A stretch of 64,000 bases of DNA. It comes from Mytilus californianus (lineage: Eukaryota). This document shows, one piece after another, positions 1 through 64,000 of this stretch. Position numbers and translations under genes: made by a program. Under the pieces are notes generated by a model. It ran no database searches, was not told where the DNA came from, and saw nothing but the letters and a program-made list of their open reading frames with translations. Within the stretch, counting starts at the first letter, position 1; each line of letters starts with the position of its first letter. Location of the stretch: positions 59,272,001 to 59,336,000 of the forward strand of contig NW_026262734.1 of the NCBI RefSeq assembly GCF_021869535.1, given 5' to 3'.

Positions 1-1792
1 ATAGACACCCTATAAACCAAGTACATAAGAAAAAATGAAAGACAAGAATACAAAAATGTCGATAGCACAATAACACACGGGATGTAGAAATACCAAGCCA
101 CGCCAAAAGTATATTACCAAAAATGGACTAAACAATAAAGGTTAAAAATATACAAAGACAAATAAAAAGAACGTTCACCTTAACACGTAATTAAGATGAT
201 AAACCACGTCAGTGCCTAGAATCTATACATCAAGACCATTATGACAGTTTATGCTTTCCCTACATCATATTTTATACATTTATCACGTGATTAATTTGTT
301 TTTTATATAATAGTGAAACTAATCGCATATCATTAACCAGTTTAATATTGTAATGTAGTCTTAACTATTTTGCAGACAACTTAAAAAAACAATTAGCCAC
401 TGATATGTACAAGCGGTGAAGTCGGTCACGAGTGTATTTATTAAATATATATGTGTGTACTCGTGTTAAAATATCAAGTTCACAAAATTAGAAATTTAAA
501 CAGTTGGTAAATATAATATTTTATCAAATGCAGTATTGTCATACAATTCATATAACGATTGTTTGTAATAGTTTATGATACATATGATATGAATAACATT
601 ACCTTTTGGATAAATGACCTTGCAATTATATACAGATAGCATAATACATAGTACATAACCCAATTCTATTATTTACTTCACAATAATATATGGAAAACCA
701 ATCGTATCATAATGATCTACAACAACGCTCACTCATAAAATATCTGTGTTTCGACGACTCTACCAATACGGTTTTTAATTCTAGTAGTATACAATGTTCG
801 TAATATTATTCAATTATTGACTTTTGATGAGGTTGAAAAATCATTGTATCAACTGAAATCAAAGGTCAACAATTGTTTTATCATATGACTTTTTATCCGT
901 TTCCAATTTTCTAGTATTTGCTCAAGATCATTTTAAAACTGCCTCCTCTTTTTAACTAACTATATCATCTGTTTTTGCAGTTGCTTTTTCTCATAAGTTA
1001 AAATATTCAATAAAGTTTACTAAATAAATACACCGAAAAGAAGAAGAGAAAGAATACACCGAAAACAATGAGAAAAATATATGACGTCATAAACCTACGT
1101 CATTGACGTTGTCTTGGAATATCTATATTTAGGTACACGGACGATGTTCCAAATCTTATATAAACCTCTCGTGATTGTTGCCACGGTGAATACAATGTTT
1201 AATCAAAGAGGATTTCATATGCTTTTAGCCAATGAGAAAACAGAACATTTATAGTCATATAATAAATAAAAAAATACTAATTTTACGTATTAGTCTTCCT
1301 TTTTATCTATGATTTATTTACGGCTATTATCTCGGATATTTGCCGGTCTTGACGCAAACTAGCGAACCATTGTCATGATTGTAGTGACAATTATCCCGTA
1401 AACAATTAAAAAGTAGGAGGTATAACTAAAGACCACAATTTCACATAAGAGAAACGCATATTTTTCGAGCTAGCGAAAAATTATATCGACCCAGCGAACA
1501 ATTGAGCAATGAGAATACATACAACCAACAAAAACGAGAAAAAAAAATAATTTAAAACAAAAGGGATACCATATTTAATATATAAACAAAACAAAGCTTT
1601 TTTCTCCGAACTAAATAAATCCATGTTAAGCTTCAATAGACAGCTGGATTACAAAAATCATAGGTTAACAAACTGATACAATACATGTATAATGCGATTT
1701 GGTGAGGGGAGGGAACTCTTCGTTGATCTTTTGACCAATTTATACAGATTGTGATGGACAACGACTTCAAAGGTGATGTAGGGGAAACATTA

Positions 1793-2140
1793 CCCACAAA
1801 ACACAAAAACATTCCTACAATGTTCCAGTAATGTTTTGATTTTGTTCAGAGAACGTTATAAAATAACGTTCCTAGGACGTGGACTCCCAGTTGGGTTCCC
1901 ATTGGTTCCAGGAACATCGTGAAAAATTTTCCGGAACATTAAAATAACGTTCCAGTATGGTTATAATAACGTTTCTACTGGGATGTTGTGAAATTGTTCT
2001 GCAGTAATGTTTCTGGAACGTTACAATAATGTTCCAGGATGGTTATGATAATGTTCCTACTTGGATGTTGTAAGAACGTTCAATAGTAACATACTTAATA
2101 TGTTATATGGATGTTGGTAAAACATAACCTGCTCAGATCT
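1793..2140. mobile_element. Terminal/subterminal region of a CMC-EnSpm (CACTA-like) DNA transposon, other end missing
   Basis: Starts CCCACAAAACAC at 1793, followed by dense short AACGTT/GTTCC/GGAAC repeats in both orientations, as in animal EnSpm-type ends (recalled). It interrupts a repeat that resumes near 4730. No matching right TIR seen. Confidence 0.5.
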
Positions 2141-2717
2141 TTCATTCATTCTGTAAAACATACTGCATATTATACATCCTGAAACCTCTCTATTGTCCCT
2201 TCATAAAAATTCTGCTACATGTACATAGAATAAAGAATCGAAACATGGAATGGGTCAAGCTTCATGAGACAACAACCGAAGCAAATGTACAAAACAACTC
2301 CACCAATGGGTAGTATTTCAAGCACCTCAATAACAAAAATGTAAGAAAAGCAAATTATTGCAGATTTCATAACTAATATTATCATGGATCCAATGTTTTA
2401 ATTCGATAGATACTGCTTTAAATACCAAATTTCAAGTAAATATAGATACGGTTATTTCTCCTCCTTAACCTCAAAATTTGTGTTTTTAAACAAGGACTGT
2501 ATTACTGTTTCATTGGCAACTACACTACATCCCTTTTCTTTCATTGAATTCAGGAGTAAAATTACTGTTATCAAAATTATTTTGAAAAAATCTCTTCGAC
2601 AGAAATACTCATCAATTGTGTCTTGGATTTATGGCATTTAATGAAAATATAGTAATAGAATATTAAGTTTTATATACATTCAAATATAAAACATATTAGA
2701 TAAAAAAATGTCTTCTC

Positions 2718-4343
2718 CTATAAGGGCTGTTGGTGTGTAGTCACTTGGGATGGTGGTGTGTTATCAACTGGAGCAGGTTTCTGAAAACAAACATTCATAT
2801 AATTATCCACAAGTTTTTAGAAAGCAGAAGTCTATTGGTCCAGGCTTATTAAAATGATAAGACCGAAAATACACGTATATTTTTTTAAATTGTCTGTCTA
2901 GCCATGTTGATTGAAAAACAATTTACATTAAAAAAATTGAGCAGTTGATACTGCCATATATATAAGATTTGTTTACCATTGATCTGAATAAATGATTTAT
3001 TCAAAACCATCAATAATACCATTTCATTCCTTACATTAACTATTAGAATTTATAACTGAAGTGTCTGCAATATCAAGAGATTTTTACTTTTTTAAAGATT
3101 GATAAATAATATCATACCTTGTACTTTAATCCACCTGCTTGGTGTGGTGCATGTCTCAGGAAATCGGACAAAGCCTCATCTATTTCAGATTCTTTCCCAT
3201 TACTATGTACTACAATACAGGACTCTGTAATGAAAATAATGTATTTTAGTTTTTAAATTTGTTTTATATAAAATCCTACCAATCTAAAGTAACTTAAAAT
3301 AAATACAAATATAACAATATAAAACAAATAGACATAACCATGACATACTTGTACTATCAAATAACCTTGAATTTAAAAAAAAACATTATCCTGTAAAACG
3401 GATGTATATTGTGTGATAGGATATCTCTCTAGAATAAAACAAAATAATAGTCTTAGTAGTAAATGGCATTATTTTTTTCAGAAGAATCAAGATATTATAT
3501 TGATGTAAGTTTTTTGCATGATTACAGAACTATTGACAAAACTTAATAACAGAAAAATTGTACACAGGTAATGAAAACTACCTACTAGTAATAATCTTGT
3601 AGACTGGCTCTGCCATAGTGGACTTTTTTTGTTCTTGCCCTTCAAACTGAAAAGAGACCACAGGGAGTTGCTCCCTATACGTCTCATTATTCTTCTCAGG
3701 GTATCACTAATATTGCTACATCCTAAGGCTCCCAGACAACGTACCTGAAAAAACATAATGATTTGTGAACATCAACAAAAAAATATAAAAATATTATCAT
3801 CAAAAGGTAATCACTCCAGTATCATATTCAAAAATATTCTTTTTGCTTTTTCTTGAAATTAATACTCCTTTTTAGCTTTATCAGTATAATATAGCTTATC
3901 GGTAATAAAAGTTTATTGAAAAGAAAAAAATATGTCCTTGATATTGAAAATGTAAAACATTCATTTAACAAAGAATGGAATAAAGGAAACATTTGCCAAT
4001 TCCAAGATAATTGTTAAGTATTTCCCAGATTTTCACCAAATACAGAACAGAAATACCAATGAAACTTTTAGCTTGGATATTTTTCTGCATAAATTCACAG
4101 TAATAAGAAGAGTGGTCTTACCAGTTTGTTGGAGAAATCCCTGTCTTCCAGAAATCTGGCAGATAGCTCTGCCAGCTGAACTTCTGTTTTCACAGGATTT
4201 GATATTAAATCATCAAGATCTAAATCTCCATTAGCAGATGTTGATGGTTGGCCACTGATTAGTCTTCTCAACATTTGAGAGTGCTCCAGAAGAGTCCTCT
4301 CTATTCTAGCCAGCCCCATTGTTACTTTGTCTTCAAAACCCAT
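2718..4343 (-). CDS. Spliced DUF4806-like protein (184 aa as modelled, possibly 5'-truncated), probable transposon accessory gene
   Basis: Four in-frame exons with GT-AG junctions: 4343-4122, 3744-3582, 3224-3118, 2780-2718 (TAG); 555 nt. Contains NPVKTEVQLAELSARFLEDRDFSNKL|VRCLGALGCSNISDTLRRIMRRIGSNSLWSLFSLKGK...IDEALSDFLRHAPHQAGG, which resembles the DUF4806 pattern. Family call from memory. Confidence 0.75.
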
Positions 4344-4729
4344 AATAATATATAATGGAAAGAAATAACCTTTATGATCAATACCCTTCAGATCAGTTTT
4401 GTCAAACAGTTTGTATGAGTTAAACTTTATAAAACATGAATGGAGAATGTGTCAATGGGACACAATCATATAAATTAATCAAGGGACATAACTCACGAAC
4501 TGTTACTTGTCCTAGCAGTAGGGCCATAAAAACAAGGACTGTTATAAAACAAAATGTATACAACACATATGCCAATTCTATTTTTCAAGTTCCAGAATTG
4601 AAAAAGCATCATTCTCACTATTTTCTAAGTAAAAATTATTTAGAGACACAAATAAATCGAGCTAGCCGTTTTGGTTGGTAAAAAATTATCCAGAAAACAC
4701 TTCTATTTTTATAATTATTGCATTCTTTC

Positions 4730-5140
4730 AAGCACATCGTTTAGGACAAATTCCGGAATAGGTTATGTGTGAAAATCTGAAGTTAGGGTAAAAAACTGAC
4801 ATTGAAAAAATGAGATTAGGGGGGTTGGGTCACTTTAAGTTGATTTTGCACTAATTTATAGAGATTTTGACGTGCAACGACAATACATATTGGGGGGGGG
4901 GGGGGGGGACATTTGCGCATTGTTTAGTTGATTTTGGACTAATTTATAGAGGTTGTGACTGGCAACGACAAGAAAGGTGACGTAGGAGTGACATTGACGT
5001 ATTGTTTAAGAAAAAATCCAAAAAAGTGTATGTTCGAAAATCTGAAGTTAGGGTAAAAAAAACTGAAATAGACAAAACGATAATAAAGGGAGGTGTACCT
5101 CAAGTTGATTTTAGACCAATGTATAAAGCTTATTGTGACG
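4730..5140. repeat. Diverged ~2-copy tandem repeat (~240 bp spacing)
   Basis: GAAAATCTGAAGTTAGGGTAAAAAA occurs near 4771 and 5037, and AAGTTGATTTT..CTAATTTATA recurs. A related fragment lies at 1690-1791, left of the EnSpm-like insertion. Confidence 0.6.
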
Positions 5141-6423
5141 GGTTATGTTAGTAGTACTTGGCTTCTGAAAGACAGATATTTCTTACAAGACTTTAAACAT
5201 GGGTTGAAAATTGGCATTTAGAAAGGTGATACATGTACATTTCATGATATACCTGGTTTCTATGAAGTTGAACTTAAGGTAAAATATTAAGAAAGCTGTG
5301 AAAATTGCAAAATTTGGTTGAATAGATAGGAATTTTCAATTGGCGCTCTGACACCTTTAAAACGAAAAGCGGTGAAAAAAAAATCAGAAAACAATTGATT
5401 TTTTTGTCTTAACTGATCATTTGAAATGCAAGTAGCCACATTTCAACCTTTTCTGGCAAAATGTCACATATTGCAAAATAAGAGCCTTTAACCTGAATTT
5501 TTGCTATGTGTAGCTTTGCCTTCCCTTACAATGTGCATTCACATACAAAAATGTCTGAAATTGTAATGAATGCACAGTAAGTTGTTTCTATGGTATCAAA
5601 CATTAAAACATAGGTTGTTTACTACCAAAAAAAAATTGTCGTCATGAAGATTTCATGAAATTATTTGATTTTTACCCATTATTTCATTGTGTCATTCCAT
5701 GTATTTGACATATAGCTCAGCCTAATGAAAACACTGCATACACTCACCTTAATCCTATAAAATGTCTCCGATGAAAGTTTTCCACCTTAAATTTTATTGA
5801 CTGATAGTAAATGAAAATTGTTTCATAACCATAACTGCATTCTTGATCAATTAACAGTCCATTACTTAAACCTGATGAAAAAAAATATTCCATGACATTT
5901 CGGTGCCTTTGATTTTTTACTAAACCCATTGTAAAAATTGTGGAAAGTCTTTAAAGCAGTAGGACAAGCAAGGAAAAATCAACCAAAATTGATCTTGATA
6001 TTGAAAGTTTATGTTCGTATAGTCTGAAATTAAATTTTCAAGTATTTTCTATTAAGGTTATACATTACAGCCAGTTTAAATTAAGCTGTGAATTTTGCAA
6101 TATAAGTCGCATTATGCTGTAAAGAAAACAGAAAACAGAAAATTTTCGCCCCAAATTTTACCGATTGTAAGCTTGGTTTTTATTTCTTTACGTTGCTCTT
6201 ACTTGACCGAGTACCAGGATGTCCCACCACAGAAATGGTAACCTGTCGAAAAAATATTAACTCCGGAGTCAAAAGTCGGTAATATGAATACAGTCTATTG
6301 TTATAAAATGTTTGATGATAGAATCTTTATACACTGGAAGATAAATAAACTTTAATAATTATACTGATAGCAAATCAAATGTCAATAACCAAATTTTAAT
6401 AAATACATACGTCACGCATGGAA

Positions 6424-6431
6424 TATATAAA
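6424..6431 (+). promoter_or_regulatory. Candidate TATA box of the GIMAP gene
   Basis: TATATAAA about 120 nt upstream of the modelled ATG at 6553. Weak evidence in AT-rich DNA. Confidence 0.3.
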
Positions 6432-6552
6432 TGAATTGTTGGAGCTTTAATTCGTATGTTTGAACCTCTATTTGTATTAGTGTTGTTTATTATAAGAGGC
6501 TAATAGTATATTTGTGTCATGTTAGTGAGATATTGTTTAATTACTTACAAGT

Positions 6553-9500
6553 ATGAGTTTTTCGTATGAACATCCAGTTTTAAGGTAAGTTATATAATAT
6601 GCATGTACACAACTAGCCGTTTTATTGAATACAATTAACTTTTGTCGTCCCGTTGATGTTTAAAAAAATTTACATTGTTACTTCTCAATGTTCGTATTGT
6701 AAACTCCAAGTCATAACGACTAGCATTCTAAAGAAGCCTTTACAAATAAAAAAATATATATTAATAGTTCATATACTAAATTGTTTTTAAAAGAAATATC
6801 ATAAGATTAGCTTGCCGCGAAAAAAGGAGAACTGTACTGTAGTGCGTTTTCTTGTCAAGATCAGTATTCACAAAATACATGACGGAATTTAATAGTCGAA
6901 GTACAAACAAAAAGAGAGTATATTCATTTGAAGCAGAGACATACTTGGGTAACTAATAGACACAAAATAGGAATTTCTTTATTAAGCTAGTATACTCTTT
7001 GTCTGTAGGGATATTAGTCTTAAAGTGGCCTATTAATGTTTAATGTGTTGTTTTCATTGATGAGTATGGCATCTATATGCAACACTGTTATTAGTATTAT
7101 GTTAAAATTTACTCATTAGGTTGCTACACGTAGTAAATTTCCAACAATTTATGACGTAATGCATTATTTAACCATTATTAGGCATATATCTATTCCAATA
7201 ATGTGGGGGTATAATTGTCAATTAGACCCCGTTCAAACTTGGACATTTAGATCGATGTAAACTAGATCGGTTCACTTTAGATCGATTGAAGTCCAATGTG
7301 AACGCTTTGAATCTATTTTGAATCGGTCTAAACTAAAACATCAAAAAGAGGTAGTTTAGTTTGAATCGATATAATGTGAATCTATCTAAGCTTTTAAAAA
7401 TATGAACACAAAGATTGATCTAAACTAGTACGATTGAATCGAAAATAAATTTTTCGCATGTATGGCGGCAAAACTACATAACTGTGCATTTTTTTACAAA
7501 ATCTTTAAGAACAGCAGTATTAACATTTGAACTTGTAATTCTAGTTAACAAATATTAGTAATTTCATCCGTTATTGTTTAGCAAGCATGTGCTACACAAT
7601 TCGCGAGAAATTAACACCTATTTCTATTTATACACAGTATTTATAATTTCACGGGTAATACGGTCAGATCGAATGTATATTTACTTGTAGTGTGAATGCA
7701 GTGATTCAGATAAGAGATCATTATATATTTAGGATCGGAGATAATGTGACCGCTAACTGATTTTATTTAGATCGATTCAAATTTATATCGAGTCCACCAA
7801 TGACCAACGGACAAAATGTTAACAGCTATAATAGATCACAGTAAGATTTTCAACAGTGAGCATAATTATTTTCTTTTTCATTAATGTTTATTTTCTTTTT
7901 GTTAAACATTCAAAAAATATAGTTATCAAGATCATTTATCACATGTATGAACACCTCTCCATTATTGTAGAAATAAAGGTTTAAAATAGAAACCGGTTTA
8001 TGTTAATAAAACAATGTTCATATTCTATTTCAGAAAAGAAGACATGCTCAAAGGTCAGTAAACAAAGTAGAATATATATAGCTGTAAAAAAGCAATGAAA
8101 GCGGAAACATATTTCAATATGAATGGAATATAGTCATGTAGACATTGTAAATAGTATATAGTCATTTCAACATGTTCAAGAGAGGGTTACGAAAGTATTT
8201 CCCACGAGACGCAACGTTTCACAAGCGACACCAGAACATTAGGTGTTGATTAAATATTGGTATATTAAATTAAAGTCATTATTCGGCTCCCGAAAGTGCA
8301 AAGAAAGTATACAATCATTTATTTGCTCAAACCCACGTCATTTTGACGCTGTTTAATACATTTTTTTTGTAATTGTCTCATTGGCAATCATACCACATCT
8401 CCTTATTCTATACCTCTTCAATGGTTTTAAAATAAAGTTAATATAATTGATAAATGAAAATGATTTTTTAGTTTGATCAGTGATTTTCAGAAATGTCATT
8501 TGCAATATCACTGTATTGTCGTATTCATGTAACTATTAACATATTTGACCTAAATTGAGCATGTTACATAGTTTTTTGTCAAACGAAATTGACTAAAGCC
8601 TTTACCCTAAACAAATTTTTTATACCCATTAAGACCTTATAACAAAATATTTATTTGGCATAAAGCAACCAATAATCAATCAATCAATCAATCTATTTGG
8701 CTATAACTTTTGCTTATTATGGTAATATTTTACAATTAGGCTACATGTAGTTCGGCACTTTTTGCAGTTTTTATTATTATAAGAGGTTTAAAGGCCTAAA
8801 CTTAAACTGTATATGCAAGACAAAATGCAAAGATATAAAGACTGGCACCTGATAGATAATTTTCTTGTGAAATTCTGAAAATTTCTATTTGAACTTAATA
8901 ATTTTTTATATAAACAACTGCTTTATCATATCTTTTTGCGGTATAGACATTTATATATCAACGTCAGATAAACGTCTGAAAATATCTTAAACAGCAGTAA
9001 GAGGAATTTCGCAAAAATTAGTATTTATCCTAAACAAGTACTACGTAAACTGTTAACCTAAACTATTTTGGAAAAAATAACGCTATGAATTATCTTTCGG
9101 CTACAAATTATTTCAATTTGGTTATCTTTGATGCAAATTCTGCCAAAATTGCCTTCAATAGCAACATGTAGCGCTAAATGTTCTGTTGGTAAGTGTTTGA
9201 TTATAGACTTTTCAATGGATTTAACGACTTTAAGATTTTCACCCTGTGAGTGAAACAAATAAAGGAATTGACCCTACTCTTTTAAGATTTAAAAAAGAGC
9301 GAGACCCGGTGCGTAAACAGGGTTTCTAATCTAACACATTCATTAATCAAGGATGCTGGTTATTGATCTCATTTTAAGTTGGGGTACACTTTATGCTTAC
9401 AGGGGGAAAAAACCGAATGTAAATTTTTTTTTTCTACAATCTTGCTATGTTTTCTTCTCAAGACCTCTCAATGCATCCTGCGCATTTTAATTAAAATGTA

Positions 9501-12500
9501 AATATTCTGATGAATTTTCTGTTTAGAGTATGCAAATAAATGTATAGTTTTTCTTGACTAGAACTAAATATAATCGACCAGACTGAACAGCTTGATTAGC
9601 CGAATTGAGATAAATACAGTCATAAATAGCTCTGCCACCAAAAGTAAACTAAAGCGAATAGTAGAAACTGTTTAAGGTCAATTTTGCCTGAAAAAAGTTG
9701 CAATGATATTTTGTTAAAATTTACAAAATGCATAAGCTGAGTTTTGTTTTATAATTGAAAGAACGAAACATCCCCATTGCCAAGTATTGACTGATGGGCG
9801 GATAATATACTCTCGTAAGATAACATTCAACCAGCAACGACGGTCATATATATAAGTGTTACATATAAAAAAAAAACGATGAACATTTATGTTTAGTTGA
9901 TAACTATTTGTGTAACCTCCAGCAGCAAGATTTTCATTCAAATTCTAGACAAGAACAATATGTCAATAATTCTGATGGATAGGTTCTGCTAAGAGGACTG
10001 GGATGGAGAATGGAAATATTGAGTCACTTGAAAATGAGGCTGTTGCTACCAATAGGGGAAGGGTTGTAAGGGTTTTTAAAAGTTCAGAGATCAGGTCATT
10101 CTTCCTTCACAAGACATCGGATTTTACAGTCCAATTCCGGTCTGGCGTGGCTATGTATTAATACATTTAATATATGCACGCTTTAGCCTGGGTTTTACTG
10201 TCGAATGCGAGGACTTATATCCCGAATATTTTTCAACAATTTCATTAGGAACTTTTAAAGTTTAAATGTTTAGACAGCAACGTTTAAGGTGGTTGGGGCG
10301 TCTTAATTAAAATCTGTAGATTTTTTTAATAATTTGTCAAAATGAAGTTATTATCATGCTTTTTGTAAAAATATAATAAAAAGTATGGGTCACCGGTTTT
10401 TTTTTTACCCTACAAAATGTGCAAAATTGTCAGATTTTGTATAGATTATGCATGGAAAATCCAATTTTGTGTGATAAAAAGAAACTACATGTTAGAATTT
10501 TAAGATAAAATGTGAGAAGATAGCTCTTATAACATGCTTTCAGATAAAAAAAGAAAAAATGGGGTCACCGAACTTGTTTTCTTGCTACATATTAAAAAAG
10601 GTAAATTCACAACACTTTCAATTATAAAATTACTTTATTTGAGTTATCTCCTCTTATTTGGCAAAGTTGACAAAAAATTAATCCAACACAAATATGGTGT
10701 TTTTTAGAATTTACAGCCGTAAATATGACAAAAGACAAAATTTTCTATATTTACATCAAAAGTCTTACACATGAATTACAAACTACTCTCGAAATTTGCA
10801 CATTTCATTAAAGATCTAGACCAACTGTTATCTGCTACTTCAAAATCCAAGATGGAGGAAGACATCCGAGCCACCTTAACTTCACTTCTTTCTGCATAAT
10901 TGATTACTCGAAAACTATTTAAAATGTTAGTTACTATTATAATTATTTTTCTTTTATTTACAGAAAAGAAGCCTGCATTTCAAACGCAACGAACGAATTT
11001 GACTCAAAAGGGTGAGTTTCATTCAAATTTCAATGGGTGTCTATATAAAATCATATGTTTTTTTCTTTTTTTATTTTTTGTAAAAGTTTAATATGCCGAA
11101 CTTGCATGCAAAATCTCTGACCGAATACTTCTGGAAATGAATATTCAATAGTACAAAGAATTATGAATTCATAAATAAAAAAAAAAAGAACGACTTATAT
11201 TTAACATTGCCATAAAAGCGGGAGGTTTGGCATGCCACAAAACCAAGTTCAACCCACCATTTTTTTCTTAAAATGTCCTGTACCAAGTCAGGAAAATGGT
11301 CATTGTTATATTATAGTTCGTTTCTGTGTGTGTTACATTTTAATGTTGTGTTTTTGTTGTGTCGTTGTTCTCCTCTTATATTTGATGCGTTTCCCTCAGT
11401 TTTAGTTTGTAACCCGGATTAGTTTTTATCTCTATCGATTTATGAGTTTCGAACATACTACTGTTGCCTTTACTTATAAATAAATTAGAAAAGGAAAGAA
11501 TATGAGGTATCCATCCATGACAAAAACATACAGAAAGAAAAGGAACAGCGCTTTTATTGCTGTTCTTTATCTCTTTATCTCAAAGTCACATTGAGGCCTT
11601 CAACACGCACGGAGCCAAAAAAAAAAAAAAAGAAAAGAAAAAAACTCACCTCACTGCAAGTTTAAGAGTGTCCCAAATACCGGTTTGAGCGAATTTATTT
11701 TTGGAAAAATGATTCGGTTAGACCTTGTAAGATGTATCACCACCGAATCGGGCCCGGTAAAAAAAAACATACTGGAAAGTAGTACATATTTAAAACAAAA
11801 TAGTTCCTACGCATAGGTGTAAGTATAAAACTATGTAAAATATATTTTAGTTATTACGGTATCAAGTGAAAGGTGAAGGACTGGTGATCCTTGTAGAGCA
11901 CATATTGACTGATAATTTTGAATAATAAAAAATGTATCACTGAAATCTAAAATTGAGGCATATATTGCCTGTTTCTCAGAAATGAAGTACCTGGTTTGGT
12001 GCATTCCTTTTTCAAAATATTGAAAATTCATTTGAAAAAATATCGCAAATAAAATAGTATCCAATATCTTAAGCGATTGCGCAATTGAAAAAAATATTAT
12101 CCAGACATTTTAATTGAATTTGACAGACTGATCCAGTTAAGTGGCATGAAACGTCTCATTCGTATGGTAGTATATAAAATTTATACATGTAACAGTAAAA
12201 TGAAAACGTCTTAAAACCAAAACCCGATGGTTTGTTAACACGGAGAGATAAGCGTTCATGCACCAACAACAGAACACATGCATATATTAAATGTAATTCA
12301 GATTTTTTAAAGTAATTTTAGTATTCCTATTTAATAGCCTTAATAAATCAAATGGTCAGCTAAGTACATATAAAAGAATAACATTGGAAGCATTAATTAG
12401 ATATAGGAAGATGTGGTATGAGTGCCAATGAGACAACTCTCCATCCAAGTTACAAGTTATAAAAGTAAACCATTATAGGTCAAGGTACGGCCTTCAACAT

Positions 12501-15500
12501 GGAGCATTGGCTCACACCGAACAGCAAGCTATAAAGGGCCCCAAAAAGATTAGTGTCAAACGAATCAAACAGGAAAACCAACGGTCTAATCTATATAAAA
12601 ACGAGAATCGAGAAACACGTATGAACTACATAAACAGACGACAACTACTGTTATCAGATTCCTGACTTAGGACAGGTGCAAACATTTGCAGCGGGATTAA
12701 ACGTTTTAATGATACCAAACCTTCTCCCTTTTCTGAAACAATACTATAAACCCATTTTTGTATCAGGATAACAAATAACTTTAGGTGTTGATTCCACTCC
12801 GTGTTTGCTTAACTGTTGATATATAAATAAGGAGATGTTGTATGATTGCCAATGAGACAAATATCCACCAAAGTTCAAATGAACTTGATGTTATCAAGTA
12901 TAGGCAATCGTATGGCATTCAACAATGAGAAAAACCTATCCCGTATAGTCGGCTTTAAAAGAACCCAACATGAAAAAAATTTAATCAATTCAATTAAGAA
13001 AATTATCGGCCTAATTGATAACAAACAATTTACGAAAAAAAAACAAATATGACCGACTTGAACCAACGACAACCACTGAACTACGTGCTCCTGACTTGGG
13101 ACAGGGATGGGGTTGAACATGTTTGTAAGCGCTAAGCCCTCCCCTTAAACTGGGACAGTGGTGTTACAGAACAACATAAGAACAAAATACAAAAATCAGT
13201 TGAAAAGGGCTTAACTCATCAGATCGATACAAAGTAGAAAAAAATCTAACAAAAACACAGACCGGACATGGTAGGGTATTTATATATCCCTAACAACAAC
13301 AAATAATAACACAAAGTACAGATCTGAGAGTACTCGCGGTTACTGAAAGCTACTAGTTCAGCCAATAACATCTAATAAAAAATCATGTATCTAAGACTAA
13401 ACTGTTTTTATATATGTAAGCCTCAAATCTATGTCTTTTCCGCAAATCTATGTCCCTTTTAATATTGCGTCATAGACGTTCCAAATTTATGTCCTTTATT
13501 GTCTCAAATCAATGTCTTTTATTGTCTCAAATCTATGTCCTTTATTAACTCAAATCTATGGCCATTTTTGTCACAAATCTATGTCCTTTATCGAAATGTG
13601 GTGACGTAAGACATAGCAAGACGCAATCAGGTAAAAAAATATTTGTAGTTTCATTCTTGAAAGCACATTAATAAAGTAACATGTATGCTCGTTATGCCAA
13701 TAATTTGTACACAGAATAATGTCTAGGCTGTTGAATTTGATGTCATGGTACACAATGGAATTTAAAAAATACATAGATTCGAAACCGGAATAGTTTCACC
13801 AGAAAAAAACCTTTTTTAATAAGATAGTGGCACAAAATGTCGTTGTTAAACCGGCAATAAATTATACCCTAAACATTTTTATGTGGTACCTATACATTGA
13901 AACATTGAACAAATATGTGTATGTGTTTACAGATTACGATACAGAATAGGTTCAATTCATTGTTGAAGGCCGTACATGTATCTTTAGTTGCTTGTATACA
14001 GATGTCATTTTGTCTCAGGTTGTTTATTAACTTATATTTCGTATATGTTATCAAGACGTAATGAGTAAAGGGAAGTAACGATAATTACTACAGAACAATT
14101 AAACAAGGGATCAAGAAAAGCAAACAATTTGAAAATGTTGTAGTTTTACAATAAAATGTAAATCATACAATAATTACACACGCATGTAAAATTTTTAAGC
14201 ACACACATGGAGAACACATCCCAACTTAACATTGAATTATGGGAAATGACTTAATAAAACAAAAATCCTTTCAGGCAGATCTTCCTATATCTACGTACTT
14301 ATTAGACTGGCATAAATTTGCGCATGGCGAAACAAACTGGAAAAAGATTTAAGAAAAGAACACAGATTTGAGGCCGTATATTTTAAACGAACATAGATTT
14401 GCGAATGACGTCACGATTGAAAACAAATTTGAAAATAGGACACAGATTTGAGGCCGTATCTTTTTTAACGGACATAGATTAGCGATTGACGTCACGATGG
14501 GGCACAGATTGGCAAAACGGACACAGATTTGCGGCCGTACACAGATCTGAGGTTTACATATATATTTCCAAACTAAATTTTCCGTAACAGTATTATAGAT
14601 AGATATATATCCACACTTTAATAAATACTCATAAAAAAGCAAAGATTATAAGTAATTCTCTTCTACTATATTTATGCAAATAAAGCGCTTACATTTTTAC
14701 GTTTTCTTAAATCTTGTTTTGCAGCTTCAAATCCTGAGTACAAGTATATTGAACGAGGTAATATATTGAAACAATGATGTCACTGTAAAACTATATTAGT
14801 AAAAACAATCAACAAAATTATGTAACTTTTTAATTCGATAAAATAAAGAATGAGTCTGCAAATTCAAAATATTATATTCATTACATGTATGGAAATAGGA
14901 CAAACATTGTCACAATTACTAAATTTCTGGCCTTAAAAATAAAAAAAAATGTCTTAAATGGTAAAAAAAAAAACAAAGTAAAATTTCTAAAAGTCATATA
15001 TTCGATTTTTTTAATTTTTTATTTTAACCAGCACTTCGTGAACAATTTTTTATACAACATACAATCGATTTGATAACGGAATGTTTGACTCCTTTTGTTA
15101 TACATCGATAATTCCGCGACAAGGTGTTTTCGTGTATGAAACTTACATGAAATCTTAAATAGAATTATTTTCTAATGGAATACAGAACGACTGAAAAGTC
15201 TTAATGTTCGTAACATACTAGTAAAAGACATAATCCATTGTCATATCAATTATCTTATTAACATATATATTTTAAAAATTATTATATATTTAATAACGAG
15301 CATTTACAAACTCATGTTTCAATTGTTAAACCGAATACAACTATACATTTCAGATGCAGTTGGTTATTCTTTCGCAGATAGGATAGAAGGTACAGTTTGA
15401 CAAATATTAAGATAAAAAAAACTTATATTCTACTGTTACACTTGAGATTTTTAAAGGTAAATTGGAAACAAGTAATATCAGTTAATGTAAATTAAAATTT

Positions 15501-17293
15501 GGTAACATTTAGGCGAAATGCATGCAAGTTATCAAAGAATAATGTATGAATAAAATGTTCTAAGGTAAATACTTCTAACCAATATTGGTATTATATCTAT
15601 ATTTAAAAAGTAAATATAAGACGTACTAAATTCCATGCGTTCGAAGCGCTTTTTGAGATGTACCTTTATCACGAACGCTCGATAAAGTGTTCATGTAGTA
15701 TCAAATCGTTAAAGCATAAAAACAAAAGCCAAAAAACAACAAAAAACTTAAATTAAAGCTCTGACTCATGGTTGGGGAAAACTTAAATACTCCATGCGAT
15801 ATATACCAGGCGAGATACCAGGAAACTTCATATTCTTAGTTGTCATATACTCCATTTTAACGCTCTATTGATATTTCTCCGTGGTGATATACATGTATCT
15901 ATCTAAAGACCCGGTGTTTTAATTTTTTTTTTATTATATAAGACTGCAATGAAACGTGTTCAAAAGTTAAAGAAACTTTTTATCTTGCTGTCACATTCAT
16001 ACAAAAGTAAACAATTATATATTCGCACATAATTCCATGCCTCACAAATTACAGATATGCATTGATTCAGTATAAAGAGATATTCCAATATGAAAATCAA
16101 AAGTGACTATGCACTATCACGCTTTAAAATGAACAACATGTGTCATTAAAAAGATTGTCATGTATGTGTACAATATAAGGTATTCATACATGTACAAGGC
16201 GGGATCACACAGTTTAATATAAATTATCGAGAGAAACATTTTTTTTTTGGAGAGCCTAATTGAATAGATTGAAGATATACCTTACGAAACCTTAAGGTGG
16301 TAAGTTATAACACAGATCAACTGTGTGTATTTTATGACTTTATGTCCCAGCCGTAGGCAACGGGAGCATTAAATGTTACCCTTGTGCGTCCGTCCGTCCA
16401 TCCGTGCGTCCGTCCGTCCTTCCGTCCGCCCATTTTCGTTTCCGCATTATTACTTGAGTTTGCCTCATTTGAATTTTATGACACTCATACACAATGTTGA
16501 GAACCAAAACTAGCAGACAGAGTTTGAATTTTGGCAGTCAGTCACTTACCGTTCTAGAGTTAAGTTCATTTTCAAACCTGAAAATTGCAAACCTTGAGCG
16601 GAGGCATTCGTGTCCTCAGACACATTCTTCTTTTATCTTTTTTAAAATCTGTTTGTAAATGAGAATAATATAAAGACTTTTAAATATTCGATTTCACTTG
16701 TAGAAACTGACGAGCTCCGTCTGGTCCTGTTTGGAACTAAACAAAGTGGTAAAAGCTCGACAGGAGACATGATATTAGGAGAAGCTAAATTTCCATCGCA
16801 ATGTTTAACAAAAAGCAACACATCGATAAATATTCTTCATAGAACAATTAGGTGTGGGAAAACAATTAAAATCGTAAAAACTCCTGGATTTAGAATCGGT
16901 GAATTGGCGAGGGAAGACGTCAAGGTAAACGTTGTGAAAAATATCAACACAGTAACCCAACAACTCGGAGAGGAACCTCATGCATATCTGTATATCATTT
17001 CATCAAAAACCAATTTAGATCAAGAGACAAGAGTGATCGATCTCATATACCGAAGATTGCGAAAATTAATAGATAAAATAATTATAGTCTTTACAGGGTT
17101 TGATTTTCTGCAACCTAAAGGGTTGTCGCGCTTTAAGTACCTTGAAAGTCTGCCAGACAAATTTAAGACTTTTGTTGCAGACTGTAATGGTGAAAGCAGA
17201 ATAATATTTTTTGATAATAGCAGACTTTTTAATGAAGCTTTGGCACATACGCAAGTATCAAAACTTATCAAAATCGTCGAGACTCTAAAATAA
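6553..17293 (+). CDS. GIMAP: AIG1/GIMAP-family GTPase, 6-exon model, 252 aa
   Basis: Exons 6553-6584, 8034-8053, 10964-11011, 14725-14757, 15354-15389, 16704-17293 join in frame (759 nt) with canonical AG/GT sites: MSFSYEHPVLRKEDMLKEKKPAFQTQRTNLTQKASNPEYKYIERDAVGYSFADRIEETDELRLVLFGTKQSGKSSTGDMILGE... The small upstream exons are less certain than the last one. Symbol is family-level only. Confidence 0.7.
7224..7800. mobile_element. Non-autonomous MITE-like element rich in AGATCG(A) motifs (GIMAP intron 1)
   Basis: Repeated TTTAGATCGAT/GAATCG motifs; begins CCCCGTTCAAACT and has AGTGTGAATG near 7690. Superfamily not determined. Confidence 0.4.
10288..10875. mobile_element. Kolobok-like MITE with TTAA target-site duplication
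   Basis: TTAA at 10284-10287 and 10876-10879 flank imperfect TIRs GGTGGTTGGGGCGTC / GACATCCGAGCCACC. Confidence 0.75.
12403..13400 (+). mobile_element. Two adjacent copies of a high-copy mussel-type interspersed repeat
   Basis: Head GATGTGGTATG(A/T)(G/T)TGCCAATGAGACAA at ~12410 and ~12835. The same family recurs at ~38595 (+), ~55460 (+), ~37070-37200 (-), ~54630-54920 (-) and ~55740-55775 (-). Confidence 0.85.
13410..14564. mobile_element. Non-autonomous TIR element (~1.15 kb) with inverted subterminal repeat arrays
   Basis: Left ATATATGTAAGCCTCAAATCT versus right reverse complement ATATATGTAAACCTCAGATCT. AAATCTATGTC repeats at 13425-13590 mirror ACA(C/T)AGATTT repeats at 14360-14550. Flanked by TA runs. 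Confidence 0.75.
16341..16630 (+). mobile_element. Helentron-associated (HINE/pearl-like) non-autonomous element, one partial core repeat
   Basis: 5' TTTATGTCCC..GGGAGCATTA, then a (GTCC)n microsatellite, then a core similar to the 160-bp units at 58.6-59.8 kb, then a 3' GCGGAGGCATTCGTGTC..GACACATT end. Confidence 0.75.
16704..17293 (+). CDS. GIMAP: AIG1-type G-domain exon of the GIMAP gene
   Basis: Acceptor CACTTGTAG at 16703 extends ORF 16769..17293 upstream. ELRLVLFGTKQSGKSSTGDMILG (G1), SNT (G2), IVKTPG (G3), PHAYLYII (conserved box), VFTGFD (G4), FDNS, and QVSKLIKIVE at the end all match the AIG1 layout. Confidence 0.92.
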
Positions 17294-19439
17294 TATAGGT
17301 GTAATATGCAAATCTAGATAATGTTAATTCAGTCACTGACAGTTTTACTCACCTGAATTACCATTATTCTAACTTGTTTCTGTTAAGTGAAAATAATAAT
17401 AAATTGTAGCGTATTGTTCAAGGAAGGGTCTTTGTCTATCCCTTGTACAGCAACGCCACCATGTCCATTTCACGAATATTTCAAAAAAAAATTTAAATGA
17501 TGTCATGTGAGGCGGAATTTGCCCCGCCCACACTTAAAACAGAAAAATAGTGCATGAGTATAGTTTACATTAGATTTTTTAAAGAAAATGTAATTACTGA
17601 CAAAAGAATAAAGGATTTTCTGTTTTGATGCCGATTATTATCTTTCAAAAGTATCGGTAAGATGAATTCTGATAATCTCATGTTTCCTCATGTTCACAAC
17701 CCGAATTATGATGGTAAATTACACACTAGCGTTATTTTTACATTCTATAGGCCGAAAAACAAAATTGTGATGATGATGTAATCATCGTGAACGAAATAGA
17801 CGCATTCCTGTTAAACTTGCAGTCGACATTAGTTTTATAATCCCTAGTTATAGAGGTCGGCATATATAGCATCATACAGAATGCGTTTCATCAGAGGATT
17901 CGAATATTTTGGGAGACAAGCAACCCACAGTTAGAATGGCCAGCATTTGGCCTATTCGGAATGATAGCATCAGGCCAGTACGCACTGCTAGCACACAGAC
18001 AATTTGGGATGCTTTCATTCGGCAAATTCAATATTCCGACCCCTCCTCCTCTTTCCCTCCAAAAAAATCGCTCCCAAAATAGCAATGAGATGCTAGCAAA
18101 AAATGCCAAAAACTGATCATACAGGTTTTCATCACTTCAGCGGCATTTGATGTCACAATGCTCTGTCTTTGGAAAATTAGCATCCAGAACAAATGTGAAC
18201 TATAGAATTAGAAGTTAACTTAACTTAGCGTTCAGGCTTTTAAAAGATGCTATTGTAGCAGAAATTAACGTGAACAAAATTTTTATTTAAAAAAGAATTT
18301 AGTTGAAATAATCGTTCTTGAAAATAAAAAAAAAATATTTGTATGTTGAGAACCTATTTTTAAATCATCATTTAAACGTCAATTTAGATTAAAAAAAAAT
18401 TAAATGTTTTTAACTCTCCCCTCCTCAACCCACCCCCTAAGAAACAAATCATTGTTTAAACTTTTAGCATTTTCCTTTACTTAATTAAACAGTTAAATTA
18501 TCCTGTTGCCATGTTTGATGAAAAACACTTATTGTTCTTTTCTTTTTGGAAAAAACGGAATAGGAACATTCTTGAATGTTGGAATAGCAAACTGACACCA
18601 TTGCTAAAATACGGATGTTTACCCTTAGTCTGCATCATATCATTTAATTAAGAAAAATGCAGTGTTTTTCCAACTCATAAGTGCCATTCATTTTGTTTTA
18701 GCAAATTTTATTCTTAGGTAGATTACTAAATATTTCCTGGTGCTTGTAATGTTTATACCTCCTTTTAGCACTCATTGACAATACAGCTATCAGGATATAA
18801 CAGTTAGCACTATAGGGAGGTGTTCCTACAAGGGGAGTAAGGGATCAAGTATAACATAATTAAGAGTTTAACTTCATGACATAGAAAATGAGACAGTTTT
18901 TATAATGTATTTTACCACTTGTCTTTATAATAATTCAACCTCTACCTACATTATTCCTCCTAGAACAGAACTAATATATTTAGGAGATAACTGTATTGTA
19001 TCTTAAGCTTCGACCCCCTAAGTTTTAGGAAATATTATAGAGCCATTATGCGCGTATGTCGTACAACAGTATGGGTTTTCACAAAGGCAGATGTAAGTTA
19101 AGTAATGTGTCGGATTTAAAAATGATTTGTGAAGTCGTAACTTTTTATCTTAATCAGTTTTTAACCACATGACGTAAACGAATACTGCAAATTTATATAA
19201 ATATCTTTAAGTACTGTTTTAGTCTTGTGGGCTTGATTTTTTGTTGTTGATGTTTTAGTAAAACTATTTATAGCGTGTTTCATTAGTATTATTTGACTAG
19301 TACATATAATTGTTTATTTTTTTATGATGTGGTTCTCACGTTTTTTATTTTGGCATCTGTTGTTCTAGACTGGTAAAATAGGGGATTCTGTATCAAAACT
19401 CTTCCCTGGATAGCAAGCAAAACAAAACTTGACGATAAT

Positions 19440-19548
19440 GTTTGCTTATATTTTATTCTTTGTCACTTGAGAACAGTTTGAGAATACACTAAAAATAAAG
19501 AAAACAAACGCACTTTCATCTTCTCTGTCCTTTGCCCTCATATTTAAT
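19440..19548 (-). other. Terminal (3' UTR) exon of WAP gene A
   Basis: Acceptor TTTTACATTTTAG at 19549 and AATAAA near 19455. Clearly paralogous to 26661-26550. Confidence 0.55.
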
Positions 19549-20256
19549 CTAAAATGTAAAATATGTTTTACTGTTAATATACGTATACATTTTGAATGGT
19601 CATTAAGAAAATTAGAGGAAATACAATAAGCCAAAATGATGCAATTTCCAATGCTAGTGTACATACATACAGTTTTCCTCAATAGACGGGTAGTTTTACA
19701 ATTTATTAATCTCTAAATCGTCCTAAGTCAAATCAAAATATTATAAAGGAGATAATTCATGAATCAGCACATATTGGCCATATTAGACAACACTTTTTTA
19801 TAACTTATTTATCGTTGTGTATCGAGTGCCACGTTCCTTTTAGTACAAAAGAGGGATAAAAGATACCAGAAGGACATTTAAACTCATAAATCGAAACGCC
19901 ATGGCAAAAAAATGCAATACAGTCAGTAGTTTTGGTAAATCATAACATTATTTTCAAATAAACCAGATGAACAAAATTAACAGAACATGAAATAACAAAA
20001 CAGTAAGATTAAGTGCAACACCTTTAACATATTTAAGTATGGACAATCTTCAGTGATTTGTAATAATTTAAAAAAAAAATTTCCATTTGATGTTTCTGCT
20101 TTTAATTTTGAACTCTCAAAACGTTTTCAAAAAAGAAACAGGGCAAGTTGTTATTGTCTATGACATGGGCATTCATTCGGTGTAGGCAGTACTGTGTAAT
20201 GTATAACAATATCTTAATATCTTACCAATTAATTTTAAAATTGGTGATTGCAAGTT

Positions 20257-23200
20257 TTATCTACATGTCCGAATACCTTTTCTGCATTCTTTACCACAGC
20301 CAATTGAACAGCAAAGATATCCTCGACCACAGCTACGAGGTTGGCATGAAATACCACAGTGACTTAATCCATACGGCACAGGTGGACATTTCAGTCTGCA
20401 TGCTTTTAAATTAAAAAAAATATGTATACGCCATAATCATGATAATACAAAATAAGTGAATGATAAATAAAACAGACATGATTTATATAACTCAAAAGCA
20501 GTCGTTCGTATCTGACAATATTTTTGTTCATGCACTTGTTAAATGAAAAGGAAATAAATGTGTGTTCACATGTTTAAATAATTGAAAGTAACAAACAGAA
20601 CTTTGCGCGTTCAAAGAGTTTTTCTGGTTTTGATTTCATCAGAAACACAGAAATCCAAAAACTTGAAAGCCATGAATACATAGAAAAATTAGTAGCTGTA
20701 TGCTCAAACGTAACATAAAAAGAATACTGTAGCAGCCGTTTTGATCTATGTCAGCATTGTCTGAGAGAGTTGTAAGCTTGATTTTAAAATATTTTATTAA
20801 TTTAGCAACGGGATATAATGACTAAGAATCGTTGGGATTAAATAAAAGTAATTGGTGTAGGCGCGCACTCATTGTGGATGACCGAACGCCGTATTTCAGT
20901 TATTCATAACTTTGTCTTGTTGTCTCAACTACTTTTTTTCTACATATGATTTTATTCTCATGTCTTTATAAAAATGATATGTTGGGGCTTCGTCAACGAA
21001 ACAGCAACGTAACAACAAAACAATCTCCTAACAAAGCATACATTTAGAGTCAAAATACGATAGGTAAGCTTTAAATTTGATTGTGTAACGTATGTTTGTA
21101 TTTTATTTCAATATATTGAGAATAAATAAGTTCTCATTTACAACATTATAGGCGACCAAAGTATAACGGTGATTAAAATTTTATCAATCAATCGAAAACG
21201 ATACAAATCACATAATATCCAAAAGGAGCAAGACTTGTTGCGTCAAAAACTAAATTTGTTCTGAAACGGTACTGAGTTATACATTACGAAGTAATTTTCT
21301 ATCTTTCGGTTAATTTTTCGACTTTTTTCCGTGGTAAATTCTATACTGATCAGACAATTATTGCAGTCAATTGAATCTGTCCAGTTTATATTCAGACTGT
21401 TCAATAGTTGTTATTTACCTGTTATCGTCGACAACATGAAAGGCACTGAACTTACCGCACTGAATACATGTGTGTAGGTCTGAAAATGTATTGAAAGACT
21501 GAAGATATCTCAATGATTTATTGTTTAAACCTTTCATGCGATGTTAAGATCAAAATTACCATTTTCAGCCTAAGCACATCAACTTATGATGGTAAGTTTA
21601 CTTTGCTATGAATGCACCACCAACCGTTCGATTCACACCTAGGAAAAGTTTCACCTAGTCTGGTATTGATATATCTAAGTCACTTGTGAAATGTGACACG
21701 TACACCTAGTTCATAACGGTGACCGTAAAAATTCGATTGTGTCAATTTTAGTCGCTCTTTCTCATCACTCGGTTAGTGTAATGTTTGCGTGAGGAGCACA
21801 CATTACTCATAACGTAATGGTATTTGATTGATTTTGAACTATATTGTAAAAGTTTTCAGTATGCACAAGCACTATTGGAACTAACCGAAAATTATGAAAT
21901 TATTTCTGAGCGTTATTAGGTCTTTCTGTGAAGTTACTAGTTTCAAAGAAAGCTAAAAAAAAAAACTAAAAATGTTCCATTGTTTTCGGTTTTTATCTGA
22001 TTCAAAACTTAGATTGAGTTTTATATGTTTCGTCTGGATTAAAAAAAAATTCAATTAAAGATTTTCGTTGCTGAAATTATCGGTAAAAGAAATTTTTACT
22101 AATTAAATCTTTAAAAGACAATAAATCTTATTAGTTGAAAAACATTTTTAAGTCGTGTGCATGATGTTTTTTTTTACAATTTTGTGGCTTTTAAAAGAAA
22201 AATAAAAATACATCTCATGTCATTAATAATTAGAAAATATAGAGAAATGAAGGCAGTACTAGGCAATTTTTTTAACGCATACAAAGGAAAAAATATGGTA
22301 TGGTTTTAAAGTAATAAAGAATAGTTGAAATCGAACAATCTAACTTTGTTACAAAAAATGTATTATTATGTAGTAGAGAATTGATAAGAAGTAGTGGATT
22401 CGTAAACGATAATCAACGAGCGACTTTAGTCGCAAGTTGATTATCGTTTCCGAATCCACTACTTCTTATCAATTCTCTAGCTTAACCCATTTCTAGTAAA
22501 ACGACTGTCTGTTTTACGTTTTGACAATGAATCAACGATATTTCATAAAAATAGTTTCGTATTTTGTCTTTTTTATTCTATAATAGCTGGAAATGATTAT
22601 ATCCACACGGTTCGCATCTATATTTGGACATTTGACAAGTTAACATAAGTTTAAGATAACTTAAATGGGGTGTTAGCTCCCCTTTTTAACACCAGATTTT
22701 ATTTTTGTATAAACATATTTCATTTAATGTTTAATCATTACAAATTATTTAAATTGAATAGATTTTGGTATATTTAATTTATTCAAAAAGACATATATTA
22801 ATATACAGAATTTATTTATCTTGTTTTGAAAAGTTAAAAAAATTTAATTACCAAAATTTAGAACCTTCAAAATTTATATATATAATATTTAGCAACTTGA
22901 TTTGGTATGTTGAAGACTGAACACCGTTAAGCCGTTCTTAGTCAAATAAATATTATTAGCGTTGATGCCATACATCTGCCATTTCTTAATGCTCAAATTC
23001 GTGTTGCTTTCCTAAAGTATTAAAATTATGTGCTTACGATTTAAAATGAACTTATGTTTAAACTGTTTCCGTTTCATTTAGTTAAGATTATTTTAACGTT
23101 ATTACATTTGGCATATATCGTACACCGGTCAATACACTTGTTTTATCTGTGGTACGCATTCTGAATCCCCATCAAAATTGCTCTTGCTACGGATGTACAA

Positions 23201-24067
23201 TGAATAATTATGCTAATTTTATAAACTTACCAACAAGCTGTTCATAGCCGTGATCGTCTAGTCGTTGGTAACGAATGTCATAACGGTGATATTAACAGTG
23301 CAAAGTTCGAACCTTGTATCCGGAATGAAATTTTTTCATTGTATTTTTTTCTGGACCAAAATATTGTTTGAATCCTAGAACATGTAGAAGTATTATATAT
23401 TTCATTTTCATACAATGGCGATGATTTTGTTTCTGTTTTTACTGTCAAAGAAGTAGTTTTAACCCATTTCTTAAAAAAAAAAATAACACCCAAAATAAAA
23501 CAAATTCAATAAACATGAACACACCAAGATATATTTATTTCACTAGATTACAAAAGCGAATTATCAATGAGACAGAAATACAGTTAAATGACATGTATTG
23601 ACAAGTAAGCGCTTTAAGAGTACTATTCATATATTGATTGATGTCAGCCATCGTGGTCTAGTGATATCATGCATAGACTGAAGACTCTATTGATTATGAA
23701 GAAAATACGCGCGGGTTCGAATCCTACACATGCCACTCGTTTTTACAAGAGGATAAAAGATTGTAAGTTAAAGGTTTAAAGTTATAATAGAAGTTCTATT
23801 AAGTTAATACTGTGGTCAGTGGATTCTTAAAAAACAATCTACGGTAAGAACAATAGACTGACGTCAGAGAAATGGGTTAATTAATCATAGCAAACATTAT
23901 GATATAAATATATATGAAAAGCAAACTTTCTTGTAAGGTAATTGTCTGTTTGAAAAATAGTTTAGAACAGAAAATATGTACTTACCAATTCGTAAGCCAG
24001 ATACTTCAGTATTGACGAGGAATATCAGAAAAATACTGAAAAGAATCTTACAAGTAAACCTGAACAT
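20257..24067 (-). CDS. WAP gene A: secreted cationic single-WAP (four-disulfide core) peptide, 83 aa
   Basis: Exons 24067-23986 (signal peptide, GTAAGT donor), 21479-21456 (24 nt), 20402-20257 (TAA), all phase 1: MFRFTCKILFSIFLIFLVNTEVSG-LRIDLHTCIQCACRLKCPPVPYGLSHCGISCQPRSCGRGYLCCSIGCGKECRKGIRTCR. Has the 8-Cys WAP pattern. The AAAG acceptor is supported by the paralog at 40846. TATA-like run near 24115-24127. Confidence 0.8.
22374..22479. repeat. 106-bp near-perfect palindrome (foldback MITE) in a WAP gene A intron
   Basis: TAGAGAATTGATAAGAAGTAGTGGATTCGTAAACGATAATCAAC...GTTGATTATCGTTTCCGAATCCACTACTTCTTATCAATTCTCTA; arms of about 44 bp with one mismatch. Confidence 0.95.
23231..23374 (-). 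pseudogene. 144-nt phase 1-1 exon with an in-frame stop, inside WAP gene A intron 1
   Basis: Acceptor TGTTCTAG and donor GTAAGT. Reads GFKQYFGPEKNTMKKFHSGYKVRTLHC*YHRYDIRYQRLDDHGYEQLV. Confidence 0.45.
23646..23745 (+). mobile_element. tRNA-derived SINE head with Pol III A and B boxes
   Basis: A box TGGTCTAGTG at 23654-23663 and B box GGTTCGAATCC at 23714-23724. No complete cloverleaf. Confidence 0.7.
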
Positions 24068-25307
24068 TCTTTTATAGTTATGTTAACAAAAATACCAATA
24101 TTCTTATCTAATCGTTTATATATATATAACTTTAAAAACTAAATCCTATGAAATAGGGAAATTACTAGATAACATGTTTTCGCAGAAAATCCGCTTAACC
24201 TGCTAATATTCATTTATTTTATTTTTTTAATGAAATAAAAGATTTATAGGGCGTATGTCTAACCTACTGGCACCACCTGGAACACATCAATTACGTTTCT
24301 CGTTTTAATCCCCGATTAGAATATACTTTCCATTCGGAGCACGTACTTATCATATTGCATTCTGTTTTGCACTACCAATATTATATAATAATAACATTCA
24401 AACAGCTTAAAGATTTTCGGTCATTAAGCAGTATTTAACGTTATTGTGTACTTTGTAAGGAAGTTGAAACTAGCGACATCACTTTTAAATGTTTTCTCTA
24501 TTTACGTTGGTATCAAATGTATAATGCTTTTTTAATGGGCAATAAAACATAAAAATGCATTTACAATTGACGGTTGGACAATATTCAAACTAGATGATCT
24601 CTTGTTCAGAAGGGAAACAAACATTTAGCCAAACTCGGACGTCTCACTGTGTATTGGAAATAAATTAGTTTCTAAGACATTAGTTAAGTAATGTCTCTAT
24701 TGTATTTTATATAGTTAACATTTCCATCTACCGTATTTTGTTATGAATAGTGTGGTAAGATTTCTAACTCATGGGTGAAACTCTGGCCCCAGAAACTGGA
24801 TACCAGTATTAAACAGCATATGAGTTCTGCCCGTTTTTAAGTTAGGATTAGTGTTGCTCACGTAAACGAAAAAAACTACAAATCATGGTAGAAAACACTT
24901 AGTGAAACGAATGTATATCTACAAAAATCGTTTCATATCTCTAATATTTAAATCTCGTGACGTCGGATGCTGCAACTTGATATCAATATTCAACACGATT
25001 GGATATTTTGTATCATACAAGGAAGGCAACCGTACAGAAAAAAGTTAAGGTACCAAAGCAATTTCATTTAGTCATTCCTGTGCATAAGAACAAAAATCGT
25101 TTGAGCTCCCTAAATTTGACGAAATACCGATGGAGATTAAATACTATAAACAAATATTATCAAATGAATAGAATACATTTCACGGACTTACTTTGATTGC
25201 TATAATGACACATTCCTGATTACAGTTTATTTTCAAGCGGTTTTATTAACATTTGGTAAAATGTGTATTTCCCCCGACTTTTTTTTCAAGAGGTTAGGTC
25301 AAACATA

Positions 25308-25807
25308 TACTAGTCAACAAAAGAAACGATACACAAGTTTGAACTAAAATTTATCATAAAATATAATAAATAGGAAACTCTTTTAAATTATCCAATGAAA
25401 AACATTCATTTACAAAGCAAATGCATATGATTAAAAGAATATGACCAAATTAGAAAGTTACAAAATATCGAGTTATTGAACACAGGGGTCAAATTTATTT
25501 TGCGGAAAATGATGACAAAAGTCGGCACTTAATTTCAAAGATGATAGGTAAGTGTTCAAATATCATCAAATGCATTGAAAATTTTAAGCAGACCATGTTA
25601 AAGTTTAAAAGTTTAAAGTTCTAACAACGATTTTTGAATTTTTGTGTGAAAATTTTTTTCGCGTTTTTGCCTTAAATCAATGGTTTTGATGAGAAAATAA
25701 CACTCTGTAAAAATTATACCAATAGGGCAATTATTTACCTCGGTACAGTGTATCCAATACGATGATATATGGAAAATACTTTGTATCGTTTCTTTTGTTG
25801 ACTAGTA
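25308..25807. mobile_element. Tc1/mariner-type MITE, 500 bp
   Basis: Perfect 26-bp TIRs TACTAGTCAACAAAAGAAACGATACA, with TA on both sides (25306-07, 25808-09). Confidence 0.92.
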
Positions 25808-26549
25808 TAGTTTAGGTTATTTGATTGCTGACTTTCTTTTCAAATCTGTCACTTTAGTGTATACTTGCGTTGTAATTAATGAATCTTGCTCAGTATGATT
25901 TCGTTTTATTATCCCAATACTTAAAGGAATGACAGAAAAGTCAACATGACAATGAAAGTATGAGTTAGAGGCACCAATCTTAGTATGAAATCATCACATG
26001 CATCAGTTTATTCCAAACGTAAATGGATGAAAGACATTGCTCACATATCATACCATAAAATAAGACTTTTGGAGATTTATTTAGTTGATTTTACTATTCC
26101 GGTAAATCATGCAAATACGCCATTTTACAAAATATGATTTTAAATTAAAATGTGAATCAATCATAGAACGTCACGTAAAAATAAAAAACTGTGAGCCTTG
26201 TATCTTTATTGAGTGTTTACAACCCTTAGGTCAGACAAACGTACTTACAATATTAAAGTGGATTTTTAAAAATAATTGTGAAGTTGTAACTTATATTTAG
26301 TTGTTAACACATGACGCACATGAATACCGCACATTAATAAGCACTTTTTCGTCTGAAAGGCTTCTTTTTTGTTGTTGTGCGTCTTATTTGTTTGTGTTTT
26401 TACATAATATTTCATTACATGTTGTTGTTTATATTTTTATGGATAAGCCTTTCACGTTTTCTGGTTTGGCATATGTTGTTTTATTCGGGTAAAATACATG
26501 ATTAAAACATGTAAAACGTATTCCTGGCTAGCCAACCAAACTTGAAGAT

Positions 26550-28178
26550 GATATTAGCACATATTTTATTCATTGTTATTGGAGAAAAGGATAAGAATAC
26601 ACTTAAATGAAAGCAAACAAAGGCACTTTCATCTTGTCTGTCCTTTGTTCTCAGTTTTAACCTAAAATATGACATATATTGTACTGTTTATTATTATACA
26701 TTATAAATGAAACACATGGTGATGTTTTCAACTATGAGGTTTTATAGTAAGCAAGGGAGAACTTGTAATCTTTTTATTACGCCATTATTTATCTTCATTT
26801 AATGACACCTTATTTTTAAATGACACCAGGTAAATGATAAACCTGACAGTTTACAACAAACTATCATTATACATATATATTTATGTTTAAATTTTAACAA
26901 ATCAAAAACATAATCCATCACTACTTTTATTGTTAATGACCGTACGATGTACATTGGTTATTTACGTTGCTGTCTCAATGTAATCCCCGATATAACTTTA
27001 TTTATATTTCTTTGTTATTATTTAATTTTTTATTACTTTGAACAATACAGTTCATCAGTATAGTATGCATAAATATAAAATTTACAAGTTGTATAGCGTT
27101 ACAAAACACATAAATAATAAACGTCAGAAATATTAGTAACATATTAAACAGTTTGTTAATTTCAGACTACATATTTTTTATATAAATATGTCTTAAATGT
27201 CGTTCCTGCACTCAAATGCATAGAGTAAGTACTTTCCAAAATTACAAAGATCCTTAGTGTTTTAAACAGAAGGTAATTATTAAAATCATGTAATGGGCTA
27301 TGTCAACTGAATACAAACGTATCAAGGACCTCACATAATCGAATAATAAGAAATTTTTTTGGGCTTAAGGTTATTTCTTATTTCGGAGAGGGTTCTAGTT
27401 TCGACGAAAGCACAAATAAATAAGACGTATTCTATCAGCACTTCTCTTGTTTTCGGTTAATACATATTACATCTTAATAAAACTTCGACTGAGCTTAGTA
27501 TGTATCATTTAGAAACAAATCATTTGAAGAATTCAATGCCACTGTTATAGATGCGAGAGGTTAAGCTAGCTACAAAAACAGGTTTAATTCACCAAATATT
27601 ACATAAGAAAGTGCCTGCACCAAGTCAGAATCATGACAGTTTGATTTCCTTGCATTCTGTTGATGTGTTTGGGCTTTTGATTTTGGCATTTTTAACGGAC
27701 TTTCCGTTTTAAATTTTCTTTGGAGTTCGGTATTTTGTTATCTTAATTTCTAAACATGTTCGTTGCTGAAATTAACGGGAAACTGCTTTTAATGAATGAC
27801 ATCATCTTTAACAGATACCAGTAGATGAAAAATTTCATTATTAATATATAGGTGGTATGCTTGATTTTTTTAAATTACAATTGAAATGGAGGCAGTCCTC
27901 GGCAATTATCTGAATGCATTGACAGGAAAAAATATGGTATGGTTGTTAAAGTATTAAGAAAATATTGAATACAGGACAATCAAACTTTGATAAAAAAAAA
28001 TCTTATGTGCACAAAATTATCTTAATATATATAAAAAGTAAAATTTCCTTGAGGTAAATTGTCTGTATTAAGAATAATTTGGAAAAGAAATAACGATATA
28101 CTTACCAAATCGGATACCAGATACTTCAGTATTGAAGATATCAGAAAAATACTCGATAGCATCTTACAAAAAAGACAT
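26550..28178 (-). pseudogene. WAP paralog B (pseudogene): broken signal exon, no WAP exon found
   Basis: Signal exon 28178-28106 aligns to gene A exon 1 but has 5-nt and 4-nt deletions (ATG TCT TTT TTG TAA). Intron 27745-27990 is homologous to 22065-22365, and 3' exon 26661-26550 to 19548-19440. Confidence 0.8.
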
Positions 28179-30124
28179 TCTGCTTTTGTTATGGTACTTG
28201 TACAACAAATGTAACAAACATAACAAGTTTCCTTTACGCTTGTTTTATATAATATACACAACTAAATCAGTCAAAACAGAAAAATTCCATAGAAAATATG
28301 TTTCCGGAAAATCCGGATTTGGTTAACCTGCTTGTATGACATTCATGTATCTTATTTTTTTCATGTACGTATAGATTAATCGGCTGTTGTCAACACTATG
28401 GAACAAACCAATAAAACAAGTTTTATTTGTTTTTCTTGTGTTTCCCCGAAGAAGAAAAAGACTTTACATTTAACACGTATGGTGAAGAAACTCTCCCTTT
28501 TTATTCATACAGTTCAATAGAACTTCCATCTTTTTCATTTTGTGGTTAAAAAAAATTCAAGAAAAGGTCAAAGGTCTAGGTCAAAACTGATCATTGACAT
28601 TTTGTCTAAAATATGTTCTAATTGTCATTACTAGACACTCCATGTAAATTACTAACTGTTTTCGAGTTATATATTCATTTGAAACGTGTTATTCTAATAT
28701 AATTAAGTAAATCAAATCCAAAGTTGTTTTGGAGAACGATGCGGCCAATTTCATTAGAAAACGCGGCGGAAAGGGAAGAAAAATAATAAAAAACCATAGT
28801 AAGAACTTAGGAAACACAACATGTCTCAAGACTTATTTACGCTATCATCAATTTAATCAAAAGAGATTTAATTCATTACCGAAAAATATAAAAAAAAAAA
28901 CAACACACTATAAATGTAACGCATCAAAGCGCTTTTCTGGATTTACCTTCTGCAGGAACGTTCAAAACCAAGTATCTAAATTTCAAAGCAAAGGATTATA
29001 AGAACGGAACAGTTGAAGGCTTTTATGACTAAAACAAAACTGCCCAATTTATACTTACCATAAATTCTACGCATGCAACATTCTATGTAAACCATCTGGA
29101 GCACATAATTATGTGAATTGAATATATTGCACTACCAATATTTCATGATGAAAATATCTTATCTGCTTAAATATCTTCGTTCATTGAGTAGTATATGTAT
29201 TCAACAGTGCAATTTACTTTTTTAATGACGTTTGAACTCATTGTGTTGTTTTTTTTTTTTTTTTTTTTTTTATTTTGTATTTACAATGTATCGAACGATT
29301 TTTCCTTTTGAAATCGGCGATAATAGAATTTCACCAGCCTTGTAGTTAACACTTCTGAAATGAATTATCATTGAAATGGGCATAACAAGTATTTTCTGTT
29401 TACAAAACTTTGAAATTTTTTTGGAAAACCATAAGGAATTTTGGGTCCTCAATATTTTTCCACTTTGTTTACTATGTTGGCCTATTTTAACGTTTTCGAT
29501 TCCAACTATACGGATGAGTCTTTCTGTAGATGAAACGTGCGTGTGGTGTACACAATTGAATTCCTTGTATCTGTAATGAGTTAATTGTGAAAACCAAATA
29601 TTCTAACATGCCCTATCACATCCATTACTTATACATGTTATAATGATCGTCTTGTTCTTGATGAGTAATCGATAAATTTGGAAAATTGGTATTTTTAAAT
29701 GATGTATGCTCTAATGAGTAGCAAGTATAAAGTTTTACTTTCCGTTTGTACGCTTGTTAGGATTATTGAATATAGGTCAACAATCCAAAAACCATTAAAA
29801 AATGTTGTTATTTGTAATTTTAAAAGTTTCTATTTATCAATATTATCATTTAAGACAGTTCTGTTATAACATTATCTTACCTCATGCATAGGTAATTGTA
29901 GATTGATGTCTAATCCGAATTGTATTCTAGTTCACAAGACTCAAACGAACATACATTATTCGTACAATAAAACTCAAAACATGTATAAGAAATGAGCTCT
30001 CCATGTAAGAGTAGCATACTTTATCACCCAATGTTTAATATGACTCAAAACAGTTTTGTTTTTCTTTCCAAGCACACTACGACTATTCTCAATCGTTACT
30101 AAAGTATATATCAAACAATCATAC

Positions 30125-30250
30125 AGATAAGACTCGATCACAGCCATCCATTAAAACAAACAAATTTTACACTATTCTACAAACCTACTTAACACAGACA
30201 ATGCTGTAGTAAGGATTACTTTCAGTATGCTACTCAGTATTACAGGTATT
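30125..30250 (-). pseudogene. Degenerate WAP exon remnant C
   Basis: ATTTGTTTGTTTTAATGGATGGCTGTGATCGAG resembles gene D AGTTGTTGTTTTAATGGCTGCGGTCATGA with small insertions. GCATACTGAAAGTAATCC resembles gene A GCAGACTGAAATGTCC. Confidence 0.45.
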
Positions 30251-31980
30251 CTAAAACAGTTGTAGTATAAGAAAGAATAATCATGAATTTGCCCTCTTAG
30301 ATTAGACATTGGGTTATTTTTAGACATGGTACATGTATTTCTAATCTGCTATGGTATTTGCTAGCAAATACCCCGGCACATGGAATTCCTGAATGACAAA
30401 TTCACCGGCAGAGAAAATTAAATCTGAATACATAGAAAATTGATGAAAATAGAATTTCTCTTACTCAATCAAAATACAGCAAAATACAGCATTATTACAT
30501 AAGGTGGAATCATCTTAAAACACACTAAATGTTGATACATTATACTGTTTCCCTGCAATTTTGTCTTATTATGACCGTTTGTAGTATGATATAATGTTAG
30601 ATAAGTAGACAATTTTGTTTAGTTGAAATGGCAGCAGGAGAAGTATATTAAGAACTTTTCTTCTGAAATACAATAATGCTACTTATCACTCGAAAAACAA
30701 AAAATCAAAGCAATTATTGAAAAGTATTCAGATTTCTTAACAATCGAAAATATTTGCCCTGACTAGGAACTAAATGTTTTGAACTAACTTCTATGGCAAA
30801 TATTGAAAAAAGTATATATTTTCAATAACAGATGAAAACCATTCTATGCTCCATTACAAAGATCACAACGAATTTTTAAACATGTTAAAGGTGTTGAAAA
30901 CTCAAAACATTTATTGTGTTGTTAACAAATGCAAAGAATTTGGTTTTTTTTTTTGTTTTTTGTTTATTTGTTTTTTGTTTTTGTTTTTGTTTTTGGTTAC
31001 TTTGGATTCTTTAAATGAACTAAATATGTACTCTAAAATCCTGCGATTTGTTAATTTGTTGCTTTGACCTTTAGGTGGTGCAAAAATAAATGTCGTATTT
31101 GTAAATATTTAAATTACGCATTAAAAGAGTGATTATTCTTAAATTTATCTCATGATTGGAAAATTTATTGACCTATGGTAATAGGAAAATGAATAATGAA
31201 CCCCCAGGTAATTTTATTAAAGTGTTCGACGTGTAATAAACAAGTACACTTGTCGTTACACCACTGTTGCAGGTTTAGGAGGTTGCAGCCAACGAACTTG
31301 TTAAACCCCGCTACATTCTGTGTGTGCCTATCCCAAGTCAGAAACCTGTTGTTCGGGGGTTGTCATTTGTTGCTGTGTTTTAATTTGTAAAATGTCAAAA
31401 ATAGGGAAACAGCAGTCAACATTGTGCTATAATCTTAATCACTCTATAAAAAAAAATATGTCAACGACGATGCCGCAAAGTAATGAATTATATTTCGTCA
31501 AATAAGATTTTTTGAAGACACTGGGTTAGACAGTAGTCTGTTACTCTGTTTGTATAGAATTTTATTTATGCCCATACACATAGAGTTTTTTTTTATATTG
31601 ACACCAGTAAAATGACGCAATGTTTAGGCTATCAATTTTATTAAAAAACAAAACGTATCAATTTTCTTCCACAAAGATTGGTTCATGTTGTTTTCATCTT
31701 AAAATCTTGAAAGCTTTGATAATTAAAACAGTAATTTACTGAACTGAGGTCTTCATGACATTTTCGTAGCGAGATATCAAACAAATACAATGTACTTCCT
31801 TATATATGGCGGTTTGCTGTCCACCCTGTGTTTGCAACTATGACCTACAAAATATATTATATGTACCGATAAAAATAAATAACTAAACATTATCGAACTT
31901 TAATATACTAAAACGTGCTATATAAAAGATAATTATGAAAAAAAATATTTTAGTAGTATTTTTCAAAGGATATAAATAAA

Positions 31981-32530
31981 AAAGTATTTGATTCTACCTG
32001 ATTTCAAAGTAATTGATTTTACATAATGTCAAAGTAATTGATTTTTGCATGATGTCAAAGTAATTGATTTTACATGATGTCAAAGTAATTGATTTAAATA
32101 ATGTGAGAGTAATTGATTTTATATGACGTGAAAGTATTTGATTTAACATGATGTCAAAGTAATTGATTTTACATGATCTCAAAGTAATTGATTTAACATG
32201 ATGGAACATTAATTGATTTTACATGATCTCAAAGTAATTGATTTTTCATGATCTCAAAGTATTTGATTTTACATGATGTCAAAGTAATTGATTTTACATG
32301 ATCTCAAAGTAATTGATTTAACATGATGTAACATTAATTGATTTTACATGATCTTAAAGTAATTGATTGTTCATGATCTCAAAGTAATTGATTTAACATG
32401 ATGTAAAATTAATTGATTTTACATGATCTCAAAGTAATTGATTTAACATGATGTAACATTAATTGATTTTACATGACGTGAAAGTATTTCATTCAACATG
32501 ATGTCAAAGTATTTGATTTAACATGATGTT
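31981..32530. repeat. 25-bp minisatellite, about 22 copies
   Basis: Consensus AAAGTAATTGATTTTACATGATGTC, head-to-tail with no spacers; includes a 24-bp variant. Confidence 0.95.
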
Positions 32531-32769
32531 ATTTTACGCCAGATTGAATATGTGACTGTGTCATTTAATACTAAGTAGCATACGAGTCACATGATAAATA
32601 ATTACTGTTATATGAGAATTTGCAATTATTACTATAGTAGTCTTAAAATTGAATGACCAAAAAAAAAAGTATGTTTATATCAAACATCACATTACAAAAT
32701 TTTGAAAATTATTTGTAGAACAATTCATCAGTTATTGCAGAGAAACGACAACAAAGTTCCCTTTTCCTA

Positions 32770-32935
32770 TCAGTCAAGAACTATAACTCTTAAATGGCCT
32801 ATGAAAAAAATCGTCAGTATCCAATTTGACCTCCACTGTGTCAGTATCATCATCAGCAACAACATATTCAAGTTTAAAAAAAACTGTTCATCAGGGAGCG
32901 GATGGAAACAACTTCCAGTTAAATAAAGATCACGA
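32770..32935 (-). other. Candidate phase-2 exon downstream of WAP gene D
   Basis: Acceptor TTTCACTTTTGTCGATCAG at 32936. Open to TGA 32770 as written; with one extra T in the T8 run it reads RDLYLTGSCFHPLPDEQFFFKLEYVVADDDTDTVEVKLDTDDFFHRPFKSYSS. Confidence 0.3.
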
Positions 32936-34497
32936 CTGATCGACAAAAGTGAAACTCGCTAATTTCGAACTAAACCTCTATCAAGTTATTAATAACATTA
33001 TTTGTTCAAGATACCAGTTTTACAAAACAGGTATTGCATTTCAATACATATTTTTTTTTTGAATAAAAATTATCTATTTCAGCAATTAAACAATAGTTTA
33101 TGATTAAATATGATATTCTTGCAAATAAATGATAAAGTTGCAGTTATGTTTGATACTCTTTTATTTATTATGTATTAATCACAATTTTTTGGGTAGAGTG
33201 TAAACAACTTTGCCATTATACATACAACATGTACAAAGCATAATGATTCATTAAAAATCAACGTTTGTTTATAGTTTTTCATTACGCAAAATAATTTTAG
33301 AATGTACCATTGAAAAGACAATATAGGGGGCAATGTAGGTATATACAAATGCAACAAATGGTAAATTCGCCATTTTCGAACCTAAGCCATACTGTGTGAA
33401 TTTTTTCTAAAGCCTGCAACAATTTTTTTTGATTGGTTCGGTGGTTCAAACGTCCAACATGATGAAAATTCGACCACAAAATGATGTTTTTTTCAGAAGG
33501 TGGTACAGAGAATGAATGCAACTGTAGTCATGTAGATTCTGAAACGACGATTTGTGATACAAACTTAAAAAAAACACACACACAAAGACAAACCTGATGT
33601 AAAAATTCCATCAAATGCAAAAAAAAACAGCGGTCAAATTTTAAATAAAAAAACAATGGTCAAACATTAAAGAAAAACAATCAAAAGGCACAAAGACATT
33701 TTTTTCACAACTATTACTTTAAATATTTAAATGTATATGAACAATCGATTAAAGATAGTCAACTGACAAATACAAACGGCATCGATACCTAGTTAAACAG
33801 TCATAAAATAAAAACGAGTTTATTTCTGTTTATTACGGTCCTTCCTCGCAAGTTCCATCTTTCTGTTGGAATTAGTTCGATGTCGTGCATATGGAACAAG
33901 CTAAACCGTTGTAAGGCATTCATCTCTAATTTAATTTCCAGTATGTTGAAAATTGTAAAAAGAGTTAGGGCGATTCCAAAGGATATTTAACTCATCAATC
34001 GTTACTGACAACGTCATGTCAAATATGGAGAGTAACCAATTTACAAAATACTATATAAAAATTTTAAAGCTGAGCAACATGAACTACATCACAGATTGTG
34101 GGTTATCTCAGATACTTCGAATGCTTATACGGATTTTTTTCCACTAGTGCCAACCGTCATCATGCTCATGAAAAAAATATCGGTGAGGTGAATCAACGGT
34201 GATGTGAATCATAAGTATAAGAGTTATTAAGAACATAAACACATTCAAGACAATCAAACGTTATTTATTAATCAGCTTAAGAGATCAATAAATATGTAAA
34301 ACCATTGCTGAAGATACATAGTTCGTTCATTCAATTAAATAATTAACTGTAATATGTGTAAAACAGTATGTTTGTTGCAAGAATCACCAAATCGACGTTA
34401 ATTGACTTATTTTTTTCTTAATTATTGTATTAATATTTACATCAAGACAATTGTACATGTTTGTATTACAAATTGTAAAGTGAATCTTTAACATAAC

Positions 34498-35083
34498 TTA
34501 CCATATTTCAAAGCACGTTTTAACTTTCTTTTTACAATCATGACCGCAGCCATTAAAACAACAACTTTTTCCAGAGCCACAACCAGCGCTTGGACACTTT
34601 TTACCACATGGACCGATTCCAATACCAGGTGTTCTAGGACACACCATTACGCATCCTTTAAGAAAAACATAATTGGAAGCATCTGTTAAGTATACGTCAA
34701 TGAAAAAGTAATGCTTTACAGTACAAAATATAGGAGTGGAAATAGACTTTTCCAGTACAATAGGAATATTCCTCGAATGATCAAATTGACAGGGACAAAA
34801 ATATGCAATGAGTTCTTCCTACTGATAGTTTTTCAACACATGGTGTATATCTTATGGTCATCGCTTATGTTTTGTCGCAAAAGTTATATACTAGAAAAAT
34901 AAGGTTTTGTAACTGATGTAAAAAGTTATGGAAAAATATAAAATGTTTTTTTTTTCTTTAATTTTTTGGTAACATGCACACACGCACAAACCAAAACATA
35001 AACTTACGTCGACCGTTGACCTCTATGTTGACAAATGATAAAAGACAAAAGCTACACAAAATAAGTCCATTCAATTTCGACAT
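34498..35083 (-). CDS. WAP gene D: secreted cationic single-WAP peptide, 86 aa
   Basis: Exons 35083-35008 (signal, GTAAGT donor, phase 1) and 34682-34498: MSKLNGLILCSFCLLSFVNIEVNG-RHASNYVFLKGCVMVCPRTPGIGIGPCGKKCPSAGCGSGKSCCFNGCGHDCKKKVKTCFEIW. A GTAAGT donor overlaps the end (TG|GTAAGT at 34502/34501). AATAAA at ~33820. Confidence 0.9.
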
Positions 35084-35128
35084 GGTGTCGTTGCTTTTGT
35101 AATTGTTAATCTGACTGCTAACTGGTAG

Positions 35129-35136
35129 TTTATATA
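35129..35136 (-). promoter_or_regulatory. TATA box of WAP gene D
   Basis: TATATAAA 46 nt upstream of the ATG at 35083. Similar TATA boxes precede copies A, B and E. Confidence 0.55.
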
Positions 35137-37915
35137 ATACATGGACCAACAAATTACAAAACATAAAATCAGGGAAAGAATCCCCTCATCTCCGATGACG
35201 AACAAGTTTTTCCAAGAATAATAATATTCATAAATTTATATGTAAGCATCAATATAAATATCTAACCTGACATATTCGTACCAGCTGGTGTTATGACATG
35301 TGACCATTTTACTTTACAAACTTGGACCATTATATTAAACTATTAATTGTATGTGTTTTCCAACGATTTTCTCTTTAAACATGTTAAAAAAGCTAATACG
35401 TATCTTATATGAATCCGGACTTAAATAGAACAAGAGTGTCAACAATGTTATCATTTACAAGATCATTGATATCCGCCTAAATATAAAACTGTTATATATT
35501 ACCACATTTTCATACATGGTCAAAGCTCCTGGGATGATAACCGTGTTATATGTTCTTAGGTCATTGCCAAAATATATATTAACTGGCAGTATTATGCTAG
35601 AACAATTTGAGGAAGATGCACCTTTAAAAAAAACATGAATGCACTAAATTTCTAAATTTAAGAATGATTTAAGTATACACAACTTCAAGCATACATAAAT
35701 AATTAAACCTGAATTAAACAAAATCGATGTACCTCTTTTGATGTTATGGAGTATACGTATCGTTCATATAATGACTTATGTCTTGAAATACTAAGGTATT
35801 ACTACCTCAGACATAAATGGCCTAAATCGGATTCGGCGAAAACTTTTTTCCAAAATACTTTGGATTGGTCACCACAGTAAAGGTATAACTGGGAAATTGC
35901 GTCAATTTATATTTGCTTTAAGAAAACATAACATTATATCTGAAGACAAATTTTCTCAATCAGTATTAATTTTGTGTTCTATGATCGTCATATTTTTTCC
36001 TTCAAGGTTAATCTGAATACTTTGTTTAAAAACCATAACACCATCCCCTCCCCCGTCAGAAATAACTGGTCGTTCCCTTTTGTTGTTCGAAAATAAGGGA
36101 AGGGATATATACTAAACGGACATTCAAACTACAAAATGTAAGTCTCAATATTGTATCACGCAAATAAACTTGGTCGAACTAACATGCTAGAACCCAAAGG
36201 TAACACTCGATAAGTAAATAATATCATCCTAGTATCTGAAACTCTTAGATCTGTCCAATATGCGTTTATATATCAAAAGAGAGATGTGGAATGATTGCCA
36301 ATGAGACCAATATCAACCAGGGAGTTAAATATATTACGCCAATATAATATGATGTATAAAAAGGTACACGTAGATCACCCTTGTTGTAATACATTAACCA
36401 AAAATCGCTTTGCAATAAAAACAAAATTTACAACCAGCTAAAATGTCTACTTTTTCTTATGTTTGCGGGATGCAGAAAAGCCTTATGTTTCCTCGTATAG
36501 TCATGGGTGTGTTCCATACTCTTTGTTCTAAAGCCTTCCTCGTTAAGGAGTTACTTGCATTTTCTGATCGAACTTGAATTTGTATATTGATAGGAACTCT
36601 GATTATCTTCACATTGGATAATGACTTTAAAATTTATCGTGACAGTTAATGAAATAATTGTTTTTTTGTCATTTTTCCAAGATACAGTTCTTCTTTCTTT
36701 GGGCACATTGTAAACACTTTCTTCCCAAGCTTTATCTTTGAATTGAATAATAAAGGTCTGCTTTTATGACAACAACTTAAGATTCGTATCTGTCCTCATC
36801 CCCTGAATTTATCTTAAATAAATAAGAAAACATCGATATGTTTTTACCTTTAACATGTTTAACCAGCAATGATAATTATGATCATGTCGTCATATTACAA
36901 TTTTCTTTTAATTCTCCTTTGCTATATATTGGACCGACTATCTGTTGAGTCTTTATCCGTTCAATGCATTAAAAGCTAGACCATCGTTTTTTTTTGTTTT
37001 TTTTTTTTTTGTGTGTCCGTCTGTAACATGGTTAAATATGTCTAGATGGTTTTACAATAGATATTTTGGGACCCTTTATAGCTTGTTGTTCGGTGTGAGC
37101 TAAGGCTCCGTGTTGAAAACCGTACTTTTACTTATAGTGGTTTACTTTTACAAATTGTGACTTGGATGAAAAGGTTTTTCATGTGCACTCATCATACCAC
37201 ATCCTCTTTTATTTAGACTTATCCCTCTGTCAATCAACTCTAATTCAGTTTGTGTATTTACTGATTATTCGTGGGATCGAAAAAAGTGCTGTGCTTAGAC
37301 TGAAGGATACCCAATTTCTTCTTTTTTTTTTTCTCTTATGTATGTGTTCGGTTGATTCATCATGTTCTTACAATAAATTTATATATGATTTTTTAACTTC
37401 AAAAGAAAATTCGCAAACATTAAACATAGTTATATATCGATAAGATATACATTTGAAACCATAAAAATGTAGTACAGTAAGAATGAGTCTAATTAAATCG
37501 TAAAATTTGTAAACATTCAATGCGTTTTTCATCGGACCGATGTATACTTAAAACAGTTAAAAAAATTGTGTCCAACAACACGGTGACGGCATAACTTAAC
37601 TGTGATCTGAAATTCGTCGATTTCATTGAGGGAATGAAGGAGAACGCAAACAAAAGTTGTAAGTCAGATTACTTATTCAAAACCATGTCTATCGAACTAT
37701 AAAAATGCATATGAGACAACATTTTATATGAAACAAAACTAATTTAATTTGGGAAATTCATTACTATGTAACGGATCATTTGGTTTAATTATCATGTTTA
37801 TATCTTCTTTTTTACTTTGTCATTGATACATAATCTGATGACCTAATTACATAATGTGTGCCTAACAGAAACATATTCACACACCAAAAAAAATCACACG
37901 AGATCTTACACTTAC

Positions 37916-38015
37916 TTTATATTTGGTCACTGAAACTGAAGACAAATAGAATGCAAAAACTGTACAGGTACAGTATCAATTACATCAATGTTGCTACATT
38001 CTTGTCGTTTATATA
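37916..38015 (-). pseudogene. Degenerate signal-peptide exon E with TATA box
   Basis: TATATAAA at 38015-38008, then LILYLYSFCILFVFSFSDQI* (compare gene D LILCSFCLLSFVN) and a GTAAGT donor at 37915-37910. No usable ATG. Confidence 0.4.
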
Positions 38016-40681
38016 TTAGAAGTGAAACTGCGACTGTTAATTTATAATTTATGTTATTCATGTTTCCCATGTGAATATGTCAAGGAATATTAAAATCATA
38101 CGGTTAACACTTGTGGTTTACACTTGTCGTTAGAAAAAAAAAGGTAATGTAAACATGGTCAAAAGGTAGACGTTTTATTTTAGTACACTTTTTACCTTTG
38201 TTATCTTTACCTCTTGTAGTGACATGTTTTCAGTGTCTCCAACTTTTCTCTCACTATAATCCGCTTAACCCTCAAATCCCCAAATCTATAAATCGTAGAT
38301 GTTTTCCCAGGTTTATGTCCTATTTTTAAACCACTAGGATTATTCCTCAGGTTTATTTGTATGCCATCTAGAGTGAACAAATTCCTTCCCCGCAAGTGTC
38401 ATCGTTCATATATTCAATTAGTGCATTGAGAAAATCAACCAATGATATAAAACATAGCAGTTATATGTATATGGTTGTAAAACCATTATGTACCAAAACT
38501 TGCAAGCTCTTGAAATATTAGCATAATAAAAAGACAATAGTTTCGACTACAACCGCACAAGTTATTTTTTATAATTTAATATAAAAAAGAAGAATGTGGT
38601 ATGATTGCCAATGAGACAACTCTCCACAAGGGACCAAATGACACAGAATTTAACAACTATATGTCACCGTACGGCCTTCAACAAGGAGCAAAGCCCTTAC
38701 CGCACAGTCAGCTATAAAAGGCTCCGAAATGACAATGTAAAACAATTCAAACGAGAAAACTAACGGCCTAATTTATGTACAAAAATGAACGAAAAACAAA
38801 TATGTACCGCATAAACAAACGACAACTACTGAATTACAGGCACATACATACAGAATGTGGCGGGGTTAAACATGTTAAAACTTTTCATCCGAAGAAAGAT
38901 TGAAAACTAGTTTTCAAAAATGTTATCTTAGTATTATTCCTGCAATACATTTTTGCAATAATGTTGTGTTTTTCTTTAACTTTTGGATTTTCATCGCCTC
39001 GAAGGGGTCTTTTCGCTTGTTTGTCAAAATAAATGTAAAACCGCAAGTTACCTTGAGGAGCATGACATGATTTTTTGTATTTGTTTGTCATATATTTATA
39101 ATGCTGGGGGAAAAACAACCTATTATAAAACATTCATTGTTTTGAACAAGGTAAACAGATAATTTGGAATACATCTGTAAATAAAAAGAAAGTCTTAATA
39201 ATATAGTTGCCATGTTGTGAACGTGGTCCAGGTGAACGCCTTAATAAATACTTACAAATGCCATAAAAAGATGTAAGTTATAATTTTAAATGCGTCTACA
39301 TGTACATGTAAAAACAAATTTTGGGCATGTTTGCGTTGTGTGGTTTATTCGCAAGCTCATTTTTCACCTCCAAATGAATAATTTGTTTTATAAGTAATGC
39401 ATTTGGTATAAAAATGATATAAATTACAATTTTGAAATCATCTTTAACCTTTAAGATAATTTTGGGACATGTTTATGTTATGTGGTTTCTTCGGAAGTTA
39501 TTTTTTTTTCACCTTCAATTAATTAATTTGTTTTACAAGTAATAAATTTAGTTTAAAAAGCTTAAACATTACAATCATATGAAATCATGTGTAAACTTAT
39601 TACCGGAATTCTTTTCTGTGCGTGTCTGACATTTCTCTTCAACACAGAAGTGTCTGTTCTAGGTACGTATATGTTTTAAGCTACTCTTATCAAAATTAAA
39701 TTATGAAATGTCTTCATTAGATTAATTCTGCTAATAACAATTAATTTTACCACCAAATAGGAAAACCTGAATAACCGGTCCGCATTATACTTGCAATCGA
39801 TAACACATATTAACCATTTGTTCTTTTTAAAAATATCAATAATCGTGTTGATAAGATAGTGACAAACGCTCGTCATTTATTTTGAGGATGACATGTATAA
39901 CAAATACAATTGAGTACGTATAAAAAATGTAAATCGATTCACAAAGTAAAACAACTGCTGAATCTCAAACAAAATAATTAAACGAGTTTATTTTATTCTG
40001 TTACCTTTGAAAACTCAGCTCTTCACTGGACAGGCGGAGTTCATTTACGTTTTATTAATTTGCGTATTTAAATAATGTATTAATTTTATCATAAGTTTGT
40101 AATAACCTTTTACAGTTATAAAATAGGTCATACCGCTGAAAACGTTTCCGAATCAAGAGCATAATAATATATAGTTATAAGTTTGATATAAAACAACTAT
40201 TAAGTTATTCTTAATAAGATTGGTAGTATTTTAATTGCTAGGTTACAGTTCCACTTTTTTCTCTCGGATTCTGACTTTTCGATCATAGAAGAATCTTTAA
40301 CTATCTTAGGTATAACTAAGTGAAATAGCACTTTTAGAATTATTTTCGTTAGTAATTTTAGTTTTACCCTTTTATAAAATGTTGTTTGAAAGTCAGTTAG
40401 TTTATACCATAATTCACCAAGAAATACTTACTACAGATACTGACCTGACCAAGCTACGTGTTACTGTATCTCGAATGCCCATTTTTAGCTTCATATTATT
40501 GCCGGATGGGAGTGTTCATATTTTTTAAAGAATATTACTACGATCGTTGGATACAAAAAAATATTCAAAATATAAATATAAACACATTAGAAATTGATAT
40601 CTGATTGGTTATTTGAGAGGATGGTTATTTGGTTGTTACTGTGTTGTCTCGACGATGTAGACACTTAAAAAGTTGTTTTTC

Positions 40682-40773
40682 TTATATGTACGTTTGAATA
40701 AAATGATATACGCCATTGCCAGAGCCACTAAAACGTACACCTTTGAAGCACACCACTTTGTACGGCCTTTTCT
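40682..40773 (-). pseudogene. WAP-derived exon F that has lost most cysteines
   Basis: Phase-1 acceptor GATAACAG; reads xKRPYKVVCFKGVRFSGSGNGVYHFIQTYI*. AGTGGCTCTGGCAATGGC resembles gene D TGTGGCTCTGGA...AATGGC. The 14-mer AAACGAGTTTATTT (polyA signal on minus) is shared at 39980 and 33812. Confidence 0.45.
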
Positions 40774-40845
40774 CTGTTATCAATTCCATCCAGTCATTAT
40801 ATTTTAAAAATTTTCACAATTATATTTTTTGAAAATATTCTAAAG

Positions 40846-40971
40846 TATGAACATGTGATGAAGAACTGCATTTTTGCAACGCGGAATTAATAATTTGTTG
40901 CTGTTCTATTGGCTGTGGTAAAGAATTCCTAAAGGGAATTCGGTATTAAGTCACAGTTATCTACGTATGTG
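40846..40971 (+). pseudogene. Inverted WAP exon remnant G (paralog of gene A WAP exon)
   Basis: TGCTGTTCTATTGGCTGTGGTAAAGAATTC matches gene A at 28/30 nt. Same AAAG acceptor and GTAAGA donor, but in-frame TGA where gene A has TGC. Confidence 0.75.
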
Positions 40972-43900
40972 GTAAGATATTGTTAAACACAATTTTCCTA
41001 AATAGTGATATTGCTCAACAATTATAACTGATATACATCCAAAAAGAATACATGTGTCTACAATATTTTAATCTATAATTAGTCTGGAGTCTATTAAAGA
41101 TGTGCGTACATTAATAAGAAACATGAGTAATGATAGTTAACTTTAAAGCGTCATTTCTGACCTAATGTTACGTTGTAAACACCAATGATCCAGTATAGTA
41201 CATTATGTAGATTCACGTGGGTGTAACGTACTGTGTGAAAATTTCGTCTGGTTTGTTAATGTGTACTAGTACCATTTGATAAATAATCAAAGAATTTAAT
41301 CCAAAATTGGATGTTTGAATTTAATTTTTTGCCTCTACTAGTACTTGGTTGCCGTCACATTTGCAATTACCCTTCATCTCAAATTGTTCGTTCTTTGAAA
41401 GATTATCGCATGAAAAAAAAACTAATAGTGGGTGGATCAAAATAATTTAAATGTGTTGCAGTATTAGCACTTCTTAAAAAAAAGTAGCGTTTTGGGTTTT
41501 AGAATTTTAAGAAACGATTTTGTGTAAATTTTAACTGGCTGGTTTGGTTGAAAGTTCAACATGTTCAACATACTCACAAACTACTGGCTATAAAAAAGAA
41601 CTTAACATTCCGTAGGATGTGGCACAAAAAACCACACATATGTTCCAAATGTCGATACAACGATACAATTCTTTTTTCCTATTATTTGTCATTGCTGAAT
41701 GCAACTGATCGACAACATGTTAATTTAAAACGGAAAAATTTACGAATGCCGTACATTTTGTAATGGAGCAGAGTCTGCTAGCCAATCTCAAGCACAAATA
41801 TAAGAAGTATTTTTTCTGACATTTTGTATCAGTATGCACACTTTGTGCATGTTGTGTATCCGCACATTAAATGTTTTCCTCATTTCCTGTGAATAAAAGG
41901 CATTTGTAGAATACAATCAGATAATGCCGACAAACGGTCGTTTGGTAGAAGGCTACTATTTTTTTCTGCATAAATTACGAGTGTCAGAATTACTTTTTTT
42001 CTTCAAAATCCTGAATCGTCACTTAAAATTAGCAGTTTTTACACCCCAGGATGGTTCATATAACAAAAAAAGTTTGTCCGCAGCAAATATAACTGTCCAT
42101 ATTCATAATTTTATTATAAAAATTTGTGAAGCGGTGTCATAACATACGCAAATTTAACAAATCGGGCTGGATTGTATATTCCAAAAACCGGCAGTGTTGG
42201 TACAAAATGACTACTGTTTGTTTTCCCTGCATCAAATAAGAGTGCAAGCATTATCTTTATTTATTCAAAATATTAAAGAAAAAAATCACTTAAAATCATT
42301 AATGTTCAAAACTGTTCTCAGGGCGGTTTGAATAACAAAGTATTTGCCAGAATAATGAACTTTGACCACATTTGTAGTGTATAATGAAACATAGATAGCC
42401 GTACTATAATATGGCTATATGGCTCTGCCATCAACCCTGCTTAAGTTGAGAAGTAGATTCTAAGACGGTTTTACAACGCCTTCTATTTTCGGGCATAACA
42501 CACATTTCGTTTGAACACTCTGTAGTAAATTTAATCTCAATTTCAAGGCAAACAAATGGTACTACGATGAGAAATGTATTGCATATTTCATGTAGAGAAT
42601 ATATTAAGAACGAGACTGAAACAAAAAGGGAACGATGCAACTTAAACAATGAAATAACGATTCCATCATTTTACCAATACATTGAATAATCGAATGCATT
42701 GCCTTCATCTAACAAGGTTAATTAAGGATCATGGCAGTTAAAAGTATCACATACTTGCCTTGGGTTCAATATTGATAGCCTGATTTAAGTGACTGTATAT
42801 TTATAAAAAAAAAGGTTTTGAAATTAAAGAACATTCACCCAACTTAAATCATGATATCGTACAGAAAAGTATAAATAGCTATACAAAATGTATCCCAACA
42901 AAACATTTGGAGGACGAACAGAAAATATCCACAAACTTTCCCCACCTAAACACCATATTAATCAATACATAAAAACACAATTTACTCTATAAAAACGAAT
43001 ATAGTTTTATAAATATAACCAGAACTGGACTGACCAACCAAAAAAAGAAGAAATGATATATAACATAAATGATTCGAATATTTAGATAAATTAGTGTTTG
43101 TTTTACTTCAATATCGTTTTTTTCATTGTTATATTGTACTTGCTTTCTTTTATGTTGCAGGTTTCAACATCAAAATGTGAGATTCAGATGAAGAACATTA
43201 TTAGTTTTGATAGATGTCTTTTACTTAACACTGAATTGGTTTAGAACGTCTTCTCAAATAAAAGTATTAGTATGTCGTCTTCATTCATTTAGTGTGTCCT
43301 TTATTGTTAACATTATAATAATTATACAACATTTATTATTCTAAATAACTTGTTTTTTTAATTATTCAGTTACAATGAAAATTTATGGCGAAAGAGTTGA
43401 AATGCATACGAACATAGTATAACAACTCTTGAGATACTTAAAGTGGTTCATGCTGTACTCTCTATGGATCTCTCTCTGTTTTTTTCCTACAATTCTGCAC
43501 AATTTAATACGAAATAAACAAATGCATACATCTAACAATTCAACATATCTTCTCTTTAACGCAGCTTTTCAATTATTTAGGTATGAACGTTACTGATGAA
43601 GGTAAATCCAGGAAAAAAGTTCTTTGGATACACAAAAATCATAAAAGGTTTAGTCATGCTCGGTCTTTATCATGTTTGGCCCCCGTATTAGTCCTGTCCG
43701 AAAAGGAATATTAACTCTTGATTTATATCGACAGGGAACGTCATTAGTAATGCACATGTTGATTTATCCGTATTAAGGCTGATTTCCACGTTTCATTTAA
43801 TAATACATATTAAATACGATATATGATTGCACGTGTTTGTCTGTATATTTAAATATGTCTATATCTAGCCATAGACCATTGCCATTCTTTGTGGTCATAT

Positions 43901-44122
43901 CTATAGATAAATAGATTGTTATTGGTTTAAAATACACATGCTGAAACATTATAATTGGTTCGTGCAATTTTTCTTCTCTCATTTCTTTTATAGTCATTTT
44001 GTATTTTGGATATAAGTTTAAGTATGCTCTAATTTAAATATAAGAAATTGATTCAAATCGAGCACATGAATTTGCAGCAAATCCCCGGGTTTTTATTTTT
44101 GAGCGATATACACATATATATA

Positions 44123-44985
44123 TTTTCCGCAAGTTTATTGTTTCTGTTTGGTAGTAAATTATTATAAAGATCCATTTGTTACATCTTGTGATCCGTTTAT
44201 TTGGCAAACGCCAATAGCAGTCAGCAGGATTTAAGAACATTTGTTGCTCGACCTGTTAGTCAAACGCGTTTGGTTAAAATATACTTTTTCACTTTTTTGG
44301 TCTTTTGGAAAATGTTGTTTGTGCTGTATTTAGACCCCTCTACCAAGAAATTTGTTTTGCATGCACACGTATAAAAGTTGCGGTTTTTATCCAGCGCAAT
44401 CATAGGTTTGAACGTTGTTTTCAATTTAGACTTGTTTATATTTTTTTTCGTTTGGGCTTGTATTACATTTGCCTTCGGGTGTATATGATTCGTTCATCCT
44501 ATTTCGACTCTTCAAAATTCAAGAGTCTAGCCTAAATTGAGGAAAATTATATAGCCTTCCAATTACCGTTTCGGTTCCTAACATCACTGAAGAGACATAA
44601 ATTGTCGAAATCCGGATATGGTGTACTAAAAATGTTTGCACCTTTTGTTTGCGGTATACCATCTTTTCCGCAAGTTTATTGTTTTCTGTTTGGTATTAAA
44701 TTATTATAAAGATCAATTTGTTACATCTTGTGATCCGTTTTTTTTTTGGCAATCGTCAACGGCAGTCAGCAGAGTTTAAGAGCATTTGTTGTTCGACCTG
44801 TTAGTCAAATGCGTTTTTTTTTAAATAAACTTTTTCACTTTTTTGGTCTTTTCGAAAATGTTGTTTGTACTGTATTTAGACCCCTCTACCAAGAAATTTG
44901 TTTTGCATGCACACGTATAAAAATTGCGGTTTTTATCCAACGCAATCATAGGTTTGAACGTTGTTTTCAATTTAGACTTGTATAT
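44123..44985 (+). mobile_element. Direct repeat (~320 bp, offset ~541-546 bp) flanking a hammerhead; Penelope-like pLTR or retrozyme-like
   Basis: 44123-44440 and 44664-44985 are nearly identical; the unique spacer between them holds the ribozyme motif. Confidence 0.7.
44581..44624 (+). ncRNA. Minimal type-I hammerhead ribozyme motif
   Basis: ACAUCA-CUGAAGA-GACA(UAAAU)UGUC-GAAA-U(CCGG)A-UA^UGGUGU: complete catalytic core, 4-bp stem II, palindromic stem III, and 6-bp stem I with one G-U pair. Confidence 0.75.
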
Positions 44986-45809
44986 ATATAACTTACCTTG
45001 TGGCGAGACATAAACACTGGTATAGACAAAACTCAAATCCAAAGCTTTATATAGCTGTCATATAGAGTTTGGCATCAACCTAAATCGGGATTAAAAATTA
45101 AAGTATGAAGGTTGAGTTTGGTTAATTGTTGGGAATAACTTAGAAATGATAATGGAAATTAATAGGGACCTTCATAACAGAACTGTGTATCGTTATTTGT
45201 GCTGTTTTCCTATTAACTCTATAATCTTAGTAAATAGACAATTCTATTAAATTGAAATGAATAACGGTATTTTGATTTTGGTTGTAACCTAGGTGTGGGA
45301 GTAGTAGTATTATCTATCGAAAACGACAAAAAAATCAAACAATTCAGACTTCTGCTGATGCAAAACATAAGTGTGAAATATGTTTTATGTAAATACCACT
45401 TTCATTTAGTCTCTTGTATTAAATCTCAAAATTTGGGAATTTAAATTCTGTGTTTCAAGGATAAGCAGTAAAGAAGTAAAATAAAAATAAAATACAGAAC
45501 TCCGATGAAAATTATAAACGGAAAGTCCCTTAGTAAATGGCAAAAAAAAGAAGCTCAAACACATGAAACGAATAAATAACAACTAACTGACTCTATTTAT
45601 AAAGAGTAAAATCCATTTTATTCCTTTTTATAATCTTTTTCAATGTTTACAATAAATGAATGCAGATTTCATAAAGAAACTCACAATTTTTACAATATTT
45701 CATGTTTTTATTCATATAATTGATAAAACTTACATTTAATTTTCTGGAACTCTCCCAAAATATATGAAAGTTTTAAAATAATTTTGGTAAAGATGTATGT
45801 GACAACTTT

Positions 45810-46350
45810 TTATTCGGGAAATGTCCCGTAATCATCTTCAACATTACTATTTATGACATATATGTTGGCAAAGCGTTTTGACAAACAGATCTGAAACACA
45901 TTTCGGAAAAAATACCGACAAAGATAAACTAAGTGCAAAATGTATAACACAGCTGTCTTCAAATATTTCAGCATTTATCCCGAAAACCCAAAGTATATGC
46001 TAGAACTCATGACTAATAATTTCTTTTCACATTTCGGGAAAAATCCCGAAAATATAAATCTTTTATCAGACACACACTTGTTGCATAGATCTTTTTTACC
46101 CATTTCGGGAAAAATCCAGAATATAAAATCTACAAGCAAAAATTATGCTACAGATTTCTTAAACATACTGGGAAAAATCCCGAAAAACAAAATCTATAAG
46201 ATTTTACAAGACAGAATTTGATACATTTAGAAAGATTTTATGTAAATTTGTTTCCAACATTTGTTGAAATATTATGATTCATGAAAAATATGTGTCTAAC
46301 TGAAAAAAATATGAACTTTGTTTATAAGCTTACTTTTCGATACAGTTCCG
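45810..46350. repeat. Cluster of palindromic TTCGGGAAAAATCCCGAA motifs (transposon subterminal region)
   Basis: About six imperfect copies at ~45815, 45902, 46032, 46102, 46169 and 46325. Confidence 0.55.
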
Positions 46351-47399
46351 AAAAAAGTATTTTCTAAGAAATATAAAGGTTGTTCTCTACTGCATCTCTT
46401 TTGTCATGCCTCAGTGGTTCCCTATATATAATCAACTAAATTTGTCCCACAAAGGGGGGGGGGGGGGGGGGGGGGCAGGCCCCCTCTAAATCCGCCTATG
46501 ATAAGTGGTCGACTTCAAACTGGCCTAAGCACAAACTTTAACATGTAAACTATGCAAAAAAATCTAAGTTATTAGACCATGATTGAGGGTTCAAGGTAAA
46601 ACATTCCACAAGCACATGCGTTGTCCAAAAGCTTATTCAACTGCAAATGAAATATCCCTGACATACTATTAGTGGTTTTCCTTAAACTAAACTTATCACA
46701 AACCTTACAGTGTAAACTAAGAAAACGAGAAACCTGATGCATGATTTTTTTTTAGTAATTGATTAAATTTGGCTTTTAACTAGCTTTCAGTATACGTAAC
46801 TGCGAGTACTCTCAAATCGTACTTTCATGTTGACCTGTTGATACAATCGTTATGTTTTTTGTTATTCAATATTTCTCTATCTTTAATATATGGACAGGAA
46901 TTCGCTAATGTTACTTTAGTGTGACATTGTAAGAAAAAAAATAAAAATTGTTATAAGCTTCCAAATTTTTTACAAAGTATTGCTGCAAATGGCGTCTTTC
47001 TATTTATAACAAAAAAATAATTTTAAACTTGCGTCAGTTTGGAACAAAGGCAATTAATGAATTTAGAGTATGTAACATGGACACTTTTTCGAAGTTCAGA
47101 TTAATGACTCCTTAACTCATTCAACATTCAATATCATATATATTGATCACAAAACATTGTCTATCATCTATACTCTCAAATGTGTATTTTCATTGCTTTC
47201 TGAAAGTTTTTGAAAACAGGTTTCCTCTGCTTTTCTGTCAATGTTACATGCAACGTTTAAGAGATAAATACAACTAGATTTGTAATTGCTAGCAATAACG
47301 GATGTCACCCTGTCCCCCATTGCCAGAGTAACTAAATCCATTTTAAATATTTTAACGTCAAACAATGAATCTGCACATGCAAACTAACATTTTTATAAA

Positions 47400-48050
47400 G
47401 TTTCATAAGGTTGGAGCATTTTACAATTTTTGCTGTTTCCATAATAACGGCGGCCATTTTGAAAATTCCAATATCAAATAACAATTCTGCACATGCCAGG
47501 TAATATTTCTGTAAATTTTCTGAAAGCATTTTGTTGTTTCCATGGTGACAGTGTCCATTTCTAAAATTCCAAAGACAAATGCAACATTAGCACATTCCAT
47601 GCTACATATCCATAAAGTTTTTTTTAGAATTGAACTTATACTCTTTAAGAAAATGCAGCGTTCATGTATTTTCCCTTAGGGTCAATGTTAAGCTTTCGAC
47701 CTGTTTCCATGACAATGGCAGCTATTTTGGAACTTCTAAATACTGTCTGTGTTTCTAGGCATACGAGGTAACATTTCCATAAAGTTTCATTAGATTGGGT
47801 CTGTGAATAAAGGATTAAGAATTTTTATCTATTTTTTAGTTTCCATGGTAACCGTGGCCATCTTGCACATTCTACAGTCAGGTGCACAACTTCAAATGCT
47901 GGTCAACATTATAGCATAGTTCCATCAACATTGGTTCATTCAATTCCGAGAACTTGCGCGGACAAAATATGTTGAAGAAGAATAAAAATAAGGAAAACAA
48001 GAAACGTAGAATAACAATACGTCACCCTAACTCCGTTGAGGGTGCCATAA
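47400..48050 (-). mobile_element. Helentron/HINE-like non-autonomous element
   Basis: Reverse end ATTATGGCACCCTCAACGGAGTTAGGGTGAC followed by a TTCTTC/TTATT-rich tract; internal GGCCATTTTG and GTTTCCATGG repeats. Confidence 0.45.
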
Positions 48051-49499
48051 TGAAAATCATTTTCTTTCTGAACATAAAAAGGCTCTTTTTCATTGTGTTA
48101 CCCTCACATTAAAAAATTCTATCAATATTTTTGCAATTATCTCTTTTTTGTCATAAAGAAGTGACGTAAATATTGCATGTAACGTGGACACAAAACAGTA
48201 TGAATAATGAACCATGCCAGAATTGACCTAAAAAGATATAAAAAGCCTCCCAACAACAATCTAAATGTAAATTATACAATTATACTCCCACATTTCTCAT
48301 AAATGATATTATTTAAATAGTGGTTACCGAAACCATTCACCTAAATTTCAGACAGCAGACATATTTTTTAACTACCGGTATACATGTACCAGTAGTTATG
48401 CTTGTCCATGTTGGTACACCATGGAAGGCCAAATTAAAAGATATTCAAATGACAAAATAACCAGAAAAATAGAACTAAGACGGAAGATAGATCAATTGAT
48501 GAGGGAGTCATCCAAAATTTCCCCAACATGAAACATTTTTGTATCAGTAAGTAAGCAACCCGTTTTGTTATGCCGAGGAATAAGAAGACAACCACACAAC
48601 CATCAGCATCCCCTGTTTTCTCCCTCAATAACTAATACTGACAAAGAAGGGTACAAAACAAATACATGTATTAGTATCCCTCAATGCGACACAGTTACAC
48701 TTAAAACTAATAGTATGAAAAAACAAGGCAAAATATGGACAAATCTAGGTGCTCCACATCTACGAGAGGTTAATTCTGCAGCAGCTGCATTTATGGAGAA
48801 TATTATTTTCAACCGTTTATATAACTTCTATAAAGCACTCTTTGGGTTTCCTTTTTGAGGTTGTCGTCTGATAGACATTACCCCATATCTCGTTTTATTT
48901 CTGCTGGTAAATCTTACATTTATAATAATTTTTTAAGGTTTAAAAAATAAATTTTATTTCAAACATTTAAAACAAGTTTCTTGTTTCTTGTTTTCTGTCT
49001 CAAACATTTTCAACTATCTATCTGAAAAGCAAAAGAAAAAACCCAACAATTAGTCTACCCTCAATCACAACCAAAATCCATGCATAGGTTATAAAAATAC
49101 AATAATATTCAAACTCTCAAATTTCTTGCTTCGATTTTTCAATGCCATATTTCAACTGACAAACTTGTTACCAAAACTACAGGAATCTATAATTAATAGG
49201 GCCCCATAATGACCAGTTTAAAACAATTCAGAAGAAAAAACCAACACCCACTAGACTACCGGTACAGTCCTGTTTTCAACTTTATTTGCCCTTTTTTACT
49301 TGTTTTATTCATACGCGTCAGCGAAGTGTCTTTTGTAGACGAAACACGTGTCTGGCATACACAATTTCAATTCTGGTATCCATGATGAGTTTATTATTAT
49401 TATTTTGAAATCAGAAGGAGCCTGAACCTCTTAGTATGCAAAAGAAATTCTAAAGGTCAATTATTGGCATAACAAATTAAAACAAAATCATAGAAATCA

Positions 49500-49955
49500 T
49501 GTGAGCCGTCACCACCTGACTCACAAACAGGGACCTTATCTGACTGGCTAACACAGACATCATAATCTGACTGGCTGACAGGGATATCACCAACTGACTG
49601 ACTGATATGGATACCACCATCTGACAGGCTGACAGGGACATCAACATCTTACTGTGTGACAGGGACATCACCAACTGACTGACTGACAGGAACATCACCA
49701 ACTGACTGACTGATATGAACATCACCATCTGCCAGGCTGACTAGGACATCACCATCTGTTGGCTGACAGGGACATTACCCTCTGACTGGCTGACAAGAAC
49801 ATTACGGACTGACTGACTGACAGGAACATCACCAACTGATTGAAAGATATGTACATTATCATCTGCCAGACGGGCAGGGACATCACCATCTGACTGGCTG
49901 ACAGGGACATTACCATCTGACTGGCTGACAGGGACATCACCATCTGACTGGCTGA
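49500..49955 (-). repeat. 27-bp minisatellite, about 17 copies, apparently once coding (SQSDGDVPV)n
   Basis: Unit CTGACTGGCTGACAGGGACATCACCAT on +. It follows an open exon on the minus strand. Confidence 0.9.
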
Positions 49956-50557
49956 ATATCAATTTTGCAAGTCTAAAATTTTTTGTGCAGCTTCATCCTG
50001 AGAGTTTTCTTCATCACATTTATTACTGATCCTCTTTTTCTTTCTTAGGTTTATATTGCCTGTAAATTTTTTTTAATTAAAAATTGCATGTAAAATTTCT
50101 AGACTGACACCTATTTTGTTGTCAATGAAGAAAACATACTTCTTAAAAAAGAATATCTATATTTAGAAATAAAGATGAAGTTTGATGGGGTTAAACAAGT
50201 TAAATTATCAATAATATCTTTATATAGCAAAGGAGTTAGTAAATATTATCAGTTCTGTTCATGCGTGTAACATTGACAGAAAAGTAAAAGGTTGTAGTCA
50301 ATGTTACATACAAAGACCATAAGATAAAAAATAGTGTGCTTACTAGTCAACTTTGAAGTAAATAATATAATTGCTATCCAGTTATATCTAATTAATCACT
50401 TAGGTTATAAATTGTCATATAAAAGTCTGACTTTAACGAAGTAATACCTTTGCATGTAACATAAAAAAATCTTGACACAAATTATGGTTGTCAATGTTAC
50501 TAACAAGTGTTATAAGACAAATTAAACATGAAAACATTCAAACACTTTAATTGTGTG

Positions 50558-52637
50558 CCCGTATGAAAAACATAACACGTTCTCCAGCCGGACTGTAGCC
50601 TTTCTGAGAACCGTACTTATAATATTCATTTGGACTTTTCTTTGAATTGCTTATAATAGATACCCCGGCTGGACCAACAGCGAAATTTGCCGTAAACCGG
50701 CTCGAAATATTTAAATTAGCAGGAGTCTGGTTCATAAAGTCCAGCTGCTTGCTATAATCTGAAAATACAAAAAAAAACAGATGGCATTATGCATATATAC
50801 TTGTTTTTTTCTTTTTTTCTTTTTCTTCAGATGGTTGATTCTTCTGATTTAATTTGCATCATTCATCCCTTGCTATAATCTGAAAATACAAAAAAAAACA
50901 GATGGCATTATGCATATATACTTGTTTTTTTTTCCTTTTTTTCTTTTTTGTACTGTCTTACTGGTAAAACCAAGAAATGGGGAATTGAGAAGCTAAATGC
51001 TAACTTCTAAAAAATTGTGGTTATAATAGCCTAAACAATTTTAAAGTGGTTAAAATCAAATAAAGTTGGCTTTGAAAATCACTTTAAGTGTAGAAATCAA
51101 AAAACTTTCAAAAACAACAGAAATAATAACCATTCCTTTATACAGAGGGAATAAAAAATATAAAAATACATTTTTTTACATAACAATTCAAAACTGGAAG
51201 TGTCAGTGACATAACAGACAAGATGAAAATTATTGCATGAATATAAATATTTGATGTAGGTTTTTTATTCTTTTTACTCTTCAAAAATAAGAATAAAGCT
51301 ATTTATGATATTGTAATTATTTTATTAATATGTTGAATAAAAAGAGCATATCAGATAATATCACCAAAATGGTGGAATTCAATTTAATAGTTCTACTTAC
51401 CAGAATATGCAATCCAAAGCACATGCAAACAGCAACCTTCATAAATTGTACGTCACTGATGTCAGTCAGACGGATCCATCTTCTTGTAATGTGAAAAGAA
51501 CTACTTCCAAACATTTGCTTTACATCCAATTATGTAAAATTCTCATTTTGTTCAAGAAAGAAGACACATTTTCCTGTTTATTCCAAATTCAAATTTTGTT
51601 GTATAGCAATACATGAAGTTGTTTAAGGAGTTGTTTTAAATGTTCCTTTTATGACTAATTGCATGTGCCTTAATTTTTAATATGTGATATTTGTTTAATT
51701 GTGAAATTTTTAATTAAAGTGATAGTAATTGCAGAAATATGTATTTCGGAAAAGTGTTCTCCTACATATGGCCTCAATCTGTGGAGTACTTCCTGTGACC
51801 TGTGACCTGTCCAGACTTAGGTTAATTGAAAACAGATAGCACATTTCTACAAGACTAACTGCTATTAAATCACTGTTATATGGCTCAAGTTTCTAATTGA
51901 TGTATAAGAATGAATGATAATTATTAATTTTATGAATTCATCTAATTAAATATAAATATACCAGAAAATGTATACATTTAACCTGTAACAGATGTTGCTA
52001 GTGTTTTATTTTTTACGAAAAAAGTAGAAATGTTCAGTTATTGTTGTATTAAACATATTAACTTGAATATAATTTAATCAAAAGTCACCGAAATTAAATT
52101 TCAACTTTCCATCAACAGTATATGTTAAATATTCCATAATGGAATTGAAATCTAGGAAAAGTATCACACCTTATAGTTTGAAATAAAAGTATATTGCAAC
52201 AAATTATTTTATCATTATTATTACTTGCAAACTTTCCTTTTTAACTGTTTTACATTTTGAAAGAATTGTTCCTTTCAAAGAACAGAATCTACTGTGGCAA
52301 ACTTTTTATATCTGTAAGGGTAGAATTGGCTGATAAAAATTTTCTAAGTCTAAATTCCTGCTCATAAATGAATGTAAAATTTTCTAAAACAAAAATCCTG
52401 CTGATCATTCTACAGAAAGGAATGAATTTCCTCAAAAGTCCAGCCGTGTTTATTTTCTTGTCAGCATTACAAAAAGTGCCGTTGGACTTTTAAGAAAATA
52501 CCGGCTGTCAAATAACCCAAGTATAAGAAAAAGTGCGTGTACGGCTCATGTCAGACTGGACTTTTCAAAGTCAGACTGGAATACGTCTCAAGTCCAGCTG
52601 GAGTCCAGTTGAACTTCTGTTGACATTTTTATACGGG
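50558..52637. mobile_element. Non-autonomous CACTA/EnSpm-like element, 2.08 kb, nested in an intron
   Basis: TIRs CCCGTATGAAAAA and TTTTTATACGGG; AGTCCAGC/GCTGGACT subterminal repeats at both ends; internal ~75-bp duplication (50748 and 50869). Flanking dinucleotides TG and TA differ. Confidence 0.75.
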
Positions 52638-55600
52638 TAAAATAGAAATAAAATAATAGCTTCATATGGCAGTAAGTTTTGTTTATGCATGTAACATTGG
52701 CCAGAACATGTAAAAGCCTAATTTAATAGCTCTGTCAATGTTACATACACAATTTCTTAATGAAAAAAGTTTAATGGTAAACCTTGGGTTTAATTTATAC
52801 ATTATTTTTTTAAATAAGTATCAAAATATTAACTTTGAATATAAAAAATTGGATTAACTGTTGAATTCGACACAGTAAAATCTTCTCATGTAACACTAAA
52901 AAAGACCTGACACGGAAAATTGCTGCCCATGTTACTTATAAAGTTATCATATAAGAATCAGAGAAGAAATTGCGTGATGATAATATTTCAGATGTTAGTC
53001 ATTTATAAACTCAGATAAATTCAATATAAAGCTCATATCAGAAGTTTGGAAATCAATGCTTTTAAAACGTTATAATTCTGAGTTTTGCATGTAACATTGA
53101 CAGGAACACCAACAAATGATGAGAAAAAATTGCAAGTCAATCAAGGAAAAAAACAACATAAATAATTAAAACTCATTTATTTCTTTAACAATGTTTAATA
53201 TCATTTTTATGAAGCAAATTTAAATTTCAACAATATTTTATTGATTGAATAATTGTATGCACATTTATTAGGTTTTAGCATGTAACCTGGACGCAGAAGA
53301 TGTGTCAATGTTATATGCCTTTAAACGATAAGAATTACAAGTAAATACTGTAAGTCTAGAAATCAAGAAAGATCAACAAATTATCCATAAAGAATTCAGC
53401 ATGTATTGATATTTGATTTAATATTATGCACTTGCCAATTATGCATTAAGTGTAATAAAGTAATATTGTTTTTATTCTCGTGTCAATGTTACGTTTTTTT
53501 GTTTTCAAATTAAGTGGCCAGTTATCTTTATGATGCTGAGAAAGAATACAAATACTAGTTAATCAAATTGGCAATTAATATGTGGTATTTCATGTAAAAA
53601 ATTAGGTTGATAAGGCAAACCGTACAAAAAAAAGCTCTTGCTTGTATCATTGACACCTTTCTTTGGTAAATATTTTCGTGTCAATGTTATGTACAGAAAT
53701 CATTCGAGCAATAACATGAAAAATTGCAAAGCAAGTAACACATCATTATCAAAGAACCTAATGTACTCAGAAAGTGCATGTAACATTCATTGTGAGGTCA
53801 AATTAACCTGATCCCACTCTCTTATCATCTGTTTGATCACTGGTAGACGCCATGTGGGAAAGATGACAAAACCACCTTTTAATGTAATTGTCAGCGGGTT
53901 GAAATGTGGAAAAAATCATTATGGTAATGCTTACTATAAAAAATATACAACTGTTTTAAAAAGATGAGAATTTTTTGGCAGTGTTGACACGAAAATGAAA
54001 TAAATTTTTTTACCTGATATATTTTTCAAACTTCAGTTGATTGATGAAAATGATGAAATCCAAATTGAACCCATTGTTCACAACTTTGAAAACTTGCAAT
54101 GCTGGATCGATAACATGTTTCCAAAGCTTATTAGCTGATGAAAAGGTGCATGTAACATTTGTTGATGCGAAAAATTACATGCACTTGTCCATTTTTAAAT
54201 GAATTTAATTTGCAGTAATAATCGGATTATGTACAAAATGGGGTTTTTAATCGATAGACCGATCATTTTGCAGTTGATTTTCAACTATAACAGTAAAACA
54301 ATTCTTGAGGCATATTCTAAATATGACTTGGGGTTTTGTCACTGCAGAAATGTCACACTTTTTGCCTACAGTTTTCCACTGGCGGCACATAACAAGTGCT
54401 TTTTCTTGTTGATTGTTTTAATTAGATCCATTTTTTTTTCCATGTGGCAATAAAGATTAACACACTTTGATATTTAAACAGCGTTTATTCTCCATATTTG
54501 CATGTTTTCTTTATTTTTTTATTGGATAAACACTATTGACCCTAAAATTTCATTAGCGAATTCTTGTCCATATACCAGCTGCCTTGATAAGTGTTTAGTA
54601 TGACTTTAAATTTTTACTTCTGTTTTCCGTTTATACTGTGTCTTTCTATGTTGTGATGTTACACAATTGTTTCGGGTAAGGGTGAAGGTTGGTACATATT
54701 AAAACGTTTAATCCCGCTCCATTTGTTTGCACCTGTCCTAAGTCAGGAACCTGATGATCAGTAGTTGTCGTTTGTTGATGTGGTTCATAAGTGTTTCTCG
54801 TTTCTCATTTTTTATATAGGTTAGACCATTGGTTTTCCCGTTTGAATGGTTTTACACTAGTCATTTTTGGGGCCCTTTAAAACTTACTGTTCGGTGTGAG
54901 CCGACGCTTCGTGTTGAAGTTTAAGAAAAACAAACCAGACCAACACACAAAAACTTAACACTGAGCAATGAACTGTGAAAATGAGTTCAAAGTCAAATAA
55001 AACCTGCCAGACTATCCATGTGTCTGGTTTTCTTCAACAGAAGTGGCAGGCTCGACAAAAAAGGACTCTAACCTTGAATACTAATCCATAAAATGAGGTC
55101 GAGTTCAGGTGAATTGTTTCTGACAGACCAGGGCTTCCAAATTTTCTGATGACAGCCGGACGTTTCTCAAGGAAATATTTTCCAAGTCCGGAATATATGA
55201 CCGTTTTGGAAGCCATGGTGCAAAGTATTTCCTATTAAAAGAAATATGGTACAAAATATGCAAATTTGAAACTTTTTGTAGACAAATAGGAATTTTGCTA
55301 TCTTTCAATAATAAAATTTAATAATATTTTAAAGATCTGAGTTTAACTTACTATTTACAACAGTTACTGTGGAAAAGTAATTCTATAGTGGTGTAAACTG
55401 AACTGTATCTGTTTAACCCTGCTTAATTCTATATATATATGTACATGTACAAAAATAAGAAGATGTGGTATGATTGCCAATGAGACAACTCTCCACAAGA
55501 GACCAAATAACACAGAAATTAAAGGTTACTGAAGGCCTTCAACAATGAGTAAAACCATGTATATATATGTGTCTGTTCAAAGTCATGGTTGATGTTGGTT

Positions 55601-56229
55601 TATGTCTGTCAAATTTGTTTTTCTTTTATTGTTTTGTAATAAATCAGTCCTTTTATATAGCTGACTATACAGAAAATGTTTTGTTCTGCATTGTTGAAGG
55701 CTATACAATGACAACATGTGGAGTCTTTAAGTTAATTCTACTTCATTTGGCAATCATACCACATCTCCTCATCTTATATCTATCTAGGTGTTAAGTGGTC
55801 AAATTTACTCTAAAAAATTTCAGACCATTCAGAATTAGCTGAGCATTTCAAAGCTATTCTGCATATAAAATCCTGCAATCCAAGTACATGTATAAAGAGC
55901 GTAAGAGGAGACGAACAGACAGCCCATATTACAATAAATTATCTCCAAAAAGTTTCAAACTTTAAAAAAAATAGCTCTCCCATTTATAGCTTAAAACAAA
56001 AGTCTCTCAAGAGCCTGAATCGCTCGCCTGTAACATTTTGCTGAAAATCTTTCATAAATGATTATTTTTGCTTTTCAATATTTATTAATGAGTGGCTTAA
56101 AAATGCCATTTAATATTCTTTGTATCTGTCATATTTTCTTGAAAAGCAAAAAAATGCATTTTATGCCCATGTTCCATTATAGCCATGGTGGCTATGTTTC
56201 TTGACGTACAAGGAAATAAAATACAAAAG

Positions 56230-57130
56230 GACAAGGTACGATAAGGGGCGTTTTTGACCTCCTCTCCAAATAAGGTTATATTATTATCATTGACAGTCTT
56301 AGGATAGAAACTTAAAAAAACAATAATTTTATATTGTTCCGGTGAATGAATGGTTGCCTAGCAACAGTTTTTATTGGGTATCAAAATCATCACATATTTT
56401 TGCTTTACCTGTACAAATTCAAATATTTCAATATAATATTGTTTGTCCAAGAAGAACTTGGAGTCACAAATAAAAAGCCCCTTTGATTTCGTTAACTATA
56501 TGCTTAAAAACAACCTAGCAACAAAAACGTTGCCTAGCAACGGTTAAAAATTTGGTGTTTTACCTCTCTGAAGTATGCATATAGCAGTTGTTTGAAATTT
56601 TTTTTCCATATTGTGTATCGTTCCCATATACTATCATATACATCTTTATTCTTAACAAATTCCGTATTGATCTTAGCAACACAAATTGGAGACAATTACA
56701 AATTAATTAGTCATTTTATTGAACAAATTAAATCAAATGTAATGCATATTGTCTGTTGATGCACAACTTTTAGTTAGAAATGAAAAGTTAGTTCAATTGT
56801 AGTTCACTTCATGCTTATCAACAACCTAGCAACATAACAAGTGCATAGCAACCGTTCAATAATGGGTTCTGAATGTTATCTGAAGTTTGAATTTAGTCAT
56901 TTTGAAAGAATGTACTTTCCCATAATGTGTAACACTATAATACAAACATCTATGGTATTATTGAATTTATTTTGACGAATTCCATATCGAGCATAGATAC
57001 CGACATATTGCTAATTAACAGCAAACACTTTTTTTAATTTTAAAGACAACTACACAACCTATGTTTCAATGTGAATGTATTTTCACGAAAACAAGAATAT
57101 GAATGATTTACTAATAAGAGGTGGGTCTGA
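56230..57130. mobile_element. Probable MITE carrying repeated (GTTGC)CTAGCAAC motifs
   Basis: Five full or half copies of the motif at 56353, 56514, 56529, 56825 and 56846. Ends not resolved. Confidence 0.4.
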
Positions 57131-58011
57131 ACAGATTTTAGAGATATTTATCAGTTAACGAAACGAAAGAGACCTGGCTTGCACCACACATAGTCCTCGT
57201 CTGGAATAAAATGTCCAATCCAGTAAATAAAGAACAAATATGCTGTAGGGTGGAGCTGTGAACGTGTCTCCTGGGTAGAAAACCTATTATGAATTAGAAA
57301 TGACTTATCATGGCAATGGGTTGGGATATAAACCATTTTGGAGATAATTTACGATTCATTATATAAAATGAATTTGACCTCAAGGAATTATTCTTTCGGT
57401 GCAGTAAAAAGAATTGACATAGCGTGTAAGATCATATATGGTTTTAGGATTGAACATATAAAACTCAATAATTTTACCTTGAAAGTCAAAGGTCAAGAAC
57501 AAACCATCAATTAATTTGACCTTGAGATCAACAGCAAAGGTCATTGTGATATTAAACTGATATTTCATAGCTATACACTTTAAGTCAATGTTAAAAAAAT
57601 TAAACAAGTGTCGGCTCAAACAAGTGTGTATGAGAATAAGATCCAGAAAAAGAAGAAGAATACTTTAGTTAAACATAATGTATGCATTCAGTTCTTCTTG
57701 GAAGCCAAGGAAAAATGACAAATAAAAGTGAGAACTGAGTACTGAAAAAACTACTGTTTCTTTCACGATGAAATGAAATATGGAACACTTTTTTACATCG
57801 GATGACCGTGGGGCATTCCGGTGTACTGTTGCCACAGAAATTTCTACCCACGTTTTTGACTGATAACCGAACGCAAAATAACATTCCTTATCGCCTGTGA
57901 TATATCAATTTCATCAATTTCATCAATAAATATTCATTAAAATAATTTTTAAGAACATAGATAAATGGTATGAAAATGTTTTGTCGTGAGATAGAATCGC
58001 TTTCATAAGGG

Positions 58012-58240
58012 AGCTACCATTTGATTTTTAGGGGGGGGGGGGGCTAGAATGAAATAGTTTGTCCTGCCGTTTTTTCTAGTTGTAATCTCTGTCCTGCCTT
58101 TTTATTTTTCACTCTATTCGGTCCTGCCATTTTTTTTATTAGTTTATCCTTACTTTTTTACATAAATTGTCATCATCATGCCTTTTTTTGCCAAGTTGTT
58201 CATCCTGCCTTCCCCTGTCCTGCCCCCCCCCCCCCCCTAT
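58012..58240 (+). mobile_element. Fragment of a common mussel-type MITE
   Basis: TAAGGGAGCTACCATTTGATTTTTAGGGGG head, recalled as a frequent repeat end, followed by repeated TCCTGCC motifs. Confidence 0.55.
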
Positions 58241-58611
58241 TTTATAATTCATAATTCGAAAAACTAGTACAGAAATAACCTTCGTGTTTTGATTAATATT
58301 GACTACTTGAACGTTCTTTACATTCGTTTTTGTTAGATTTTGATAAACATTTTTTTATAATATCGCAAGTTTTTTTAAACATAAAATTATTTTTTACTAG
58401 CTTTAAAAGTTACAATATATGTGTTAGCCATGTAAGCTATTTTCTTTTTTCGGACTAAAAGCGACTAACCCGTTGCGGTTGTCAAATTTTTTCACTTAGT
58501 ATCATTGTGTAAAATTTCATTTTGGAACAAATGCATGATCAACTTTCAATAGTTGTGCAATGATAACAAAGTATACTTTCGTACGGTCTTTTTCGTACAT
58601 GTATAGAGTTT

Positions 58612-59830
58612 TGCCCCTTTATTTCAATTCTGGTGGCGTCACTTTAACCGTTCTAGAGTTATGCCCCTTTACAAATGGAAAAATTGCTGAATTTTTCTTT
58701 TTTCGTTCTCTAACTTAAGTTTGCCTCGACCAAATGTTATGAAACCCATACACAATACTTACTACTTCAAAATACAGATAATGTTTGAATTTTGGTGGTG
58801 TAACTTTAACCGTTATAAAATGCCCCTTTTCAAATGGAAAAAATGCTGAATTTTTCGTTTCCGTTCTCTAACTTAAGTTAGCCTTAACCAAATGTTATGA
58901 AACTTATGCACAATGCTAATTACCACTAAACACAGATCAAGTTAGAATTTTGGTGGCGTCACTTTAATTGTTCTAGAGTTATGCCCCTTAACAAATTGTA
59001 AAAAAGCTGAAATTTTTTTCGTTCTCTAACTTAAGTTTGCCTCAACTAAATGTTAGGAAACTTATACACAATACTTATTACTACAAAATACAGATCAAGT
59101 TTGGTTTTGGTGGTGTCACTTTAACCGTTATAGAGTTATGCCCCTTTACAAATGGAAACAGTGCTGAATTTTTCGATTCCGTTCTCTAACTTAAACTACC
59201 CTCAATCAAATGATATGAAACTTATACACAATGCTTATTACCACTAAACACAGATCAAGTTTGAATTTTGGTGGTGTCAATTTAATCGTTCTAAAGTTAT
59301 GCCTCTTTACAAAGGGAAAAATTGCTGAATTTTTCTTTTTTCATTCTCTAACTTAAGTTTGCCTCAACCAAATGTTAGGAAACCTATACACAATACTTAT
59401 TACTACAAAATACAGATCAAGTTTGAATTTTGGTGGTGTCACTTCAATCATTATAGAGTTATGCCCCTTTACAAATTGAAAAATTGCTGAACTTTTCGTT
59501 TCCGTTCTCTAACTTATTTGGCCTAATTCAAATTTTATGAAACTTATACACAATGCTTATTACTACTAAACTTTGGTGGTGTCACTCTTAATGTTCTAAA
59601 GTTATGCCCCTTTACAAATGGAAAAATTGCTGAATTTTCTTTTTTCGTTCTCTAACTTAAGTTTGCCTCAACCAAATGTTATGAAACTTAAACACAATAC
59701 TTATTACTACAAAACGCAGATCAATAACAAATTTGGGTAGCGTCACTTTTACCATTCTTCAGTTATGTTCCTTTATAACCATAAATGATATGCAAGCGGG
59801 GGCATCATCTATGCCCCATGGACACATTCC
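58612..59830 (+). repeat. ~160-bp satellite array (about 7.5 units) ending in a HINE-type 3' end
   Basis: The ATGCCCC anchor recurs at 58661, 58820, 58981, 59138, 59299, 59461, 59604 and 59765 (spacings 159, 161, 157, 161, 162, 143, 161). Ends GCGGGGGCATCATCTATGCCCCATGGACACATT. Confidence 0.9.
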
Positions 59831-62800
59831 CCATTTTTTCATTTATTTCTTTTTTAATGTTTTACTTTTTTTTCTATTCATACATTTTTTTTTTCATTTA
59901 TTACAGTTTTAATTTTTAATTTTTTAGATAGTTTTTTTTATTAATCTATTAATTAGAATTTGCATTATATTTTTTTTTGTTTTTCAAACAATTTTAACCA
60001 ATAATGAATTAAGTGTTTCATAGTAAGGATGTATGGTCTTAAGAATATCAGTTTACATGTGTTGTTTACATGATGGACTTCAATAAGTTCTGCACAGTTA
60101 AATGTTAAGGGGAACTGTGAGGTTTATATAAATTATTTTAAAGCTGGTTTCACTTATTCACCAATGTTTCTATTTCTTTTGAATCCTATTGAAAGGTTTT
60201 ATGGAATTTGGCACCTATAGTAGAACTTGTTTTAATTAGATGCAAGTATTTCCTGAATACTTTTTGAAGTTTTCTGCTTGAGAATGATAATTTGTAATGA
60301 ATGATATATTGTATCTATTTTCAACTTCGTTCTTTTTCTAGACTTAATGTCATAGAAATTGATCCAATATCCACCTATTCAGGTGAGAAACATATCTCTG
60401 GCCTAATTTCATAGACAAAATTTCATAGAAGTTGATTCAATGGCCATCCATTTAGGTGCAAATTACCATTTTAAATTGTGCTTTCAAGCAGTTCATATGT
60501 AAAAAAAAGCTATGGATGATAAACATTTTCAGCATGATGTTTAGGCCATTCTATTCTTATTTCAGATTGACATATAAGTCTCTGATTCAAATACCTGTGA
60601 AGTTCGAGAACTTTCTTAGTCAAAATATGGGAAGATGTGAAAGGTAAGTTTGAAAGTTTTTAAATGTGTACAAATATGTTATGTCTAACAAAATGTGTTG
60701 TTTCAAACTATCAAAACAACTCCTGATTGCTCAACATTAAACTTCTGAATTGTCCATGAATCATCTTCACGATTGTCCAACATTATTGCTCACCTGACTG
60801 GTTTGGTCAAATAAGCTATTTTCATCACTTTGCATCAGTCGTCCATTATTTTTATTATTATTCCCAACAAAAGGCTAAAAGCCAAATAAATGAAATTGTA
60901 TAATGAAACTTTGCATCGAAATGCAACCACAAAAAAAACCAATACTTTTCAAACACATAAGTATGCATATTAATCCCTACCAATGTCATATTTTAGACTA
61001 GTGCTTAGAACATTTTATTATCATCACAAAATATAGAACATTTATTGTACTCGTACTTGAATACATCACTTAAAACTGAAGATCTCTCTTTATACAATCT
61101 ACTAGATACATATATTAACAAAAGTCCTCTCATGCAGACGAACTCTTTATGTTTTATTATCATGAACTTCCAAGGCTATTTTTTGATAACTTGGACAAAC
61201 AATCGTTTGTTGCCTTTTTTAGTTTAATTTTTTGCATTCCAATGTAACTGGTCAGGGTATAAACATTTTGCATTTTTTTGTTCACCATGCGTATCAATGT
61301 TATTGAAATCAAAAGTTTCAAACGATAATATTAAAACAAATGAATATTGTAATTTTCAAAAGTCCCCCCCCCCTTTTTTCCCTCTTTTTCTATATTTCTT
61401 TCTGTCTTTGATGGTACCCTAAAACATAAAATAAAGTAGTTGTTACTTTAATAATAAAAATAAACATATATCAATGTCCTTTCAACAAGTATTTTAGCTA
61501 TACAAAGATAAATGATCTACAGCTGCATGTAAATATGTGTTGCTTTTCCAGTTTCATTTGTTGGTAAAATACCCTGTGGTGATTTTATATTGGTATTGAT
61601 ATATTTATTATATATACGCCTTCTATCCATTAAATGAATTTTTGCGTGTGGCTCGTTGTTTTAATTTTACACTCTTAGTTCATTTGTTTTTGTTTGTTTT
61701 TTATTTTGTTTTGTCTCTTTTAGTGATGCTTATGTCGTTTTTGTTTTTTGTTTTGTTTTTGTTTTTGTTTTTCGTTTTTTATTTTTTGGAAACGGATTGG
61801 AGCTGGAGGGGTGGTGGCTTAGTTTTGTGTTATTCCTTCAGTGGTAAACAAATATAAAGCTGTGATAGAGAAATACATCTTCTTGGACTGCGTCCGAAAA
61901 TAAAACTTGAATTGGGTTATAGTCAGTCTGCCTATTGATTGGATTGGATTGTTCGATTAAGGACCTAAATCAGAAAGAACGTTTTGTGAAATGGAAATTT
62001 CCTCTGTAAGTAAATAAACAGCACCGCCGTCCTAGTAAAAATGAACAAATAAACATAGGTTGTCATGAGTATATTCGAAATGAGACATTGCTTATCGAAG
62101 AAGACAACCTGACCGTTTTTGGTCGGGAGTTTGTTAGGTTGAATATTTGCACTAAAAATCTTTCATACTGTACTAAAAGAACAATTTTGGAAGATTTAGA
62201 AAACAATAGAGGGTTTCAACCTAAAATATGAATAGTTTAGATTAAACTGGTTCGTACTCTTACAAGCATAAACTTGGTTTTGCATTTTTTGACAAGCTTG
62301 TTGTGGATGCACTTTTAAATAACTTCACCCAAACCCAGAAAATACTAAAATTCTTTTTCGTAACACATTCATACTAGGTAAAATAGATGGAAAGACGGAT
62401 CATGTTGTGTTTTACCGTTGTTAGTGTTTAGATTCTATCGTCTTGATTCTGTAGATACTGCGTAATCAATGTTTTCATACATCATAGAATTGCAGGAATT
62501 GACGATTAAATGAAAATAAAATAATTCGGCTACAGTCTATTGCAATTATCTTTTATGGTGAATATAGATAAGATATAGTATGAGTGCCATACACGAATTA
62601 ATCAACACCACAAAAAGTGACGTATTTTTGTGATGTAGAAGTGTATATATTTTCAAAAGGAAATTTCTAAAAATAGAATAGATTTGTTTAATCGCAGACA
62701 CGTACAAACATACGAAATTGAGATTGACTCTGTAATGGTGTTATTTTATGTATTTTCTAACCATGATCAGGATATCAAAATGGAAGTGTGATTGCAATGG

Positions 62801-64000
62801 TGTTTTCATTTGTATTTTCTAACCATGTCGGTTTTTATCATAAATCAAAACAGTGTCTAAACAAATCAGTTATGTGCAAAAATAACTGTAATATAAGGCA
62901 AGATGATGTACGACCAAACAGTAACCACACTTAAAAACGAACAACATGAAACAAAAACACTGTAGACAAGCTACGAGAAACTCGAGAATTTATACTACAA
63001 ACGATAAGACATAACACGATATCCAACTAAGCGTACAAAAGAAACATCACAACTAAATACAAAGATGTTGGATGTTTAAATACCGAAACACGTCGTATAG
63101 CATTGCGAATTCACACTCGTCTTAACAGTCATTTTCGAGAATAGGTCGTCGGTACTTAGCAGACCAGACGACGTAAATAGTAAACCATAATTAAAGACGT
63201 GGTAAAAATGTCGTTATCTAGTTTAGATCAACCAATTTGTGATGAAGTCCATAAAATTTACGGAGTGTCATTTTTAATCTTTCCTCCTGATAATTCTAAT
63301 GGAGAAGTTTTAGCGTAAGGAGCACATTCCTGTACATAAAGTCAACATAATGTGAACATACACGAGCTCAACGTATCCATTGAGATATGTAACCACCGAA
63401 CGATAGTGCAGAGGGTATGATACTGATGAGAAATGGGAAATTGATAATAGGTAAGTTTAAACCAGCTCGTTTGAAATAGAATACTAGTAAATAAATTTGA
63501 AGATTTGGAATCTGAATGTCTTTACAAAATATTTTATAATCATAAACAATGAAAGAAATGCATCACTATACTTTCCATACTCAATAAAACAGGAATATAA
63601 CATGTATAATAAGCAGACATTTAATACCCATAAGTTGAAAAAAGAGATGATATGCCTAAAATAGAAAGAACCAACAGAACCATAAAGTGAACAACAAAAC
63701 ATCCCACTGCAAACTGAAGATCAGCATTACGAACGTCATCAAAACACCGGCAGTGATATCAAATTTATCCAGTACTCATGCTGAAAGTCAGACAATGAAC
63801 TAGCAAAAGAATACACTTGAAAAATATTGAAGGACATAAAAATGCATTACGATAAACAGCTGTCTCATATAATTATGTTTTGATTTGATTTTATAAACTA
63901 GTATTCTATTAATCAATAATAATCAGTAACGTCTAGCTTATCAAAGACATATGTTTTTGCCATGTTTATACACAAATCCGACCTCCCTTCAAACACTGCC

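What the first reader, a model, noticed from the sequence alone, without database searches (positions are those of the whole stretch)
19440..40971. Birth-and-death cluster of small secreted cationic WAP-domain peptide genes missed by the ORF track
Seen in sequence: two intact spliced genes (A, 83 aa; D, 86 aa), each with a signal peptide and an 8-Cys WAP core, plus remnants B, C, E, F and G over 21 kb. Both mature peptides have K+R minus D+E = +8. Both have C3-x4-C4 spacing without the usual acidic residues, and extra cysteines flanking the core (12 Cys in A, 10 in D). Established: single-WAP cationic peptides (crustin/SWD, elafin/SLPI-like) are antimicrobial or protease inhibitors, while molluscan perlwapins are shell-matrix proteins. 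Inference: a rapidly evolving effector family that I do not recall among the classic mussel AMP families (defensin, mytilin, myticin, mytimacin, myticalin, CRP-I). This is the best candidate for an undescribed system here.
Basis: partly seen in the sequence, partly recalled or inferred. Interest (0 to 1): 0.78.

Follow-up and report, generated by a model that had tools for sequence, protein, structure and literature searches.

The report
Mussel foot-protein-19-like WAP peptide genes
This California-mussel locus holds two working genes and two dead copies for small, secreted, strongly positively charged ten-cysteine WAP-fold peptides; they are sisters of the already named byssus-gland "foot protein 19", so the family is real but not undescribed, and an antimicrobial role is untested.

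Summary
The window is Mytilus californianus (GCA_021869535.1, 100% match).

- **Gene A** is 75 aa, not 83. It is identical to RefSeq XP_052073226.1 ("uncharacterized protein"), and M. edulis has an ortholog.
- **Gene D** is unannotated. A spliced contig from a probable RNA run joins exon 2 to an exon 2.66 kb downstream.
- **Mature peptides:** each has 10 Cys, made of 8 WAP-core Cys plus a flanking pair. Net charge is +9 for A and +8 for D.
- **WAP status:** Pfam WAP scores fall below threshold (15-17 bits against a cutoff of 20.8). However, a family-only profile retrieves true WAP proteins, and AlphaFold models match omwaprin and SLPI best.
- **Dead copies:** I confirm only two relics, B and G.
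- **Closest named relative:** M. californianus "foot protein 19" (mfp-19). Its signal peptide matches A at 23 of 24 residues, and its mature domain is 43-52% identical to A and D. Mfp-19 is one of the Cys-rich transcripts reported from the byssal cuticle gland in 2017.

So this is a known though barely characterised family. A byssus or foot-gland role is more likely than a new AMP family, but the tissue of expression was not tested. Ortholog dN/dS is 0.15-0.31. The scan has noted other WAP-type gene clusters elsewhere in this genome, but not this family.

The parts
23986..24067 (-). Gene A exon 1 coding part: ATG, 24-residue signal peptide plus 3 residues, ends in phase 1, donor GT at 23985-23984
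   Evidence: Sequence read. The join to exon 2 reproduces XP_052073226.1 (P0003) exactly. The CDS span of 3811 bp equals the RefSeq gene span in L004.
20403..23985 (-). Gene A intron 1 (3.58 kb). It contains a 106-bp palindrome at 22374-22479.
20257..20402 (-). Gene A exon 2: the whole mature 10-Cys WAP-like domain and the TAA stop
   Evidence: Pfam WAP E 0.0057, 17.3 bits. The M. edulis ortholog is 91% identical.
19115..19629 (-). Block downstream of A that is conserved in relic B (70%) and in M. edulis (82%). It may be 3' UTR or a regulatory element; this was not tested.
28110..28391 (-). Relic B: promoter-like region and a decayed signal exon. ATG at 28178, in-frame stop at codon 5, and a frame shift before the ...NTEVSG motif.
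   Evidence: A B-like exon is also present in M. edulis at L005:6050-6112.
26265..26709 (-). Relic B: copy of the block that lies downstream of gene A. No WAP exon lies between it and B's exon 1.
35008..35083 (-). Gene D exon 1 coding part: ATG, 24-residue signal peptide, ends in phase 1, donor GT at 35007-35006. TATA-like box at 35131-35136.
   Evidence: Conserved with its donor in the related-species contig L001. The exon 1 to exon 2 join itself is predicted, not seen in reads.
34502..34655 (-). Gene D exon 2: the whole mature 10-Cys WAP-like domain
   Evidence: Pfam WAP E 0.0064, 17.2 bits. 95% identical to L001 against about 75% for the flanks. Covered at 34500-34620 by contig X10, depth 23.
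31845..34501 (-). Gene D intron 2 (2.66 kb, GT...AG).
31750..31844 (-). Gene D exon 3 (start). It completes the Trp codon, adds Ser and then TAG; the rest is 3' UTR. Only 31813-31844 was checked letter by letter, and the 3' end is unknown. Poly(A) signals lie at 31637-31642 and 31561-31566.
   Evidence: The 93 loose letters of contig X10 match 31813-31842 exactly. Acceptor AG at 31846-31845. Poly(A) signals.
39587..39662 (+). Relic G exon 1: intact signal-peptide exon in inverted orientation, phase 1, GT donor
40898..40943 (+). Relic G exon 2 fragment: only the CC...GCG...C end of the domain. It is 87% identical to A, has a core Cys replaced by Phe and an early stop, and lacks the N-terminal two thirds.

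Best explanation
The locus is a small tandem array of the Mytilus-specific 'foot protein 19-like' gene family. It lies on the opposite strand inside a GIMAP gene model.

Gene layout: exon 1 carries the signal peptide. After a phase-1 intron, exon 2 carries the whole mature domain. In D, a third exon adds one residue and the 3' UTR.

Products: A (51 mature residues) and D (54) are compact secreted knots with the WAP four-disulfide-core fold. An extra Cys pair flanks the core and probably ties the N- and C-terminal strands together as a fifth disulfide.

Shown: the genes, one splice of D, purifying selection, WAP homology and fold, and kinship to mfp-19.

Inferred: by kinship to mfp-19, a highly expressed transcript of the byssal cuticle (accessory) gland, A and D are most likely secreted by foot glands into or onto the byssus. 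There they would act as protease-resistant, Cys-rich, cationic matrix or protective components. Their high positive charge (mfp-19 itself is about neutral) suggests binding to anionic partners or to microbial surfaces. The short Cys2-Cys3 segment argues against elafin-type protease inhibition.
For: Identity of the genes:
- A equals XP_052073226.1 and has an M. edulis ortholog.
- For D, a spliced contig gives a GT-AG joint, with the loose end found at 31813-31842.
- D exon 2 is 95% conserved against 75% for its flanks.
- dN/dS is 0.15 for A and 0.31 for D exon 2.

WAP homology and fold:
- Pfam WAP matches nearly its full length, but below cutoff.
- A profile built from family members only finds 90 proteins at E<=1e-3. 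Those I checked pass Pfam WAP.
- AF2 models have pLDDT 80 and 78.
- The best PDB matches are omwaprin (Z 5.9, rmsd 1.6 A over 43 residues), SLPI, nawaprin, elafin and anosmin-1.

Kinship to mfp-19:
- P0019 is 'Foot protein 19 [M. californianus]'.
- It is 59% identical to A, including 23 of 24 signal residues (E 3e-24). It is 55% identical to D exon 2 (E 4e-15).
- The 10-Cys pattern occurs only in this Mytilus set among the 96 proteins fetched.

Literature:
- mfp-16 to mfp-19 are Cys-rich putative cuticle-gland proteins (PMC7018715; PMC9999432).
- Foot-specific WAP-like genes are reported in other mussels (PMC5549309; PMC7971044).
Against: - No tissue information was obtained for A or D. The one informative run (X10) is coded and only guessed to be RNA.
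- The raw RNA-seq run X11 gave no reads on D, with about 6% of the run read.
- The mature domains are only 43-52% identical to mfp-19 and differ sharply in charge: +9 and +8 against -1.
- WAP-like genes in mussels are also mantle-specific, or immune-regulated in Hyriopsis.
- The neighbourhood is a GIMAP (immune GTPase) region.
- Even mfp-19 is placed in the cuticle by transcript evidence only, according to the papers I could read.
Confidence: 0.5

Rival explanations
1. Host-defence peptides. A and D are a cationic, waprin- or crustin-like antimicrobial branch of the family. They would be made by hemocytes or mucosal epithelia, or co-secreted with the byssus, and would kill bacteria by membrane disruption.
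For: - Net charge is +9 and +8 on a 51-54 residue disulfide knot.
- The best structural match is omwaprin, a cationic WAP peptide with membrane-disrupting antibacterial activity (PMC6266942).
- A WAP gene is used as a Toll-regulated immune effector in the freshwater mussel Hyriopsis (PMC5845394).
- The locus lies among GIMAP genes.
- A conserved signal peptide with a divergent mature peptide is typical of AMP families.
Against: - The only named relative is a foot-gland transcript, not an immune one.
- Cationicity is not a family trait: mfp-19 is -1 and M. galloprovincialis P0094 is +3.
- Ortholog dN/dS is low.
- No expression or activity data exist.
Confidence: 0.25
2. Serine-protease inhibitors of the elafin/SLPI kind that protect byssus or extracellular matrix from microbial or endogenous proteases.
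For: - The fold is WAP, and the SLPI half-domain is among the best structural matches.
- Foot-specific WAP-like proteins and many protease inhibitors in mussel foot have been interpreted this way (PMC5549309; PMC7971044).
Against: - The segment between Cys2 and Cys3 carries the P1 residue in elafin and SLPI, where it is 8 residues long (from my own knowledge of those sequences).
- Here that segment is only 3 residues, as in omwaprin.
- The profile aligns to SLPI only from Cys3 onward.
Confidence: 0.12
3. Shell-matrix proteins of the perlwapin kind, made in the mantle.
For: WAP annotations are enriched in mussel mantle-rim transcriptomes and in shell proteomes (PMC5549309; titles).
Against: - These are single-domain, cationic peptides, and their closest relative comes from foot gland.
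- Perlwapin has three WAP repeats (from memory).
- No mantle evidence was obtained here.
Confidence: 0.08
4. A and/or D are decaying or non-functional copies, and the apparent genes are annotation noise.
For: - Two of the four copies in the window are dead.
- D is absent from RefSeq proteins.
- X11 gave no reads on D.
Against: - Both have intact frames, canonical splice sites and conserved intron phase.
- Orthologs are under purifying selection.
- A spliced contig at depth 23 covers D.
- A is modelled identically in two species.
Confidence: 0.05

Closest known systems
Mytilus californianus foot protein 19 (mfp-19 / Mcfp-19p; AST36138.1, UniProt A0A223HCK5), one of the Cys-rich mfp-16 to mfp-19 set of the byssal cuticle (accessory) gland (DeMartini et al. 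2017, as cited in PMC7018715)
   Same: - Same species, and the same size (74 aa against 75 and 78).
- Its signal peptide matches A at 23 of 24 residues.
- Same 10-Cys pattern, C-x3-C...CC...C-x6-C.
- 43% mature-domain identity to A and 52% to D.
   Different: - The mature peptide of mfp-19 is about neutral (-1), while A is +9 and D is +8.
- D has a different signal peptide.
- mfp-19's own gene is not in this window.
- Gland expression of A and D was not tested.
Snake-venom waprins (omwaprin 3NGG, nawaprin 1UDK)
   Same: - Single WAP domain of about 50 residues, cationic.
- Short 3-residue Cys2-Cys3 segment.
- Best structural match: Z 5.9, rmsd 1.6 A over 43 residues, 37% identity.
- Profile E 7.7e-6 for nawaprin and 8e-4 for omwaprin.
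   Different: - Waprins have 8 Cys; this family has 10.
- They are vertebrate venom-gland products and are unrelated in gene context.
- Antibacterial activity is shown for omwaprin only.
Elafin / SLPI (trappin and antileukoproteinase WAP inhibitors)
   Same: WAP four-disulfide-core fold, secreted, and often cationic.
   Different: The 8-residue inhibitory loop between Cys2 and Cys3 is replaced by 3 residues. HMM alignment to SLPI covers only the C-terminal half.
Crustacean crustins and single-WAP-domain (SWD) proteins; Hyriopsis cumingii HcWAP
   Same: Small, secreted, cationic invertebrate WAP proteins treated as immune effectors (PMC10608444; PMC5845394).
   Different: - Crustins are described with a 12-Cys signature and additional N-terminal regions.
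- Here there are 10 Cys, with one extra Cys on each side of the core.
- No sequence-level link closer than the generic WAP domain was seen.
Foot-specific WAP-like genes of other mussels (Mytilisepta virgata, Perna viridis)
   Same: WAP-type secreted proteins highly or specifically expressed in byssus-forming foot (PMC5549309; PMC7971044).
   Different: Their sequences were not compared here. The 10-Cys variant was found only in Mytilus.

Membership tests
WAP four-disulfide core domain (Pfam PF00095) | Eight Cys in the pattern C1...C2...C3...C4-x5-C5C6-x3-C7-x3-C8 with the central CC doublet | tested here: met
   A, D, their orthologs and mfp-19 all keep the eight columns when aligned with Pfam-passing WAP domains.
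WAP four-disulfide core domain (Pfam PF00095) | Score at or above Pfam's gathering cutoff (20.8 bits) | tested here: inconclusive
   Scores are 15.0-17.3 bits with E 0.006-0.03, aligned over model positions 4-40 of 41. This is below the cutoff, but WAP is the only family hit.
WAP four-disulfide core domain (Pfam PF00095) | Reciprocal homology: a profile of the family alone retrieves accepted WAP proteins | tested here: met
   Profile A1 (A, D and their orthologs only) gives 90 hits at E<=1e-3. Six non-family hits that I checked pass Pfam WAP at 23-65 bits.
WAP four-disulfide core domain (Pfam PF00095) | WAP fold | tested here: met
   AF2 models of A (pLDDT 80) and D exon 2 (pLDDT 78) have only WAP structures as top hits: omwaprin, SLPI, nawaprin, elafin and anosmin-1. 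TM scores are 0.56-0.69 and Z is 5.9. Caveat: the input alignments included true WAP sequences.
Mytilus foot protein 19-like Cys-rich family | Significant sequence similarity to AST36138.1 over the mature domain | tested here: met
   A has E 3e-24 and D exon 2 has E 4e-15.
Mytilus foot protein 19-like Cys-rich family | Ten-Cys pattern: WAP core plus a Cys four residues before C1 and a Cys 6 residues after C8 | tested here: met
   The regular expression matches only A, its ortholog, mfp-19 and M. galloprovincialis P0094/P0022 among the 96 proteins fetched. D exon 2 shows the same pattern.
Mytilus foot protein 19-like Cys-rich family | Expression in the foot accessory (cuticle) gland, or presence in byssus | not tested
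   Run X10 is coded, so its tissue is unknown.
Elafin/SLPI-type WAP protease inhibitors | Exposed inhibitory loop of about 8 residues with the P1 residue between Cys2 and Cys3 | tested here: not met
   The segment is 3 residues in A, D and mfp-19. The profile aligns to SLPI only from Cys3 on. Loop length in elafin and SLPI is from my own knowledge.
Crustins (type I) | Twelve conserved Cys: a 4-Cys region followed by the 8-Cys WAP domain; crustacean origin | tested here: not met
   There are ten Cys, with the extra two split between the N and C sides of the core. The definition is as given in PMC10608444.
Perlwapin-type shell matrix proteins | Several tandem WAP repeats; isolated from nacre | tested here: not met
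   There is a single domain per gene. The perlwapin architecture is from memory. Shell presence cannot be tested here.
Waprins (functional analogy only) | Antibacterial, membrane-disrupting activity of the folded peptide | not testable with these tools
   This needs peptide synthesis or expression and MIC assays. The omwaprin activity is as summarised in PMC6266942.

The most novel reading that the evidence does not exclude
A and D are a strongly cationic, waprin-like antimicrobial offshoot of the byssal mfp-19 family. They could be a new mussel AMP family. Alternatively, they could be an antimicrobial component that mussels build into the byssus coating to keep bacteria and their proteases off a long-lived extracellular fibre.
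Probability: 0.25. Interest if true: 0.6.

Novelty: new member of a known kind. Interest (0 to 1): 0.35.

Why it matters
The finding ties the poorly characterised Cys-rich byssal proteins (mfp-19 type) to the WAP fold. In the materials papers I could read they are discussed only as thiol-rich or cysteine-rich proteins, with no mention of a WAP domain.

If their ten Cys are locked in five disulfides, as the WAP fold implies, the proposed role as free-thiol reductants in the cuticle would need re-examination.

It also adds an unannotated gene (D) and a corrected structure. It shows that the family sits in a tandem array that is rearranged between Mytilus species. And it singles out two highly cationic paralogs as cheap candidates for antibacterial and anti-protease assays.

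It is not a new kind of system.

Tried and rejected
That block is conserved in the related species and is followed by AATAAA at 34264-34269. However, the only spliced contig skips it. It may be an alternative 3' end; reading through unspliced would give a stop right after exon 2.
Replaced by the 75-aa RefSeq-identical model.
- **Remnants C, E and F.** Not found by tblastn at E<=10, low-stringency blastn or motif scans.
- **Word-index protein searches.** These found only one cluster each. The search with mfp-19 returned only itself, so they say little about family size.
- **RNA raw-read run X11.** It gave no reads on D, which the tool itself rates as no test.
- **DeMartini et al. 2017 (PMC5493799).** The paper is not held. 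The supplements of PMC7018715 hold no mfp-16 to mfp-19 sequences. I therefore could not check whether A or D equals mfp-16, -17 or -18. No protein within 90% identity of A carries such a name.
- **Homology between D's exon 3 and A's downstream region.** None was found, so whether A has a spliced 3' UTR stays open.
- **The search of earlier findings by sequence.** Blank.
- **The joined three-exon D model.** It was not sent to any search or fold tool. Exon 2 was used by reference, and only residue counts were taken across its pieces.

Full report
**Source of the window.** A locus fetched from the M. californianus assembly GCA_021869535.1 (JAKFGE010000008.1, about 59.28-59.31 Mb) matches window 34067-10257 at 100% over 23,811 bases. 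The window is therefore California mussel. GC content is about 30% throughout.

**What is in the sequence.** A six-frame scan for a WAP-like cysteine pattern finds exactly two stop-free segments, both on the minus strand, at 20284-20388 and 34534-34641.
- Each has an AG acceptor in phase 1 just upstream.
- Each is preceded by a short exon encoding Met, a hydrophobic core and a small-x-small cleavage motif, ending in phase 1 at a GTAAG donor.
- The intron is 3.6 kb in A and 0.35 kb in D.
- tblastn, low-stringency blastn and motif scans find no further intact copy in the 64 kb.

**Gene A.** Joining 24067-23986 to 20402-20257 gives 75 residues. This is letter for letter RefSeq XP_052073226.1, "uncharacterized protein LOC127711265" (P0003).
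- M. edulis has XP_071179598.1 with the same exon structure.
- Between the two species there are 10 synonymous and 6 non-synonymous changes, giving dN/dS 0.15, or 0.10 in the mature part.
The mature peptide has 51 residues, 10 Cys and a net charge of +9.

**Gene D.** No annotated protein exists for D. The word search found only 49-residue ORF calls on genomic Logan contigs of a related Mytilus (P0001 and P0004, 92% identical).
- Against contig L001, exon 2 is 95% identical while the 2.2-kb region averages 75%.
- Exon 2 dN/dS is 0.31 on only 7 changes.
- Of four runs laid on 34000-35300, one gave a result. X10 is a set of Logan contigs that is only guessed to be RNA. It holds a 214-nt contig at depth 23.
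- That contig matches 34500-34620 without a mismatch and then leaves the genome exactly at the predicted donor.
- The 30 loose letters the tool printed, those next to the joint (of 93 in all), match 31813-31842 exactly. Zero matches are expected by chance. They follow a polypyrimidine tract and an AG at 31846-31845.
- A GT-AG joint that skips 2.66 kb is best read as splicing. So D is transcribed, and exon 3 adds one residue and a stop. The protein is 78 aa, with a 54-residue mature peptide, 10 Cys and net charge +8.
It may be an alternative 3' end, since it is conserved and followed by AATAAA. Reading through unspliced would stop right after exon 2 anyway.
- The exon 1 to exon 2 join of D is predicted only.
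- The raw RNA-seq run X11 gave no reads. The tool itself rates that as no test.
- I did not send the joined D model to any search or fold tool. Exon 2 was used by reference.

**Dead copies.** Two relics could be shown.
- Relic B (minus strand) keeps a promoter-like region and a signal exon 68% like A's. Indels put a stop at codon 5 and shift the frame.
- B also keeps a piece of intron (27883-27999) and the block found downstream of A (26265-26709, 70% identical). It has no WAP exon.
- A B-like signal exon also exists in M. edulis, so this relic is old.
- Relic G (plus strand) has an intact signal exon at 39587-39662. Of exon 2 it keeps only the last third, with a core Cys replaced and an early stop.
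- I could not find separate remnants C, E and F.

**Differences between species.**
- M. edulis carries an extra WAP fragment downstream of its A ortholog.
- In M. galloprovincialis an A-type exon 1 and intron are followed by a different WAP exon (P0094, 82 aa), and an A-like exon 2 lies upstream.
- The array therefore does gain, lose and reshuffle copies.

**Is it a WAP domain?**
- Pfam WAP is the only family hit and aligns over positions 4-40 of 41. It scores 15-17 bits against a cutoff of 20.8.
- A profile built only from A, D and their orthologs was run against 1.84 billion representatives. It returned 90 proteins at E<=1e-3.
- Six of the non-family hits were checked, and all pass Pfam WAP at 23-65 bits.
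- A wider profile hits anosmin-1 (E 1.8e-6), nawaprin (7.7e-6) and omwaprin (8e-4) in the PDB. That profile already contains true WAP sequences, so the test is partly circular.
- The AlphaFold model of A's mature domain (pLDDT 80) has omwaprin as best match. Foldseek gives probability 0.98 and TM 0.63-0.69. VIA-align gives Z 5.9 and rmsd 1.6 A over 43 of 46 residues.
- The next matches are the SLPI half-domain and elafin.
- The model of D exon 2 (pLDDT 78) gives the same list.
- I accept a divergent WAP domain.
- C3-x4-C4 spacing is shared with Pfam-passing WAPs and is not special to this family.
- What is special is the extra Cys pair, one four residues before C1 and one six residues after C8. 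Among the 96 proteins fetched it is seen only in this Mytilus set. The predicted terminal strands fit a fifth disulfide, but I did not verify it.

**The closest named relative changes the reading.** Hit P0019 is "Foot protein 19 [Mytilus californianus]" (AST36138.1, A0A223HCK5).
- It shares 23 of 24 signal residues with A and the same 10-Cys pattern.
- Its mature domain is 43% identical to A and 52% to D. It looks like an A-type signal on a D-type domain.
- According to PMC7018715, transcriptomics of M. californianus foot glands (DeMartini et al. 2017) identified mfp-16 to mfp-19. They are described as a family of putative Cys-rich proteins of the cuticle gland, and are proposed to form the sulfur-rich cuticle matrix.
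- A review calls them thiol-rich partners of DOPA proteins (PMC9999432).
- I could not read the 2017 paper itself.
- M. galloprovincialis P0094 is already called "WAP domain-containing protein" in UniRef.
- Foot-specific WAP-like genes are reported in Mytilisepta virgata and Perna viridis.

**How it most likely works.**
- Shown: two transcribable genes for secreted WAP-fold knots of the mfp-19 family.
- Inferred, at about 50%: they are foot-gland products that end up in or on the byssus, as disulfide-rich, protease-resistant, cationic matrix or protective components.
- About 25%: they act as antimicrobial peptides. The points in favour are the charge, the omwaprin likeness (PMC6266942), HcWAP as an immune effector in another bivalve and the GIMAP neighbourhood.
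- Canonical elafin-type inhibition is unlikely, because the Cys2-Cys3 segment has 3 residues instead of the long inhibitory loop.
- These roles are not mutually exclusive.

**Verdict.** The novelty amounts to a new, unannotated member (D) and a clearer fold assignment for a known, named but barely characterised family. Interest is moderate to low. The most useful consequence is the question whether mfp-19-type proteins can be free-thiol reductants if they fold as five-disulfide WAP knots.

Noticed in passing
window 16769-17293 (+): A 174-residue open exon matches Pfam AIG1/GIMAP (E 6e-17). In the public annotation, GIMAP gene models on the plus strand span the whole stretch that contains gene A, so A is nested antisense in a GIMAP intron. 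Alternatively, the GIMAP model is a chimera of tandem genes.
   Followed up: partly
window 31981-32529: A 25-bp unit satellite (22 copies, higher-order period 125 bp) lies inside intron 2 of gene D, about 140 bp upstream of the exon 3 acceptor.
   Followed up: no
window 58622-59778: A tandem array with a 158/318-bp period (7 copies, 80-86% alike). Weaker copies of the unit are at 16433-16588.
   Followed up: no
window 12398-12750, 12821-13105, 37064-37215, 38575-38837, 54637-54919: A dispersed repeat of about 250 bp (74-86% alike, both orientations). It is also present near the orthologous loci in M. edulis and M. galloprovincialis, so it is probably a SINE- or MITE-like element.
   Followed up: no
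window 22374-22479: A 106-bp near-perfect palindrome (92%) inside intron 1 of gene A.
   Followed up: no
window 20200-20216 and 40973-40989: Downstream of the stop in both A and relic G, a GGTAAGATATT motif is conserved. It corresponds in position to D's exon 2 donor. The ancestral gene therefore probably had the third exon, and A acquired its stop 45 nt before the old donor.
   Followed up: partly
L006 (M. galloprovincialis UYJE01006869.1) 10001-16884: The public 82-aa model splices an A-type signal exon across 6.7 kb to a WAP exon, although a second signal exon lies only 1.6 kb upstream of that WAP exon (15063-15143). This is either exon sharing between tandem copies or a mis-model.
   Followed up: no
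window 49538-49955: A 27-bp tandem repeat (15.5 copies) in the most GC-rich, most GC-skewed part of the window (48-50 kb).
   Followed up: no
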